From Pyrinomonadaceae bacterium (GTDB taxonomy: Bacteria > Acidobacteriota > Blastocatellia > Pyrinomonadales > Pyrinomonadaceae), in NCBI GenBank assembly GCA_963748605.1, contig CAVVJS010000011.1:17963-81962 (forward strand): a stretch of 64,000 nt of DNA. Reading direction: 5' to 3'. The notes below the pieces were generated by a model, which was given only the letters and a program-made list of their open reading frames with translations, did not search any database and had not been told where the DNA came from. Position 1 is the first letter of the stretch; each line of letters starts with the position of its first letter. The position numbers and the translations under genes were made by a program. Shown here piece after piece: positions 1 through 64,000 of the stretch.

Positions 1-10
1 CTACAAACCT

Positions 11-1816
11 TCAGCGTGCGACGGCTAGCCGGAATGCGGCCATCTCCTCGCTGTTGCGAACCAGCAGTACATCGCCGGCCAGCACCGGGTGGTTCCAGGT
101 CTTGCCCTTGATCGCTGGGGAGCGTCCGAGCTCCGTAAATTGATCGGGGACTGCTTTTACCAGCGCCAGCTCACCCTGCTCCGATAGCACCAGCAGCACG
201 TCCTGATTGGGTAAGAGAACGAGTTGGCCGTGGCCGTAGTTGCCGCCCTTCCACTTACGATTGCCATCCTTGAGATCGATGCACGCGATCCCGCTGCCGT
301 CGAAACCAAAGGCATGACCGTTGTGAACTACGAAGTCACTGAAGTAGGGATTAAGACCTTCTGAAGTCCAGCGTTCGGTGACGGACCAACCGCCGGATCC
401 CTGTGCGACTGCGAGGCGTCGCATTCCGTTGCTCTCGCCTTCGTGAACCAGCACGTCGCCGTCCGCGGTCACGGCCGGTTGCACAATGCGGGTGTTAGTC
501 GACAAGGGAAATTGCCAGAGACGCTTACCATCGGCTGGTGAGATGCCGGTCGCGCCAGCGCCGCCTAACATCACAACTTGCTGCATTCCGCCGATCGTCA
601 ATAGCTGTGGCGAGCTGTAGCCGGAACCACCGTCCGTGATAGACCAACGCTGTTCGCCGTTGGCGATGTTGTAGGCGATCAGGTTTCCGGCGGCCGGAAC
701 GATGACGATGTCCTCGATTACTAATGGCGAACCTGAGAAGCCCCAGCCCGGTGTTTTCGTGCCAGTGTCAGAGGCAGCGTTGCGCGACCACACCACGGCA
801 CCAGTCTTTGCGTCGAGCACGTTTACTACGCCGGTCGCACCAAGCGTGTACACGCGACCGTTGCTAAGAGTCGGCGTTCCCCGTGGTCCAGCGCCGGCAT
901 TCGACTCCCAGAACCGGACAGGGTCGCCATGTTTCCATACCAGCTTGCCTGTAGTTAGGTCGTAGCAGGCGACAACCTCCTCGGCGCCGCGCTGTTCTTG
1001 CGTGTAGACCAAATCACCGAGCACTGCGAATGAAGACCAACCCGGGCCAATCGCCCGGCGCCATACTTCGACCGGCGGCGACGCAGCCCAGTCGGTCTTG
1101 ATCGTTGTCGCGCGCACGATGCCGTCGCGCGCCGGTCCGCGAAAGCCGGGCCAATCAGCTTGCGTCGACACCGCCGCTGGAGCCGGGACCGCTGCGGGCT
1201 CGTTAGCGGCCTGGGCCAGAAGTTGTTCCTCGGGAGTCTTCGTCCAGCGCCAATGGAGATCGTTGTCGAAGTTAGCTGTTATCCCACCGGTGCGTAAAAG
1301 CATGAATGCTCCACACACGAGCAGGATTGCAATGACCAGCGACGCGCGCCGAACTCCGTCAGTAAAGCGAAGTCGTTGCGTAACCACCGCCCAGACAACC
1401 AACGTAAGTGCAAACACAGGGATCGACAGGACGTAAAACAAATTCCCCATCGCTCCGTTCAAGATCGAAATGTGGATGAGTCGCGATGTTACGAACAACG
1501 CGAGCACAATGAGGGCGACGGCTCCGAGACGCTCAAACCAGCGCGCGCGACTGAATAACAACCACCAAAGGAGGATGACCAATACGCCCGCGACGCCGCC
1601 CAACATCGCGTAGAGAGCTGCCGCAGGGATAACCATGGGAACGATAAACCAACCCAGGGCCACTAACGCGCCGCCGATTACACCGGGCCAGAGCCGCAAC
1701 GGTTTTCTGGAAGTGGATTTGTCGGATTGTGCGATGGGCGGCGATTCGACGGGCGTCTGTTCGATGGGAGACTGTTCGGTTGTCATAACAAAACTAGTAC
1801 GCTTCCAAGCACTCAT
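11..1816 (-). CDS. Membrane-anchored PQQ-like/BamB-type beta-propeller repeat protein
   Basis: ORF 11..1921. N-terminal hydrophobic helices are followed by repeated propeller blades (DLVYTQEQRGAEEVVACYDLTTGKLVWK; GRVYTLGATGVVNVLDAKTGAVVWS; GDVLLVRNSEEMAAF). The first 35 ORF codons read through a 25-bp inverted repeat (1855-1968), so ATG 1816 (MSAWKR) or 1783 (MTTEQ) is the likelier start. Confidence 0.85.
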   Translation of the reverse strand: MSAWKRTSFVMTTEQSPIEQTPVESPPIAQSDKSTSRKPLRLWPGVIGGALVALGWFIVPMVIPAAALYAMLGGVAGVLVILLWWLLFSRARWFERLGAVALIVLALFVTSRLIHISILNGAMGNLFYVLSIPVFALTLVVWAVVTQRLRFTDGVRRASLVIAILLVCGAFMLLRTGGITANFDNDLHWRWTKTPEEQLLAQAANEPAAVPAPAAVSTQADWPGFRGPARDGIVRATTIKTDWAASPPVEVWRRAIGPGWSSFAVLGDLVYTQEQRGAEEVVACYDLTTGKLVWKHGDPVRFWESNAGAGPRGTPTLSNGRVYTLGATGVVNVLDAKTGAVVWSRNAASDTGTKTPGWGFSGSPLVIEDIVIVPAAGNLIAYNIANGEQRWSITDGGSGYSSPQLLTIGGMQQVVMLGGAGATGISPADGKRLWQFPLSTNTRIVQPAVTADGDVLVHEGESNGMRRLAVAQGSGGWSVTERWTSEGLNPYFSDFVVHNGHAFGFDGSGIACIDLKDGNRKWKGGNYGHGQLVLLPNQDVLLVLSEQGELALVKAVPDQFTELGRSPAIKGKTWNHPVLAGDVLLVRNSEEMAAFRLAVAR

Positions 1817-1854
1817 TTTGTTTCGTAGTTTTCGGGAGGACTTGAATGTGAATT

Positions 1855-1968
1855 CAGAACCGGAGCGGTAGCGACGGGATGCTGGATCGAGTTGATCGAA
1901 AACTCCACAGAACCCGAGCAATGTCGGAATGGTTGACTCATGATCCCGTCGCTACCGCTCCGGGTTCT
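1855..1968. repeat. REPIN-like element: perfect 25-bp inverted repeat, a variant of the GGAGCGGTAGCGAC REP family
   Basis: agaacccggagcggtagcgacggga at 1855-1879 is the exact reverse complement of 1944-1968. The spacer is 64 bp. Confidence 0.85.
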
Positions 1969-2380
1969 GTAAAGTCATCGCATCGTCGCGAGTTTTTGTG
2001 CAAGCCATGAGGAATGATGTATGAAGACCACTAAGCAGCGTTGTTATGGTGAGTTGTTAGGCGCCGCGTCGCTTGCAGGTGATTCTTTATTTTGAGGCTC
2101 GCTCATCGTTCATCGGGGCAAACGCTCGAGTCGTGTGCTCGGTCACGCTTGGCATGCCTTCTGACAGCTCTCGCGCAACGGGCCGCGTCAAGTTCATCCT
2201 AATCTGTTGCTTTGCTAGCTTCAGTACCTCGCGGCATCTTCTCTTTGTTTGGAACGTCGACGCAGTTCGGAACAACAGCCGGACAAAAACGCCTTCGATT
2301 AGCAACAGCAGAGAAACTCAGGAAAGTGAAACCCAGGATCGTCCACGTCATTAAACCTAGCACGGTTTTCATCATCTCCA

Positions 2381-2563
2381 TCAGAATGATGATTGCAACA
2401 AGGCCAAGAATGAAGACTGCCATGCATCGTAAAACGAGGGTTGCCGGTCGTAAATCGGTGGATTAAAATCGCTCTCCTCATTATCCCGATTCAACTTCGC
2501 GCCACAAAAATTACAGTAGCTTAAGCCCTGTGCGACAGCGACACCGCAGGATGAACAATACAT
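2381..2563 (-). CDS. Zinc-ribbon protein, possibly the N-terminal fragment of a frameshifted Zn-ribbon membrane protein
   Basis: The ORF starts MYCSSCGVAVAQGLSYCNFCGAKL (CxxC-x10-CxxC). Overlapping ORF 2199..2423 in the next frame encodes two hydrophobic helices (VFILGLVAIIILMEMM; LGLMTWTILGFTFLSFSAV). This suggests one gene broken near 2425. Confidence 0.45.
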   Translation of the reverse strand: MYCSSCGVAVAQGLSYCNFCGAKLNRDNEESDFNPPIYDRQPSFYDAWQSSFLALLQSSF

Positions 2564-2637
2564 TCGCCTTCACCTCTTTAAGACTACTACGCTATCGTTG
2601 CTGCGAAGTTCAACGTTGATTGTTCCTCCGCCCTAGT

Positions 2638-3081
2638 TCATGTCTGGGATGCTGCCTGTGATTCCCTGCGACTTTTCACGTAACGCCGCATTACCGCCAT
2701 TCGCTGCTCCGCATCTGGCAGGCGCTGCACCACCGGCTCAAGATGTTTAAGGTGCATGTATGGAGGAATACCAGGTATTGCGCGAATCTCTGCAAGGAAT
2801 GGCTGAAGCTTGGCGTACACCAGGACGTGCTCAGTATTAATGGCATTGAACATGTCATCGTTAATAGCTCCGAAGACGACGAACGCCGCAGCCATGTCCC
2901 AATAGGAAGCAACCATTCGAAAATCGGCACTATGGTCGCCAGTCAGGACATTGAGAATGTCTTGGGTACTTTCGGGGTGGAAACCTGTAGCAAACCAATC
3001 ACGCGCCTTCCGCATGGTCCCCTCAGACCTCAACTCATACAATTTGAGAATGCCCATCATGCTCTCGTGTTCGTTACTCAT
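2638..3081 (-). CDS. Hypothetical protein (147 aa), family not recognised
   Basis: Clean 147-aa ORF with non-repetitive composition, co-directional with its neighbours. No motif I can name. Confidence 0.6.
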   Translation of the reverse strand: MSNEHESMMGILKLYELRSEGTMRKARDWFATGFHPESTQDILNVLTGDHSADFRMVASYWDMAAAFVVFGAINDDMFNAINTEHVLVYAKLQPFLAEIRAIPGIPPYMHLKHLEPVVQRLPDAEQRMAVMRRYVKSRRESQAASQT

Positions 3082-3144
3082 AACAGCTGCAACCTCCTAC
3101 GCGTTCCTTTGGGGAAAAGCTGGTCCCGATCCAACTGCAGGGTT

Positions 3145-3627
3145 TTAGTGTTCTTCGATTCCCTTGGGAAAACGATCGGCCACCAGATTCAGTTTGACGT
3201 TATGTTCAAGGAGCGCTTTCAGCCCTGCCAGCACCAAAGAAAATCCCTGCGTCGAGTCGGTTACCTGTTTCACTAGTTCATCACCGTCGCCGCTGAAACC
3301 AGTCTCCGAGATTCTGACGAAGGTTGTGCCATCTTCCTGAGACTCGAATATCCATTCCACAGTGGTGAGACCACTGTATCCGGGCCACTCGATCACAATT
3401 CGCTTGTTAGGTTCAATCACTTTCGCAGTCACCGGAATCGAAATACCGTACATTTCCCAGTCCCATTGAACCTGCTTGCCAGTCTCAAGCCTGCCGCTAC
3501 TCCTGGTGAACCAGAATTTGGTGGTGATTTCAGGGTTGATAAAGGCCTCGAATACCTCGGCGACAGGCCTGCGAATGAGCATTCCGGTCTTCGTCGCCGG
3601 TACCTGTTTGAGTTGCAGACTATTCAT
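3145..3627 (-). CDS. SRPBCC superfamily protein (AHSA1 / activator of Hsp90 ATPase homolog-like domain)
   Basis: 160 aa. Typical AHSA1-type layout (IRRPVAEVFEAFINPEITTKFWF ... VEWIFESQEDGTTFVRISETGF). Confidence 0.85.
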   Translation of the reverse strand: MNSLQLKQVPATKTGMLIRRPVAEVFEAFINPEITTKFWFTRSSGRLETGKQVQWDWEMYGISIPVTAKVIEPNKRIVIEWPGYSGLTTVEWIFESQEDGTTFVRISETGFSGDGDELVKQVTDSTQGFSLVLAGLKALLEHNVKLNLVADRFPKGIEEH

Positions 3628-3689
3628 ACGGACTCTCTGTTAGCAGCTATTCGCATTTTGAATAGCGTAGATGTACAAGCACTGTTCTA

Positions 3690-3731
3690 ATTTGAAAACA
3701 AATGTAGGGGCGTCCCTCCGTGGGCGCCCCT
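3690..3731 (-). terminator. Putative rho-independent terminator downstream of 3838..4470
   Basis: Hairpin AGGGGCG-N12-CGCCCCT (3706-3731), followed on the minus strand by acatttgttttcaaatt. A second hairpin GGGCGGC-N8-GCCGCCC lies at 3743-3764. Confidence 0.5.
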
Positions 3732-3837
3732 GAATCTAACCTGGGCGGCCACGGAGAGCCGCCCTACTGAAGTGTCAGATTCGATTGTTGTCCGCGGACT
3801 CGGAACTCAAAACTCGGAACGCGAAACCGCGAAGCCC

Positions 3838-4470
3838 CTACGGTTTACTCTTATCCTGCGGAAAATAAAACTTCTTCAGCATCTCCCGGTATTCGGAAAG
3901 GGGGAACAGACCAACTTCCGCCCGCCGTTTATCGACGTTCGCCTCGTCCTCGATTGGTTCCAGCACAGGCTCTTGTCCCTTCCACTCCTCGAAGCGCTTC
4001 GCCTGCGTCCCGTAGATCTGCGGCTTACCCTCACCGACCAGCACTCGATCCAGCAATAACGCATAACTCTGTCCCATTAGCCCGCCACTTCTGTAGGCCT
4101 TCTCCACGAGTGGCAACATCTCCTTCTGCAATACGAGATCAGCGTGCTGCACAATTAGAAACGCGGCCTCCGCACCATCCCGCCCGACGAGTTCCGGACT
4201 GGGCCATCCGTATCGGCGCACAATAGCCCTCACGCGTTTTGAATTATCAAGATCAATTGCCTGCATTCGCTCGAGTACCGCTTTATCCGGGTTTGCTGAG
4301 CCTTTGCTAATAAGCTCCTTTCTAATCGCCTGGTCTTGCTCGACCCGTTTGAGTAGCTCCTGGCGCAGAGCGGGCTTCCTAACAGGCGGATTGACGGCTT
4401 CTTGTGCTTGAGTGTTGCCGAGAAGTAGCAGTACGAAGCAAAGATTTGTGATGTGGATAAGCTTTCTCAT
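3838..4470 (-). CDS. Secreted hypothetical protein (resembles DUF6624-type proteins)
   Basis: 210 aa. Signal peptide MRKLIHITNLCFVLLLLGNTQAQE. Central RYGWPSPELVGRDGAEAAFLIVQHAD and PQIYGTQ segments. The family assignment is from memory only. Confidence 0.7.
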   Translation of the reverse strand: MRKLIHITNLCFVLLLLGNTQAQEAVNPPVRKPALRQELLKRVEQDQAIRKELISKGSANPDKAVLERMQAIDLDNSKRVRAIVRRYGWPSPELVGRDGAEAAFLIVQHADLVLQKEMLPLVEKAYRSGGLMGQSYALLLDRVLVGEGKPQIYGTQAKRFEEWKGQEPVLEPIEDEANVDKRRAEVGLFPLSEYREMLKKFYFPQDKSKP

Positions 4471-4526
4471 GGTTGTGAAGCGAGCGAACCTAAAAGTCTT
4501 TATCGCGTGTGTGGCAAACGTTGAAG

Positions 4527-4935
4527 TCGGTCGCTACCGCTCCCGTACTGTACCGATCGACTGAACACGTTGAAGAAGTAAAAGCGCCGTACCGTACTGT
4601 GTGACATTTCTTATCCGTGTTATCCGCGAAAATCTGTGGCTAAAATTTTTTCTGCGTGAAAGCGATCGCTACCGCTTCGTACTGTGACATTTCTTATCCG
4701 TGTCATCCGCGAAAATCTGTGGCTAAAATTTTTACAGCAAGTGAAGGCGTTCGCTAACGCTCCCGTACTGCCCGATCGACTGAACACGTTGAAGAAGTAA
4801 AAGCGCCGTACCGTACTGTGTTATCTCTTATCCGTATCATCCGCGAAAATCTGTGGCTAAATTCTTAAAGTTCTTATCCGTGTCATCCGCGAAAATCTGT
4901 GGCTAAAGGTTTTACTGCGTGAAAGCGGTCGGCTC
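4527..4935. repeat. Composite repeat array (REP-A copies plus TTAGCCACAGATTTTCGCGGATGACACGGATAAGAA 'B' repeats), minus orientation
   Basis: REP-A complements (gtcgctaccgctcccgtactgtacc at 4529-4556; variants near 4665 and 4748). Five B copies (ttcttatccgtgtcatccgcgaaaatctgtggctaa). An internal ~221-bp direct repeat (4527.. versus 4748..). Confidence 0.9.
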
Positions 4936-4948
4936 CCTTAAGGCACCC

Positions 4949-5365
4949 TCAACCAATTCCCTTTATCCCCCACGCGATTACCAAAAGAATTCCAGCCACC
5001 AGAAACATTCCCACCATTAATATCCGATTCGGTTTCCCGGTAACAATCTGCCAGACGCCGCCGGCCATGCTCGCAATCCCAAAAGAGATTACCAAACTGA
5101 AAATGGCCACGATCAGCAATACATCGTTCGGATCGCCTCTGAATCTCGTAGTCGATGTCGAGTCTCCGGTTTGTGTGATGATCTGTCCCAAATAGAGTCC
5201 CAGGATTGCCATGAAAAGGACCAGGCCTGTGCCTATCAGCAGCAACAGCCACCCGAGGATGCGAACCTTTTTGGCGGATTGGAGACGACCTCCGCAATTA
5301 GGACATCTGTTGAGGGATTCACTTGTCTCGAAACTACACTTAGCACAACTAAGGATCTTGGCCAT
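4949..5365 (-). CDS. Zinc-ribbon membrane protein (N-terminal CxxC-x10-CxxC, 3-4 TM helices)
   Basis: MAKILSCAKCSFETSESLNRCPNCGG followed by the helices ILGWLLLLIGTGLVLFMAILGLYL, VLLIVAIFSLVISFGIASMAGG and MVGMFLVAGILLVIAWGI. Confidence 0.75.
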   Translation of the reverse strand: MAKILSCAKCSFETSESLNRCPNCGGRLQSAKKVRILGWLLLLIGTGLVLFMAILGLYLGQIITQTGDSTSTTRFRGDPNDVLLIVAIFSLVISFGIASMAGGVWQIVTGKPNRILMVGMFLVAGILLVIAWGIKGIG

Positions 5366-5430
5366 CGTTAGCCTCCAAGATTCAGATTATTAGAACTTGG
5401 CATTCTCTTAATTTGCGGATGGGACAGATA

Positions 5431-6147
5431 CAGAACCCGACCGCTTTGAAGTGCAATAAAAAATTAGCCACGGATTTTCGCGGATGACGCGGATAAGAAA
5501 TGTCACAGTACGAAGCGGTAGCGACCGCGCTCAACTGGCGCCAACACCCGGTACAGTACGGGAGCGGTAGCGACCGCTTTGAAGTGCAATAAAAAATTAG
5601 CCACGGATTTTCGCGGATGACGCGGATAAGAAATGTCACAGTACGAAGCGGTAGCGACCGCGCTCAACTGGCGCCAACTCCCGGTACAGTACGGGAGCGG
5701 TAGCGACCGCTTTCATGTGCAATAAAAAAATTAGCCACAGATTTTCGCGGATGACGCGGATAAGAAATATCACAGTACGGAGCAGTCGCGACCGCGACAA
5801 TTGGCGCTACTCGGTACAGTACGGGAGCGGTAGCGACCGCTTTCATGTGCAAAAAAAATTAGCCACAGATTTTCGCGGATGACGCGGATAAGAAATATCA
5901 CAGTACGGAGCAGTAGCGACCGCGACAATTGGCGCTGCTCGGTACAGTACGGGAGCGGTAGCGACCGCTTTCAATGTGCAATAAAAAATTAGCCACGGAT
6001 TTTCGCGGATGACGCGGATAAGAAATGTCACAGTACGAAGCGGTAGCGACCGCGCTCAACTGGCGCCAACACCCGGTACAGTACGGGAGCGGTAGCGACC
6101 GCTTTCACATCCAGAAAAAATTTAGCTACAGATTTCGCGGATGTAGC
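5431..6147. repeat. Tandem array of about 5 composite units (period 128-134 bp), plus orientation
   Basis: Unit = GGTACAGTACGGGAGCGGTAGCGACCGC + tttgaagtgcaataaaaa + B repeat + CACAGTACGAAGCGGTAGCGACCGC + gctcaactggcgcc. The full REP-A copy starts at 5550, 5683, 5813, 5941 and 6075. Confidence 0.92.
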
Positions 6148-6219
6148 CCTTGTGACTTAGTGGATCCTGAAACTCAAAACCTGAATCCTGAAACCCGAAA
6201 CCCGAAACTCGAAACTGGT

Positions 6220-7512
6220 TTACCTTGCCATCAGAGCTTCGATCTCTTCAGCTTGTTTAGGAACCTTGCTCGTCAACACACGCGGACCATTCGCGGTACA
6301 CAACACATCATCCTCAATACGCACGCCGATTCCCAGATACTCCGCGGGAACGTCTTTCGTGTCCGGCGCGATGTAAAGACCCGGCTCGACCGTCATTACA
6401 ACGCCCGGCTCGAGCGCGCGTGACTCTTTGTCGAAGTAATAACGGCCGACGTCATGTACATCGATTCCTAACATATGACCGAGGCCGTGCATATAAAACT
6501 TCTCGTACTTCTTTTCCTTGATTAGCTCCGCAGGTTTTCCCTTTAACAAGCCCAGCTCGACAAGACCTTCGGTCAGCACTTCGATTGAATGTGCTTTCAA
6601 TTGATCATGTGTCGTGCCGGGACGCACCTTATCAACACAAGACATCTGGGCTTTCAGGACGAGGTCATAAATATCGCGTTGAGGTTTTGAGTAACGGCCA
6701 TTGATCGGGAAGGTGCGAGTTATATCGGAAGCGTAGCCTTTGTATTCGGCGCCGGCATCTATCAGCAACAGATCGCCATCGCGCAACTCGCCGTCGTTAT
6801 TGATGTAGTGAAGCACCGTCGCATTCGCGCCTGCGCCGATAATGGAAGTGTAAGCGGGCGCGGCGGCGCCACGTCGTTTGAAGATCAGTTCGATCAGCGC
6901 TTCGACTTCATACTCTTTCATTCCCGCGCGCGCGGCCCTCATCGCTTCGCAATGAGCTTCGGCAGCGATGTCGGCGGCGCGTTGCATCAACTCGATCTCT
7001 TCGTCGGATTTGAGCACGCGCATCTCATGCAGGATCGTGGCAGGATCGATAATTGTCTGGGGCGGATGAACTGGCTTGCGATTAAGCGCACGCATCCGAG
7101 CGATTTGGCGGATGATGGTGTCGTCCAGATCCGGATGCACCCCGAGGCGGTAATAGAGTTTGTCCGCCCCATCGAGAATGTCGTGCAACTTCTCATCGAA
7201 CTCAACTATGGGGAAAGATTCGTCGGCGCCGAATTCACTCTTCGCGCCTTCAAGGCCGGCGCGCCGTCCGTCCCAAATCTCTCGCTCGGGATCACGCGGG
7301 CGGAGGAACATCGTGAACTTGTGTTCGCGCGCCGGAGCAACAACGGCGATCGCTTCTGGTTCCTCGAAGCCAGTGAGGTAGAGAAAGTCGGAATCCTGTC
7401 GAAAGCGATAGGCCGTGTCGTTGGAGCGCGTCGCTTCACGCGCGCTGGGAATGATGGCAACCGACTTTTGGTCCATTCGACGCATGAATTCGGTTAGCTG
7501 CGGACGGATCAT
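6220..7512 (-). CDS. pepP: Xaa-Pro aminopeptidase (M24B, aminopeptidase P)
   Basis: 430 aa. AMP_N-type N-terminus (FRQDSDFLYLTGF) and an M24 pita-bread domain with metal-ligand context (LIDAGAEYKGYASDITRTFP; HGLGHMLGIDVHD; MTVEPGLY; GVRIEDD). Confidence 0.95.
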   Translation of the reverse strand: MIRPQLTEFMRRMDQKSVAIIPSAREATRSNDTAYRFRQDSDFLYLTGFEEPEAIAVVAPAREHKFTMFLRPRDPEREIWDGRRAGLEGAKSEFGADESFPIVEFDEKLHDILDGADKLYYRLGVHPDLDDTIIRQIARMRALNRKPVHPPQTIIDPATILHEMRVLKSDEEIELMQRAADIAAEAHCEAMRAARAGMKEYEVEALIELIFKRRGAAAPAYTSIIGAGANATVLHYINNDGELRDGDLLLIDAGAEYKGYASDITRTFPINGRYSKPQRDIYDLVLKAQMSCVDKVRPGTTHDQLKAHSIEVLTEGLVELGLLKGKPAELIKEKKYEKFYMHGLGHMLGIDVHDVGRYYFDKESRALEPGVVMTVEPGLYIAPDTKDVPAEYLGIGVRIEDDVLCTANGPRVLTSKVPKQAEEIEALMAR

Positions 7513-7598
7513 AAGAAATCTCTCCTCGAACTATGAATGGGTTTGGGAAGGAAGCCATTGTAAACGATGGAGTGACGAACGAGCTACCGAAGGAACCG

Positions 7599-7700
7599 GC
7601 CACAGATGAGCACGGATTTTCACAGATTAGAAAATGTAGTCGCACAATAATGGTTGAAATATTTGTTTGAATCCGTGTCTATCCGTGTCCATCTGTGGCT
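7599..7700. repeat. Inverted pair of a B-repeat variant
   Basis: ggccacagatgagcacggattttcacagatt (7599-) faces aatccgtgtctatccgtgtccatctgtggc (-7700). The spacer is about 38 bp. Confidence 0.8.
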
Positions 7701-7739
7701 TACTTTTCGTTTGGATTGGTGGATAATCTTGCAGGACCG

Positions 7740-9320
7740 ATGAGCACACAGACAATTTCCACCCAGACTGAACCAAAGGAAATCATTTCCCGTGATCCCG
7801 CAACGGGCGCGGAGCTGGGGCGTATTCCTATCTCTTCACCGGAAGAAGTCCAGAGCGCCGTCTACCGCGCGCGAGCTGCGCAGCCTGCCTGGGCCAAACG
7901 CTCGTTCCAGGAGCGAGGGCAAATAATTCTTAAAGCCCGGGAGCGACTGTTGGCGCAAGTCGAGGAACTCGGTCTGCTTATCTCGCGCGAAACCGGCAAG
8001 CCGGTTGCTGAAGCCATCTCAATGGAGATCGTGCCGACGCTCGATGCCATGCACCACCTTGCGCATAACGCTGAAAAGTTACTGCGTCCGCAGAAACTGG
8101 ACATCGGGCAGTACGGTTTGATGGGGCGCTCATCGCGAATTGTTTACAAGCCAGTCGGCGTCGTCGGCATCATCTCGCCCTGGAACTTTCCTCTTGCCAC
8201 GCCTGCGCAGGAAATCGTGATGGCGCTGGTGGCCGGCAATTCCGTCGTGCTCAAGCCGAGCGAACTAACCACGCTCACGGCGTTAAAGCTTGGTGAAATC
8301 TTTCGCGACTCAGGTTTGCCAACAGGTCTGCTCGAAATAGTTACCGGCTATGGCGCCACGGGCGTGTACTTAATAGATGCGCGTGTCGACAAGATCATGT
8401 TCACCGGAAGCGTGGCCACAGGGAAACGTGTCGCTGCCGCCGCCGCGAATCATTTGACTCCGGTGGTGCTGGAACTGGGCGGCAAAGATCCGATGATCGT
8501 TCTGGAAGATGCCGATGTTGCAAATGCGGCGCGCGCGGCTGTTTGGGGCGCTTTTGCAAATTCCGGTCAGGCGTGCGCGTCCGTGGAACGTTGCTATGTG
8601 CATGAGTCGGTGGCGCCGCAGTTTCTGGCGCGTGTGCTTAGTGAAACGGCGGCCTTGAAGCAGGACGTGGGCACCAAGTCTGATACTGATGTCGGCGCGA
8701 TGACTAACGAACGCCAGCTTCAGATCGTCGAGGAGCATGTTGCCGATGCTCTTGTGCATGGAGCGAAAGTCGTAAGCGGCGGCAAACGCGTCGCTAACTC
8801 GGCCGGCTTCTTCTATCCGCCCACAGTTCTGACCAATGTGGATCACGGCATGAAGATCATGCGTGACGAAACCTTCGGTCCGGTGTTGCCGGTGATGACT
8901 TTCAAAACGGAAGACGAGGCGGTCGAGTTAGCGAACGATAGTGTCTTTGGATTGACAGCAAGTGTTTGGACTAGAGACATCTCACGCGGGCGCCAGATCG
9001 CGGAGAAGATCGCGGCAGGCACAGTGATGGTAAATGAAGTGCTCTACACGCATGGGATCGCGCAAACACCCTGGGGTGGAGTGAAGGAAAGTGGTTACGG
9101 CAGAACTCACGGCCGCGCCGGTTTGCTTGAGCTGGTAAATCCTCACCATATCCATGTCAATCGCTTTGGCGGGCAACCCGACCTTTGGTGGTTCCGTTAC
9201 AACCCGAGTGCGGGCAGCCTTTTTCGTAATCTCGCCAACTACTTTACCAGCGGTTCAATTCTCAAAAGTGCCCGCATGTTTCCCGCAATCGTGCGACGAT
9301 TACTGGACCAGCGCAAATAG
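7740..9320 (+). CDS. NAD(P)-dependent aldehyde dehydrogenase family protein
   Basis: ORF 7695..9320, but its GTG start lies inside the repeat, so ATG 7740 (MSTQTIS) is preferred. ALDH motifs are present: ISPWNFP, VLELGGKDP, NSGQACASVERCYV, EETFGPV. Confidence 0.93.
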   Translation: MSTQTISTQTEPKEIISRDPATGAELGRIPISSPEEVQSAVYRARAAQPAWAKRSFQERGQIILKARERLLAQVEELGLLISRETGKPVAEAISMEIVPTLDAMHHLAHNAEKLLRPQKLDIGQYGLMGRSSRIVYKPVGVVGIISPWNFPLATPAQEIVMALVAGNSVVLKPSELTTLTALKLGEIFRDSGLPTGLLEIVTGYGATGVYLIDARVDKIMFTGSVATGKRVAAAAANHLTPVVLELGGKDPMIVLEDADVANAARAAVWGAFANSGQACASVERCYVHESVAPQFLARVLSETAALKQDVGTKSDTDVGAMTNERQLQIVEEHVADALVHGAKVVSGGKRVANSAGFFYPPTVLTNVDHGMKIMRDETFGPVLPVMTFKTEDEAVELANDSVFGLTASVWTRDISRGRQIAEKIAAGTVMVNEVLYTHGIAQTPWGGVKESGYGRTHGRAGLLELVNPHHIHVNRFGGQPDLWWFRYNPSAGSLFRNLANYFTSGSILKSARMFPAIVRRLLDQRK

Positions 9321-9366
9321 CCGCGACGCGGAGATGGAGAGACGCGGAGACGCATAGCGAAAGAGG

Positions 9367-9490
9367 AAAAATTAGCCGCGGATTTTCGCGGATGACACGA
9401 TAAGAAGCAAAAACGGTCATCCGGCATTAATCACTCTGGCAATCTTTTTCTAGTTCTGATCCGTGTTATCCGCGTAAATCCGCGGCGAAA
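9367..9490. repeat. Inverted pair of B repeats (REPIN-like)
   Basis: aaaattagccgcggattttcgcggatgacacgataagaag faces ttctgatccgtgttatccgcgtaaatccgcggcgaaa. The spacer is about 47 bp. Confidence 0.85.
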
Positions 9491-9627
9491 CTTTTGCTTG
9501 ATAGGCCGCGACTTGATCTAACCAGTCCAGCCATTTAGGATTGCGCCTCATCTCAACAATCAGGGAACGACGCGGTTAGCAACAGTATTTCAAAGACGCA
9601 AGTCCAAACGCCTAAGAGCAAAAGAGA

Positions 9628-10653
9628 ATGAGTTTTTGGCAGAACCACATGCACCGGCGCGAGCGTTCCTTTTACGAACGCGACAATAACCGGGTTGTCC
9701 GCCCATTTGAATGGGGACTGCCGTTCATCGTCGATCATGTGAACGGCGACGATCCGCGCCACGTACTTAGCCGGCACACCAAAAACGTTCTCAGCAACAG
9801 CGACGCCTTCTATGCCCTGCCGGCTATTACTGATTTTCAACTCAATGGCGATCAATTGACCTGGAGCAGTGCGGTGCAGACCGAGTCAGCAGAAAACAAT
9901 CTGGCCCGGGCGCGGTTTTTCCCAGCTAAACCTAAAGGTAAGAAACTACGAAGAGCAGTGGTTGTGCTGCCGCAATGGAACGCCAATCGTGAAAGTCACG
10001 TTGAGGCTTGTCGCATCTTCAATTTCATCGGTATCTCAGCGTTGCGTCTGACCCTGCCATATCACGAAGAACGCCGGCCGCCGGAACTCGAGCGGGCTGA
10101 TCACCTGGTAGGACCAAACATCGGTCGCACGATTCAATCTTTCCGCCAGGGCGTGCTTGATACGCGTGCCGCAGTAGAGTGGCTTAGCGAACAAGGTTAT
10201 GAACGCATCGGGATCCTCGGAACCAGTATCGGATCATGCATTTCGTTTTTGGCTTTCGCGCACGAGCCACGGATCGTCGCCGGAACTTTCAATCATGTTT
10301 CGGGTTATGTCGCTGATGTCGCTTGGAACGGATTGTCCACTCAACACGTGCGTGAAGGCCTGGAGCAACACGTAACTCTTGACGAATTGCGCGACTACTG
10401 GCGGCCGATCAGTCCCGTTCCTTACATCGCGCGCCTCCCGCAGCTGGGGCACCGGCCGATGCGGTTCATTGCAGCACGCTACGATCTAACCTTTCCGCTT
10501 GGTCTGACGCATGATGTGATCAGCGAAGTCAAGAAGCATGGTCTACCGCTTGACGTTGTCTGGCTCAGGTGTGGCCATTACACAACCGCCGAACTGCCCT
10601 GGAAGGCGATCGATGCCTGGAAGATCGCCACATTTCACCGAAAGCATTTGTGA
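9628..10653 (+). CDS. Alpha/beta hydrolase fold protein
   Basis: 341 aa. Nucleophile elbow GILGTSIGSC (GxSxG). C-terminal CGHYT supplies a candidate catalytic His. Confidence 0.8.
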   Translation: MSFWQNHMHRRERSFYERDNNRVVRPFEWGLPFIVDHVNGDDPRHVLSRHTKNVLSNSDAFYALPAITDFQLNGDQLTWSSAVQTESAENNLARARFFPAKPKGKKLRRAVVVLPQWNANRESHVEACRIFNFIGISALRLTLPYHEERRPPELERADHLVGPNIGRTIQSFRQGVLDTRAAVEWLSEQGYERIGILGTSIGSCISFLAFAHEPRIVAGTFNHVSGYVADVAWNGLSTQHVREGLEQHVTLDELRDYWRPISPVPYIARLPQLGHRPMRFIAARYDLTFPLGLTHDVISEVKKHGLPLDVVWLRCGHYTTAELPWKAIDAWKIATFHRKHL

Positions 10654-10682
10654 CAACGTTCAGCGAAGTATTCAGTCGAGAA

Positions 10683-11025
10683 AGAAATTAGCCACAGATT
10701 TACGTTGATGTGACGGATCAGAGCTAAGAAATTTAGCCACAGATTTTCGCGGATAACACAGATAAGAACTCAAGAAATTAGCCGCAGATTTACGCGGATA
10801 ACACGGATCAGAGCTAAGAAATTAAGCCACAAACTTTCTCGGATAATACGGATCTGACTCTCAAAAGTGGATTGGCAGCTTGATAATTCCGGATGACAGC
10901 CCTTCTGGTTTTTCTTATCTGTGTCATCCGCGTAAATCTGCGGCTAATTTCTTAGAGTTCTGATCCGTGTCATCCGTCGAAATCTGTGGCTAATTTTCCC
11001 TCCATGAAAATCTGTGGCTAAATTC
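10683..11025. repeat. Convergent arrays of B repeats (4 plus-orientation copies, then about 3 minus-orientation copies)
   Basis: Plus copies start near 10686, 10730, 10777 and 10822. Minus copies (ttcttatctgtgtcatccgcgtaaatctgcggctaa etc.) lie at 10913-11025. Confidence 0.88.
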
Positions 11026-11088
11026 CTTAGCCCTGAACCGTCACATCCGCGGACTTGAGAACGGCCGCTACCGCAGCGTATCTGAACC

Positions 11089-12784
11089 TTGCCCACAAAA
11101 GTCATTCAACGACTGCTTGAGCGCCTCGACGAAGCGAAGCGCCGCTTCGGATCACGCGACGCTGAGCTTGTTGCTCAGACGCTGTCGTTGCTCGGTCGCC
11201 AGAGGTTTAGCGACGCTGAATCTCTCCTGCAATTTCACGAACTGCTGTTGTTCGTTCGGGCTTATCCCGCCAGCCTCGATGTCCTGCGACAAGCTGAAGC
11301 TCTGTTGAAGGGTTTTGCTGATCGCGTTGCCAAACTTCGTGCTGAAGAGGCGGATCTGTCATCGTTCATCCATCCCGAATCGTCCGGAGTTGCGGGAACA
11401 TCCGTTACCGATAGCTTCAGTTATCCAATCGTGCGCTGGCTGGTAACCAGGCAAACGCCACGCGTAAAACTTGCCTGGGATTGGTTCGAGGATGAGAACC
11501 GGCTGGCGCAGAGCTGGCCGCGTTTCATGCCGATGCTCGAAGACGACGCGGCAGTTGAAGCTAACATCCCATTCAAAGACTGGCTGGGCTTGGCGTCTGG
11601 TGATCAGAAAGATCTGGTGTGGCTGATTCAACGATTTGAGTCGTTGCGAGTAAGTGAGAAAGAGAGAACGGAACTCTTTGACAGCCAAAAGCTCTATGTG
11701 AAATGGACGCCACCTTATCGAGCGACACGCACCGGCATGCGTCTGCCGGTCAAGAAAGATCTTTTATCATCGCGAGCCATTGATTCAACGGCGCGACGTA
11801 TCACTGGAAAGAGAACTATCGGCGCCACCGCCGCCGCTAAAAAAATTATCTGCAAAACAAGGCGCGGCGCTTCTGGAAATGGCGCGCGAAACTTCCACGG
11901 TGCGTTATCGCGAACTGTACGGGTTCACTCACGGCGATGCTCGGGGAGTTTTGCAGGCTGAACTCGGGCGTGGTGTAGAGCTGTTTGTCTTTAGTCTCAC
12001 ACCCGGACGTGGCTTGCCTCTACGGGCATATCACGCAGCAATGATCTTCAAGAACGGAATTCCGGTGGGCTACTTCGAAGGGCTTTCGCTCTTCGAACGA
12101 ATGGAAAGCGGGTTCAATTTCTACTACAGCTTCCGCGAGGGCGAGACTGCCTGGATTTATGCGCGCACGCTAAATGTCTTTCGTCATCTCCTGGGCGTCA
12201 CGGCCTTTTCGCTCGACCCTTACCAGATCGGTCATGAGAACGAAGAGGGAATTGAATCCGGCGCCTTCTGGTTTTATCGCAAGCTTGGTTTCCGTCCCAC
12301 GCAGTCGCAAATTGAAATGCTCACCGAAAACGAAGAGCAAAAGATTGCCGATCGCGATTCGTATCGCACTTCTGCGCGCACACTGCGGCGGTTGGCGGCC
12401 GGAACGATGATTTGGGAGTTTGATAAGACGCGTCGCGGTGACTGGGATCGGTTTCAAGTCAGGAATATTGGTTTCAAGGTGCAGCGTTATATGTCGGCGC
12501 ACTTCAAAGGCGACCCGGAAAAGATGCGCCAACACTCGTTGGAGCTGATTGGCCGAGCGCTGGGATTCAGTTTAAGAGGCTGGCACAAGGCGCAGCGGGA
12601 GGCGTTGGCGGAGTTAACTGTATCACTGGCTTTGATTCCGGAGCTTAATCGCTGGACGCGGGCCGAGAAGGAACTACTTGAGCAAATCCTGCGCGCAAAG
12701 GTTAACGGGGATGAAACCGGCTACTTAAGATTGCAGCAGAAACACGAGCGATTGCGAGCCGCAACTATTAAGTTGGGAAGTTGA
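11089..12784 (+). CDS. Conserved-looking hypothetical protein (~565 aa) split by an apparent frameshift near 11752-11762
   Basis: ORFs 11089..11961 and 11780..12784 overlap in adjacent frames. The second frame is already open and protein-like upstream of its start (..FYHREPLIQRRDVSLE). The C-terminal half contains FWFYRKLGFRP, reminiscent of a GNAT fold. The TTG start is uncertain. Confidence 0.55.
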
Positions 12785-12790
12785 AGTGGG

Positions 12791-12966
12791 AAAAAATTAG
12801 CCTCAGATTTTCGCGGATGACACCGATCAGAACTCAAAGAAAATTAGCCACAGATTTTCGCGGATGACACCGATCAGAACTTCAAGAGATAGCTTGAATA
12901 TGGTAGCTACCGCTCTCACCTTTTTTATTTCTGATCCGTGTCATCCGCGAAAATCTGTGGCTAATT
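12791..12966. repeat. B repeats: two plus copies facing one minus copy
   Basis: aaaattagcctcagattttcgcggatgacaccgatcagaac appears twice, then tttctgatccgtgtcatccgcgaaaatctgtggctaa. Confidence 0.85.
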
Positions 12967-12978
12967 TAAAATCTGTAG

Positions 12979-13977
12979 CTATTCCGCGGACATTGGACTT
13001 TGGACCTGGGACGTTGGACTTTCTTCCTCCCGGCCCGCCAGCAACAGATAAGAGTACAAACCAATTCCGGTGAGAGCCGCGATGCTAAATTTGATTCGGG
13101 GATCGATTGGCGCCGGAGAGATGAAACCTTCGATCAATCCGGCAATGACCAGCAATGTCGCCACGCCCATCATCAAACGCACAGCTTCCTTGCCGCGCGT
13201 CTTCAGCGCTTCACCTCGCGAAAGGTCTCCAGGCATGATCATCGCGCTGCCGATCAAAAGACCCGCGCCTCCAGCCATAAAGATGCACGACAGCTCAATC
13301 ACACCATGCGCCACCATAAACGTCACCAGATCGTTGCCGAAGCCGGCCCGGTATGTCAGCGCCACCACCGATGCAATATTGGCCCCATTAAAAGCGAGAT
13401 AGAACAAAGTACCAACTCCGAACAGCGCGCCGAAGGCAAACGTATAAATTGTTACCTGAATGTTGTGAGTCAAAATCGAGCTCGCACCGATCTGATTGGC
13501 CTGGTTCAAATCATCCCACCAATGCGTCTTAGTCTCGATTGCTAACTCGCGAAACGCCGGCGACACACCCATAATTTCTGAGAAGTCGGGATCGCGATAA
13601 CTGCCGGCGAAACCGATTACGCTGAAGAGAAAGAACACAAAAAACGCCAGCCCGGTGTAACGCCAGGTGCGGCGAAAGGTACGCGGGAATTCGCGCGCGT
13701 AAAAATTTCGGATGCGTTGCCCACCCTGAGCGTCAGCGCGATAGATGCGACCGTGGGCGCGAATTACAAGACTGTTGAGATAATTAATCAGACGCGGATC
13801 GCGTGACTCAGCGCGAGCAATGGCAAGATCGGAAGCCGTGCGACGGTAGATGCGGCCCAGCTCGCGCACCTCTTCCCGACTCAACTTGCTTAGCGACGTG
13901 GTATCGAGCAGCGTCAGTAATTTTTCCAGCCGCTGCCAGGCGGCTTTATGGTTTTCGATGAAACGATCGTTGGACAT
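12979..13977 (-). CDS. SpoIIM-like (stage II sporulation protein M / DUF95 family) integral membrane protein
   Basis: ORF 12979..13998. Soluble N-domain, then 5-6 TM helices with family-like NGANIASVV and VAHGVIELSCIFMAGGAGLLIG. MAIGNLF at the ORF start is repeat-derived, so ATG 13977 (MSNDRF) is preferred. The last ~14 codons lie in a GGACNTTGGAC array. Confidence 0.82.
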   Translation of the reverse strand: MSNDRFIENHKAAWQRLEKLLTLLDTTSLSKLSREEVRELGRIYRRTASDLAIARAESRDPRLINYLNSLVIRAHGRIYRADAQGGQRIRNFYAREFPRTFRRTWRYTGLAFFVFFLFSVIGFAGSYRDPDFSEIMGVSPAFRELAIETKTHWWDDLNQANQIGASSILTHNIQVTIYTFAFGALFGVGTLFYLAFNGANIASVVALTYRAGFGNDLVTFMVAHGVIELSCIFMAGGAGLLIGSAMIMPGDLSRGEALKTRGKEAVRLMMGVATLLVIAGLIEGFISPAPIDPRIKFSIAALTGIGLYSYLLLAGREEESPTSQVQSPMSAE

Positions 13978-13983
13978 AAACAG

Positions 13984-15174
<1,191 letters not shown>

Positions 15175-15209
15175 GGGATTGACATCACAACCTCACAAAG
15201 GAGAACCTC

Positions 15210-15605
15210 ATGTACGAAAGAAAAAAGATCCGCAGTTTTGAAGATTTGATGGTATGGCAGATGGGAATCGATTTAGTCAAGAGCGTCTACTGTCTTACTG
15301 TTGAAGGAGATTTGAAAAAGGACTTTGGTTTAAGAGATCAACTCCGCAGAGCTTCAGTCTCGGTTCCCACGAACATAGCCGAGGGCTTTGAACTTAGCTC
15401 TCGCAAAGAATACTTAAGACATCTGAACATTGCGAAAGGTTCTGCGGGTGAAGTTCGAAGTCTTCTTAGGGTAGCGTGGGAGGTCGGTTACATCGAAGAA
15501 GAGAACTATCTGGGACTCAAAGATGCAGCAGCCAAATTGAGCGTACCTCTTCAACCATATGAAGAGTATCAGGGCCGCACCAGTAAACTAAAAATCGCGG
15601 TCTAG
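15210..15605 (+). CDS. Four-helix-bundle protein (TIGR02436 / 23S rRNA intervening-sequence protein family)
   Basis: 131 aa. Family motifs FGLRDQLRRASVSVPTNIAEG and LNIAKGSAGEVRSLL. AAGGAG Shine-Dalgarno at 15198-15203, 6 nt before the ATG. Confidence 0.9.
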   Translation: MYERKKIRSFEDLMVWQMGIDLVKSVYCLTVEGDLKKDFGLRDQLRRASVSVPTNIAEGFELSSRKEYLRHLNIAKGSAGEVRSLLRVAWEVGYIEEENYLGLKDAAAKLSVPLQPYEEYQGRTSKLKIAV

Positions 15606-15682
15606 GGATTCAACTAATCAAAGGACTGAGAGGCAAGGCGGACCGAAAACTTCCCCTTTTCCCCCGTTCCCCTTTTCCCCAG

Positions 15683-17003
15683 TCAAAGCAGTCCGCGCTC
15701 TTTAACTTGGATGTATTTTTCCAGCAGCGCCGGGGCGAGCGCCGCTGCCGTGACGTCCAGCGCCAGCCCACCCTGCGATTCCACCAGACGCAGCGCCGCC
15801 TCACGCAGGTGCATGATCTCTTCGGCCACTGACTGTGTGAAAAGTTCCTGACTTGTTTCCGGCGCGTCGCGCACAACCGCCTTCAAATCACGGTCAGCAA
15901 TCGTTACCACCAACGGCAGATGTCGCGGCCGAAGCAGTTTCAAGGACGTGAGCAGTTCCTTCGAACCTTCTTCATCAACAAGATCCGTTAACAGCACGAC
16001 CAACGATCGACGCTTGCTGTTAGCGGCCACAAACTCCAGCGCGCGTGCGTATGAGGGCTCGATCATTTCCGGCTCAACGGCATATAGCGCTTCGAGAGCC
16101 GCATCCATGTGTTCCCGACCGCGACCCGGCGGCAAATAGTTTTGAATTTTTCGACCGAAGACCATCAGCCCGGCGTTGTCGCCTCCGCGTGCCGCCGCTG
16201 ACATCAACGCCAGCGCGGCGTGCACTGCAGAATCCAACTTCGTTTCCTGTTCGATACGCGCGGTCATCAACCGGCCGGCATCAAGCGCGATCAGAATCGT
16301 CTGGTCGCGCTCAATTTGATACTGACGCGTGGTCAACTTTCCACGGCGCGCCGTGGCGGTCCAGGAGATGTGGCGTAATTCGTCGCCACGCACATACTCG
16401 CGCAGCGATTCAAATTCACGTCCCTCGCCACGCCAGGAAGTTTTGCGATGCGCCGCAACGAGCGAACGCGCGCCTAGAGCTTTTAACTCGGCTTCGCGCG
16501 CACGCCGTAGGTTTGGGTAAACCTTGACTGAGTCGGGCTCTCCCACCTGCGTTTGACACCAGGCCAAACCGAGGCGCGAAAGAAACCGCACGGCTATTTG
16601 TCCGAATTCGAACCGGCCGCGCTTCGGCGGTTTCAGTGCATAGATCAGCTGTGCTTCGGTTTGCGCGGCAACCCGCACAGACGCTTCGCGAGCGCCAATC
16701 AATTTCATCTGTGGCGGATATTCATCCTTAACGCGCAAAGAAAGTGTTCGTGAGGTGTGGTTTTGCAGTTTGATCTGCACGTCGCTTTCGGCGCCGACAG
16801 CAAAGCGTCCCGCAAATTCTCGCGTGATGAGCAACTCCTTGAGGGAGTTTGCTGCTACGAGCATCAATGATTGCGAGGCCGACGATGAGGAGGTCGTAAG
16901 CAAGCGTGGCCCAGCGCAACCAGGGCCGTCCCCAGGAAAGTGACAGCGGGACCAGGCCGAGGGCGATTAGCAGGTAAAAGAGTCTACTGAAAACGAAACG
17001 CAT
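15683..17003 (-). CDS. DUF58 (vWA-like, MoxR-partner) protein, split by an apparent 1-nt indel near 16845
   Basis: ORF 16728..17003 gives the usual two N-terminal TM helices (FYLLIALGLVPLSL; LAYDLLIVGLAIID). ORF 15683..16903 carries the DUF58 signature LREYVRGDELRHISWTATARRGKLTTRQYQIERDQ. The frames join at ..DARSSKLP/KELLITREF. Confidence 0.85.
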
Positions 17004-17008
17004 CTGGC

Positions 17009-17725
17009 TCAGGGTGTGCCTGGTTCATTGATGATCGTGATCACAAAACGGCAGCCACAGCTGGTGCAGGTGATCTGCGTGTCGGAGTTAGGCTGCGTCA
17101 TGCCACAACGAGGGCAGAGTACTGTGGGAAACATGTGCTGATCAGAGGTGTCCGAGGCTGCATTAGCAACGACGATGTCAGCGCGACTCAGCCGGTGGAA
17201 GATCGGCATCATGATCGTTAATGCGGCCACAAGAATTGCGGTCGCGCCGATTGTCTTGAAGAGACCTTCCCCTTCCACGTCGCCATGGATAACAAAAATG
17301 ATTAGTGCCGCAAGGAAAAAAATCGCGAGCAGGGTTACAGTCCGCGCCCAGAGGAAGCGCGGTGCCAATTGAGCGAGTGAGATCAGGGATGCCTGGGCGG
17401 TGGCGATCGCGAGCACGCCAATCGTGGCACAGAATTTCCAAAACTCTTCGCTACTTATTCTGGTCCAGATTCCCGTGATGATTAGCAGCGCTGCAAGGAT
17501 CGCAAGCACAACTGCGATTCCCGGTAACGTGCGCGCGCGGCGAGCTTCCCAAAGAGCGCCTGCCGCGAGGGCGCAGATGCTGGCGGCTGAAACGGTTATG
17601 GTGGTGAGGATCACCCGGGCCTCGAAATCACCGAAATTGCCGGAGAGGATGACGAATATCCCCAACAACGCGCTGATGGCGACGGAGATAATCAAAAACC
17701 AGAGTGCGATTCTTTTAGGAGACAT
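17009..17725 (-). CDS. Polytopic membrane protein with C-terminal zinc ribbon
   Basis: 238 aa with about 6 TM helices. C-terminus is LCPRCGMTQPNSDTQITCTSCGCRF. It sits between the MoxR and DUF58 genes. Confidence 0.75.
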   Translation of the reverse strand: MSPKRIALWFLIISVAISALLGIFVILSGNFGDFEARVILTTITVSAASICALAAGALWEARRARTLPGIAVVLAILAALLIITGIWTRISSEEFWKFCATIGVLAIATAQASLISLAQLAPRFLWARTVTLLAIFFLAALIIFVIHGDVEGEGLFKTIGATAILVAALTIMMPIFHRLSRADIVVANAASDTSDQHMFPTVLCPRCGMTQPNSDTQITCTSCGCRFVITIINEPGTP

Positions 17726-17737
17726 CGATTAATAAAT

Positions 17738-17886
17738 GTCCAATGCCCAATGTCCAATGTCCAACGTCTTCGTTGGGAACATTGAATGATAAATCGAAAT
17801 CTGACTTTTAATTCACACTGGTCTATTAAACGGACCTTGGACGTTGGACCTTGGACTTTGGACACTTCTATTTGGACCTTGGACTT
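17738..17886. repeat. Inverted GTCCAA/TTGGAC short-period arms
   Basis: gtccaatgcccaatgtccaatgtccaacgtc faces ggaccttggacgttggaccttggactttggac. The core is about 63 bp. Confidence 0.85.
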
Positions 17887-17890
17887 ACTC

Positions 17891-18844
17891 CTATCTAGGT
17901 ACTTCCGCAGACTTCAAGATGTCAGTAATAACGGCGTCGGGGGTCGCGCCATCCAGTTCCGCTTCGGCACGCAGGGACAGCCGATGACGCAACACCGGCC
18001 TCGCGATATCACGCACGTCATCAGGGGTGACGAATTCACGTCCGCGAATTGCTGAAATAGCTTTCGAACACAGAAGCAAAGCGACAGAAGCACGCGGGCT
18101 GGCGCCGTAATGAATGAAAGGATGCGTGCGCGTCCGTCTCACAATATCCACTGCATAGTGCTGCACGCCGGGCTCCATGCGCACAGCGCTGACGCCGACG
18201 CGGCAACGTGGGATTGCATCAGGTTCGGCCAGAGGTTGAATCGCAACTTGATCCAAGCGCCGTGAATTGAAGCCTGCATCCCAGTTTGCCACGACCTGTC
18301 GCTCATCCGCTTCATTCGGATAATCAAGCAGAATCTTCAAAAGAAAACGATCCAGCTGCGCCTCCGGGAGTGGATAGGTACCTTCATACTCAATCGGATT
18401 TTCTGTCGCCAGCACCGTAAAGAGCGGCGACAGGATCTGGGCCTCGCCGTCGATCGTCACCTGACGTTCTTCCATAGCCTCGAGCAGGGCCGCCTGGGTT
18501 TTCGGCGGCGTGCGATTGATTTCATCAGCCAGCAGGATGTCTGTGAAGATTGGGCCCTGTCGGAGATTGAATGTCGATGTCGATACGTTGAAGACATTCG
18601 TGCCTGTGATATCTGAAGGCATCAAATCAGGCGTGAACTGGATGCGCCCAAAATTAGCATTGATGATGCGGGCGAGTGTTTTGACAGTCAGAGTCTTGGC
18701 TGTACCAGGCACGCCCTCGACGAGCGCATGACCTTCGGCAAGCAGCGCGATCAGGATCTGCTCAATCGGATCGTCCTGACCAACGATGACTTTGCGTAAT
18801 TCATTTCGGATATGACCAATGGTGGAGGAGATGTATTCAATCAT
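17891..18844 (-). CDS. MoxR-family AAA+ ATPase
   Basis: 317 aa. Walker A GVPGTAKT, Walker B LLADEINR, and the typical MoxR C-terminal segment ([12 protein letters not shown]). Confidence 0.95.
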
Positions 18845-18861
18845 TTTGTTTTTGCAGGTAG

Positions 18862-19298
18862 ACTTTGAATTTTAAGCTTCCTAGGTTTCGAACTTTGTGC
18901 TTTGTAGCTTTGAACTTTGTACTTTGAGCTTAGTACTTAGAACTTTGTTTACAACTCTGTTCGAACTTGAAACTAAAATGAAAGTATCGGCTGGTACGTC
19001 AAGCGTCGCGTCATGACGGGATGGTAAACGCCTCCTTCAGGAATCGCTGCCACTCGGTACGGTACGGGAGCGGTAGCGACCGCATCCAAGAGTGGCGTCT
19101 TTTCAACGCCATCACCCCAAAGTTCTACCCTTTGATCGTCAAACGCTAGTCGATTGTGCTTAGTCGAGATTGAGCGAAGCGTTTCTTCAATCGGGTCGCT
19201 ACCGCTCCCGTACTGTACCGCCTCTATTCGTCTCCTTAATTTCGCGTTTCCCTATAAGTTCCAGGAGCAAAGCTCAAAGTACAAAGCACGAAGTACGT
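18862..19298. repeat. REPIN (19051-19220) nested inside inverted CAAAGT/ACTTTG short-period arms
   Basis: Left arm 18862-18975 (gaactttgtgctttgtagctttgaactttgtactttgag..). REP cactcggtacggtacgggagcggtagcgaccgc at 19051-19083 faces gggtcgctaccgctcccgtactgtaccg at 19193-19220. Right arm 19263-19298 (aggagcaaagctcaaagtacaaagcacgaagtacg). Confidence 0.88.
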
Positions 19299-19305
19299 TT
19301 TATGT

Positions 19306-20746
19306 TTACCGTTGCGTTTGGCGAATATCTCGCGCGCGCATGCGCAACCCCAGGCTCCGTTCAACCTCGCGTAAGCGCTTCGCGAGCAGAATCGATTGCC
19401 TTTCGTTAATCGGTTCGCCGTTGATTGCACCCTCACATTGGCGCATCAGCACTTCTAAAGAGCGCGCCTCAAGCGACGACCGCGCCGCGACGCGCGCTGC
19501 AATCTCGGACCGCGGGCTGTTGTAGTCAGTTCCAGCATAGCGCGCCAACACACGTCGCGTCCGCGAATAAATATTTTCCAACGCCAGATCAAAAGCTCCC
19601 GAGCGCTGCTGCAGCTCGGCCATGGAAGCGACAAACTCCAACGCTGAACGACGATCAACTTGCTCCAAAGGAATCGGGCGCGCGAAGCGCCGGCCGCGTG
19701 TCCATAAGATCAAAAGTATTAGCAGGACGATCTGGCCGACGAGCGGCAAGATAGGAGTTCCCGAAAAGTAAGCGACAAAGGCATTCCGTGTTGCGCCTCG
19801 ACCTTGATGATATTCGTCAAACGCGATCAGGCCCGTTGGCGGTCGCAACTGCATTCGCCTCGAGGACGTTGATCGCCAGCTGCAGATTATCCTTAAGACT
19901 GATGCCCCCGTTGGAAAAAATATAAGGATCGCCCAGGACGATGATGCGGCCGAGGCCATGCGGATAATCTACGAGTAAGGGGCGGCGAGGTTCGCCCATG
20001 TGCACCACAGGCGCCGGCGAAGTGACTTTCGTAACCGCGTCGTCTTCACTTTCAGAAACGGGTGCAGGGGTCGGCGTAGGATATTCACTTTCAAACTCAG
20101 AATCTATTTCATCCTCCTCGCTCGGCGCCTCCGGCTGATTGGCTGATGACTTTGATTTGCCGTCGGCTGTCTTTTCAAAACGCACGAAACTGAACCCAGC
20201 GGCGAATTTTGAAGGTTGAACCGAGTCGATGTCTTTCGTTAACGGGGTTGGCTGCACCGGCTGCACCGGTTTTACGTTTTCGGTCATCGCTGCTGAATTA
20301 GCAGGATCGATCGTTAACGAAGGAAATTCACCAAACTCGGTGCTGACACGCCAATCACCAGAGGTTGGCAACAACTGGGCTTCGGGACGGCGATCGACCA
20401 GCACCAATCGTCCGCCTCTTCTCACCCATGCCAGGATGCTGTCGGCCTGATCTTCATCGATTGAAAGTGGAGTGTCGCCAATGATCACGAAGGTACGGAC
20501 CGTATCATTGTTGTCGCTCAGTAACTTGTCTGGCGTTTCGCGCCAGCGCATAACCTTGCTACCTGACTCGTTGAGAAAGTCGTAAAGGGCGCGCGTGCCG
20601 GTCGGACCTGCATGATAAGTCGAACGGTTAGGCGATAATTCCGAGTCCTTTTCTTCTTCTTTGCCGACATAGGTGGCGGCGTTGATCACAAAAAGAACTC
20701 CAATGAGGAGCAGGATAGTTCCAATGATGGCGAGTTTTTGCCGCAT
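19306..20746 (-). CDS. DUF4350-type protein, split by an apparent frameshift near 19833-19845
   Basis: ORF 19817..20746 (N-terminal TM, YHAGPTGTRALYDFL, GGRLVLVD) continues in ORF 19306..19959 (GLIAFDEYHQGRG, a TM helix, C-terminal helical part). The junction is ..AVATANG/LIAFDEY. Confidence 0.8.
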
Positions 20747-20765
20747 CCTTGACTCGGCCCGTGCG

Positions 20766-21782
20766 CTAGTTCAAGCCCTGGAGTGCCTGTTTGTACCGTG
20801 CGCGAAAAGTAGTCCAATCGGAATCGGTAGCCAGAGCAAAGCCGTACCAATGCCGCTCAAAGCTATCGGTTAATTGCTTGACGTTTGTGTGCAGCGGTTC
20901 TACTTCGCGCATCGCTCGTAGATAGTCGCGATTAGTTTTATGTTGCGCCAGACTTAGAATCTTTCGTTCGCCCAGTTCCACGAGCAAGGCGATATAGGCT
21001 TTGCGGATCGCCGCGCGCAGTTCGCCACGCCGGGCGAGCGCCTCGGCGCTGGCGAGAATATCGCTCGCCGACTCATCGGCCGCCAACGTTTCACCCAAGA
21101 CGATCCGAGGCCCTACTTTGACTTTCTTTTTGGAGCGTCTTCCTTTAAAGACTCGCGGCGCGAAGGTCTTCAGTACATAGAAAATGACCGCCAGGGCCAG
21201 GAGCACTATTAAGACCTGGGCGATCTGGCTGATCCAGCCGGCGCTGCCGGGCGTGAGCGGTCTGGGCTTAGGAATTAACCCTTGCAACCATTTCATCAAC
21301 TCATTCCAAAGTCGGACCAGGGCACTTTCACCTTGAGCGTTTCGCGAATACTCAGGCCGCTGCAAAATCTCAGCCAGCCTTTTACTGGTTCCAGCCTTGT
21401 CTACAGCCGTCCTACCCTCTCGATCGAATTCTGCGACCCGCTGCTCCAAAGCCCGTAGTCGTTCGAGGATGCGGGTCAAGGTGGCGCTACGATCGGTTTG
21501 AGTTTTTTCATACGTGTCGAGCTCGTGGTGAAGCCAGGCGTTGTTAACGGCAACTGTGTTTGCGCCTACTTGAACACTATCGGTTTGCGGAAGGGCGGCC
21601 CGAACGCCGGCAATTGTTTTGTTAACCCGCGAGGTGCGATCCGTCTCGGATTCGCTTTCATCGTGTTGGCTCATTGTGTCGAGGGCGGTAATCGCTTCGC
21701 GAAGTTGCAAGTGATACTCGGAAAGAGATTTAGCGGTAGCAATGGTGACCGCAAAAGTCAGCAACAACAGAAGTGCCGACAC
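20766..21782 (-). CDS. DUF4129 domain-containing membrane protein
   Basis: ORF 20766..21977. Its first 65 codons translate a REPIN ([10 protein letters not shown] ... GRYRSRTVP). In-frame GTG 21782 gives a good signal/TM start (SALLLLLTFAVTIATA). C-terminal DUF4129-like segment HKTNRDYLRAM...SFERHWYG. Confidence 0.78.
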   Translation of the reverse strand: MSALLLLLTFAVTIATAKSLSEYHLQLREAITALDTMSQHDESESETDRTSRVNKTIAGVRAALPQTDSVQVGANTVAVNNAWLHHELDTYEKTQTDRSATLTRILERLRALEQRVAEFDREGRTAVDKAGTSKRLAEILQRPEYSRNAQGESALVRLWNELMKWLQGLIPKPRPLTPGSAGWISQIAQVLIVLLALAVIFYVLKTFAPRVFKGRRSKKKVKVGPRIVLGETLAADESASDILASAEALARRGELRAAIRKAYIALLVELGERKILSLAQHKTNRDYLRAMREVEPLHTNVKQLTDSFERHWYGFALATDSDWTTFRARYKQALQGLN

Positions 21783-21811
21783 CAGTCGTATGGCGGCGCA
21801 CGAAATATAGG

Positions 21812-21923
21812 CCGGTACAGTACGGGAGCGGTAGCGACCGCACTCAACTGATCCTTCACTCTGGGTCCGAACCTTAAAGTCGGTTTCGTTGAATGCGGTC
21901 GCTACCGCTCCCGTACTGTACCG
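21812..21923. repeat. REPIN (inverted REP-A pair, 53-bp spacer)
   Basis: ccggtacagtacgggagcggtagcgaccgc at 21812-21841 faces gcggtcgctaccgctcccgtactgtaccg at 21895-21923. Confidence 0.92.
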
Positions 21924-21986
21924 ATTCGCGCGATCCAGCCGACGAGACGGAAAACGACGGTTAAGGAGGTCGCTCACTTCAGTGAT

Positions 21987-23066
21987 TCATCTCAGCCCCA
22001 GCACGCTTCCCTGCGAAGCCAGCGGCGGTGGCGGCATTGCTCCCGGACTCTGCACGATCGCAGGAGCGAATGGCGAGGTAACGTTTATGTCAGGCATCTC
22101 CCCGAGGTGCTGCGCCGCCATCAGCTCAATGTCGTAACCCTCATGTCTCACGCGTTCATCAACGTAGAGCAGCGACAACCCGAGCATCCACACTGGGGCC
22201 AGCACGATCGAGCTGAGTGGTTCCATCACGCTGTACCCAATCGCGTACCAGGCCGGCCAGTTAGCCGCGCTCCAGGGTAACGGATCGATCCCGTTAAGAA
22301 AGCCATACAGGCCGAGAGGAGCTATCAAAATCATGAGGGCGGAATAGGTGGCGAAGGCTATGAAGAGTGTCATTGCCATCAAGCGCCGGACATTCCCCCG
22401 CGCGAGGGTGAAACTTCTGCTGATCGATTCAAACACAGGCTTACCTTCAACCAGCATTGCTTGCGGGACGTAAGCTATGCGGCCCACAAAGAAGAAAAAC
22501 ACCACGATGGCAACCAGAGCTCCGGCAAAAATTCCGACGAAGGCGAGTACCAGGGAAAGCCAGGCAGGTAGAATCTGCGCGGCTATCAAGGCACCGATGC
22601 CAATAATCCCCATAACCATGTAGAAACCAAACAACGCCACGACGAAAGAAATCGCGGCCCAGAACAGCATGGCAATCGAGGCCAGCAACAACGACCAGAA
22701 GCGCGAACGAACAGCAGCGTAAGTGGTGCGTACTGAAACGGGATGATTCCAAAGCAGATGCGTGACGAGATTGCGTGCGGCGCCCCCCATCACAATCAGA
22801 CTAAAAACGTGACCGCCAATGATTAGAAAGAAGCCTGCGATCCCCATCAAAACGTAAAGCGCCAGCTCGGAACTGCTCTCCGTTACGAAGCCACGGCGCC
22901 AGGCAATCGTGAACATCACAGAACCGATGGTGGAAATGACGACGGGAGGCGCGGCGATGCGAATCAGAGTGAAGAGGTGTTGCCGGTAAAGACGAATGGC
23001 CCGATCAATCAAGTCCCCCGCCCCCAGGGGCGCCAGCGGTAACTGATTCACAGGGATGTTAGACAT
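21987..23066 (-). CDS. Polytopic membrane protein (about 8 TM), first gene of the MoxR-associated cluster
   Basis: 359 aa. N-terminus GAGDLIDRAIRLYRQHLFTLIRIAAPP is followed by many hydrophobic helices. I cannot name the family with confidence. Confidence 0.8.
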   Translation of the reverse strand: MSNIPVNQLPLAPLGAGDLIDRAIRLYRQHLFTLIRIAAPPVVISTIGSVMFTIAWRRGFVTESSSELALYVLMGIAGFFLIIGGHVFSLIVMGGAARNLVTHLLWNHPVSVRTTYAAVRSRFWSLLLASIAMLFWAAISFVVALFGFYMVMGIIGIGALIAAQILPAWLSLVLAFVGIFAGALVAIVVFFFFVGRIAYVPQAMLVEGKPVFESISRSFTLARGNVRRLMAMTLFIAFATYSALMILIAPLGLYGFLNGIDPLPWSAANWPAWYAIGYSVMEPLSSIVLAPVWMLGLSLLYVDERVRHEGYDIELMAAQHLGEMPDINVTSPFAPAIVQSPGAMPPPPLASQGSVLGLR

Positions 23067-23225
23067 TGGAGGTAGCTAAAAGCCGGGCGAATCTTAACAC
23101 GCACTATCGAAGGTTAAGCGCTGGTTCGGGTGGGTGTATGGAGTCTTGGAAGTCGGACGTGCCAATTTGTTCTCGACTCAAGCATCCCGTCGCCATCCCA
23201 CAGCCTACTGCCTACTGCCTACTGT

Positions 23226-23867
23226 CTACTGACTTCTGACTCCTGACTCCTGCTTTACCACTTCAAACTCGAAATGAAGTTCCTTACCGCGACAAATGTT
23301 GCTGAGATAGAACTCCCAGAACTTACGCGTGAAGCGAAATGCCGGCCAGCGCTCGTCCAGGTTCGTGATGAGTTCAAGGCCTATTGCTCGCCAGAGATTG
23401 GCAAGACTCACATAAGTCCGCAGCGGCTTCAGCTCAACCGTGGTGTAGAAGGGAAAAGGAGTGCGCTCCGGCATGAAGCAGTTAAAAGAGTAGCTGTTGA
23501 AGTGGTTCTTGTGTGTCGGGTCAGTTGCCCAGTCAGGATTCGAATAGTGAGGTGTAACAATCTTGAGGCGACCGCCGGGTTTCGCAATGCGATGTAGTTC
23601 CGTTACAAAAGTCATTACATCGGGAACATGTTCGATCACATGGCGGCAGATGATCTCGTCAAACTCGTTATCTTTAAAAGGATAGGGAACGACGCCTAGA
23701 TCATGGATCACATCCGCTTGAGTTCGCGGATTCGAATCGATACCGATCGCGCCTGGGTATTTGTTTGCGCCGCAGCCGACGTCGAGAATTCTAGGGCATG
23801 TCTTGTTTGACGCTGACAGGTTTCTTGACGAAACAGTCATCGGAACGTTCTCGGTGGCTGAATGCAT
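23226..23867 (-). CDS. Class I SAM-dependent methyltransferase
   Basis: Motif I ILDVGCGAN and post-I/II segments (FDEIICRHVIEHV, KPGGRLKIVTP). The ORF start at 23918 (MLSLCFTGLKPGVNE) is repeat-encoded, so ATG 23867 is preferred. The last codons lie in a CCTACTG-type array. Confidence 0.85.
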   Translation of the reverse strand: MHSATENVPMTVSSRNLSASNKTCPRILDVGCGANKYPGAIGIDSNPRTQADVIHDLGVVPYPFKDNEFDEIICRHVIEHVPDVMTFVTELHRIAKPGGRLKIVTPHYSNPDWATDPTHKNHFNSYSFNCFMPERTPFPFYTTVELKPLRTYVSLANLWRAIGLELITNLDERWPAFRFTRKFWEFYLSNICRGKELHFEFEVVKQESGVRSQ

Positions 23868-23882
23868 GTTCTTCTCATTCAC

Positions 23883-24031
23883 ACCGGGCTTTAGCCCGGT
23901 GAAACACAGGCTAAGCATTCTAACCGTTTCAACGGTTTGACGGGATTGCTCGTTTGAAAAAGAAACCGTTAAAACGGTTCCTCAAATTGTTTTCAACGCC
24001 CACCACCGGGCTGAAGCCCGGTGTGAATGAG
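23883..24031. repeat. Nested palindromic element (CACCGGGCTKWAGCCCGGTG arms)
   Basis: ctcattcacaccgggctttagcccggtg at 23883-23910 faces caccgggctgaagcccggtgtgaatgag at 24004-24031. Internal hairpins aaccgtttcaacggtt and gaaaccgttaaaacggttc. Confidence 0.88.
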
Positions 24032-25360
24032 AAGCTCAGCGAACGACCTGATGTCGGCGGGAAAGACTGGAACGTTTAATGCTCCGCGCAGTTCTTTAAG
24101 CGACATGCCATCAAGAAAAATCTCTTCGTCGCTCTTCAGCACAGTCCTGGGTATGACTACGAAGTCGCCTTCTATTTGATCGCGCGCTGCGAGGAAGTCA
24201 CCACCAGTCAGTAAACCAGCCACAGCGACATCGCCTCCGAAGTAATTGTTCTCAACCGCGACGACCTTAAACTGCGTTCCCGTTTGCGCGTTAAGTTTCT
24301 CAACCAGGTTCTCGAGTATCGGAGAGAACATCGTTCCGGTGAGGATCGTGCCACGTACGTTGCGCGCTTCGGCAAGGGGCCGGCGCGCCAGTCGTTTCAG
24401 CAGCTTCTCGAATTCGCTTTCAAAAGATCGCACCATGCCGATCCCATCTTCGATCTGCGGATAGTTGCCATAGTGAGTCCTGCCAGGGATGCCATCGCCC
24501 GCTCGTAAGTAAATCTCGTCACCAAGGAAAGCAAAAGTTGTCCCCAGCCGCCGACGCAATTTCTTCTGCAACTCAGTTACTTCATCGATCACGTGGCGAC
24601 AGAATTCAGCAGTCACAGGCGTTAGGCGCTCGTCAGTGTTGTAGCGAGTCAAAGCAAGGGGAACAATTGCTACGCTCGTGATGCGCGGATAATCCGCGGC
24701 AAGATCATTGATCGTGCGCTGCAGTATTTCGCCGTCGTTGATTCCCGGACAAAGCACCACTTGAGCATGGATCTCGATTCCAGCGTCGAGCAGTCGCGCC
24801 AGATTTGTTGAGATGTCCGCTCGCTTCTTATCAACTCCCAGCAAATGCGCTCGCACGTCTAGATCGGTGGCGTGAATCGAAACGTACTGCGGCGAAAGGC
24901 GCTGCTCAATGATGCGGCGCATTTCATCTTCGGTAATCGAAGTCAGGGTGGTGTAGTTCCCGTAAAGGAATGAAAGGCGAATATCTTCGTCGCGGACGAA
25001 GAGCGAAGGCCGAGCATCCTCAGGATTGCCTTTGCAAAAACAGAAGATGCATTCGTTGGCGCACTGACGCGGAACGATCTGTTCGAAGCTGAACCCAAAA
25101 TCCTCGCCTTCGTCGCGTTCAATTTGCAGCTCCCAATCCTCGCCGCTACTTTTCCGCACCTCAATCGTTAGTTCGGTTTCGCCGCCTGTCTGAAAGCGAA
25201 AGTCGAGGTAGTCGCGGATGGTCCGCCCGTTTACTTTTGTGATCCGATCGCCCGCCTCGAGTTCAAGCTCAGCGCCGATGCCGCTGGGCGTAACTTCAGT
25301 AATCTCGGCGCCGCGACGCCGAATACTGGTGACCGCTGGTGTAACTGCGAATTCGTACAT
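23993..25360 (-). CDS. PDZ + radical-SAM-like + DUF512 protein
   Basis: 455 aa. N-terminal PDZ-like segment (GIGAELELEAGDRITKVNG). CxxxCxxC cluster CANECIFC. DUF512-type C-terminal half. The last ~13 codons (HTGLQPGGGR) are encoded by the palindromic repeat. Confidence 0.82.
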   Translation of the reverse strand: MYEFAVTPAVTSIRRRGAEITEVTPSGIGAELELEAGDRITKVNGRTIRDYLDFRFQTGGETELTIEVRKSSGEDWELQIERDEGEDFGFSFEQIVPRQCANECIFCFCKGNPEDARPSLFVRDEDIRLSFLYGNYTTLTSITEDEMRRIIEQRLSPQYVSIHATDLDVRAHLLGVDKKRADISTNLARLLDAGIEIHAQVVLCPGINDGEILQRTINDLAADYPRITSVAIVPLALTRYNTDERLTPVTAEFCRHVIDEVTELQKKLRRRLGTTFAFLGDEIYLRAGDGIPGRTHYGNYPQIEDGIGMVRSFESEFEKLLKRLARRPLAEARNVRGTILTGTMFSPILENLVEKLNAQTGTQFKVVAVENNYFGGDVAVAGLLTGGDFLAARDQIEGDFVVIPRTVLKSDEEIFLDGMSLKELRGALNVPVFPADIRSFAELLIHTGLQPGGGR

Positions 25361-25367
25361 AAAAATT

Positions 25368-25556
25368 CAGGAGCAGACGGCAGCAGCAGACGGCAGGAGT
25401 GATGAGGCAGAAGGCAGAAGGCAGGAAGCCCAGACTTGTGACTCCGGATTCAAGTTTGTTGAAATGGTGCGCATTGCCCGCTTTCGTAACGCCGACTACT
25501 TAAAATTCTTCTCAGCCTACCGCGTGCTGCCTACTGCCGTCTGCCAACTGCCTACT
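25368..25556. repeat. Inverted CAGTAGG/CCTACTG-type short-period arms
   Basis: caggagcagacggcagcagcagacggcagg...ggcagaaggcagaaggcagg at 25368-25429 faces cagcctaccgcgtgctgcctactgccgtctgccaactgcctact at 25513-25556. Confidence 0.8.
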
Positions 25557-25759
25557 TGGTTAGGACTATAACAAAGGCTTCGGAATTTTGTTGAATGGGG
25601 GCCTCATCTTGGTCTGGCGCCTTTTATGGGATTTTCGGTCGATTCGACCTATGTAAGCTAAGGAGCGCTCCTGATGTAAACCGCGCACAACAAGTACCGC
25701 CAAGGTAATCCCCAAATTCGCTTTTGAAACCGCGCATCGACTTAACGCTGGAACAACTT

Positions 25760-27164
25760 ATGAAACGAAAATCCACCACCCTCTTTGCACCTGTGATGCT
25801 GGTCATCTTAGCCGTTTCGCAATTTGTTGCGGGCCAGTCGGAAACCCCTGGCGCGGCTACTGATGGCGTCGGGCAACAATCAATTGCTTCCGCCGATACG
25901 TCGAAGAGCAGAGATTTGATCGTCTCGCCGGAAGGGCAGAAACATTATGAAGCTGGAGTTCGCCTGTATGGTTCAGCGAAATTTTCCGAGGCCCTGGCCG
26001 AATTCAAAGAAGCGACAAAAGTTCTGCCGAATGACGCGCAGGCTCACTTCATGCAGGGAATGTCGGAAGCAAGATTGCAACTCTACAAAGACGCGGTGGA
26101 ATCATTCAAACGCGCTGTCCGCATTAAACCCGAATGGCCTGACGCTCAATTTCGACTCGGCATCGTTTCGCATGTCACTGGTCGCCGAGTGTTAGCCATT
26201 GACGCCTATACCTCACTGGTCAAACAGAACTCACCGCTGGCAAACATTCTCTACCGGTGCGATCAAGGACGAGAAGAACCGCGACGGCGTTGCGCCCGAG
26301 GAAAGCGTAGGAGACGATTTTTGGTCTTACACGGAAAAGCCTATCGTGGCCGAGAAAGTCCCTGCCTCCGCACCGGAAAAGATCCCGGCCCCGAAGGAAA
26401 CTACTCCGGCGCCGCAGCCTACAGTTGCGGCCCCCAGTCTCTCCGACATTTATCGCATCGGAGTCGGCGACATTCTCGACATCCGGCTTCTCAACTCCGT
26501 TACCCCGAGGTCAACGCTTTACACGGTTCTCGAGGGCGGTCTGATCGACTATCCAATGGTTGGCGGACCGATGATGGTTGCCGGCCTGACGATTGATGAA
26601 GTCCAGACGAACCTTGCTCTTGAGTTGAGGCGGCGTGCGGTTGAGGAAAACGCCCGGGTGACGGTAGGAGTGCGACATCACGCGAGCCACACGGTAAGGA
26701 TCTCGGGCCTCGTGAGTCTTCCCGGAACAAAATTCCTGCGACGCGAAGCGGTGCCGCTCTACGTAATCATGGCCGAGTCTCAAGCGCGCCAGGACGCCGG
26801 ACGCGTGATCATCATGCGATCAGGAAGCGAAGTAATACTTGATCTGGGTGAGCCAGCCTCGTTGAATTTTTTGATCAATTCAGGCGATCTAATTACGGTC
26901 GCTGCCCGGCCGCAACAGTTCTATTACATTGGCGGCAAAATAAAATATCCGGGTCAGAGGACCTTTCAAACGGGTCTGACTCTGTTGCAGGCGATGTTAG
27001 CGGCGGGCGGTCCCACCCGGCAGGGTGACAACATGGTAGACCTCTCTCGCGAGAGCGGCACTGGCCACTTGATAACAAAAACATTCAGCTTGAAAGAGAT
27101 CAAGGCCGGCAAGATTCCGGATCCGGGCTTGCAGCCTGGCGATCGGATTGATGTGGTGAAGTAG
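25760..27164 (+). CDS. Signal peptide + TPR + polysaccharide export (Wza-like Poly_export/SLBB) protein, split by an apparent frameshift near 26250-26262
   Basis: ORF 25724..26596 supplies the signal peptide (MKRKSTTLFAPVMLVILAVSQFVAGQ, ATG 25760) and TPRs. ORF 26199..27164 has no signal peptide but carries the export domains (YRIGVGDILDIRL; VRISGLVSLPGTKF; YYIGGKIKYPGQ; PGDRIDVVK). Confidence 0.8.
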
Positions 27165-27203
27165 TGAGTAGGGAGAGCTAGTTCGGAAAGCGAATCAAGC
27201 AGC

Positions 27204-27228
27204 GCGGGTAAAACCACCCGCTTTGACT
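27204..27228 (+). terminator. Weak candidate terminator after the export gene
   Basis: GCGGGT-aaaacc-ACCCGC followed by tttgactt. Confidence 0.35.
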
Positions 27229-27250
27229 TACTGACACTAGCGCGAAAACA

Positions 27251-27326
27251 AATTGGCCACAGACGAACACGGACAACACTGATCAGTTATTTGATCTGTT
27301 ACTCTGTGTTCATCTGTGGCTAATTC
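27251..27326. repeat. Inverted pair of a B-repeat variant
   Basis: aattggccacagacgaacacggacaacactgatcag faces tgatctgttactctgtgttcatctgtggctaatt. Confidence 0.8.
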
Positions 27327-27402
27327 ATTTTTCGCGAAAGCATTCTGCCTTTGAGCAAAGTCAACTTCAGAATTTTGGCTGCCGACTCTTTATGATCGCA
27401 AA

Positions 27403-27855
27403 TCACCGACGCTTAGCGGGAGCAATTAGTTTCCACCCAGCGAATGGTTTCGGAGTGGCACAGCTCGGGCTGCCGTCCTTTCCGGTGCCGGCCACATGAG
27501 TTTCTAGAACCGACTCCCCTTCAGTTCCCTCCTCCACAATCTCCCAGGTGATGCCGCGCAAGGGTATTTTCAACCGGCGGCTCCAGCATGTTCCTGCTTG
27601 GCCTGCATAAGTGCCGATGTCGATGTAGACGAATCTTTCACCGGTAGGACCCTGCACAAAGGGACCGAGAAAGTTTGGCGGGCCATTTTTGCCGGGGTGC
27701 TTTGCTCGAACAGTGAATTCAAAATGTAGGTCCGGGCCTTTGGACCTTTGCGTTTGGATCGTCTCGTAATCGACACCACGACCTTTTTGCAGACCGAAGT
27801 CCACGCCTGCCGGCGGTTTTTCCAATACAATTCGCAGTTTTAGTTCGTGTTCCAT
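27403..27855 (-). CDS. Hypothetical protein (150 aa; possibly DUF5990-like)
   Basis: Clean ORF with non-repetitive sequence (FVQGPTGERFVYIDIGTYAGQ). The family name is from memory only. Confidence 0.65.
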   Translation of the reverse strand: MEHELKLRIVLEKPPAGVDFGLQKGRGVDYETIQTQRSKGPDLHFEFTVRAKHPGKNGPPNFLGPFVQGPTGERFVYIDIGTYAGQAGTCWSRRLKIPLRGITWEIVEEGTEGESVLETHVAGTGKDGSPSCATPKPFAGWKLIAPAKRR

Positions 27856-27872
27856 GGTCTAGAGGTAGAAGG

Positions 27873-28222
27873 TAACGCTAAGACGCAGAGCCGCCAAGTC
27901 GCAGAGTGTATAAGCGCCTTCATCGCATTCTACTCTATTATCCTTTGCGCCTTGGCGACTCTGCGCCTTGGCGTTAATTCCTTCGCCTATCAGCGCCGGG
28001 AACTTGAAATCCAGAACGCGGAACTCCGATGCCGTCTGCACTTCTCATGCGAGGAAAAAACGCCACGACGCCCAAGTCGCAAAGACGCAAAGAGAATAAA
28101 GCCGTTTAGCTGCTTTGCTTTTGTTTTCTGCTCTCTGCGTCTTGGCGACTTCGCGTCTCGGCGGTTTAATCCGTTGGCTAACGGGTTCAGGGGAACTTGA
28201 ACCCAGAACTGGAACTCTTGTA
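27873..28222. repeat. Two tandem copies of a ~175-bp element, each an inverted pair of GCCAAGACGCAGAG-type arms plus a GGGAACTTGAA tail
   Basis: Copy 1 is 27873-28030 (aacgctaagacgcagagccgccaagtcgcagag / ctttgcgccttggcgactctgcgccttggcgtt). Copy 2 is 28048-28222 (aacgccacgacgcccaagtcgcaaagacgcaaagag / ctctctgcgtcttggcgacttcgcgtctcggcggtt). Confidence 0.85.
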
Positions 28223-28366
28223 AATCAGCAATTTGATTGACAATCACGCTGCTGATTTGTAAGTTATCCAGCGCCATCCATTCCAAGTTGGTTGTGTCCC
28301 AGGGACGCCGCCATTCAAGTTTAGCTTTACGTTATCCAATCTGCGTCGCTAAGAGAGAACTTTCCG

Positions 28367-28876
28367 ATGAATAACAAATTAAAGCCGGCACTCCTCGGCG
28401 GCGGAGCTTTAGGACTGCTGCTCGTAATCACTGTTCTCATCTCGTCTTTCGTGCCATTCATCGGTTGTTGCAATTGCCTTTGGCCGATCGCCGCCGGAGT
28501 GCTCGCCACCATGTTCTATGTGAAAGAGTCTCCGACGCCTGCCACAATCGCGGATGGCGCAATTGTCGGGGCGCTCGGAGGCGTTGTCGGTGGCTTGATT
28601 TACCTGGTCATAGGGTTGCCACTCTCAATTTTGATCAATGGCGTTGGCGCCATGGACGCCCAAGTGCGCCAGATGAGTCCTGATTTCCCGATTGGGGGCA
28701 TGGTTTTGCTACTCATCGGTGGCGTTTTCGGGTTTGTAGTTTTTGTGGTGCTGGCAACAGTTGGTGGCGTGATTGGGATACCGATTTTTGAAAAACGAAA
28801 AGTCACTATCGATACACCACCACCGCCGCAAGATTTCGGTTCCGGCCCCGGCGGAACCTACGGCACAGGTTTGTAA
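28367..28876 (+). CDS. Small Gly-rich integral membrane protein (4 TM)
   Basis: 169 aa with four hydrophobic helices and a Pro/Gly-rich tail (PPPPQDFGSGPGGTYGTGL). Confidence 0.72.
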   Translation: MNNKLKPALLGGGALGLLLVITVLISSFVPFIGCCNCLWPIAAGVLATMFYVKESPTPATIADGAIVGALGGVVGGLIYLVIGLPLSILINGVGAMDAQVRQMSPDFPIGGMVLLLIGGVFGFVVFVVLATVGGVIGIPIFEKRKVTIDTPPPPQDFGSGPGGTYGTGL

Positions 28877-28934
28877 TTAAAAACGGATTGCTACTAACAG
28901 TTTGCGTTAAAACCCAGAGAGCAGGAGATTCTAA

Positions 28935-29231
28935 ATGGCACAACAGTGGACCCCTCCACCACCCCCCGGAGTCGCTCCGGCTAACGTCCCAAACTATTTG
29001 ATCCCGGCGATCGTTTCGTTGATTTGCTGCTGGCCGCTCGCCATTGTCGCGATCATTTTCGCGGCCCAGGTAAACGGCAAAGTCGCAGCCGGCGATATTC
29101 AGGGAGCAATGGATGCTTCTAAGAAGGCCAAGCTGTTTAGCTTTATCGCAATTGGTCTCGGCGCGGCGTTCATTTTGTTCTACATCGTGTTCTTTGTAAT
29201 CGTGGGCGGGTTGGGAGCAATCCAAAGCTAA
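28935..29231 (+). CDS. CD225/dispanin (IFITM-like) family membrane protein
   Basis: 98 aa. Pro-rich N-terminus, then the family core NYLIPAIVSLICCWPLAIVAIIFAAQV and a second TM. Confidence 0.85.
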   Translation: MAQQWTPPPPPGVAPANVPNYLIPAIVSLICCWPLAIVAIIFAAQVNGKVAAGDIQGAMDASKKAKLFSFIAIGLGAAFILFYIVFFVIVGGLGAIQS

Positions 29232-29335
29232 AACTCATCACCGGCCTCAAACTGCATGTGTGTTAGCGACGATGCTAACTTGCGCCGCAGTTATCAGAGT
29301 TTAATTCAGCGAAAGTAACCAGCGGAGAACGTTCA

Positions 29336-29710
29336 ATGACCAAATATTGTACAAAGTGCGGGGCGCAAAATGATGAAACGGCCCAGTACTGCGCAACCTG
29401 TCAGGCGCTACTGCCAAACGTGGGCTATCAGCCGATGCAGGGGGTTAACCCGGGACAGATGACAGACTGGAAAGCTCAGGGCGCCGATAAGAAACTAGTC
29501 GCCGGCATTTGTGGAATCTTGCTCGGCGGTTTTGGCGTGCATAAGTTCATTCTTGGCTATACCACCGAAGGCGTCATTCAGATCGTGATCACTTTTGTCA
29601 CCTGTGGCGCCGGTTCAATAGTCGGACTAATTGAAGGAATTATCTACCTCACGAAATCTGACGAAGACTTCGTTAGAACTTACATTCAGTCCAAAAAAGG
29701 CTGGTTCTGA
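29336..29710 (+). CDS. Zinc-ribbon + TM2 domain protein
   Basis: MTKYCTKCGAQNDETAQYCATC (CxxC-x10-CxxC), then TM2 core KKLVAGICGILLGGFGVHKFILGY...GIIYL. Confidence 0.88.
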   Translation: MTKYCTKCGAQNDETAQYCATCQALLPNVGYQPMQGVNPGQMTDWKAQGADKKLVAGICGILLGGFGVHKFILGYTTEGVIQIVITFVTCGAGSIVGLIEGIIYLTKSDEDFVRTYIQSKKGWF

Positions 29711-29844
29711 ACCCGAAGTCCAAGGTCCAACGTTTGAACGTCCATTGCCGAGAACGGACATGGGATATCAAACGTTGGATCTTTGGACTGAAGGCTCGAG
29801 ATCCTTTCTCACAGGCTTCGTTCCCATGATAATTTGGGCGTCTC

Positions 29845-30252
29845 ATGGCAGTAACTGAGATAGTCTATCGGCGTACCGGCGTGGTCTTAGTCTGGCTGAT
29901 CATCGTCGCCGGAAGCGTCTGTCTTTTTGTGCTTGAGCCCGGTAAATCGACGCTGCTTCCTGTTTGTCCGTTTCGCCTATTAACCGGATTCACCTGCCCC
30001 GGATGTGGCTCGACGCGAGGGATGCATCAACTGCTTCACGGCAATTTCGCCGCAGCTTTCGAATTTAATCCGCTTTTGCTATTGGCGCTGCCTTTTTTGG
30101 TCTTTGCGCTACTGCGTTATTCCTACCAAGTGTTAAGCGGGCAGCCAATCAAGCACAATTCATTAGCTCCTAAATATATCTACACGATCTTTGGTGTCGT
30201 GCTCTTCTTCTGGATATTTCGCAACACGCCGCTGTATCCGTTTGTTTCGTGA
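29845..30252 (+). CDS. DUF2752 domain membrane protein
   Basis: Signature CPFRLLTGFTCPGCGSTRGMHQLLHG followed by TM helices. Confidence 0.88.
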   Translation: MAVTEIVYRRTGVVLVWLIIVAGSVCLFVLEPGKSTLLPVCPFRLLTGFTCPGCGSTRGMHQLLHGNFAAAFEFNPLLLLALPFLVFALLRYSYQVLSGQPIKHNSLAPKYIYTIFGVVLFFWIFRNTPLYPFVS

Positions 30253-30526
30253 ACAGGAGAACAGGAAAACAGAGGAAGAGGGGAAGAGTAAGAGACTCGG
30301 GGACACGGGGACACGGGGACGCGGAGACACGGAACGCGGAGACACGGAATCCGCGGAGACAGAAGATGATGGAATGGAGAGAATCAAATGAGAAAACTTG
30401 GCACGATTTTGTTAATTAGCATAGTTACCTGCGGATTGGTCCCAGCATCACCCCCTCCCTCCATCGCCCCATCACCCCGTCTCCCTTTCTCCGTGTCCCC
30501 GCGTCTCCCCGTCCCCGCGTCCCCGC
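30251..30526. repeat. Inverted GGGGACACG/CGTGTCCCC short-period arms flanking the DUF1028 start codon and signal peptide
   Basis: Left arm 30251-30360 (..ggggacacggggacacggggacgcggagacacgg..). Right arm 30475-30526 (ccccgtctccctttctccgtgtccccgcgtctccccgtccccgcgtccccgc), which is translated as SPRLPFSVSPRLPVPASP. Confidence 0.82.
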
Positions 30527-31455
30527 ATCGCCCTCAGTCTCGTCCCGTCCACACCTATTCGATCGTCGCGCGCGATCCGGCTACCGGCGAAATGGGTGTT
30601 GCTGTTCAGTCACACTGGTTTTCAGTGGGACCTGTGGTCGCCTGGGCTGAAGCTGGCGTCGGCGCCATCGCCACGCAATCTTTCGTCGATCCCAGTTACG
30701 GAAAACTTGGGCTTGATCTGATGCGGGCCGGCAAAAGCGCACCCGACACTTTGAAAGCTTTGTTGGCGGGAGACGAAGGCCGGGAAGTGAGGCAAGTGGC
30801 GATGATTGATGCGCAGGGCCGTGTCGATGCCTGGACAGGAAAGAATGATATTCAGGCGGCCGGCCACATCGTCGGGAAAAACTACTCCGTGCAAGCCAAT
30901 CTGATGCTCAATGAAAAAGTCTGGCCGGCGATGTCGACCGCTTTTGAGACTACAAAAGGCGACCTCGCAGAACGAATGTTAGCAGCCCTGGATGCCGCGC
31001 AGGCCGTGGGTGGCGACATTCGTGGAAAGCAATCCGCGGCGCTGGTCGTCGTCACCGGGAAGCCAACCGGACAAGCATGGAAGGATCGCATTTTTGATCT
31101 GCGCGTTGACGACAGCCCTGACCCGCTGGCGGAATTGCGACGCCTGGTAAAACTACAACGCGCCTACAATCATATGAATGCCGGTGACCTCGCGGTTGAG
31201 CACAAAGATAATGAGGGAGCTTTACGTGAGTATGGGGCGGCGGAAAAGCTTGTACCGGACAACGCCGAGATGATCTATTGGCACGCCGTGGCGCTGGTGA
31301 ACATGGGACGAGTGGACGACTCGCTGCCGCTGTTTCGCAAAGTGTTTACGATGGATCCGAACTGGGCCACCCTCACGCCGCGTTTACCGAAGTCAGGACT
31401 TCTGCCTAATGATCAGAAGATAATCGACAAAATTCTGTCTGTGGCGAAACCGTGA
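30388..31455 (+). CDS. Secreted DUF1028 (Ntn-hydrolase fold) protein with C-terminal TPR-like tail
   Basis: Signal peptide MRKLGTILLISIVTCGLVPA, a repeat-encoded Pro-rich linker, then the DUF1028 core starting TYSIVARDPATGEMGVAVQSHWF. Confidence 0.88.
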   Translation: MRKLGTILLISIVTCGLVPASPPPSIAPSPRLPFSVSPRLPVPASPHRPQSRPVHTYSIVARDPATGEMGVAVQSHWFSVGPVVAWAEAGVGAIATQSFVDPSYGKLGLDLMRAGKSAPDTLKALLAGDEGREVRQVAMIDAQGRVDAWTGKNDIQAAGHIVGKNYSVQANLMLNEKVWPAMSTAFETTKGDLAERMLAALDAAQAVGGDIRGKQSAALVVVTGKPTGQAWKDRIFDLRVDDSPDPLAELRRLVKLQRAYNHMNAGDLAVEHKDNEGALREYGAAEKLVPDNAEMIYWHAVALVNMGRVDDSLPLFRKVFTMDPNWATLTPRLPKSGLLPNDQKIIDKILSVAKP

Positions 31456-31463
31456 AGACGGAT

Positions 31464-31716
31464 GAGAGACGAGAAGATGGGGAGAAGGTGCGACTCCCCT
31501 TTCCCCACTTCCCTGGACCGTCAAGGAAGTGGCAAAGGAAACGGTCAAGATATTTCGTGTTGTTTAGTGGGAATTCGTGGATCGTCTTTACTGCTAGATA
31601 AAATTACGATCCACGAAGCGACACGAAGCAGCACGAAACATGTTGGACTGGACCGTCAAAAGTCTCGCGAAGGAACCGAACAAGTCTGCCCCTTTTCTAC
31701 TTTTTCTCCTTTCTCC
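31464..31716. repeat. Nested inverted repeats (outer GAGAAG/CTTTTC arms, inner TTTCGTG/CACGAAA arms)
   Basis: Outer arms: gagagacgagaagatggggagaaggtg faces ccccttttctactttttctcctttctcc. Inner arms: tttcgtgttgtttagtgggaattcgtggatcgt at 31553-31585 faces acgatccacgaagcgacacgaagcagcacgaaa at 31606-31638. Confidence 0.82.
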
Positions 31717-32629
31717 TGCTATCCTCATCGCGGCAGTGCAAGACGCAAATGAAAAACTAAAAGAGCGAGTGCGCGCCTTTTGGCAGGAGCATCCTTGCGG
31801 GACAAAGTTCGCGGATGCCGAGCCCGGCTCGCCGAAGTTCTATGAACTGGTTGAGGCGCACCGTTACAGCAAAGAGTGGCACATTCCCGCCGCTGCGGAT
31901 TTTGCTTCTGCGCGCGGCTTGAAGGTTTTGGAGATCGGTTGCGGCCTCGGCACCGACGGAGCGCAATTTGCCAAAGCTGGAGCTGACTACACGGGAGTCG
32001 ATCTCACTGACGCGGCAGTCACGCTCGCGCGCAAACGCTTCGAAGTATCCGAACTGGAAGGTAAGTTCCAAACTGCAGATGCGGAAAACCTCCAGTTCGA
32101 AAGTGAGAGTTTTGACCTCGTCTATTCCCACGGCGTTCTACATCACACTCCTGATCCACCGCAGGCAGTAAAAGAAATTTGGCGTGTACTGAGACCCGGA
32201 GGTCGAGCGGTGGTGATGCTTTATCATCGCGACTCGTATAATTATCGCGTAAACATTTCTTTGCTTCGTCGCGCCGGCGCGCGACTGCTGAAATCCGAAT
32301 CAGGAATCCGCCTGGTGCAACGGCTCACGGGTGAACCGCTGGAGTCGTTGCGTGAACACGCCAAATTGCTTCAGGAGGGAGAGGAAAATTATCTTCAGCC
32401 TGATGAGTTTCTGAACCAGAATACGGATGGCGCTGGGAATCCGCTTGCCCGCGTTTACTCGCGAGCAGAAGCGCGCGAACTATTCAAAGCCTTTTCCACC
32501 GTCAGACTCCAAACGTTTTTCTTGAACAAGCGTTGGCTACCGTTGGTGGGAAAGATGTTGTCGCGCGAGACCGAGTCGCGACTCGCGGAGCGCTGGGGGT
32601 GGCATCTATGGATATACGCCACTAAATAA
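31640..32629 (+). CDS. Class I SAM-dependent methyltransferase
   Basis: Motif [13 protein letters not shown], plus [12 protein letters not shown] and RPGGRAVV. The ATG at 31640 lies inside the nested repeat. In-frame GTG 31736 ([12 protein letters not shown]) is an alternative start. Confidence 0.85.
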
Positions 32630-32632
32630 AAC

Positions 32633-32696
32633 GGCCTTGGGTTTTTGGCCTTTGGCTTTTGCCCAAAACCAAAAACCGAAAACCAAAAACCAAAAT
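32633..32696. repeat. Back-to-back inverted TTTGGCC/CCAAAA arms with no cargo
   Basis: ccttgggtttttggcctttggcttttg | cccaaaaccaaaaaccgaaaaccaaaaaccaaaa. It fills the whole spacer between the two genes. Confidence 0.85.
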
Positions 32697-33701
32697 ATGC
32701 GCAACATTCTAATAACTGGCGGCGCGGGCTTCATCGGATCGCATCTCGTTGATCGGTTACTTGACGAAGGCGATTGGCGCGTCACCGTAGTTGATGATTT
32801 CAACGATTTCTATTCGCCTGCGATCAAGCGCCGCAATGTCTTGCCACAAAAAGATAATCCCTCATACAAACTTTTCACCGCAGACATTCGTCATAAGGCA
32901 GCTTTGGAGCACATATTTGCAGAGCAAAAGTTTGATTGCCTTGTTCACTTAGCGGCTCGCGCGGGTGTGCGACCGTCGCTTAGTGAGCCGCAGCTGTACG
33001 TTGAAACTAACATCAACGGTACGATGAATTTGCTTGAACTGGCGCAGCAGCACGGCGTGCGGCAGTTTGTATTTGGATCATCGTCGTCTGTCTATGGCGT
33101 AAATGAAAAGGTGCCGTTCAGCGAAACTGATCCCATCTTCAATCCCATTTCACCATACGCCGCGACCAAAGCCGCCGGTGAACTTCTTTGTCACACCTAT
33201 TCACATCTCTACGGCCTACGTTGCGTCTGCCTGCGGTTCTTTACGGTGTATGGTGCCCGGCAACGCCCTGATTTAGCGATTCACAAATTTGCGCAATTGA
33301 TTAGTCAGGGGAAGCCGATCCCGGTGTTTGGTGACGGCACAACGCGACGCGACTACACCTACATCGATGACATTATTCAGGGGGTGCGCGCGGCTCTCGA
33401 TTACGTTGGCGATGACGCGAAGAGCGATTATGAGGTCATTAACCTGGGTGAGTCGCGGACAGTTGAATTGCGCGAATTGCTCGCCTTGCTCGAGAAAGAG
33501 CTGGGCATGAAAGCAGTGATTGAAAGGCAACCCCTGCAGCCTGGTGATGTGCCCCAAACCTTCGCCGACATCAGTAAGGCCCGTCGCCTCCTTAACTACA
33601 ATCCCCAAACTCAGATTGAGGACGGGATTCGATTGTTTGTTAAATGGTTCCGTGAACAGGAGTCAGAGGCAGCGTCACTCGGTACAGTACGGGAGCGGTA
33701 G
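32697..33701 (+). CDS. NAD-dependent epimerase/dehydratase (UDP-glucuronate 4-epimerase-like)
   Basis: ATG 32697 gives [18 protein letters not shown] (Rossmann GxxGxxG). Catalytic YAATK. The last 7 codons and the stop (LGTVRER*) are supplied by the left REP of the RAYT unit. Confidence 0.92.
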
Positions 33702-34359
33702 CGACCGCATTCAACCATGGTCGCCTTAACCGATCGAGCTATAATCGCCAGGTTCTAAGACCTCACGTTCAAGGACAACTCCATGACTCCATCTCACCGG
33801 GAGTTCGACCCTGGCCATATTCCTCTTGCTTTCATGATTACACTGCGGGCCCACGGCACTTGGCTGCATGGCGATCGGCGTGGCTCGGTGAATCGGTTTC
33901 ACAACGAATACGGAACTCCAAGACTTCCTCCTAATCCCTTGCGACGACACTACGAGCGGCAACTCCCTAAGACGCCCCCCTGTAAAACTCACCGCGAAAC
34001 GAAGAGCAGCCGTTTATCGGGGCATTCGCGAGACATGTGCTATTCGCAACTGGCGTTTGTGGGCGCTTAACGTTCGTGGCAATCACGTACATTCAGTTGT
34101 GTCAGCTAACTGCCACTCAAAGAAAGTTCGAGCGCTTTGAAGGCCAACCCCACCCGCACGATGAGAGAGTCAGGATGCTGGGAAAGTGAGAAAAGTCCCT
34201 GGAGTGGTGGGGGCAGTCGAAAGTTCATTTGGAACGAACAGCAACTAACCGAAGCGATCGACTATGTGCTGCATGAACAGGGCGACGAACTACCGTAGTC
34301 AGGGCTTAGGCGACCACCCGTTGAATGCGGTCGCTACCGCTCCCGTACTGTACCGAGTG
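33677..34359. mobile_element. RAYT unit: IS200-like HUH transposase gene flanked by inverted REP-A copies
   Basis: cactcggtacagtacgggagcggtagcgaccgcattcaac at 33677-33716 faces gttgaatgcggtcgctaccgctcccgtactgtaccgagtg at 34320-34359. Confidence 0.82.
33783..34298 (+). pseudogene. REP-associated tyrosine transposase (RAYT / IS200-like Y1 HUH), two frameshifts
   Basis: Segment 1 (frame of 33783): FMITLRAHGTWLHGDRRGSVNRF. Segment 2 (+1 after the C6 run at 33975-33980): LTAKRRAAVYRGIRETCAIRNWRLWALNVRGNHVHSVVSA, which carries the HUH motif. Segment 3 (back to frame 1 near 34134): LKANPTRTMRESG..SRKFIWNEQQLTEAIDYVLHEQGDELP*, which carries a candidate catalytic Tyr. Confidence 0.8.
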
Positions 34360-34531
34360 GCCGTCCGTGTTAAAGGTTGTTCGGCGCATCTTGGCGGCTT
34401 GGCGGTAATTAGCTAAGAGTCCTGACCACTGTTTTCCACGCAAAAGACCTCAGTTCTCTCCTACTCGCCGATTTGTTCTACAATGCCTTGTCCTGCCCGG
34501 AAGACCTTCCGGCGAGCTTGAGTCACCACAT

Positions 34532-35314
34532 ATGTCCAGCAATGCAAACATCATCGGAGATCCACTGCCTCGAGAAATGCAGCCGCATACTTACCCGATC
34601 ATGTATGCGGTCGAGGGGAGTCATTGGTGGTTTGCCGGCCGGCGTCGCATTCTCAAAAGTTTCCTCGCTCGTATTGCCGCAAATCTGAACAAGACCAACC
34701 TGGAGATCCTCGATATCGGTTGTGGCACTGGGGCGAATCTGGAAATGCTGGCTGAGTTTGGCAAAGCCCAGGGCGTTGACGTTTCGTCAGAGGCACTCGC
34801 GTTTTGCCGGGCCCGTGGTCTTGATCAGGTGCACCAAGGCGAAGCGGAACAATTACCTTTCGCGGATCGCAGCTTTGACCTCGTGACTGCTCTCGATGTG
34901 GTGGAACATCTGGACGACGATCTCAAGGGACTGAAAGAGATGCGGCGAGTCTTATCTCCTCAAGGACGAGCTTTAATTTTTGTCCCCGCGTTCATGTTTC
35001 TTTGGGGTGTTCAGGATGACATTAGTAACCATCGTCGCCGGTACACGCTTGCAACACTTCAGACTGTTTTGCAGGATGCCGGATTTAAAATAGAGCGCGC
35101 GACTTACGCCAACATCACTTTCTTTTTACCTATCTTGCTGGGCCGTTTGCTGATGCGCGCCACCGGTTTTCGTCCGGCTTCAGAAAACAATTTAACGATT
35201 GGTGCTTTGAACGGAGCGCTCGGACGGTTATTCGGCTCCGAGTCCGCGCTGCTTCGCTATCTGAACCTTCCTTTTGGCGTTTCCATCGTTTGTGTTGCCC
35301 GGCGAATCGACTAG
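34532..35314 (+). CDS. Class I SAM-dependent methyltransferase
   Basis: 260 aa. Motif I ILDIGCGTGANL, plus FDLVTALDVVEHL and SPQGRALIFVP. Confidence 0.88.
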   Translation: MSSNANIIGDPLPREMQPHTYPIMYAVEGSHWWFAGRRRILKSFLARIAANLNKTNLEILDIGCGTGANLEMLAEFGKAQGVDVSSEALAFCRARGLDQVHQGEAEQLPFADRSFDLVTALDVVEHLDDDLKGLKEMRRVLSPQGRALIFVPAFMFLWGVQDDISNHRRRYTLATLQTVLQDAGFKIERATYANITFFLPILLGRLLMRATGFRPASENNLTIGALNGALGRLFGSESALLRYLNLPFGVSIVCVARRID

Positions 35315-35333
35315 CTCAAACCGATCTCACGTA

Positions 35334-36353
35334 ATGAAACTTTACGAGGACAATTTGCTAGCTCATGCGACGTCGCTAATTCGTGACAGCGATGCGCCCG
35401 AGATTTCCGTTTTTCTGCCGGTCTACAACGAGGAACCAAATCTGCCGCCGCTCCATGCGAAACTCGTAGAAGCGCTCAGCAAACTCGGGCGCACCGCGGA
35501 AATCGTTTTTGTCGATGATGGTTCATCTGACAACAGCTTGAAAGTGTTGCGCGAAATTGCAGCGCAGGATGATCGCGTCCGGGTTGTGGCCCTGAAACGC
35601 AACTATGGGCAAACAGCGGCAATGGCCGCTGGGATCGACGCCGCCCGCGGTCAAGTGCTGATACCAATGGATGCGGACCTTCAGAATGATCCGGCGGATA
35701 TCGTGCGCCTGCTGGAGAAGCTGGATGAAGGGTACGACGTCGTTTCTGGATGGCGAAAGAACCGTCAGGATAAATTGGTGACGCGGAAGATCCCTTCAAT
35801 GATTGCGAATCGTCTGATTTCCTGGATCGGCGGCGTTCCCCTTCACGATTACGGATGTTCGCTGAAGGCTTACCGCCGCGAATCTTTGCAGGACGTGAGA
35901 CTCTACGGAGAAATGCATCGTTTTATTCCGATCTACGCCTCGTGGGCCGGAGCACGTGTTGCTGAGATTCCCGTGGAGCACCATGCCCGCACGATGGGTA
36001 AATCAAAGTATGGCCTCTCGCGAACGATTAAGGTCGTTTTCGATCTAATGACGATCAAGTTCATGGCTTCATATCAAACCAAACCAATCTATGTATTCGG
36101 TTCGTTTGGCATGCTCGCTTTTTTGATCTCGATTCTTGCGGGGCTGTATGCAGTGTTTCTGAAACTCTTTCACAAGGCAGACTTCGTGCAAACTCCGCTG
36201 CCGATCCTGGCGATTGTCATGTTTGCCGTGGGAATCCAGTTTCTGTTGATGGGGCTGCTGGCTGAGATGTTGGTGCGGACTTACCACGAGTCACAGTCGA
36301 AGGCGATTTATGCGGTCCGCGAGCGGGTAGGATTTGAAGATCGTAAATCGTGA
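35334..36353 (+). CDS. Family 2 glycosyltransferase (polyprenyl-phosphate sugar transferase type, GtrB/ArnC-like, 2 C-terminal TM)
   Basis: ATG 35334 (MKLYED). ISVFLPVYNEEPNL, VFVDDGSSDNS and DADLQNDP (DxD). C-terminal TM pair. The stop codon lies in the left arm of cassette 2. Confidence 0.9.
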   Translation: MKLYEDNLLAHATSLIRDSDAPEISVFLPVYNEEPNLPPLHAKLVEALSKLGRTAEIVFVDDGSSDNSLKVLREIAAQDDRVRVVALKRNYGQTAAMAAGIDAARGQVLIPMDADLQNDPADIVRLLEKLDEGYDVVSGWRKNRQDKLVTRKIPSMIANRLISWIGGVPLHDYGCSLKAYRRESLQDVRLYGEMHRFIPIYASWAGARVAEIPVEHHARTMGKSKYGLSRTIKVVFDLMTIKFMASYQTKPIYVFGSFGMLAFLISILAGLYAVFLKLFHKADFVQTPLPILAIVMFAVGIQFLLMGLLAEMLVRTYHESQSKAIYAVRERVGFEDRKS

Positions 36354-36886
36354 ATCGGGAATTCGTAAATCGTGAATCGTTGAATCGTGAAAAAATGTGT
36401 TTTTGAAGATTATCCTCACAATAAAGCTTGAAAGGAGCTAACCCATGAGACCTCACCAAAAGCTAGACCTGTGGAAAAAATCCATTGACCTTGCAGTCTC
36501 GATCTATCGCCAGACTGAAGCTTTCCCAAAAGAAGAGAAATTCGGCTTAACGCAGCAATTACGTCGGGCCGCTGTTTCGGTTGCTTCCAATGTCGCTGAA
36601 GGTGCCGCCCGCTCGTCTTCCAATGAGTTTAGAAAGTTTTTATCTTATTCCCAAGGTTCTGCGAGTGAAATCAGCACACAGTTAATGATAGCAAGTCGAC
36701 TCAATTACTTGAGCCAAAATGACCTCGACCGATTGGATAGGGATCTTGACGATATCGGGAGAATGATTACAGGGCTGTCTAAGAGTCTCAATCGTGGCGA
36801 AAATATCTGCGAGCGATTCCCGATTTCCGATTAACGATTCACCAAATACGATTCCCGATTCACGATTTACGATTCACGATTCACGA
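36339..36886. repeat. Near-perfect inverted CGTGAATCG-type arms bracketing a four-helix-bundle gene (cassette 2)
   Basis: The left arm 36339-36390 contains tcgtaaatcgtgaatcgggaattcg. The reverse complement of the right arm 36813-36886 contains tcgtaaatcgtgaatcgggaatcg. This is a ~25-nt match with one indel inside longer arrays of the same flavour. Confidence 0.88.
36445..36834 (+). CDS. Four-helix-bundle protein (TIGR02436 / 23S rRNA intervening-sequence protein family)
   Basis: 129 aa. FGLTQQLRRAAVSVASNVAEG and SYSQGSASEISTQL motifs. AAGGAG Shine-Dalgarno at 36432-36437, 7 nt before the ATG. Confidence 0.9.
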   Translation: MRPHQKLDLWKKSIDLAVSIYRQTEAFPKEEKFGLTQQLRRAAVSVASNVAEGAARSSSNEFRKFLSYSQGSASEISTQLMIASRLNYLSQNDLDRLDRDLDDIGRMITGLSKSLNRGENICERFPISD

Positions 36887-36888
36887 CT

Positions 36889-38817
36889 ATGTGTGGAATA
36901 ACCGGCTGGGCTCATCTTGACTCGCGCACGCCGCCTCCTGAGGGCGCGAAGCAATTGCTTCACTCGATGTGCGAACGAATGACGCACCGTGGTCCGGACT
37001 CAGAAGGATTACTCGTTTCCACCGGCGTGGCCCTGGGGATGCGCCGCCTCGCCATCATCGATCTAGTTACCGGAGAACAGCCTGCCTTCAATGAGGATCA
37101 CAGTGTTGCCGTCATCCTGAACGGCGAGATCTACAACTACCGGGAGCTACGCTCAACTCTTGAGAGCCGCGGTCACTCGTTCCGCAGCGCGTCGGACACC
37201 GAGGTTTTGCCGCATCTTTATGAAGAGTATGGCCAAGACATGGTGCAGCATCTCAACGGGATGTTTGCCTTCGCGCTTTGGGATGAGCCGAACCAGCGTC
37301 TTTTGATTGCCCGTGATCGCTTTGGTGAGAAACCTCTTTATTGGGGAATCTTTGATAAGCAACTTCTGTTCGCTTCGGAACCAAAAGTCTTGCTGGCGCA
37401 TCCGAGTGTCCGGCCGGCGTTGAACTTGAATGCGCTGCGACAGTATCTCTCGTTTGATTACATACCTGCGCCGCTTTCTATTTACGAGGGCGTCAACAAA
37501 CTTCCCGCCGCACACACGCTGACATTTGAAGATGGTCGCGCCAGGGTCGAGCCCTACTGGTGTTTGAGTTATCAGACAAAGCAACCGGTGCCGGATGAAG
37601 CGGAAGCCGCGGCCCGGCTGCAGGAGTTGCTAGCCGACTCCGTTCGCATGCGTCTTGTTTCAGATGTGCCCTTAGGTGTGTTGCTTTCTGGCGGAGTTGA
37701 TTCATCGGCCGTTACCGCACTTGCGGTGCGCGCTTCATCGGAACCAGTCAAAACGTTTTCCATCTCTTTTTCAGAGTCGTCTTTTGATGAATCGTCTTAC
37801 GCGAGGCGTGTCGCCAAGTACCTGGGAACGGATCATCATGAAGAAAGGCTGAGTTCAAATCTCGCGGCAAATTTGATCGGCGACATCGGTTCCTGGATGG
37901 ACGAGCCTTTCAGTGACCCTTCGTTAGTTCCTACCTATCTGCTTTCGCGTTTCACCAGGAAGCATGTGACGGTGGCGCTGGGTGGTGATGGCGGCGACGA
38001 ACTGTTTGCCGGTTACCAGATGTACCGGGGGCACGACTGGGCCGCGATCTATACGAAGCTTCCAGATTTGTTGAAGCGCGGTTTGATCGAGCCGCTGGTT
38101 CGCTTACTACCGGTCAAAACCAAAAATCTTTCTCTTGATTACAAGGCCCTGCGGTTTGTCACAGGCGCAAAATATGACCTCGTAACGCGGCATCACGTTT
38201 GGTTTGGTTCATTCACACCCGAAGAGCAGGAACAGTTGCTGACGCCAGAAGCACTGGCTGCCAGCGATGGCGACGTCTATCGTGACGCGCGCCGCATGCT
38301 TACGGAATGTGATGCGGAGAGCTTGATCGAACAGATGCAGAACCTGGATACGCGGCTCTATTTGGCAGAGGACATTTTGACTAAGGTTGATCGCGCCAGC
38401 ATGGCGGTATCTTTGGAAGTGCGCGCGCCGTTTCTCGACCCTCAGGTGGCTGAGTTTGCCGCGTCGCTACCCCTTAATTACAAGTTGCGAGGCGGCAAGA
38501 GTAAATACATTTTGAAACGAGCAGTTGCCGATCTACTGCCGCCCTTCGTCACCCGTCGAAGTAAGAAAGGGTTTGGCGTGCCTGTAGCTGAATGGCTAAA
38601 GGGAAAATTAAAACCCCTCGCGCGCGATCTGCTTTCACCGGAGCGAGTGCGGCGAGCTGGAGTTTTTAATCCGGAGTACGTCACACGCCTGCAGGACGAA
38701 CATGAACGCGGCGTGGCCAATCACCGAAAATTGCTTTGGACACTCTTGATGTTTGAGCTCTGGCACGAGAGCTTTGTAGAAACTCCACGGCGGATCGAGA
38801 CGGTGGAAGCTAATTGA
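36889..38817 (+). CDS. asnB: Asparagine synthase (glutamine-hydrolysing) family amidotransferase
   Basis: 642 aa. N-terminal MCGI (Cys2 nucleophile of the Ntn glutaminase domain). PP-loop LSGGVDSS in the synthetase domain. Confidence 0.94.
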   Translation: MCGITGWAHLDSRTPPPEGAKQLLHSMCERMTHRGPDSEGLLVSTGVALGMRRLAIIDLVTGEQPAFNEDHSVAVILNGEIYNYRELRSTLESRGHSFRSASDTEVLPHLYEEYGQDMVQHLNGMFAFALWDEPNQRLLIARDRFGEKPLYWGIFDKQLLFASEPKVLLAHPSVRPALNLNALRQYLSFDYIPAPLSIYEGVNKLPAAHTLTFEDGRARVEPYWCLSYQTKQPVPDEAEAAARLQELLADSVRMRLVSDVPLGVLLSGGVDSSAVTALAVRASSEPVKTFSISFSESSFDESSYARRVAKYLGTDHHEERLSSNLAANLIGDIGSWMDEPFSDPSLVPTYLLSRFTRKHVTVALGGDGGDELFAGYQMYRGHDWAAIYTKLPDLLKRGLIEPLVRLLPVKTKNLSLDYKALRFVTGAKYDLVTRHHVWFGSFTPEEQEQLLTPEALAASDGDVYRDARRMLTECDAESLIEQMQNLDTRLYLAEDILTKVDRASMAVSLEVRAPFLDPQVAEFAASLPLNYKLRGGKSKYILKRAVADLLPPFVTRRSKKGFGVPVAEWLKGKLKPLARDLLSPERVRRAGVFNPEYVTRLQDEHERGVANHRKLLWTLLMFELWHESFVETPRRIETVEAN

Positions 38818-38957
38818 GACATCGGGTCATTGAGTCGTCGGGTCATTGAGTCATCGGGTCATTGAGTCATTGCGTGAACCGTTTGTCGAATAATTCCCTC
38901 CAACAGTTAGTCAATGATTCAATGATTCAATGATGCAATGACCCGATGACTCAATAA
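38815..38957. repeat. Inverted GGGTCATTGAGTCAT/ATGACTCAATGACCC arms, ~38-bp core
   Basis: The left arm (gacatcgggtcattgagtcgtcgggtcattgagtcatcgggtcattgagtcattg) includes the asnB stop. The right arm (tcaatgattcaatgattcaatgatgcaatgacccgatgactcaataa) ends 5 nt before the next ATG. Confidence 0.88.
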
Positions 38958-38961
38958 TCCT

Positions 38962-40158
38962 ATGGCCGATTCCGGTTTTGCACAGGCGTTTGATGAGCTA
39001 TTCGCGTGGTGTCGCCAACATAACTTCGCCGGTCACGATCCCTTCGACGCACTGAACAGCAAGGTCTTTCAAGCAACTCCCTTCCGCAACTCAGCTAAAG
39101 CTCGTCTGATCTGGACGCAAGTGGTGAAACGTTCGCCGTTGAACTTGCGCCGGCTCGCCCTGATTCAGCCGGAACAGAACGCAAAAGGCATCGCCTTATT
39201 TGCGCTCGCTGCCCTGGCAAACTATCGACGCACTGAATCAAAGACAGCTGAGCTGGAAGCGCGCGACCTCTTAGAACAATTGATCTCGTTGAGGATCGAG
39301 ACGAGCTCGGGCGTCGCCTGGGGCTACAACTTCGATTGGCAATCCCGCGTCTTTTTCGCCCCTCGCGGTACGCCGACAATCGTTCCCACGGCGTTTGCGG
39401 CGCGGGCCCTCATCGAAGCCAGTGATGCATTTAACGAGAATGCGTACCTGGATCTCGCGCGACGTGTTTGTGATTTTGTGATGCACGAACTCCCACGCAC
39501 TGTGGAAACCCAAACGGAGATTTGTTTCAGCTATACGCCTCGCGACACAACGCGAATCTTTAACGCCAGTTTGTTGGCCGCTGAAGTTCTTGCACTCGTA
39601 GGCGCACGCGACGGTAACGCAGATTACTGCAGTGCCGCTGTCAAGGCGGCGCGGTACGTGGTCAATCAACAACGCGAAGACGGTTCCTGGTTCTATGGTG
39701 CAGCTACAAATCAAGACTGGATCGACAACTTCCACACCGCCTACCTGCTTAGTTCACTAAAGAGAATCATGAATTCGTGTGAGGCGGCCCAGACCGACGA
39801 ATTCCAAACCGCGTTGCAGCGCGGTTATAGGTTCTGGAGAGAAAGCTTCTTTCTTGCAGATGGATGGCCGAAATACTACCATGACGCGCTCCATCCGGTT
39901 GATACGCACGCAGCCGCAGCGGCCATAGTTTCCCTTCTGGATTTAATCGAATTGGATCGAGACGCGCTGTCATTGGCCGAACAAATCGCGGACTGGTCAA
40001 TACGCAACCTGCGCGATAAGCAAGGATTTTTTTATTACCAGCGACGCCGGTTCTACACCGTTCGCACACCCTTCATGCGCTGGACTCAGGCTTGGATGCT
40101 GTACGCTCTGGCGCGTTTGTTGGAAGAACAACAGCGAGATTCCAAGCGAAAGGAATAG
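38962..40158 (+). CDS. Hypothetical protein of the polysaccharide locus (398 aa, helical-repeat/toroid-like)
   Basis: Clean ORF whose stop abuts the next gene's start at 40159. No motif I can name. Confidence 0.78.
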   Translation: MADSGFAQAFDELFAWCRQHNFAGHDPFDALNSKVFQATPFRNSAKARLIWTQVVKRSPLNLRRLALIQPEQNAKGIALFALAALANYRRTESKTAELEARDLLEQLISLRIETSSGVAWGYNFDWQSRVFFAPRGTPTIVPTAFAARALIEASDAFNENAYLDLARRVCDFVMHELPRTVETQTEICFSYTPRDTTRIFNASLLAAEVLALVGARDGNADYCSAAVKAARYVVNQQREDGSWFYGAATNQDWIDNFHTAYLLSSLKRIMNSCEAAQTDEFQTALQRGYRFWRESFFLADGWPKYYHDALHPVDTHAAAAAIVSLLDLIELDRDALSLAEQIADWSIRNLRDKQGFFYYQRRRFYTVRTPFMRWTQAWMLYALARLLEEQQRDSKRKE

Positions 40159-40638
40159 ATGCCGGTTGCCGCGGACGTAAAACTTGGGCCAGGCGTCAAA
40201 ATTTTTCAGCCTGAACTCGTCAATCTCTACGGTTGCACGATCGGTACCGAAACGAAAATCGGAGCGTTCGTTGAGATTCAGAAGAATGCGACGGTAGGAT
40301 CTCGCTGCAAGATTTCTTCGCACAGTTTTATTTGCGAAGGTGTAACGATAGACGACGAGGTATTTGTCGGTCATGGGGTGATGTTTATCAACGACCCCTA
40401 TCCGCGCGCTGTAAATCAAGATGGATCGCTGCAAACGGAAAGTGATTGGGAAGTGGTGACCACTCGGGTGAAGCAGCGGGCTGCTATCGGCAGCAATGCC
40501 ACGATTGCGGCTGGAGTGGTGATTGGCGAAGCGGCCCTGGTAGGCGCGGGTGCCGTTGTCACACGGGATGTACCTGACTATGCGATTGTGGCTGGTGTGC
40601 CGGCCAGGGTGATCGGCGACGTTCGCGAGAAGAAATAG
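40159..40638 (+). CDS. Hexapeptide-repeat (left-handed beta-helix) sugar N-acetyltransferase, WbpD-like
   Basis: 159 aa. Hexapeptide periodicity (IGTETKIGAFVEIQKNATVGSRCKISSHSFICEGVTIDDEVFVGHGVMFIND; IGSNATIAAGVVIGEAALVGAGAVV). Confidence 0.88.
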   Translation: MPVAADVKLGPGVKIFQPELVNLYGCTIGTETKIGAFVEIQKNATVGSRCKISSHSFICEGVTIDDEVFVGHGVMFINDPYPRAVNQDGSLQTESDWEVVTTRVKQRAAIGSNATIAAGVVIGEAALVGAGAVVTRDVPDYAIVAGVPARVIGDVREKK

Positions 40639-40655
40639 GCTGCAGTAGCCGGTGC

Positions 40656-40813
40656 GAGAACCAAAACCATTTTCCATTTCTCATTTCTCATTGGTTTGGT
40701 GAGTTCAAGTTTAAATTGCAACACTCGGCAATAACCTGTTACGAACCACGAAATGACACGAACGTGCACGAGCAAAATGACAAATGAGAAATGATATATG
40801 GAAAATGGTTCTT
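40656..40813. repeat. Inverted CATTTCTCATT/AATGAGAAATG arms with a ~79-bp core holding one CACGAAA-type arm
   Basis: gagaaccaaaaccattttccatttctcatttctcattgg faces aaaatgacaaatgagaaatgatatatggaaaatggttctt. The core contains ttacgaaccacgaaatgacacgaacgtgcacgag. Confidence 0.85.
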
Positions 40814-40845
40814 ATCTCGGATTGCTCACTACTGACCTCTAAACA

Positions 40846-41856
40846 ATGCTCAAGCTCGGTGTAATCGGTTATGGCTACTGGGGACCGAATCTGGTGCGCA
40901 ATTTTATGGAAGCACCCGGTTCGACAGTCGTTGCTGTGTGCGACCTCCGTCCCGAACGTCTTAAGCAACTGAAAATCCGCTATCCTTCAATCAAGATTTG
41001 CGCCGACCCCCAACAACTCTTCGACGATCCAGAAATTGAAGCGATTGCCATCGTCACTCCCGTTACATCTCACTTCGAACTTGCACTTGCGGCACTGCAC
41101 GCGGGCAAACATGTGCTGGTGGAAAAACCGCTCGCTGCAAATTCTGAGCAAGCCCTGCAATTGATCGAAGAAGCAGCTGCGCGCAAACGTATCCTGATGG
41201 TGGATCACACATTTGTTTATACCGGCGCGGTACGTAAGATTCGCGAACTGATTACCGAAAACGAGCTGGGCGAAATCTATTATTACGACGCCGTTCGAGT
41301 GAACCTCGGACTGTTCCAACACGACGTAAATGTGATCTGGGATCTGGCGATACACGATCTTTCGATTATGGATTACGTGCTTCCCTCGCGCGCTGTGGCG
41401 GTTTCCGCCACGGGTATCAGCAACCTTCCCGGTCAACCGGAAAACGTTGCTTACATCACGCTTTTTTTCGCAAATCCCCAAATTGCGCATGTGCATGTAA
41501 ATTGGCTTACTCCTGTGAAAGTCCGTCACACGTTGATTGGCGGCAGCGACAAGATGATTCTTTACGACGATCTCGAGCCGAGCGAGAAAGTGAAGATTTA
41601 CGATAAGGGCGTTCTCGTGTCGCAGAGTCCGGAAGATGTTTATGAGATGTTGGTAAGTTATCGCTCGGGCGACATGTGGGCCCCGCGACTGGACACAACT
41701 GAAGCTCTGTACACGGAAGCGCTGCATTTCATCGACTGCGTCAAACATGACAAGCAGCCGATAACTGACGGTCAGGCAGGACTGCGACTTGTGCGTATCG
41801 TAGAGGCGGCTGAGCGATCGTTGCGCGCTCGCGGTGAGCTGGTAGAGATTCTGTAG
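40846..41856 (+). CDS. Gfo/Idh/MocA family oxidoreductase, WbpB-like
   Basis: 336 aa. N-terminal Rossmann LKLGVIGYGYWGPNL and EKPLA motif. Confidence 0.9.
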   Translation: MLKLGVIGYGYWGPNLVRNFMEAPGSTVVAVCDLRPERLKQLKIRYPSIKICADPQQLFDDPEIEAIAIVTPVTSHFELALAALHAGKHVLVEKPLAANSEQALQLIEEAAARKRILMVDHTFVYTGAVRKIRELITENELGEIYYYDAVRVNLGLFQHDVNVIWDLAIHDLSIMDYVLPSRAVAVSATGISNLPGQPENVAYITLFFANPQIAHVHVNWLTPVKVRHTLIGGSDKMILYDDLEPSEKVKIYDKGVLVSQSPEDVYEMLVSYRSGDMWAPRLDTTEALYTEALHFIDCVKHDKQPITDGQAGLRLVRIVEAAERSLRARGELVEIL

Positions 41857-41865
41857 CCGAAAATT

Positions 41866-42993
41866 ATGATTCCTTATCTAGATCTTAGAGCTCAGTATCA
41901 GACGATCAAGGACGAGATCGATGAGGCCATTAGAAGTGTCGTCGAGAGTTCTCAGTTTGTGCTGGGTGAGCAGGTTGAGGCCTTTGAGTCTGACTTCGCG
42001 AAGTTTTGTGGAACTCAGCACGCGCTGGGTGTGAACTCAGGAACGAGTGCGTTACATCTCGCATTGCTGGCGGCCGGAGTGAAAGCCGGCGATGAAGTGA
42101 TTACGGTTAGCGACACATTCGTCGCAACCGCCGCTGCAATCCGCTACACGGGCGCGAAACCTGTTTTTGTTGAGATTGATCCGCGCTCCTGCACAATGGA
42201 TCCGCAAAGAATTGCCGCCGCAATCACGCCGCGCACGAAGGTAGTTATGCCCGTGCATCTATACGGTGGTTGTGCGGACATGGATCCGATTCGCGACATC
42301 GCGCGACAACACAATCTAATTGTCATTGAAGACGCGGCGCAGGCCCACGGGGCCGAGTATCAGGGTGCGCGGGCGGGCAGCCTGGGCGACATTGCCTGCT
42401 TCAGTTTCTATCCGGGAAAAAACCTGGGCGCGTTTGGAGAAGCCGGTGCGGTGGTAACGGACAACGATCAATTTGCGAAGTCGATCCGGCGCTTGCGAGA
42501 TCACGGGCAAAGTCAGAAGTACTACCACGACGAGGTCGGTTACAACTATCGCATGGAAGGAATTCAGGGCGCCGTTTTGCGTGTGAAGCTGCGGCATCTG
42601 GATGATTGGACGGCGGCGCGGCGGTCGCATGCCGCTCACTACAGCGACGCGCTTGCAGGATCTGGAGTACGACTGCTCGAGCCGTTAGCACAGGGCCGTT
42701 CCGCTTGGCACATTTTTCCGGTGTTTACGCCGCGGCGTGACGAGTTGCTCGAACATCTCGAGACTCGAGGTATCAACAGCCGCATTCACTATCCAATTCC
42801 AGTTCATCTCCAGCGTGGTTATGCTGATCTAGGGTATCAGGCAGGAGATTTTCCCCTCACGGAGCAGGCCTGCAACGAAGTCTTAACGCTACCGATATAC
42901 GCAGAACTTCCGCACGAACACTTGATGGAGGTGGTAGCAGCCATTCACGAGTTTTTTTCCGCGGATTCAGAAGCTATTCGCGCTCACTCCTAG
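41866..42993 (+). CDS. DegT/DnrJ/EryC1/StrS family PLP-dependent sugar aminotransferase, WbpE-like
   Basis: 375 aa. MIPYLDLRAQYQ start, EDAAQAHG, and FSFYPGKNLGAFGEAG (PLP lysine region). Confidence 0.94.
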   Translation: MIPYLDLRAQYQTIKDEIDEAIRSVVESSQFVLGEQVEAFESDFAKFCGTQHALGVNSGTSALHLALLAAGVKAGDEVITVSDTFVATAAAIRYTGAKPVFVEIDPRSCTMDPQRIAAAITPRTKVVMPVHLYGGCADMDPIRDIARQHNLIVIEDAAQAHGAEYQGARAGSLGDIACFSFYPGKNLGAFGEAGAVVTDNDQFAKSIRRLRDHGQSQKYYHDEVGYNYRMEGIQGAVLRVKLRHLDDWTAARRSHAAHYSDALAGSGVRLLEPLAQGRSAWHIFPVFTPRRDELLEHLETRGINSRIHYPIPVHLQRGYADLGYQAGDFPLTEQACNEVLTLPIYAELPHEHLMEVVAAIHEFFSADSEAIRAHS

Positions 42994-43007
42994 ATTTTGC
43001 ACAAACG

Positions 43008-44024
43008 ATGCGCATCTGGATCGATCTTGCTAATTCTCCGCACGTCCCTTTCTTTCGCGCCCTCATTGATGACTTTAAAAGCCGCGGTCATGAAATTGAA
43101 ATAACAGCGCGGGAGTTTGCCGAAACAGTGCCGCTCGCTCGAGCAGCGGGGCTGGCGCCAGTTGTTATCGGCGCTCACGGCGGTAGAGAACTCAAGGGCA
43201 AAGCGGGAAACCTTTTTCAAAGAGCGTGGGCTTTGCGCGCCTGGGCGAGCGCCAGAGCTTTCGAGTTAGCGGTTAGTCATAATTCCTATTCACAGATTCT
43301 GGCGGCGCGCGGCTTGGGATTACGCACGGTGACGTTGATGGACTATGAGCATCAACCAGCGAACCACCTCGCTTTTCGGCTCGCTTCAACTGTGATCGTT
43401 CCCCGAGCGTTTCCCGCTGAACAGCTCAGCCGTTATGGAACTAACCCAGCGAAGGTGAGGCGCTACGAGGGCATAAAAGAAGATGTGTATTTGGCGGATT
43501 TCCAAAACGACCCTGCTTTTGCAGGAAAGCTCCGGAATCTCGGCGTCAGGCCTGAAAATATTCTGGTAGTGGTCAGACCGCCCGCTCGTGACGCCTTGTA
43601 TCATCGGTTCGATAATGAGCTCTTCGAGTCATTACTAAAGCGCTTGAGCGACGACCAGCGAGTAACGACGGTCTTGCTGCCACGCAACGAGACACAGCGC
43701 CAACTCTATGAGGCGCGTACAGACGCAAGAATGATTATTCCTGCCGAGCCGCTGGATGGAGCGAATCTGATAGCGGCGAGTGATCTGGTGGTTAGCGCCG
43801 GCGGTACGATGAATCGCGAAGCTGCGGCCTTGGGCGTCCCTGCTGCTACGATCTATGCTGGCAGTTGGGCTGCCATTGATGAAGAACTGGTTCGTGAAGG
43901 GCGACTGACCCGCCTCAGCATGCCGGCAGATATTGAACACTTGTCTTTGCAGAAGAAGGCGAGAACAGTAAACAGAGATAAGGCTTCGGTTAAGAAAGAA
44001 GTGGCGGATTTGATACTTGGGTAA
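43008..44024 (+). CDS. DUF354 domain protein (GT-B / UDP-GlcNAc 2-epimerase-like fold)
   Basis: 338 aa. MRIWIDLANSPHVPFFRALIDDFKSRGHEIEITAR is typical of DUF354 N-termini. Confidence 0.8.
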   Translation: MRIWIDLANSPHVPFFRALIDDFKSRGHEIEITAREFAETVPLARAAGLAPVVIGAHGGRELKGKAGNLFQRAWALRAWASARAFELAVSHNSYSQILAARGLGLRTVTLMDYEHQPANHLAFRLASTVIVPRAFPAEQLSRYGTNPAKVRRYEGIKEDVYLADFQNDPAFAGKLRNLGVRPENILVVVRPPARDALYHRFDNELFESLLKRLSDDQRVTTVLLPRNETQRQLYEARTDARMIIPAEPLDGANLIAASDLVVSAGGTMNREAAALGVPAATIYAGSWAAIDEELVREGRLTRLSMPADIEHLSLQKKARTVNRDKASVKKEVADLILG

Positions 44025-44059
44025 CGAGGCCGAAAGTGGCAGTAACTTTAACGGCTCTG

Positions 44060-44200
44060 CCGTCTTCCGTGCGGTAAGCCTTTGGCTTACCGGTTCGATC
44101 TTCGTGCGAATCGCGAGGCTGAGCCTCGCGATCAAATATTAGACGGATCGGTGAGGCAAGCCTCAGCGCACGGAGGGCGGCTAAGCCGCCGCTTCCGATT
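44060..44200. repeat. Palindromic 'H' element (CCGTGCGGTRAGGC arms around the TCGCGAGGCTSAGCCTCGCGA hairpin)
   Basis: ccgtgcggtaagcctttggcttaccgg at 44067-44093. tcgcgaggctgagcctcgcga at 44111-44131. cggtgaggcaagcctcagcgcacgg at 44149-44173. The same modules occur at 54555-54640. Confidence 0.82.
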
Positions 44201-44255
44201 AACTTGAATGAGATCCGATAAGCCGCCGCTTCCGACTAACTTGAATGAGATCCGA
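44182..44255 (+). repeat. 37-bp tandem duplication that includes the start codon of the priming transferase gene
   Basis: taagccgccgcttccgaYtaacttgaatgagatccga occurs at 44182-44218 and 44219-44255 (1 mismatch). ATGs are at 44208 and 44245. Confidence 0.9.
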
Positions 44256-45801
44256 GACTATTAACATTCAAACAATTGCTCCGAGCACTGTGCGTGTCGC
44301 CGGGCGTGCGCCGCGTTGGGTGATTCCCGCAGTAAAGCTGGCGATGATCGTTGTAGACGTGTTCATCGCTATCGGCGCCTTTGCCGGCGCGTTCTACCTG
44401 CGCGAGTCAGCTCAGCTTTGGCAAATTGCTGCCGATGGCAGTTTCAGTTGGAGTGCTCGCTTTGCTCCGTACGCCGCGCTCTTGCCGTTCGTCGTCATCA
44501 CTCGGCTATTGCTGATCCGTTACTACGACCTTTATCGGCTGCGCGGCGAGTTCTCGTTTGTTGATGATGCGGTGCGTCTTTTTAAAGCGGCCGCTATTGG
44601 TTCGTTGTTAATTGTCGCGGCTGCTTTTCTGTATCGCGGTGGTTTTGAGTATCGGGCCTTCTCGTATGCGCGCTCAGTCTTCCTACTCGATTTTCTTCTC
44701 GCTCTAGCCGGCATCGTGCTTGTCAGGCTGCTGGTGCGCGGCGGACAAACCGTGGTGCGCAGCCGGGGAATCAATCTCATACCGACTCTCGTTGTCGGCC
44801 GCGGAGTTGAAGCCTCACTTTGCATTCAGGAGATGCGCGAACGGCCCGCGCTCGGTTATCGCGTGATTGGCGTTGTCGACAACCAGCTGAGCGCAGGCAG
44901 CGGCGCAAGACAATTCCAAGATGTCCCCGTAGTTGGAACTCTCAAAGAGTTACCCGAGGTCATTCGCGATTCGGGTGCTAATGAAGTGATCATCGCTGAT
45001 CCAAATGTTGATGGGGACACACTTTTTGAGGTGATGATGCGCTGCGGCAGACGGCGCGGAGTAGAGTTTCGCATCGCGCCCAACCTCTTTAACTGCCTGC
45101 CGCGTAAGACAGAGATTGATCAGATTGGCGCGCTGCCGATGATCCGTCTCTTCCGTGAACCGCTTTCGAATTCAGCGCGCCTGCTAAAGCGCACCTCAGA
45201 CATCGCCATCGCCGCTGTCGCCCTGATCCTGGCCGCGCCGCTGTGGCTGCTGATTGCTCTATTAATCAAATTGGATTCGCCAGGCCCGGTGTTCTACCTG
45301 CAGGAAAGAGTCGGAATGGATGGCCGGATGTTTCTCTGTTACAAATTCCGCACGATGCATCCTGGTGCTGATAGCAATGTCCATCGTGAGTACCAAAGAC
45401 AGTTCATTGCCGGGAGCGCCGAGGCGAATCTCGGTGACGGCGACCAACCGGTCTACAAGTTTCGCAGCGATGCTCGCATCACACGCGTGGGACGCTGGTT
45501 GAGACGCGCAAGTCTCGACGAGGTGCCGCAACTCTTCAACGTGTTGCGTGGTGACATGAGCGTTGTCGGTCCGCGGCCGCCGATCCCTTATGAGGTGGAG
45601 GACTATGAACTTTGGCACCGTAAGCGGCTGGATATGAAACCGGGCCTCACCGGCCTTTGGCAGGTTTCTGGGCGCAATCGCATCCCATTCGAAGAAATGG
45701 TGAAGCTGGATCTTTACTACATCGAGAACTGGTCGCTGTTACTGGATTTGAAAATCATCATGCGCACCGCGCTGGTCATAATTCGCGGCGATGGTTATTA
45801 G
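44245..45801 (+). CDS. Polyprenyl-phosphate sugar phosphotransferase (WbaP/exopolysaccharide priming enzyme type)
   Basis: 518 aa. N-terminal TM bundle, central Rossmann-like domain, C-terminal bacterial sugar transferase domain (KRTSDIAIAAVALIL; DELPQLFNVLRGDMSVVGPRP). Confidence 0.93.
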   Translation: MRSETINIQTIAPSTVRVAGRAPRWVIPAVKLAMIVVDVFIAIGAFAGAFYLRESAQLWQIAADGSFSWSARFAPYAALLPFVVITRLLLIRYYDLYRLRGEFSFVDDAVRLFKAAAIGSLLIVAAAFLYRGGFEYRAFSYARSVFLLDFLLALAGIVLVRLLVRGGQTVVRSRGINLIPTLVVGRGVEASLCIQEMRERPALGYRVIGVVDNQLSAGSGARQFQDVPVVGTLKELPEVIRDSGANEVIIADPNVDGDTLFEVMMRCGRRRGVEFRIAPNLFNCLPRKTEIDQIGALPMIRLFREPLSNSARLLKRTSDIAIAAVALILAAPLWLLIALLIKLDSPGPVFYLQERVGMDGRMFLCYKFRTMHPGADSNVHREYQRQFIAGSAEANLGDGDQPVYKFRSDARITRVGRWLRRASLDEVPQLFNVLRGDMSVVGPRPPIPYEVEDYELWHRKRLDMKPGLTGLWQVSGRNRIPFEEMVKLDLYYIENWSLLLDLKIIMRTALVIIRGDGY

Positions 45802-45828
45802 CTGCCCTTTTGCAAGAGGAGGTAAGTC

Positions 45829-46230
45829 ATGTCACACGATAATGTCGAATTAGTCCGCGGTCTGTACGATTCGTTCGGCAGAGGCGATGTTCCCTCAGTC
45901 CTGGGGAAGATGCATCAGGCAATCGAGTGGAACGAAGCAGAGAACTTCATTTACGCAGATCGTAATCCTTATGTGGGACCACAGGCTGTGCTTGAAGGGG
46001 TCTTTATGCGGCTGGGAACGGAGTGGGAAGGTTTTTCCGTGACTCCGGAAGAGTGGCTGGACGCCGGTAACCGAGTGGTTGTTTTAGGTACCTACAAAGG
46101 AACACATCGTGGAACTGCCAAACGAGTCCGCGCGCAATTTGCACACGTGTGGAGTTTGAAAGAAGGCAGAGTCGCGCGGTTTCAACAATACACCGATACT
46201 AAGCAGTTTGCGGAAGTCGTCGCCATCTAG
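45829..46230 (+). CDS. SnoaL-like / NTF2-fold protein
   Basis: 133 aa. NVELVRGLYDSFGRGD start and C-terminal VWSLKEGRVARFQQYTDT. AGGAGG Shine-Dalgarno upstream. Confidence 0.82.
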   Translation: MSHDNVELVRGLYDSFGRGDVPSVLGKMHQAIEWNEAENFIYADRNPYVGPQAVLEGVFMRLGTEWEGFSVTPEEWLDAGNRVVVLGTYKGTHRGTAKRVRAQFAHVWSLKEGRVARFQQYTDTKQFAEVVAI

Positions 46231-46235
46231 CAAAT

Positions 46236-46361
46236 CGTTTTGGTCTTTGGTTTTTGGCCTTTGGCTTCTGTTGCAAGCGGCCTTTTTCTCGAACCATCAA
46301 GGCGACGGAAACAGGCACCAGAGCCAAACCCAAAACCCAAAGACCAAAGGCCCAAAACCCC
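46236..46361. repeat. Inverted TTTGGCC/CCAAAA arms (same flavour as 32633-32696), 48-bp core
   Basis: cgttttggtctttggtttttggcctttggcttctg faces cagagccaaacccaaaacccaaagaccaaaggcccaaaacccc. Confidence 0.85.
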
Positions 46362-46367
46362 AGACTT

Positions 46368-47579
46368 ATGAAACGCTCAGGAGTTGCAGATCTTCCGTTA
46401 CACGGTGGCCGGGTTCCGCCCTGGCTCGCTGAACGGATGACGAAGCTGGGCACGGCAATCACTGAGACAATCATCATCGACTACGGCACTTCTGCTTTTT
46501 TATCTCGCCTTAGCGATCCATTTTGGTTTCAGGCGTTAGGCGCGGTGATGGGAATGGATTGGCACTCGTCTGGCATCACCACCTCAGTGATGGGTGCACT
46601 CAAACGCGGCCTCGGCCCACGAGCTGAAGAATTAGGCATCTACGTGTGTGGCGGACGCGGCAGATTTTCGCGCAACACGCCGCATGAGCTGCGTTCGATT
46701 GCAGACCGGCGCGGCTTTGACGGCGAAGCCCTGGTGCGGACCAGTCGCTTGACCGCGCGGGTCGACAATAACGCGATTGCCGATGGCTTTCAGATTTACT
46801 TGCACAGTTTCGTTGTCACTTCACAGGGCGAGTGGGCCGTGGTGCAGCAAGGATTAAATGACCGCAGTGGAAGGGCGCGGCGGTATCACTGGCACTCGGC
46901 CAGCGTACGAGACTTTGTTGCCGAGCCGCACAGCGGCATTGTCGGCGACAATCAGGGAACGATAATGAATCTTGTGGCCAACGCCGCGAAGCCGGCACAA
47001 AGCGCCTTGCTGGATATTGCGAGGGAGAAGCCGGCAGCGACCTTGAGCGCGGCACGGCATCTTAGCTTGCCTGCGCATCATGAGGTTCGTGCGAAGAATG
47101 TCGACTTAAAACGGCTCGGCGCGGTCTTGGCTGTTGCTTACGAGCGAGACCTTCACGACTTTGCCGAACTACTTCTGCTTGAAAACCTGGGGCCGCGTAC
47201 GCTCCAGTCACTGGCCCTGGTTGCCGAAGTTGTTCATGGCGCTCCTACGCGATTCACGGATCCTGCGCGCTTCTCATTTGCTCACGGCGGCAAGGACCGC
47301 CATCCGTTTCCCGTGCCGTTAAAGACGTACGACGAATCGCTGAACTTCCTTCGCCGATCGCTCGACGCCGCGCGAGTGGGAGATCGAGAAAAACTGGATG
47401 GCTTTCGTCGACTGGAGCAGTTCGCGCGAAAAGTGGAGACGCATTTGCAACCCGAAGCAGATTTTCCCGCGGTCATCGCTCACGAAAATGCAATCTCGCA
47501 TTCCCTTGGAGGCCGGTCTGTTTTTGATGACAAACATGGCGGGCGACGAGGTAATCCGAAACAACGATCACTGTTTTAA
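46368..47579 (+). CDS. DUF763 domain protein
   Basis: ATG 46368 (MKRSGVADLPLHGGRVPPWL). SDPFWFQALGAVMGMDWHSSGITTSV is the DUF763 core as I remember it. The upstream ORF extension is repeat-encoded. Confidence 0.82.
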   Translation: MKRSGVADLPLHGGRVPPWLAERMTKLGTAITETIIIDYGTSAFLSRLSDPFWFQALGAVMGMDWHSSGITTSVMGALKRGLGPRAEELGIYVCGGRGRFSRNTPHELRSIADRRGFDGEALVRTSRLTARVDNNAIADGFQIYLHSFVVTSQGEWAVVQQGLNDRSGRARRYHWHSASVRDFVAEPHSGIVGDNQGTIMNLVANAAKPAQSALLDIAREKPAATLSAARHLSLPAHHEVRAKNVDLKRLGAVLAVAYERDLHDFAELLLLENLGPRTLQSLALVAEVVHGAPTRFTDPARFSFAHGGKDRHPFPVPLKTYDESLNFLRRSLDAARVGDREKLDGFRRLEQFARKVETHLQPEADFPAVIAHENAISHSLGGRSVFDDKHGGRRGNPKQRSLF

Positions 47580-47826
47580 CGAGTCCCTGGAGGGGTTGAA
47601 AATTTCCCGCGCCCGTAAACGGCGAATCCCAATTCACCATTGTTCGTGGGGTTGTACACGGAACGTGATGACTGCGTATCAATTCGCTATCATTTCGATT
47701 GCTTCTTTGATCTTGGTTCCGTTATAGGTTAGGCTTTGCACTCCTGCCCCCATTCAGGTAAATCACCCCGAAATGATAATCCGCGGAATGCCTGCGCATT
47801 CCCGAAAACTCTTGAAGGAGCGAAGT

Positions 47827-48771
47827 ATGAGCACTTATGCGATGAAGAAATGTCGACCTTTTACCCTGGTTTGTGTCCTGGCGGCACTTTTCGCGGTAAC
47901 ACCGCTCGTTTCCGGGCAAGTTTCAACTACGCAGGCTGCCCGCAGTTCTAACATCCAATCGATTCCGAATGGTTCCAAGATGAAGTTTAAGGGCGTGGTG
48001 ATCAGTCAGGAAGGCGACACCATGACGATCCGCGATCGGAATCGCACCGACTATCACGTGGCTATTGACGGCCGAACCAGCATCAAGACCCACGGCGGGT
48101 TTCTGCGAAGCGGCAAGAAATATCCGGCCAGCGAACTTCTCCGTGGCTTGATTGTAGAGGTCGAAGGAAAGGGAGATACCCAAGGCAGACTGTTGGCAGA
48201 AAAAATTAGATTCAATGAATCGGACATGCGGGCCGCGATTACTTCAGATACGCGCGTCACGCCGGTCGAAGAGAATCAGCAACGCATGGCTGGTCAAATG
48301 GACGAGCTTTATGCCGTGGCGGCTGAAGCCAGGAGAGAAGTGACCGCAGTAAACGAACGCGTTACGGCGTTGGACGAGTATGATGTATCGGAAGTAGTAG
48401 CAGTCACTTTTAAGACCAATAGTGCGGTGCTTTCACCGGCAGCAAAGCAGCAACTTGATACGCTAGCGTTGAAAGCGAATGAAGCGAAAGGCTATGTAAT
48501 CGAAGTTGCGGGTCATACCGATTCCACCGGAAGCGAAACCAAGAATTTCCGTCTCAGCCGGCAGCGCGCTGATGCGGTTGTTCAATACCTGGCGGTACAA
48601 CACAAGATCCCGCTGCGCCGGTTCGTCGCGCCGATGGGTTTTGGCAAGACTGAAGCGGTAGCTGAAAACACAACCGCCGCTGGTCGCCAGCAGAATCGCC
48701 GCGTAGAAGTGAAGATACTTTTCAATCGGGGCTTGACACAGCAGACGACTGCAACTCCGACGACACCGTAG
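47827..48771 (+). CDS. OmpA-family (peptidoglycan-associated C-terminal domain) protein
   Basis: ATG 47827 preceded by AAGGAG. Signal peptide MSTYAMKKCRPFTLVCVLAALFAVTPLVSGQ. OmpA_C motifs TDSTGSETKNFRLSRQRADAV and NRRVEV. Confidence 0.9.
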   Translation: MSTYAMKKCRPFTLVCVLAALFAVTPLVSGQVSTTQAARSSNIQSIPNGSKMKFKGVVISQEGDTMTIRDRNRTDYHVAIDGRTSIKTHGGFLRSGKKYPASELLRGLIVEVEGKGDTQGRLLAEKIRFNESDMRAAITSDTRVTPVEENQQRMAGQMDELYAVAAEARREVTAVNERVTALDEYDVSEVVAVTFKTNSAVLSPAAKQQLDTLALKANEAKGYVIEVAGHTDSTGSETKNFRLSRQRADAVVQYLAVQHKIPLRRFVAPMGFGKTEAVAENTTAAGRQQNRRVEVKILFNRGLTQQTTATPTTP

Positions 48772-48808
48772 CGTTAGCAACTGCTTCGAACAACATAACG
48801 GCAACCAG

Positions 48809-48868
48809 GTCCGCGAACGGTCGACTTATTCTTAAAGGAAATAGTCGCTTCGTTCGCGGACTTTATTT
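48809..48868 (+). terminator. Rho-independent terminator after the OmpA-like gene
   Basis: GTCCGCGAACG (48809-48819) pairs with CGTTCGCGGAC (48851-48861) and is followed by TTTATTT. Confidence 0.6.
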
Positions 48869-48883
48869 GATCAGGGAACTCCC

Positions 48884-49225
48884 ATGGCAATCATCTTTCA
48901 TATCGCAAACCGTAGCGGTTGGGAGCAAGGTCGGGCAGCCGGAAGTTATCAGCCCGAGATGTTTGCGAGGGAGGGATTTATTCATTGCTCCAAGGCCGAA
49001 CAAGTTATCGCCGTCGCCAATAGTCGCTTTCGCGGGCAATCCGGACTAATCCTGCTGGCCATAGACACTGATCGTGTCGCTCACACAATCCGCTTTGAAA
49101 ATCTCGAGGGTGGTGAGGAATTGTTTCCCCACATTTATGGCGAGTTAGATCCTGGCGCGGTGGTGAGGGTATCTGACTTCAACCCTGGTTTAGATGGGTA
49201 CTTCACGATGCCGGGAGCAAGCTGA
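48884..49225 (+). CDS. DUF952 domain protein
   Basis: 113 aa. IFHIANRSGWE ... EGFIHCS ... LFPHIYGEL is the DUF952 pattern. Confidence 0.88.
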   Translation: MAIIFHIANRSGWEQGRAAGSYQPEMFAREGFIHCSKAEQVIAVANSRFRGQSGLILLAIDTDRVAHTIRFENLEGGEELFPHIYGELDPGAVVRVSDFNPGLDGYFTMPGAS

Positions 49226-49297
49226 CTAACTATCCACAAGGCATTCGATAGCTCTAAACTCACATCGATAACGAGCTTTGCACAAAAAGCGGAGAAG

Positions 49298-49500
49298 AGT
49301 CCCGCGAAGCGGGACGGCCGACAATAGCCCAGCACTTCAGTGCTGGGATCGAGAAGCTCTAACAGTGAGTCCGTGAAGCGGACGACTGAAATCCTTTTAT
49401 CGCAATTCAGCCGTCCGCGTTGCGGACTACGGATCTTGGGTCTTCCGGATCCCAGCACTGAAGTGCTGGGCTATTGTCATTCGTCCCGCTTCGCGGGACT
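49298..49500. repeat. Nested palindrome 'E' (53-nt arms GTCCCGCGAAGCGGGAC..CCCAGCACTTCAGTGCTGGG)
   Basis: agtcccgcgaagcgggacggccgacaatagcccagcacttcagtgctgggatc at 49298-49350 faces gatcccagcactgaagtgctgggctattgtcattcgtcccgcttcgcgggact at 49448-49500. An inner inverted pair gtccgtgaagcggacg / cgtccgcgttgcggac is present. Confidence 0.88.
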
Positions 49501-49559
49501 ACTAGTTGCGACCGTTTGTAGAGCGGAGGCCAGGTAATCCTGACCTCCGCTTCTTCGGT

Positions 49560-51621
49560 TCAGCGTTTCGGAGTTCGTTCCGTCACGATATTCGAGTATG
49601 CCGAATTTCCTGCGGCATTAAATGCTCGTACTCGATACCGGTAACGCGTATTCCCGGTGAGTCCCGTATCTGGATAGCTTGTGACATTCGGGCCAACTTG
49701 CGCGATTTGTCCAAAGTTGGTGCAGTTCTGACCCGTGCAACGCTCTATCCTGAACCCGTCTTCATTTCCGGAATTATCCGTCCACGACAAGTTTATTTGA
49801 GTCGGCGACACAGCTGTTGCCGTCAAATTACTTGGCGCGTTCGGAACCGCCGGAGGAGTTGGTGTTGGTGTTGGAGTTGGCGTCGGTGTCGGCGTCGGTG
49901 TCGGCGTTGGTGTCGGCGTTGGTGTCGGCGTGGGGGTAGGTGAACCTCCACAACCCGGGAACCTGAATGAACCGATGCGCGTCCGCCAACTGAAACTTGT
50001 AGTCGTAGCGTAATACTCCTGTGTGTACCAGAAAGTGCAGTCGTCGACGGGGTCGATGGTCATATCGCTATAGTCGCCCCACCGTCCATTCGTGCCGATT
50101 TGGCTGCCGGTTCCGGCAAACAATGTGACCTCCGCTTGTGGCAGCGTGTTTGCCGGATCGCCTGCCAACCTTCCGGCATAGCGAATCTGCGGATTAATGG
50201 AGCTGCTCGAAGCGCTGTACCCGATCGCAATGTTCCCCTGCTGATCCATCGCGGCCCCGCCCATCCAGCGGTGGGTTGTATCGGGTTGATAGGTGCCCTG
50301 CTGTGCGACGGTCACCGGCCCGCTCGTTACGTTGCGTAATTCAAACCAGCGAGGTGAGGCGATGCTATTAGAATTCACGGTGAAGTTACCGACAGTTGCT
50401 TCATGACCATCGCTGAAGAAACGAGTTGCGAGCCGGAACATCAAGCGGTCGCCAATCGGATCCAACAATGAGGAGGTTCCTAATTGGGGAATTCCTCCCG
50501 AGCGGACGGTGAAACCAGCGGAAGCTGGACTGGCAAAGAGGGTAAAAGTCGAGTTGAGTGGATTCGCAAAGTCGACGTGGAAGTGGAACACTCGGAAAGA
50601 ACCTCCTCCGGGGAACTCGACGAATGATGCTGGCGCTCCCCCAGGCGGCAGAATCGATCCATCTAAGTCGGCGGGAAGATAGGTTTCTTCAAGTGGCCCT
50701 CCCGTGATTCCTGTGGTAATGAAAGTGGCCGGTTGGCCTATAAGCATCTTTGCCCGGTCAAACGCGAATGGCTGCGGGCCCAGAAACGCTGTACCCGTGG
50801 AGTTAAAGACATTCATAGCTCATGTAGTAGGCATCGGGCCACAGACCCAGGTGAGGATAGTCAAAGAAGTTCGACCCCAGGTGAAAGCCATAGCGGTGGT
50901 AGCTGCCGGCTGCGTCGCTGGTGGTCGACACGGCTACACACTCGTCAGTCGGTATGCTGACGCCAGCGAATTGACTGATAACCCAGCGGTTGGCCAACTG
51001 ATCGTAAAGCACCACCGGATCGCCCGAGCCTGCAGTTTCGCAAGGCCCACCGAAACCGGTCCAAATCGATTGGATACCCACGGGTCCATATACCGAAGCG
51101 CCAGTGGTCTTGTTGAATACCTGAAATCCTTCGTTGACGATTTGCACGTACTGCGTTGCGCCCACTTCGCCATTCGTATCGGGAGGCGCGCAATTGCAGC
51201 CCACGCCGGGGAAGGCAATGCCGTTAAAGTTAAGAATCGGGCTCGGCATATTCGGGGTCACGAGGCTCGTCAACGCATGGAACGTGCTTTGGACTACCGG
51301 GTCTTCAGTGTCTTTATGATTGTTGGGTAATTTGCGCCGCGGCTTGGCTTCTCGCTCGGCACTAATTACCGGAGGAGGAAGCTTCATATGGCGCAATTCC
51401 TTTGAAGTGTCATTGTGGTAAGAGTGAACGACCTTGATGTCGAACTTCTGATCCTTTTGGTCCTGGGGCGCGTTTACAACTGGCTGTACATCAGCAATGA
51501 GTTTCGCTGGCGCGCGCAGGGCCGGAAAACGATCAGCTTGAGTGATTTGAGGAAGCACTACTATCGAGACTAGTAGCAAACTCGAGGCAATTGCGATGAG
51601 CAATCTAGCCGGCCTTTTCAT
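49560..51621 (-). CDS. Secreted protein with (Thr-Pro)n linker and C-terminal fibronectin type III domain, split by an apparent 1-nt indel near 50810
   Basis: ORF 50803..51621 supplies the signal peptide (MKRPARLLIAIASSLLLVSIVVL) and ends ..PDAYYMSYECL*. ORF 49560..50816 starts MNVFNSTG in the adjacent frame. C-terminal FN3-like PSNLTATAVSPTQINLSWTDNSGNEDGFRIER. Confidence 0.78.
49857..49940 (-). repeat. In-frame hexanucleotide microsatellite encoding about 14 Thr-Pro repeats
   Basis: (ggtgtcggcgtt)-type repeats on the plus strand, translated on the minus strand as PTPTPTPT... Confidence 0.9.
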
Positions 51622-51870
51622 TTATTGTCCTCCGGTTGATAAAGAACTCGCACGGGTATGAGAAACGCAGGCTGACATGGGCCAACGCGTAGAGCACGCC
51701 TGCGCAGTTTCGATGGTTGGAGTCGGGTTTTGTTAAAGTGCGCAGGGACGCTACCACAAGCAGGAGAAGCACAGCAATACAACTATTAGGGTGTAATTGT
51801 CCTAATTTTGTTGTGGCGGCCTACTTCCTGACGGTCTCAGTAAGGGGAACTGACGAGTTAGCGCTTTTTA

Positions 51871-53130
51871 TTACACGCTCCTGCCCCTCAGTACTTCGTC
51901 CAAACGCCGGCCGAGAAACCGGCGTTCACTGTCGTTGGTCACCAGTTCCAATGCGCGTTTGTAACTCTCAGCCGCATCTTTATGGGAACCCAGCCGGCGC
52001 AGCAGGTCCGCACGCGTAGCGTGCAGTAGATGATACTGATCAAGATTTCCGTCCGCCGACAGCTCATCAATTAACTTAAGCGCTGCTGCAGGTCCGTCAA
52101 CCATCGCCACCGCTACTGCACGATTCAGCGAAACTATTGAAGACGGTTGTACGCGGGCGAGCAGGTCATAAAGGGCGACTATCTCCGGCCAATCCGTTTC
52201 ATCCGCGTGACGCGCCCGACAATGTACGGCAGCAATCGCCGCCTGAATCGCGAAAGGGCCGGCAGCATTCGTCAAAGCCTCAGCTACAAGTGGGAGTGCT
52301 TGTTCGATCTGTTCCTGGTTCCACAAACTGCGATCCTGATCCTCAAGAATGATCAAATCACCTGCAGCATCGAAGCGGGCGTTGCGACGTGAATCGTGCA
52401 GCAACATTAGAGCGAGCAGTGCCGTTGCTTCGCTGGGAGGCTGTGGCGCCATCAGCGTCCTGATCAGTCGGCCCAGGCGGATGGCTTCCACGCAAAGATC
52501 AGTTCTGACGAGAGCGGTTCCTTGAGTAGCAACGTAGCCTTCATTGAAGACCAGATAAATCACGGTTAACACTGCGTCAAGGCGCTCGGGAAGCTCATTC
52601 GTATCCGGCACTGTATAAGGAATGCCGGCATCTCGTATTTTGCGCTTGGCCCGCACCAGCCGCTGCGCCATGGTTGTAGTGGGAACCAGAAAGGCGCGCG
52701 CAATCTCGTCTGTTTCGAGTCCGCCGAGTGTGCGAAGCGTTAAGGCGACCTGGGCCTCCAGGGCCAGCGCCGGGTGGCAGCAACTAAAAATCAGACGCAA
52801 GCGATCATCAGGAATTTCCTCGGAATCGTAATCAGGATTTTCTACAGTCTCGACCAACCCTGAAGCTACGTACGATTCGAGTTTTTCTTTGATTCGTGTC
52901 TGTCGCCGAAGGCGGTCAATTGCTTTGTGGCGAGCTGTTTGAATGATCCAGGCGCGCGGGTATTCGGGAATTCCGTCCTTTCGCCATTGATCGACGGCTG
53001 AAGTGAAAGCCTCCTGAGCGGATTCTTCGGCCACATCAAAATCGCCAAATTGTCGAATCAGAGTGGCAACAATTAGGCCCCAATCCGAGTGATACACTGC
53101 ATCAACAGCAGCGTTGGCATTGGCGAGCAT
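51871..53130 (-). CDS. ECF-like sigma-70 family factor with long C-terminal extension (the type found next to YciI/DGPF genes)
   Basis: 419 aa. Region 2 (AEESAQEAFTSAVDQW; PRAWIIQTARHKAIDRLRR), region 4 (LRTLGGLETDEIARAFLVPTTTMAQRLVRAKRKI), and a ~200-aa TPR-like tail. Confidence 0.9.
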   Translation of the reverse strand: MLANANAAVDAVYHSDWGLIVATLIRQFGDFDVAEESAQEAFTSAVDQWRKDGIPEYPRAWIIQTARHKAIDRLRRQTRIKEKLESYVASGLVETVENPDYDSEEIPDDRLRLIFSCCHPALALEAQVALTLRTLGGLETDEIARAFLVPTTTMAQRLVRAKRKIRDAGIPYTVPDTNELPERLDAVLTVIYLVFNEGYVATQGTALVRTDLCVEAIRLGRLIRTLMAPQPPSEATALLALMLLHDSRRNARFDAAGDLIILEDQDRSLWNQEQIEQALPLVAEALTNAAGPFAIQAAIAAVHCRARHADETDWPEIVALYDLLARVQPSSIVSLNRAVAVAMVDGPAAALKLIDELSADGNLDQYHLLHATRADLLRRLGSHKDAAESYKRALELVTNDSERRFLGRRLDEVLRGRSV

Positions 53131-53207
53131 TTTTCAATGATAAAAACTTTGAGGCTAAGTGTCGATCTGGCCATAGACCGTTCGATTAACAGGTGGAGGC
53201 ACACAAA

Positions 53208-53567
53208 ATGAAATACATGTTGCTGATCTACCACGATGAACAGGTCTGGAGTAATCATTCCGAGCAGGAACGCCAGAAAATCTATGGTGAGTATCGCCAG
53301 TTAATCGATGAACTGCGCTCGCGTGGGCAATATTTGGCAGGCGATGAGTTACAAGTGACCTCCACTGCCAAAAGCGTCCGCGTCCGGGATGGCAAACAGA
53401 TATTGACGGATGGACCTTTTGCCGAGACTCGCGAGCAAGTCGGTGGGTTTTTCATGATCGAAGCTACCGATTTGCAGGAAGCAACCAGGATCGCGGCGCG
53501 TATTCCATCAGCTCGCACGGGCATCATAGAAGTTCGACCCGTAGTGAATGAGGGACAGAGCCAGTAG
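53208..53567 (+). CDS. YciI-family (DGPF domain) protein 1
   Basis: MKYMLLIY start and DGPFAETREQVGGFFMIEA motif. GGTGGAGG Shine-Dalgarno upstream. Confidence 0.9.
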   Translation: MKYMLLIYHDEQVWSNHSEQERQKIYGEYRQLIDELRSRGQYLAGDELQVTSTAKSVRVRDGKQILTDGPFAETREQVGGFFMIEATDLQEATRIAARIPSARTGIIEVRPVVNEGQSQ

Positions 53568-53642
53568 CGATAGACCGGTTGCTACGATCAGCCACCAAAC
53601 TCAGTCCAACTGAGGCGAGTGAATTCGAGCGGGGAGATTCAA

Positions 53643-53996
53643 ATGAAATACATGTTACTGGTTTATCTCGATGAACAGGCGCTGAGCGACGACGAACGGC
53701 AACATTGTTACGTCGAGTCAGCCCAGTTGGCGCGAGACCTGAATACAAGCAAACAGTTTCTCGATGCCAGCCCGCTGCATCCGGTAGCGACGGCGACAAG
53801 CGTGCGCGTGCGTGAAGGGAAGCGCCTGATCACGGATGGCCCATTCGCGGAGACACGCGAACAACTTGGCGGCTATTACGTGATCGAGGCGAAAAACCTT
53901 GATGAAGCGATCGCCGTCGCTGAGAGAGTACCCCCGGCAAAGTTCGGCACCATCGAAATCAGACCGGTGATGGAGATTGAAGGCCTGCCGGCATGA
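53643..53996 (+). CDS. YciI-family (DGPF domain) protein 2
   Basis: MKYMLLVY start (ATG 53643, GGGGAG upstream). DGPFAETREQLGGYYVIEA. Confidence 0.9.
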   Translation: MKYMLLVYLDEQALSDDERQHCYVESAQLARDLNTSKQFLDASPLHPVATATSVRVREGKRLITDGPFAETREQLGGYYVIEAKNLDEAIAVAERVPPAKFGTIEIRPVMEIEGLPA

Positions 53997-54083
53997 TTGA
54001 CGATTGCCGATTGCCGATTGCCGATTGCCAATTGCTGATTCGCTATCAAACGCGATTTCAGATTTACGATTTACTATTCACGA
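53996..54083. repeat. Solo short-period arms of two flavours (GCCGATT, then CGATTTACGATT) with no inverted partner nearby
   Basis: tgattgacgattgccgattgccgattgccgattgccaattgctgattcg ... cagatttacgatttactattcacga. Confidence 0.8.
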
Positions 54084-54099
54084 CTAAAAGGAGAACAAA

Positions 54100-54519
54100 A
54101 TGAGATTCATGGTCATAGTAAAAGCCAACGCAGAATCGGAAGCCGGCGAAATGCCGACGAAAGAAATGCTGACCGAAATGGGCAACTACAACGAAGAGCT
54201 CGTAAAGGCGGGTGTGATGCAAGCGGGTGAAGGACTTCAGCCGAGCTCAAAAGGCACACGCATAAAGTTCGATGGCGCCAAGCGAACGGTTACAGACGGA
54301 CCCTTTGCGGAGACTAAAGAACTGATTGCCGGCTACTGGATGTGGCAGGTGAAGTCAAAGGAAGAAGCCATTGAATGGCTCAAGCGCGCTCCTTTCAAAG
54401 ATGGCGAAGTGGTTGAGCTTCGCCAGGTGTTTGAAATGGATGACTTCGGCGATGAATTCACTCCAGAGCTTCGGGAACAAGAAGAACGAATCCGCAAACA
54501 AGCTGCTGGGAAGTCGTAA
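54100..54519 (+). CDS. YciI-family (DGPF domain) protein 3
   Basis: MRFMVIVK start. DGPFAETKELIAGYWMWQV. AAGGAG Shine-Dalgarno at 54089-54094. Confidence 0.9.
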   Translation: MRFMVIVKANAESEAGEMPTKEMLTEMGNYNEELVKAGVMQAGEGLQPSSKGTRIKFDGAKRTVTDGPFAETKELIAGYWMWQVKSKEEAIEWLKRAPFKDGEVVELRQVFEMDDFGDEFTPELREQEERIRKQAAGKS

Positions 54520-54554
54520 CGCCAGCAAGTGGGACGCGTTAAGGAAAAGCATGA

Positions 54555-54640
54555 TGCGGCTTTGCCGCTTTCCGTGCGGTGAGGCTTGCCTCACCGGCCC
54601 GACCTTTCATTATTTCTTCGCGAGGCTCAGCCTCGCGAAA
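54555..54640. repeat. Second copy of the 'H' palindromic modules
   Basis: gcggctttgccgc, ccgtgcggtgaggcttgcctcaccgg (54572-54597), ttcgcgaggctcagcctcgcgaa (54617-54639). Confidence 0.82.
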
Positions 54641-54768
54641 ATTCCAAAACAAGAGTTGGACGGTAAGCCGGGAAATCGAAAGGTCAACCAACTGTCTAAT
54701 GGCTATGAGCTGCTGCGCGGCTGATTGAGTCGCGCAGAAACAAACTCCCATATCAAAGGGAAGGCTAA

Positions 54769-55911
54769 ATGAAAAGTCTGGCTTTTCTCCTTGCTCTAAT
54801 AATGTTTGGAGCGGCGTATGCGCCTCAGAATGCGGTCGATGTTAACTCACAGAATCCCGATAGCATCAGGGTTGGCGTTTTCTTGTCATTGACTGGCGCC
54901 ACCGCCGCCTACGGCATCTCTGCTTTAAATGCCTTCAAACTCGCGACTGACGAAGTTAATGCTGCCGGCGGTATTTCGGGTCGGCAGGTTGAACTGATCA
55001 CTGAAGATGATCACTCCAACACCGGGGAAGTCGCCGGCATCGTCACGAAGCTAATTCAAAAGGACAAAGTCCACGCCTTGCTCGCCGAGCCGGTCAGCAC
55101 ACGGGCGATGGTTGCAGCTCCGCTTGCTCAGGAGCACAAGGTGGTGATGATTTCACCGGCTGCGGTCAAGCCCGAGTTGACCATGCAAGGCGACTACATC
55201 TTTCGTGCTTGCTTCACAAGCCCGGTGGAGGGCGAGGCGATCGCCCAGTTTGCGGCCAGGAAACTAAAGGCCAAACGCGCAGCGATCATTCTGGATGGAA
55301 AGAATGATTACGCGGTGGTGTTGTCCGGATTCTTCAGCGAGTATTTCAGGAAGCTCGGCGGTGAGATCATAAATCAACAACACTATGAAGCGAGTGATAA
55401 AGACGTCGCCGCGCAGATCAATGCAATCAAAGCTGCCAAACCTGACGTCATTTTTGCGCCCGGTTTTTATTCGACCGCGGCAATGGTGGCGAGTGAGGTT
55501 AAACGCCAGGGCATCACGGCAAAACTAATTGGAAGCGACGGGTGGGATTCACCCAGTCTTCTTGAGGGCGCGGGAGACGCCTTTGATGGAGTTTACTTCG
55601 CTAACCACTTCTGGGTTGGGAGTGACAATTCTCTGGTCCGTAAATTTGTCGCAAACTACAAAACGAAGTTTGGTGTGGTCCCGGATGCGGGAGCGGCAAC
55701 CGCTTACGATGCCGCGCGTCTGTTGTTCGACGCGATCAAACGCGCTAACTCAACCGACTCACCTGCTATTCGCGATGCCCTCGCAAAGACTTCGAACTTT
55801 CCTGGTGTGACTGGCCGCATCACCCTCGATGCCAATCGGAATGCGCTCGTGCCGGTTTATATGCTGCAGATCGGGAAGGGCGGAAAGTTTTCGCTAGTCG
55901 GCGGTCATTAG
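54769..55911 (+). CDS. ABC transporter substrate-binding protein (LivJ/branched-chain amino acid type, Peripla_BP_6)
   Basis: 380 aa. Signal peptide MKSLAFLLALIMFGAAYA. IRVGVFLSLTGATAAYG and FRACFTSP are typical for the family. No permease or ATPase genes are adjacent. Confidence 0.9.
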   Translation: MKSLAFLLALIMFGAAYAPQNAVDVNSQNPDSIRVGVFLSLTGATAAYGISALNAFKLATDEVNAAGGISGRQVELITEDDHSNTGEVAGIVTKLIQKDKVHALLAEPVSTRAMVAAPLAQEHKVVMISPAAVKPELTMQGDYIFRACFTSPVEGEAIAQFAARKLKAKRAAIILDGKNDYAVVLSGFFSEYFRKLGGEIINQQHYEASDKDVAAQINAIKAAKPDVIFAPGFYSTAAMVASEVKRQGITAKLIGSDGWDSPSLLEGAGDAFDGVYFANHFWVGSDNSLVRKFVANYKTKFGVVPDAGAATAYDAARLLFDAIKRANSTDSPAIRDALAKTSNFPGVTGRITLDANRNALVPVYMLQIGKGGKFSLVGGH

Positions 55912-55937
55912 ACGGGGCAGTCCTCACACTACGAGTG

Positions 55938-56690
55938 TCAACCGGCGATTCTCATGTGTTGCGTTAAGCGTAACGGCTCTCGCAGAGTGATCGATTGAAA
56001 CGTTGAGGCGTCTTGTGTCATGCGGGCGTTGTTAAAGAATACGTAAGGCGTCTGACTTCCCGGCGGTCCTTGCGCCAACATACCCGCCAAATCACGCAAT
56101 TCACTTTCTTCATACTCATAACGCCAACCATTTTTGCCGTGTAGCCGGAAATAGATACGAGCCGGCGTTACGCTCTTTACTTTGAAGGGATCCACTGCAT
56201 GCCCTAGCTTTAGGTTCTTGCAAATCGCTTTTATGACCTTAGGATCCCAATCACCACGCGGCTCCCAACAGAAACTATACCGATTGTCGCGATTCTCGCG
56301 ACGGTTAAGGTTCCCAAAAAACTTTTCGAGGTTTGAAAGATTCTCTGCCGTTTGTTTAAAGCTGGCTGGACACTGAAACAGAATCGTTCTCGCCTTCAAG
56401 GCTTTTGCGCAGGCGAGTGTGACTTCCCAGGCCTCCTTCACGATTGCCGTGTCACGAAAGTATCCGGCTTCCTCCTTTTCCTGTTCGGACAATTCCCTCT
56501 TCAGGCGGCGATAGGTAGGACTCTTGCTGTCGTGAGTTATGAGCTGCCAGGCTTTTAGGACGAACTCAAAATCAGGAGGTGCAGCTGCACGCCAGCGTTC
56601 AAGCGTAGAGAGTTTAGGTGGCTGGTAAAAGGTGTGCTGAACTTCTACGCACGGAAAAGCCCGAAAATAGTCAGGCTTGAGCGATGCCAA
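55938..56690 (-). CDS. DUF72 domain protein
   Basis: 250 aa. FPCVEVQHTFYQPP, and FEFVLKAWQLITH patterns typical of DUF72. Confidence 0.88.
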   Translation of the reverse strand: MASLKPDYFRAFPCVEVQHTFYQPPKLSTLERWRAAAPPDFEFVLKAWQLITHDSKSPTYRRLKRELSEQEKEEAGYFRDTAIVKEAWEVTLACAKALKARTILFQCPASFKQTAENLSNLEKFFGNLNRRENRDNRYSFCWEPRGDWDPKVIKAICKNLKLGHAVDPFKVKSVTPARIYFRLHGKNGWRYEYEESELRDLAGMLAQGPPGSQTPYVFFNNARMTQDASTFQSITLREPLRLTQHMRIAG

Positions 56691-56718
56691 AACCCGAGGT
56701 GCCGATGAGCAGCTTCAT

Positions 56719-57351
56719 CTACTTTCGTAGTTCCGAGTTTCGAGTTTCGAGTTCCGAGTTCTGAGTTGCGAGTGCCAAGTTCCGAGTCGGTACAGTACGG
56801 GAGCGGTAGCGACTGCCTTCAAGTAGCTTGTAGCTCAAGATAGGGCCCGGATTTTGAGTTGCGCCAAGGTCCGAACCCGGATTCAAGCGTTCAGTTGAAG
56901 CGGTCGCTACCGCTCCCGTACTGTACCGAGTGGACTCCAAACCCGAAACCCGAAACCTATTCAATAGTACGCCGCGATGCATGGCAATGCCGCGCGCTTT
57001 CATGACAACGTCGTCATCGATCAGTTGTTGGGCGGCGCTCCAACCTGCTACCTCTTCCACCGGGCGTCCAAGGGCAACGGCAAGTTTCTCATCGCTGGCG
57101 TCGAAGGCCCGATCACGTAAGTTGAGAAGCATGCGCGCAGCTTCTTCCTGGCCCGTGCCGCGATCATCGACGATGTGCTCGGGCCGTTCAGGTCTCCGGG
57201 CCCGACCGCTCAGCGCCTTAGAAATTAGGTATGCGAGAGCGGAACCCAAACCAATGCCGGCGGCGACGATACCAACTCGAACACCAAGCCGGCGTAACGA
57301 TCTTCCTTTAATAGCGGGCTGATGGTTTTGCTCATCAGTTTCGTAATTCAT
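56719..57351 (-). CDS. Small membrane-anchored hypothetical protein whose ORF runs on through a REPIN
   Basis: N-terminal TM (VGIVAAGIGLGSALAYLI) and a ~80-aa unique domain ending near MKARGIAMHRGV. The remaining ~75 codons translate short-period arrays and REPIN 56784-56933 ([23 protein letters not shown]). Confidence 0.55.
   Translation of the reverse strand: MNYETDEQNHQPAIKGRSLRRLGVRVGIVAAGIGLGSALAYLISKALSGRARRPERPEHIVDDRGTGQEEAARMLLNLRDRAFDASDEKLAVALGRPVEEVAGWSAAQQLIDDDVVMKARGIAMHRGVLLNRFRVSGLESTRYSTGAVATASTERLNPGSDLGATQNPGPILSYKLLEGSRYRSRTVPTRNLALATQNSELETRNSELRK
56784..56933 (-). mobile_element. REPIN/MITE copy R1 (inverted REP-A termini plus conserved ~85-bp core), flipped relative to R2 and R3
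   Basis: gagtcggtacagtacgggagcggtagcgactgc faces gcggtcgctaccgctcccgtactgtaccgagtgg. The core is the reverse complement of the R2/R3 cores. Confidence 0.88.
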
Positions 57352-57423
57352 CTTTAAATCTCCTCTACCTCGAAGTTCCGAGTTTCGCGTTCCGAGTTTC
57401 GTCCGAGTTCCGAGTTTTTGGGA

Positions 57424-57576
57424 CCACTCGGTACGGTACGGGAGCGATAGCGACCGCCTTCAACTGAAAGCGTGAATCCGGCTTCAGCCCTTGGCGCAAC
57501 TTAAGATGCGGGCCCCTGTCTTGATCAATCAGCTACTTGAATGCGGTCGCTACCGCTCCCGTGCTGTACCGAGTCG
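57424..57576 (+). mobile_element. REPIN/MITE copy R2
   Basis: ccactcggtacggtacgggagcgatagcgaccgc faces gcggtcgctaccgctcccgtgctgtaccgagtcg. The core starts cttcaactgaaagcgtgaatccgg. Confidence 0.88.
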
Positions 57577-57793
57577 ACTCGAAAACTTCGAAACTCGAAC
57601 TCAAACTCGGAACTCCGCCTTTGTCATACTGTCATGAAAACGTCCACTTAGTTCCAGCGTCATAGCAAAAAGAACCGGCTCCGTACGATTTTCAAATTCT
57701 CCGGCAGGGGATGGCACTAAAGCAAACGGAGTTCCCGTTCAGGTACCGGGTTTCGGGTTCGAGTTCCGAGTTCCAAGTTCCGAGTTTTCGAGA

Positions 57794-57939
57794 CCACTCG
57801 GTACAGTACGGGAGCGGTAGCGACCGCCTTCAACTGAAAGCGTTAATGCGGGTTCAGACCTTGGCGCAACTTGAAATAGATCCGGTCTTGATCAATCTAT
57901 TGAATGCGTCGCTAACCGCTCCCGTACTGTACCGAGTGG
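57794..57939 (+). mobile_element. REPIN/MITE copy R3
   Basis: ccactcggtacagtacgggagcggtagcgaccgc faces gcgtcgctaaccgctcccgtactgtaccgagtgg. The core starts cttcaactgaaagcgttaatgcgg. Confidence 0.88.
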
Positions 57940-58151
57940 ACTCGAAACTACCGCTGAACCCGATACTGAAACCTGAAGCTGGAAACTCCAAACCCGGAAC
58001 CCGAAACCCGAAACCTGACGGAACTGGACCGTATTGCATGGAGCTCACACATTCAATTAAAGTGTTCGTCTTCTTGTTCGCACAAGGTGGATTCAAGTTT
58101 GAAGTGCAACTGGGCGTCCAAATCAGTGATCGACGGAATGTCACCGAGCCC

Positions 58152-58389
58152 AGCGCCGAAGGCGCGAAATAAGGTAGCCAGGGGCAAGTGCTGAGCGCAG
58201 CGAAGCACGTCGCCCCTGGTGCTGATCATTTAAGTGTTGAGCTCTGAAAGAGCGACATAGCATTCAGACGCAGCAGTCTTATGTTGCACTTTCAGTGCTC
58301 ACGGTTCTTCTCTAACGAGATCCAGGGGCGACGTGCTTCGCTGCGCTCAGCACTTGCCCCTGGCTACCTCATTTCGCGCCTTCGGCGCT
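58152..58389. repeat. Long inverted repeat 'F' (68-nt arms, each itself a CCAGGGGC..GCCCCTGG hairpin)
   Basis: agcgccgaaggcgcgaaataaggtagccaggggcaagtgctgagcgcagcgaagcacgtcgcccctgg at 58152-58219 is nearly the exact reverse complement of 58322-58389. The core is 102 bp, 70 bp upstream of the kinase ATG. Confidence 0.9.
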
Positions 58390-58458
58390 CAGGTAACAGC
58401 GCGCTGTTGAGTTGCACTTCTGAGTTGAATCCACCCAACAACTTTAGCGTTTACGAGC

Positions 58459-61400
58459 ATGACTTCGCCTGAGCCGCAACGGATGCTTTTGCATTACCGC
58501 CTGTTAAGCAAGATCGACAGTGGTGGTATGGGCGAGGTCTACAAGGCTGAGGACACCAAGCTCGGGCGCTCCGTCGCCATCAAATTACTGCTTGCTTCTG
58601 ACAATCCGAGATCCTCAGCCCGCCGCCGCTTTCTCCAGGAGGCCCAATCAGCTTCCGCGCTCAATCATCCAAACATCGTAACCATCCACGCCATTGAAGA
58701 GGCCGACGGTCTGGATTTCATCGTCATGGAGTTGGTGGAAGGCAGGACGCTTAAAGAGCCTGATCTATGGAGAGGGGCTCTGCCTCTCATGCGCCTGCTT
58801 GATATCGGGATCCAGACGGCCGATGCGCTCGAAGCGGCGCACGAAATCAACCTCATCCATCGCGATATCAAATCGGCGAACATTTTGATCACTCCGCGCG
58901 GCCAGGCGAAGGTGCTTGATTTCGGCCTTGCGAAAACAGTGCGCACGATTGCCGACAGCGTCGATCACGACGCGCCCACACTGACAAACCTGACTGACGA
59001 AGGAACTGTGTTCGGCACCGCGGCCTATATGTCTCCGGAACAAACTCGCGGGCAGACTCTCGATCGGCGTTCTGATCTTTTCTCGCTTGGTTGTGTGCTC
59101 TACGAAGCGGCGACACGAACCTTGCCGTTTACCGGTCCCAGCATGCTTGCCGTCATGCATGCGATTGCGACATTTGCGCCGCCGCCGCCCAGCCTGCTGC
59201 GACCGGAACTGCCGCAGGAGTTTGATCTGATCATTGAGCGGGCGATGGCCAAAGATAAAGAGAGACGTTATTCGTCGGCGGCTGAGATGGCCCAGGCCTT
59301 AAGAAATTTGCGCGCGACGGTCACCGGAGAATGGCTGGGTGGTCCCATCGTTTTTGATAAAGATCTAACGGCAAGTCCCGGCGCTCCGTTTGTCGGCCGA
59401 GGCCCGGAGTTGAACAGGCTGGAAGCAATCCTGCAGCAGGCAATCGATGGCAGCGGTCGCGTGGTGTTCATCACCGGCGAACCAGGCATTGGTAAGACTT
59501 CGCTTGGTGACGAATTTCTCCGCCGCGCCCGCGCCCGTTTTCCCGGTTTGTCAGTTTCTCGCGGACGTTGCGTGGAGCAGTACGGCACCGGCGAAGCCTA
59601 CCTGCCGTTTCTGGATGCGATTGGCGCGTTGCTGGAAGGCCCGGCGCGCGATCGACTCGCCGCGATCATGCGAACCTCCGCTCCGACCTGGTGTTGGCAG
59701 TTGCCCGCCGCCTTCACTTCCACCGGCGCGATCGAAACATTGCAACAGGAAACGATTGGCGCCACCAAAGAACGGATGATGCGCGAAATGGGAGACGCGC
59801 TTGGTCTCTTTGCCACCACTTCCCCGGTGGTGCTGCTGCTGGAAGACTTGCACTGGGCCGATCCTTCCAGCGTGGATCTGCTGCGGCATCTGTGCCAACG
59901 CATCAGCAACCAGCGGCTGTTGATCGCCGGCACGTTCAGACCCGAGGACATTGAACGAAGCAATCATCCGCTCAAGAGTTACAAAGCAGAGATGCAGGCG
60001 CACAAGTTGTGCGAGGAGATCGCGCTCGATTCATTCAGTCCCGCCCACATTCAGGATTATCTGAACGACCTGTTTGCCCCGCACCGTTTTCCGCCCGAGT
60101 TTGCCGACCACATTCACGACAAGACCGAAGGTCACCCGCTGTTTGCCACGAATCTTTTGCAGTATTTGCAGGAACGCGGCGACATTGCGAAAACAAATGA
60201 GCAATGGGCGTTGAGTCGGCCGCTGGCAGAGATTGAGATGGAAGTTCCGGAAAGCGTGCGCAGCATGATCAGCAAGAAAGTGGACGCGCTCGGCGAGGAA
60301 GAGCGCCGGGCTTTGCAGTACGCGAGTGTCGAAGGGCAGGAGTTTCTTTCTACCGTGGTAGCGGGTTTGCTCGGGGTCGACGAAGTCGATCTGGAGGAGC
60401 TGCTCGCGCGAATTGAGAAGAATCATCGGCTCATCGTAACCCGCGGAGAAGAAGAATTACCTGACGGGTCCCTCGCGACCCGTTATCGCTTCGCCCACGC
60501 GCTCTACCAGAATTTTCTTTACGACGGTCTGGTCACCAAACGAAGAACCATGCTGCACCGGCAGGCCGGCGAAACATTGGCGCGGCACTACGGAAAGCGC
60601 GCTCCACAGATCGCCGCGCAACTCGCTTTGCATTTCGAACGCGGGCGCGAATTTCCCCGTGCCGTCGAGTTTTTGATTCATGCCGGAGACAACGCCACCA
60701 CGCTCTATGCGAATGCCGAAGCCGCGGAACATTACACGCGCGCTCTGAGTTTGGCGGAGAAGCTGCCTGAAGAGGCGCAGCCGGAAACGAAGGTGACTCT
60801 CTACGGAAAACGCGGCGCTACAAACATGGCGCTAAGCCGTTTTGACCAATCGATTGACGATTATCGAAGCATGCTCAAGCATCAGGAGGTTCTCGACTCA
60901 CCGGAAAAGCAGGCGAGCGGGCTTAACGCTCTGGCGACGACATTGTTCTTTTCACATCGACTTGAGGAGATGGAGGCCCGCGCCAATGAAGCGCTGGAGG
61001 CGGCTAAACGCGCCGGCAGCGAGCAACTGCGTCTGGACACGATGGGCCTGATGGCGCTGAAACATGCGGCTTACGGCGAGCTGGCACTGGGCCGGCCGAT
61101 TCTCGACGATGTGATCAAGAGTGCCCGCGCTATCGATCACAAACCGGCGCTGTTAACGGGATTGGCCTGGCGCGGTTGTCTCTATTTCTTCCAGACTGAA
61201 TATGAGCGCGCAATCGAGTGTGAGCTGGAAGCAAGACAACTCGCCTCCAGGTTGCGCGACGGATTCCTGCTTTTGACGTCGATGTTTTTTCTCGGTCTCT
61301 CGAAGGGAAATCTCGGACAAATGTCGGAGGCTATTGCCACGCTCGAAGAAGCAATCCAGATAGCCGGCCGCAACGGTGATCGTTTCTGGTTTCCTCGCAT

Positions 61401-62067
61401 GCCAAATTGCATCGGCTGGATGCATCGCGAGCTGCAGGACTTTGAGGGCGCACTCAAACATGATCAGGAAGGATTGCGAGTTGCGCGTCAGTATCACGTG
61501 CTTGAGGCTGAGGCGAATTCTTTGATCAACCTCGGGATCGACCATACGGTGGGTGGCAGGTTCGAGGAAACGGCGTCCGCGTTTCACGAGACTCGCGAAA
61601 TCTTCGAGCGCGACGCGTGGTTCCGCTGGCGCTACAACATTCGTCTTGAAGCAGCAACCGCCTGGCATTGGCTGCGGCAAGGCGACCTGGAGAAGGCCGG
61701 AGAATTTGCGCAGCGCTTGCTCGATACCGCCAAGCAATATGAGGTGCATAAGTACATAGCCGAGGCCCACAGGCTGAAGGCGAAGATCGCAATCGCCGCA
61801 GGAGATCTTGTTGCTGCGGCGGAGGAATTTACCGCCGGTCTTGAAGAGTTGAAACGTTATCCGGCGCCGCTGGTCGCCTGGAGAACATACGCCGATCTTG
61901 GCCGTCTGCAGCAGAAACGTGGAGATGCGGCAGCGGCGCAGGCAGCTTTCACACAAGCCGCTGAGATCATTAACGGGTGTGCGGCCAATGTAAGTGACGA
62001 TGCTTTGCGGGAAACGTTTTTGACTTCCCGTGCTGTGCGAGATGTGATGTCCGGTGCTGGGAAGTAG
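58459..62067 (+). CDS. Ser/Thr protein kinase + AAA (STAND-like) ATPase + TPR multidomain protein
   Basis: 1202 aa. Kinase subdomains GGMGEVYKA, AIK, HRDIKSANIL, DFG, AYMSPE. P-loop ITGEPGIGKTS and Walker B VVLLLEDLHWAD. Long TPR-like C-terminus. Confidence 0.93.
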   Translation: MTSPEPQRMLLHYRLLSKIDSGGMGEVYKAEDTKLGRSVAIKLLLASDNPRSSARRRFLQEAQSASALNHPNIVTIHAIEEADGLDFIVMELVEGRTLKEPDLWRGALPLMRLLDIGIQTADALEAAHEINLIHRDIKSANILITPRGQAKVLDFGLAKTVRTIADSVDHDAPTLTNLTDEGTVFGTAAYMSPEQTRGQTLDRRSDLFSLGCVLYEAATRTLPFTGPSMLAVMHAIATFAPPPPSLLRPELPQEFDLIIERAMAKDKERRYSSAAEMAQALRNLRATVTGEWLGGPIVFDKDLTASPGAPFVGRGPELNRLEAILQQAIDGSGRVVFITGEPGIGKTSLGDEFLRRARARFPGLSVSRGRCVEQYGTGEAYLPFLDAIGALLEGPARDRLAAIMRTSAPTWCWQLPAAFTSTGAIETLQQETIGATKERMMREMGDALGLFATTSPVVLLLEDLHWADPSSVDLLRHLCQRISNQRLLIAGTFRPEDIERSNHPLKSYKAEMQAHKLCEEIALDSFSPAHIQDYLNDLFAPHRFPPEFADHIHDKTEGHPLFATNLLQYLQERGDIAKTNEQWALSRPLAEIEMEVPESVRSMISKKVDALGEEERRALQYASVEGQEFLSTVVAGLLGVDEVDLEELLARIEKNHRLIVTRGEEELPDGSLATRYRFAHALYQNFLYDGLVTKRRTMLHRQAGETLARHYGKRAPQIAAQLALHFERGREFPRAVEFLIHAGDNATTLYANAEAAEHYTRALSLAEKLPEEAQPETKVTLYGKRGATNMALSRFDQSIDDYRSMLKHQEVLDSPEKQASGLNALATTLFFSHRLEEMEARANEALEAAKRAGSEQLRLDTMGLMALKHAAYGELALGRPILDDVIKSARAIDHKPALLTGLAWRGCLYFFQTEYERAIECELEARQLASRLRDGFLLLTSMFFLGLSKGNLGQMSEAIATLEEAIQIAGRNGDRFWFPRMPNCIGWMHRELQDFEGALKHDQEGLRVARQYHVLEAEANSLINLGIDHTVGGRFEETASAFHETREIFERDAWFRWRYNIRLEAATAWHWLRQGDLEKAGEFAQRLLDTAKQYEVHKYIAEAHRLKAKIAIAAGDLVAAAEEFTAGLEELKRYPAPLVAWRTYADLGRLQQKRGDAAAAQAAFTQAAEIINGCAANVSDDALRETFLTSRAVRDVMSGAGK

Positions 62068-62180
62068 TAGGAAGTGAGCAGTAGGCAGTGAGCGGTGAGG
62101 CGCCAGGTTCAAAGTACAAAGCCCCAGGTACAAAGTTCAAAGCACGAAGTTCGAAGAATCAAGTTCAAAGATCAGAAAGG
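62065..62180. repeat. Solo short-period arms of two flavours (CAGTAGG, then CAAAGT)
   Basis: gtagtaggaagtgagcagtaggcagtgagcggtgagg, then ggttcaaagtacaaagccccaggtacaaagttcaaagcacgaagttcgaagaatcaagttcaaag. Confidence 0.8.
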
Positions 62181-62187
62181 TTCGACA

Positions 62188-62959
62188 ATGACAAAGTGGT
62201 ATTCATTGGGCGCTTGCCTGGTTGTAACGGCGATAGTCTCGACTGGCTGCAGCGGCAACAAGTCGGCAACGAACACTGAAGCAAACTCACGCGCAGGTGC
62301 TGCCAATTCCAGTTCGACACAGCCGGGTGAAACTGGAGTTGAAAAAATGAAACCAGCGCCAGGCACTGGAAATGTTCAAGGCAAGGTTTTCTTTAACAGC
62401 CAGCCTGCCGAGAACATTGAGGTTAGGTTGTGCGAGACATTCAGCCGCTTTCTGAGCGGCTGTGGCGGTCAAATTTACACGGCGCGGACTGACAAGGATG
62501 GTGACTATGTGATTACGAATGTAGCTCCTAAAACATATGAGGCTTTGACGGCACGCGTGTTTGACACGGACTCGTATATTTTTGCCACTTCCGGGATCGC
62601 CGGTCATCAGTGCGGCGAAATACGACATTGTTGCGGACAAAACTTTCTTCGTAACCCAGATCAATTTATTCAAGAGCGATCTGAAGACGCTCAACCCCAA
62701 GGCCGGAGCAAAGGTGAGTTCACAAGGACTCGAACTGAAATGGGATTCTTATCCGGACGCGGCCTACTACAAGTTCAGTATCTACGCTGAAGACTCCAGC
62801 ATTAGTTCGCCTTACACCAACGAACGTGTCGAAGCAACTTCCCTCGTGTTGGACAAGCCACTTGAAAAGGGTACCTATCGCTGGCAGGTGACTGCTTTCA
62901 ACAAAGACGATCGAAAGCTGTCGGAGAGTGCTGATGATGTGAAGTTCACCATCAACTGA
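62188..62959 (+). CDS. Lipoprotein with CarboxypepD_reg-like and Ig/FN3-like domains, split by an apparent frameshift near 62595-62605
   Basis: ATG 62188. Lipobox LVVTAIVSTGC. GKVFFNSQPAENIEVRL..TDKDGDYVITNV. ORF 62561..62959 continues in the next frame (..ISAAKYDIVADKTFF ... GTYRWQVTAFN). Confidence 0.7.
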
Positions 62960-62974
62960 GACCTTTGAATAAGC

Positions 62975-64000
62975 TCACTTCGGGATCTGGCGCAGCAGAT
63001 CCGCGGCCAGGTCGGGATTGATATTTTGAAGAGCATAGTATTGCTGCATCGCCCCGGTCTTGTTACCCAACTTGATATACGCCATACCAAGTCCATGATT
63101 ACCGTAAGCGTGCGCGGGTTCGATCTCGAGTAACTTGCGCAGAACGTCAACTGTCTCTTCGTAGCGTCCCTTCTTCAAATACGCACTGGCTAAAGCATAA
63201 AGTGACTGAGGCAACGTGGACTTTATTTCCACCGACTTTTGATATGCCTTGATTGCTTCATCGAGCTTCCCGGCCCTCTGGTACTGGTTTCCCAGGCTCA
63301 GATACAAAACATGATTGGGCCGGATGTCGATGGATTTCTGATAATGTTCGATTGCCTGGCTCGGCTTACCCCACTCCGCATAGGTTATAGCCAGAGCATT
63401 GTGAAAATCAGCATTGTTAGGATCCAACGCGATTGCCTTGAGATACTCGCTCTCTGACTCAGGAAACATTCCGAGCGAGTTATAGGCCTGGGCCAGTTCC
63501 CCACGTGCTTTCGCATCGCGCGGTTCTTCGGCGACGCGTTGTTTATACTCTTCCAGGCGGGGTAAGAGATTTTTGCGGGCTGTCGAGACGCGAAGCCGAT
63601 CGCGAGCATCTACATGGTCAGGCTTCTTTGTTAGGACCTGGCTTAGAGTTGTAATTGCATCATCGTACTTCTGCGCCATCATGTAGGTGTTGCCAAGTAT
63701 AAAGAGTGAATCGACATCGTTTGGCCGCAGGCGCACGATCTGCCGCAACGGGTCGAGTGCTTCCAGATGCTTATGATTAGCAAGAAATGCCATAGCCAAA
63801 GCCATTAGCGTTGAAAAGTCATTCGGTTTAAGGCGAGCCGCTTCTTTCATTGCTGCCAGAGACTTTTCATGGTCGCCAAGGTCTCCGTAAGCATTCCCCA
63901 GAAAGTGCCAGGCATCGGCCCGATCCGGGCTCAACTCGGTAGCCTTTTGAAGTGCCTCAGCTGCTTCCGCATGTCTGTCAAGATTCAGCAGCGTCACTCC
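62975..64000 (-). CDS. TPR repeat protein (5-prime end probably outside the window)
   Basis: At least 9 consecutive 34-aa TPR units (e.g. AWHFLGNAYGDLGDHEKSLAAMKEAARLKPND). The ORF is open to the window edge. Confidence 0.85.
   Translation of the reverse strand, partial: GVTLLNLDRHAEAAEALQKATELSPDRADAWHFLGNAYGDLGDHEKSLAAMKEAARLKPNDFSTLMALAMAFLANHKHLEALDPLRQIVRLRPNDVDSLFILGNTYMMAQKYDDAITTLSQVLTKKPDHVDARDRLRVSTARKNLLPRLEEYKQRVAEEPRDAKARGELAQAYNSLGMFPESESEYLKAIALDPNNADFHNALAITYAEWGKPSQAIEHYQKSIDIRPNHVLYLSLGNQYQRAGKLDEAIKAYQKSVEIKSTLPQSLYALASAYLKKGRYEETVDVLRKLLEIEPAHAYGNHGLGMAYIKLGNKTGAMQQYYALQNINPDLAADLLRQIPK

Follow-up and report, generated by a model that had tools for sequence, protein, structure and literature searches.

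Short-period arrays in a polysaccharide operon as probable arms of hairpin cassettes of the 23S rRNA intervening-sequence type

What are the short tandem repeats that fill the spacers between the genes of a polysaccharide operon, and what do they enclose? In the window, i.e., the whole 64-kb stretch of DNA analysed here, TRF (period 5–12, score ≥30) called 52 short-period arrays, most commonly of period 7 or 8, as against 4–12 (about 8) in each of 20 dinucleotide shuffles. Forty-one of the 52 lie mostly outside genes (counted with some gene starts trimmed by hand where the longest ORF crossed an array), although intergenic DNA makes up only 22% of the window (p 6e-18). When the window is pooled with 80 related loci (1.35 Mb), arrays of the same repeat flavour that lie no more than 1.5 kb apart form 42 inverted pairs and only 4 direct ones. 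The observation made in the initial annotation is thus confirmed.

The initial annotation had also described six spacers as inverted arms with variable cargo, and this arrangement is seen in all six; the RNA folds of these spacers all contain long stems (z −2.4 to −9.6 relative to dinucleotide shuffles). Features are on the forward strand unless noted. A hairpin devoid of loop and cargo (32633–32696; arms GGCCTTT/AAAACCA; fold of 32630–32697, −21.1 kcal/mol, z −2.4) exactly occupies the gap that separates the stop codon of a methyltransferase gene (MT1; last stop nucleotide at 32629) from the epimerase ATG (32698). Between the DUF1028 and methyltransferase genes, a nested multi-layer hairpin (31464–31716; −101.8 kcal/mol, z −6.4) has outer purine-rich GAGAAG arms pairing with TTTCTCC and an innermost CACGAA-type hairpin at ~31553–31640. 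The hairpin downstream of AsnB (38813–38957; −68.1 kcal/mol, z −9.6) consists of a 5′ arm of period 16/8, ATTGAGTCATCGGGTC (38813–38872), a 38-nt loop and a 3′ arm of period 8 (38911–38955). At 40656–40813 (−47.0 kcal/mol, z −5.8), TTTCTCA/AAATGAG arms (40671–40692 and 40774–40807) enclose ~80 nt of cargo, with a solo CACGAA array in the loop; the orthologous arms in locus L001 surround nested layers and an IS3 element. The spacer between a SnoaL-like and a DUF763 gene holds TTTGGTC/GACCAAA arms (46238–46264 and 46326–46362) around a ~60-nt loop (hairpin 46236–46362; fold of 46236–46363, −46.6 kcal/mol, z −3.9), and this hairpin has a 23-nt stretch, 22/23 identical, in common with that at 32633–32696.

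Further inverted arrays, to which no strand is assigned, occur at 13983–14242 (GATTGCC/CAATCGG, ~100 nt apart), 17735–17884 (AATGTCC/GGACCTT) and 25373–25556 (GCAGAAG/GCCTACT). Upstream of the DUF1028 domain, the forward-strand pair GAGACACG/CCGCGTCC (30292–30526) is kept at the same site in L001–L004. Solo arrays are found at 53995–54083 (GATTGCC ×6.6 followed by CGATTTA ×4.4, with no complementary partner nearby) and at 62066–62171 (mixed AGTAGG and CAAAGTA flavours).

The key to the nature of these structures is the whole gene that the initial annotation had correctly listed among the cargoes but left unidentified. In the GT2-to-AsnB spacer, a 5′ arm of ~7 imperfect copies of ATCGTGA/ATCGTAA (36340–36391) and a 3′ arm of ~10 copies of CGATTCA/CGATTTA (36814–36886) enclose a gene (36445–36834) with a Shine-Dalgarno sequence, AAAGGAG, 7 nt upstream. 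The gene encodes a 129-aa four-helix-bundle protein of family PF05635 (23S_rRNA_IVP; TIGR02436), with E values of 9e-39 to Pfam, 5e-38 to TIGR02436 and 5e-32 to PDB 2GSC. The GT2 stop codon (36351–36353) falls within the 5′ arm, while 3 nt separate the 3′ arm from the ATG of AsnB (36889). As with the MT1 hairpin, the gap between stop and start codons is filled, and the claimed placement exactly in the spacers is supported. A second PF05635 gene (15210–15605; 131 aa; Pfam E 1e-31; 38% identical to the first protein by local BLAST) lies between GGGGAACA ×5.6 (15134–15178) and TTCCCCTT ×3.8 (15651–15680). Both PF05635 genes of the window are therefore enclosed by inverted arrays (cassettes 36340–36886 and 15134–15680), and whole-cassette RNA folds pair the arms in each (z −4.0 and −3.3, respectively). 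The orthologues of the second cassette, L164 and L165, have the same arm flavour, as do its cyanobacterial homologues: GGGGAA-type arms are kept by orthologues at 80–83% identity and by the Nostoc and Chroococcidiopsis homologues at 72–73%. At these loci, then, the short repeats are the paired arms of long hairpins, two of which still carry the gene typical of 23S rRNA intervening sequences (IVSs).

In other bacteria, the heptad-arm hairpin around PF05635 is nearly universal, being present in most isolates checked and around almost all of the metagenomic PF05635 genes. When 200-nt flanks were compared with controls shifted by 800 nt, 73 of 75 PF05635 genes on metagenome contigs had a flanking inverted repeat above the 95th percentile of controls (median best score 37 versus 16). 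The arms have period 7 in 56/72 upstream and 61/73 downstream cases, and they are polar, the 5′ arm being G-rich and the 3′ arm C-rich (56:14 and 63:8). Gene-less hairpins follow this G-first polarity more weakly (101 versus 42), the rule being broken by the C-first hairpin at 40671–40807 and by the arrays at 17735–17884. PF05635 and the gene upstream of it share one orientation in 49 of 58 cases, and elsewhere the cassettes lie in chemotaxis, type III CRISPR, tRNA and 23S rRNA operons. Four of six isolates, spread over four further phyla, have clear complementary arms (Riemerella, Gemmatirosa, Picosynechococcus, where the cassette lies between cas10 and cmr3, and Azospirillum). In the other two, both Nostoc plasmids, the inverted-arm score is at control level: the arrays flanking the PCC 7120 gene are non-complementary, and N. 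punctiforme pNPUN02 has a short 3′ arm only. Since the Azospirillum flanks are 23S rRNA (Rfam LSU, 504 bits), this case is a true 23S rRNA IVS, and it has the same heptad arms as the operon cassettes. Viral-contig homologues provide an internal control: those at 39–49% identity have such arms, while no heptad arms were found around distant ones at 24–28%, which we take to be putatively Avd-like. We found no published description of this heptad-arm build around PF05635 in other bacteria.

These associations bear on the alternative that the arrays are neutral low-complexity DNA produced by local slippage and that their pairing and placement only reflect what spacers tolerate. Such an origin would fit the prevalence of heptanucleotides among long simple repeats in many bacteria, the freely varying copy number and the existence of whole clades without hairpins. 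It is already disfavoured, however, by the 42:4 excess of inverted over direct neighbours, the covariation of arms, their 56:14 and 63:8 polarity and the association with one gene family in 73/75 cases, and we consider it extremely improbable.

The covariation emerges from a comparison of the GT2-to-AsnB spacer in 80 relatives placed on the AsnB tree. The comparison of syntenic operons suggested by the initial annotation does reveal gain and loss: one clade has empty spacers of 4–26 nt, whereas the cassette occurs in three sub-clades of the other, with gene-less hairpins interspersed among them. In L008, a C-terminal relic of the PF05635 gene remains. Both arms of the gene-less hairpins drift together, and at this spacer the dominant units of the two arms are complementary in 23 of 31 loci even though the unit varies from locus to locus. 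The PF05635 gene is absent from four of the six named spacers, and none was found at those sites in ~70 relatives; shared build and polarity suggest that these four gene-less operon hairpins may share their lineage with the two that bear the gene.

All nine gene-bearing GT2-to-AsnB orthologues keep CGTGAAT/CGTAAAT at a protein identity of only 59–70%, while hairpins lacking the gene display more than 10 different units. More generally, arm flavour follows protein phylogeny even across phyla, protein identity being correlated with arm-unit similarity (Spearman −0.185, a value matched in extremity by 0 of 2000 permutations). This conservation would also be expected if the arrays were binding sites, their heptads being read on RNA or single-stranded DNA by the pentameric four-helix-bundle protein or another factor, with a regulatory or cassette-maintenance function to which the hairpin is secondary. 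The homologue Avd acts on nucleic acid in partnership with a reverse transcriptase, and a G-first polarity this strong points to the reading of one strand. Five chains are present in each deposition of the closest solved structures, one of which, from Xanthomonas, is described as a homopentamer (PMC4990558). Nevertheless, co-inheritance alone suffices for flavour to track phylogeny; polarity is a strand-symmetric property of a palindrome and therefore does not mark the sense strand; and hairpins lacking the gene are maintained in genomes where no PF05635 gene lies nearby. In our opinion, a binding-site function is decidedly unlikely.

How the repeat units themselves are distributed is the next line of evidence. 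All flavours reported to recur at distant sites were found to do so: TTTGGCC at 32.6 and 46.2 kb, GCCGATT at 14.0 and 54.0 kb, CGTGAAT at 36.3–36.9 and 54.07 kb, GTTCCGA at 3.8 and 56.7–57.8 kb, CAAAGTA at 18.9–19.3 and 62.1 kb, CCTACTG at 23.2, 25.4–25.5 and 62.08 kb, and GGACTTT at 13.0, 17.7–17.9 and 29.7 kb, where shuffles give at most 1.1 sites for each of the seven. The description of the flavours as discrete needs qualification. The repertoire is restricted, with 47 canonical units across 134 period-7 arrays versus ~124 expected for random heptamers (a count inflated by orthologous copies), but the units grade into each other. Allowing one mismatch merges them into three large networks, and within one orthologous spacer CGTGAAT grades through AGTGAAT to AGTGATG, AGTGAAG and AGTACTG. 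Similarly, the claim of dispersal rather than slippage is only partly supported; both operate. Slippage is indicated because repeat copy number varies among orthologues and the arms at 38.8 kb expanded with the unequal periods 16 and 8. Dispersal is indicated because the closest relatives differ in the flavour of the AsnB-to-next-gene spacer, the same flavours appear at non-orthologous sites in other genomes, and the PF05635 cassette retains its arm flavour across phyla.

Could dispersal mean that the hairpins are non-autonomous mobile elements of the REPIN or MITE kind, spread in trans by a transposase encoded elsewhere, with PF05635 as no more than a frequent cargo or a gene that lands preferentially in hairpin loops? 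The few flavours recurring at non-orthologous sites within and between genomes and the different flavours of one spacer in the closest relatives would agree with this, as would the onion-like nesting, which points to insertion into hairpin loops, and the presence in the window of a Y1-transposase-like pseudogene that is frameshifted and has inverted-repeat flanks. That flanking repeat (GGGAGCGGTAGCGACCGC), however, is of another sequence family and contains no heptad array. The arrays showed neither near-identical copies nor fixed termini or target-site duplications; those of one flavour have only 23–47 nt in common at ~85–95% identity, near the top of block-shuffled nulls. Moreover, the GT2-to-AsnB cassette has been stable in place and flavour across genomes whose AsnB is only 82–92% identical. 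Such elements are thus an unlikely explanation.

Given the observed anatomy, PF05635 association, arm polarity and gene–arm co-inheritance, together with the gain and loss among relatives and the unit-level covariation of arms, we think that the arrays are probably the arms of hairpin cassettes of the IVS type situated in an mRNA operon. The full form is a promoter-less cassette composed of a G-rich array whose units measure 7 nt (sometimes 8 nt), a Shine-Dalgarno site, the PF05635 gene and a complementary C-rich array; it lies in sense orientation within transcription units, here between cistrons of the polysaccharide operon. Upon transcription, the arms are predicted to pair in vivo into a 25–50-bp stem that would loop out the cargo and bring the upstream stop and downstream start codons close together. 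If rRNA IVSs are a guide, RNase III may cut the stem and remove the insert from the host transcript, in which case the insert would do the host little harm. Slippage of heptads during replication would lengthen or shorten the arms with complementarity maintained, deletion of the cargo gene would leave empty hairpins that then drift, and loops would be preferred sites for further insertions, yielding nested hairpins and loops with IS elements. Counting against this reading, a cassette without a recombinase is not known to have a mechanism of movement.

The initial annotation had suggested that the arrays either play a part in polycistronic mRNA or are tolerated by it. The existence of whole clades that lack hairpins, their spacers being 4–26 nt long, supports tolerance. 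No signature specific to the RNA strand was found: G·T mismatches on the sense strand are not in excess over A·C mismatches in 156 operon hairpins (272 versus 257) or in 72 cassettes (90 versus 96), and folding energies are no different between the sense and antisense strands, so there is no sign of selection on RNA over the DNA palindrome. A processing role in mRNA is nevertheless plausible, given the link to the rRNA intervening sequences that RNase III cuts (PMC4990558). Stable stems right after stop codons, in intercistronic positions suited to differential mRNA stability, might alternatively act as terminators, attenuators or barriers to 3′ exonucleases that set the expression of operon segments, like the REP/BIME elements of E. 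coli. Yet none of the hairpins described has a T-run downstream, terminator-like sites at 30–48 kb number 12 versus 22 expected and are located elsewhere than the hairpins, and spacer occupancy varies between close relatives, which argues against a conserved regulatory design; this alternative is very improbable.

Among known systems, cyanobacterial STRR heptanucleotide repeats, reportedly described by Mazel in 1990, and the long simple sequence repeats of 5–11 nt (Mrazek 2007) resemble our arrays in being tandem heptamers of mostly intergenic location, common in some lineages but missing from others, and variable in copy number. To our knowledge, those descriptions treat arrays as single direct repeats and do not include systematic inverted pairing, G-first polarity or PF05635 cargo. 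In many bacteria, heptanucleotides outnumber the other long simple repeats, according to the summary of Mrazek 2007 in PMC4679880. The TAACTGA heptamers of marine Beggiatoaceae, Cyanobacteria and Bacteroidetes (MacGregor 2015, PMC4679880) similarly lie between an upstream stop and a downstream start, often overlapping the end of the upstream ORF, and contain stop codons in all frames; unlike the arrays here, they consist of one fixed heptamer in 169 direct sets versus 1 inverted, without hairpin or cargo.

REP and REPIN elements with their RAYT transposases (Bertels and Rainey 2011, PMC3116915) are likewise extragenic palindromic repeats forming inverted pairs between genes, and the window holds a RAYT-like pseudogene with flanking inverted repeats. 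REPs, however, have a conserved 20–40-nt core in many near-identical copies, in contrast to tandem heptads of many flavours, and the RAYT-like gene adjoins a repeat whose sequence family is not that of the heptad arms. Avd of diversity-generating retroelements has a homologous four-helix-bundle fold (Pfam bAvd E 1.6e-8; NCBIfam DivGenRetAVD 34.5 bits), but that score is far under the 80-bit family cut-off, no reverse transcriptase or template/variable repeat adjoins the PF05635 gene, and the putatively Avd-like distant viral-contig homologues are without the heptad arms present here.

The closest counterparts are the 23S rRNA IVSs with an S23p/PF05635 ORF in Coxiella burnetii, Leptospira, Brucella and Xanthomonas (Warrier et al. 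2016, PMC4990558). The Coxiella IVS comprises an S23p ORF, a 28-bp terminal stem in which RNase III cleavage was mapped, and GACAGAT heptads of strain-variable number (PMC4990558). Common to both systems are the protein family, the position of the ORF in the loop of a terminal inverted-repeat stem and in sense within the host transcript, and tandem heptads in the stem whose number varies between strains. The cassettes described here differ in their longer arms (up to ~10 units), in a strong Shine-Dalgarno site that distinguishes their ORF from that of Coxiella, and in that RNase III cutting, shown for Coxiella, is for them predicted by analogy. Whereas the PF05635 gene is known from IVS hairpins in 23S rRNA (helix 45 or 25), here the same build occupies the spacers of an mRNA operon.

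In the Pyrinomonadaceae window (Acidobacteriota, Blastocatellia; G+C 53.7%), TRF detects 52 short-period arrays, most commonly of period 7 or 8, compared with 4-12 (about 8) in dinucleotide shuffles. As in long simple sequence repeats, the units are 5-11 nt long, the arrays exceed chance, and most are non-coding: although intergenic DNA makes up only 22% of the window, it contains 41 of the 52 arrays, as judged from our own crude ORF calls with some gene starts trimmed by hand before the count. The initial annotation described six spacers in and around the polysaccharide operon (31464-31716, 32633-32696, 36339-36886, 38815-38957, 40656-40813 and 46236-46361) as pairs of inverted arms, and inspection of the sequence bears this out, each arm consisting of imperfect 7-8-nt repeats. 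Inverted pairing is also the rule on a larger scale: within 1.5 kb, neighbors of the same flavor, i.e., the same type of repeat unit, form 42 inverted and 4 direct pairs in the window and 80 related operon loci together (1.35 Mb). All listed recurrences of individual flavors at distant sites are present, each against an expectation of at most 1.1 sites.

The operon occupies the plus strand from about 31.7 to 45.8 kb and, according to Pfam, encodes methyltransferases, an epimerase, GT2, AsnB, a hexapeptide transferase, GFO/IDH/MocA, DegT and DUF354 proteins, and a bacterial sugar transferase. The asparagine-synthase-like protein of the operon (36889-38817) shares 92% identity with a counterpart in a Pyrinomonadaceae MAG, and the same operon was retrieved from 80 related genomes. 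The spacers fold more stably than shuffled sequences (z from -2.4 to -9.6). An intrinsic-terminator role was considered and rejected, as no terminator-like site (a G+C-rich stem with a T-run) coincides with any studied hairpin in the direction of transcription. No Rfam family matches any array in the window or in 26 loci of PF05635 homologs.

The arrays are of practical importance for annotation, as they extend or supply upstream stop codons and shift automatic start-codon calls into non-coding DNA. Automatically annotated N-termini in such genomes would tend to be over-extended into hairpin arms. The longest-ORF starts at 31640, 32637, 46254 and 30388 cross arrays, and the true starts are likely 31749, 32698, 46369 and about 30553. 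A 12-nt period array, GTTGGTGTCGGC x6.2 at 49858-49931, lies within a minus-strand ORF (49560-50816); this is a coding repeat unrelated to the spacer hairpins.

The identity of the cargo, the DNA between the arms, is in our opinion the most informative feature of these structures. The GT2-to-AsnB spacer (cassette 1, 36340-36886) encloses a gene at 36445-36834 for a PF05635/TIGR02436 four-helix-bundle protein, the “23S rRNA intervening-sequence protein” (E 9e-39), whose closest solved structure is Xanthomonas XCC0516 (PDB 2GSC). A second cassette at 15134-15680 encloses another PF05635 gene (15210-15605; E 1e-31), the product of which is 38% identical to that of cassette 1, between inverted arrays GGGGAACA and TTCCCCTT of a flavor unlike that of cassette 1. 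In minimum-energy and centroid RNA folds of both cassettes, the arms pair as a terminal stem around the ORF, and an AAAGGAG ribosome-binding site precedes both ORFs. The stem regions contain heptameric tandem repeats of variable number, as do intervening sequences (IVSs) of the 23S rRNA type. The stems are 33-50 bp long, which is sufficient for RNase III. A CCTC...GGAG element masking the Shine-Dalgarno sequence is common to both window cassettes; it is not general, being present in 2 of 75 loci.

A profile search of six-frame peptides from the window and the 80 operon loci revealed no PF05635 ORF or relic in the remaining four of the six spacers. In the same search, relic fragments were confined to three related genomes (L008, L011 and L022), and none occurred in the gene-less hairpins of the window. 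These four spacers may be gene-less derivatives or look-alikes of the cassettes. A derivation of the gene-less flavors from foreign cassette arms was also considered: all 9 match an arm unit among 86 cassettes within one mismatch, but random heptamers do so in 7.1 of 9 cases, so the comparison has no power.

The arrangement is not peculiar to the window. An alignment of six PF05635 proteins was used to retrieve 80 metagenome loci. The best inverted repeat linking the two 200-nt flanks scored above the 95th percentile of shifted controls in 73 of 75 testable loci; the median score was 37, against 16 for controls. Period-7 tandem arms were found upstream in 56/72 and downstream in 61/73, with a unit particular to each locus. 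Among six cultured isolates, clear complementary arms are present in Riemerella (Bacteroidota), Gemmatirosa (Gemmatimonadota), Picosynechococcus and Azospirillum; the other two, Nostoc plasmids, have non-complementary flanking arrays or a short 3′ arm, and their inverted-repeat scores are at the control level. Homologs on viral contigs provide an internal negative control: arms are present at 39-49% identity and absent at 24-28% identity, the latter homologs being taken to be Avd-like.

The insertion sites of these cassettes are diverse. On plasmid AZO_p2 of Azospirillum lipoferum 4B (NC_016586.1 13986-15094), an unannotated PF05635 ORF lies between GAGGACG/GATGACA arms inside a gene for 23S rRNA (Rfam LSU, 504 bits), which makes this heptad-armed insertion a classical IVS. 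In a type III-B operon on a plasmid of Picosynechococcus sp. PCC 7003 (L171; NZ_CP016476.1 126182-127290), a cassette with GGAGATA-type arms separates cas10 from cmr3. Altae-Tran (2023) reports a “CRISPR association” for the 23S rRNA IVP domain, and insertions such as that in L171 may be its source. One metagenome cassette (L152, 187-906) is flanked by two same-strand tRNA genes. The PF05635 gene is co-directional with its upstream neighbor in 49/58 cases; a cassette on the opposite strand of a tRNA cluster (L156) is an exception to this sense-orientation rule. Our literature searches yielded no account of this general architecture around PF05635 genes, nor any earlier one of heptad arms around PF05635 genes outside rRNA.

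Another regularity is the polarity of the arms. A G-rich 5′ arm characterizes 56 of 70 cassettes and a C-rich 3′ arm 63 of 71; AGT occurs 141 times in cassette 5′ arms and ACT 17 times. Gene-less operon hairpins follow the rule in 101 cases against 42. A reverse-complemented palindrome still presents its G-rich arm first, and the polarity is therefore independent of gene orientation. Possible causes are a need to avoid exposing a C-rich Rho loading site, a start-codon-free 3′ arm serving as leader of the next cistron (ATG/GTG density in 3′ arms, 0.002 vs. 0.059), and a synthesis mechanism that places the same G-rich unit on two facing 3′ ends. Stop codons were rejected as the cause: all-frame stops occur in 24/70 of the 5′ arms and 12/72 of the 3′ arms, yet a third of 5′ arms have none at all. 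On the sense strand, stem mismatches show no excess of G.U-compatible over A.C pairs (272 vs. 257; 90 vs. 96), and sense and antisense folding energies are equal. Such an excess would be expected if selection acted on a sense RNA stem. The mismatch result is compatible with an RNA function, but such a function cannot be claimed from sequence. Arm complementarity may instead be kept by a process at the DNA level, such as template switching in the palindrome.

Related operons were compared for gain and loss at the GT2-to-AsnB spacer. In a neighbor-joining AsnB tree, a simple distance tree, the spacers of one large clade are empty (4-26 nt), and the hairpins are in the other. The hairpin clade includes three sub-clades with the cassette, whose arms are always CGTGAAT/CGTAAAT, in about 3 to >9 copies, and whose protein is only 59-70% identical across them. 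Interleaved gene-less lineages have either CGTGAAT remnants (L003, L004, L008, L010), with a 30-residue C-terminal relic of the PF05635 gene in L008, or short-loop hairpins of the related units AGTGATG, AGTGAAG, AGTGAAA and AGTACTG. The dominant arm units are complementary in 23/31 loci, despite differing among loci. The simplest history is one gain, repeated gene loss and then joint drift of the arms. No target-site duplication was seen between filled and empty spacers, where the junctions overlap the stop codon and make exact placement impossible.

The evidence for dispersal, as opposed to purely local origin, comes from several sites. In the AsnB-to-next-gene spacer, the closest relatives differ in flavor: the window has ATTGAGTC, L001 and L003-L005 have GTTYCGA, L002 has GCAGRNG, and in ten or so genomes the spacer is only 14-28 nt. 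Window flavors also appear at non-orthologous sites of other genomes. The observation made in the initial annotation is confirmed, and its interpretation is partly supported: flavors are indeed few, with 47 canonical units among 134 period-7 arrays vs. about 124 by chance (a contrast inflated by many orthologous copies), but they are not discrete, since they join into three networks at one mismatch.

Gene and arms appear to disperse jointly. Orthologs of cassette 2 (80-83% identity) retain GGGGAA-type arms, and so do 72-73% identical homologs in unrelated operons of Nostoc sp. DSM 114167 and Chroococcidiopsis thermalis. Such similarity of proteins and arms implies that the whole cassette was transferred between Acidobacteriota and Cyanobacteria. 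Across 53 cassettes, arm-unit similarity is predicted by protein identity (0 of 2000 permutations as extreme); this correlation, together with arm retention across genomes, indicates that gene and arms travel together. Heptanucleotide STRR repeats are classically a cyanobacterial feature, reportedly treated by Mazel in 1990; Elhai is said to have described small nested repeats in Nostoc in 2008. A 50-kb segment of a Nostoc punctiforme plasmid has few heptad arrays, too few to bear on the STRR link.

Some hairpins are nested. The spacer at 31464-31716 is a multi-layer hairpin, and in L001 the DNA inside arms orthologous to 40671-40807 of the window includes two additional inverted layers plus an IS3 element; this IS3-family insertion sequence (orfA/orfB; L001 14142-15340) forms the center of a three-layer nested hairpin. 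Hairpin loops are evidently landing sites of new DNA.

Other repeat elements occur in the same DNA. The segment 33690-34346 contains a frameshifted Y1/HUH transposase-like pseudogene (33783-34296), whose repaired translation matches Pfam Y1_Tnp at E 3e-4 and NCBIfam REP_Tyr_transpos at E 1.7e-3, neither reaching the cut-off. Together with the 26-nt inverted repeat on either side, CGGGAGCGGTAGCGACCGCATTCAAC, it forms a RAYT/REP-like arrangement, the repeat being of a family distinct from the heptad arrays. A second hairpin family, with unit AAATTAGCCACAGATTTTCGCGGATGACGCGGATAAGAA, is found at 4600-6143, including a 133-nt x5.4 tandem array at 5438-6143, and at 9446-10854; its copies lie in inverted orientation around genes 4949-5365 and 9628-10653, and an element of this family occupies the AsnB-to-next-gene spacer in about 16 relatives. 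The segment 49298-49500 has two matches to Rfam Acido-Lenti-1 (47 and 46 bits), which form facing arms of 59 nt with 92% complementarity and a separation of 85 nt; in the window, this “sRNA” motif resembles a palindromic repeat element in its behavior. The DUF354-to-sugar-transferase spacer (44025-44255) has a strong fold (-110 kcal/mol over 250 nt) but no heptad arrays. At its end, a 37-nt x2 direct repeat runs into the beginning of the following gene; L001 and L002 contain related sequence.

Overall, the most fitting description of the structures is that of IVS-type hairpin cassettes, with gene-less derivatives or look-alikes, residing in an mRNA operon. The evidence connects the PF05635/TIGR02436 family with heptanucleotide repeats, and both with classical rRNA intervening sequences. 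The family is large (>3,000 relatives from one query); solved structures exist, but we know of no function for it. Bacterial heptanucleotide repeats have been catalogued for decades, to our knowledge without explanation. The connection renders both the function of PF05635 and the origin of the repeats testable, and the arrays could also create spurious “CRISPR associations.” A bolder and, in our opinion, doubtful proposal would unite PF05635 genes and polar inverted heptad arrays in one widespread, unrecognized class of promoter-less cassettes that reside in the transcripts of other genes (rRNA, tRNA, CRISPR, chemotaxis and polysaccharide operons) and pass from phylum to phylum as whole units. 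Their protein, a pentamer, would read its own heptads and be needed to maintain or move the arms, and decayed copies would be a major source of unexplained heptanucleotide repeats in cyanobacteria, Acidobacteriota and other bacteria.

Among known systems, CRISPR arrays and integron attC sites are ruled out by anatomy, the window structures having 7-nt units without spacers and inverted arms on both sides of an ORF. A MITE would have terminal inverted repeats and a target-site duplication; inverted arms are present in the window, and the filled and empty GT2-to-AsnB spacers, with their imprecise junctions, show no duplication. REPs and REPINs have a conserved short palindromic core in many near-identical copies, whereas the window arms are heptad arrays whose same-flavor copies share only short stretches among the sequences compared here; moreover, RAYT genes are flanked by the dispersed repeat, while the RAYT-like pseudogene of the window (33783-34296) is flanked by GGGAGCGGTAGCGACCGC, a repeat that is no heptad array. 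In diversity-generating retroelements, Avd stands beside a reverse transcriptase and template/variable repeats, whereas cassette 1 neighbors GT2 and AsnB. Orthologous cassette 2 sites adjoin FTCD and DUF58, and the Avd model scores the window protein below the family cut-off. S23p-type IVSs occupy helix 25 or 45 of the 23S rRNA gene; unlike these, both window cassettes lie between protein-coding genes, and rRNA was not found in the window. In the Coxiella 23S IVS, an S23p ORF lies between terminal inverted repeats forming a 28-bp stem, GACAGAT heptads are repeated 2-3 times in the 5′ region in strain-dependent number, and RNase III cleaves within the stem (Warrier et al. 2016, PMC4990558). By analogy, the window copies would also be processed by RNase III, the Coxiella work being the only experimental basis for this expectation. 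With S23p-type IVSs the window cassettes share the PF05635/TIGR02436 protein, the stem enclosing its ORF, and the variable heptads.
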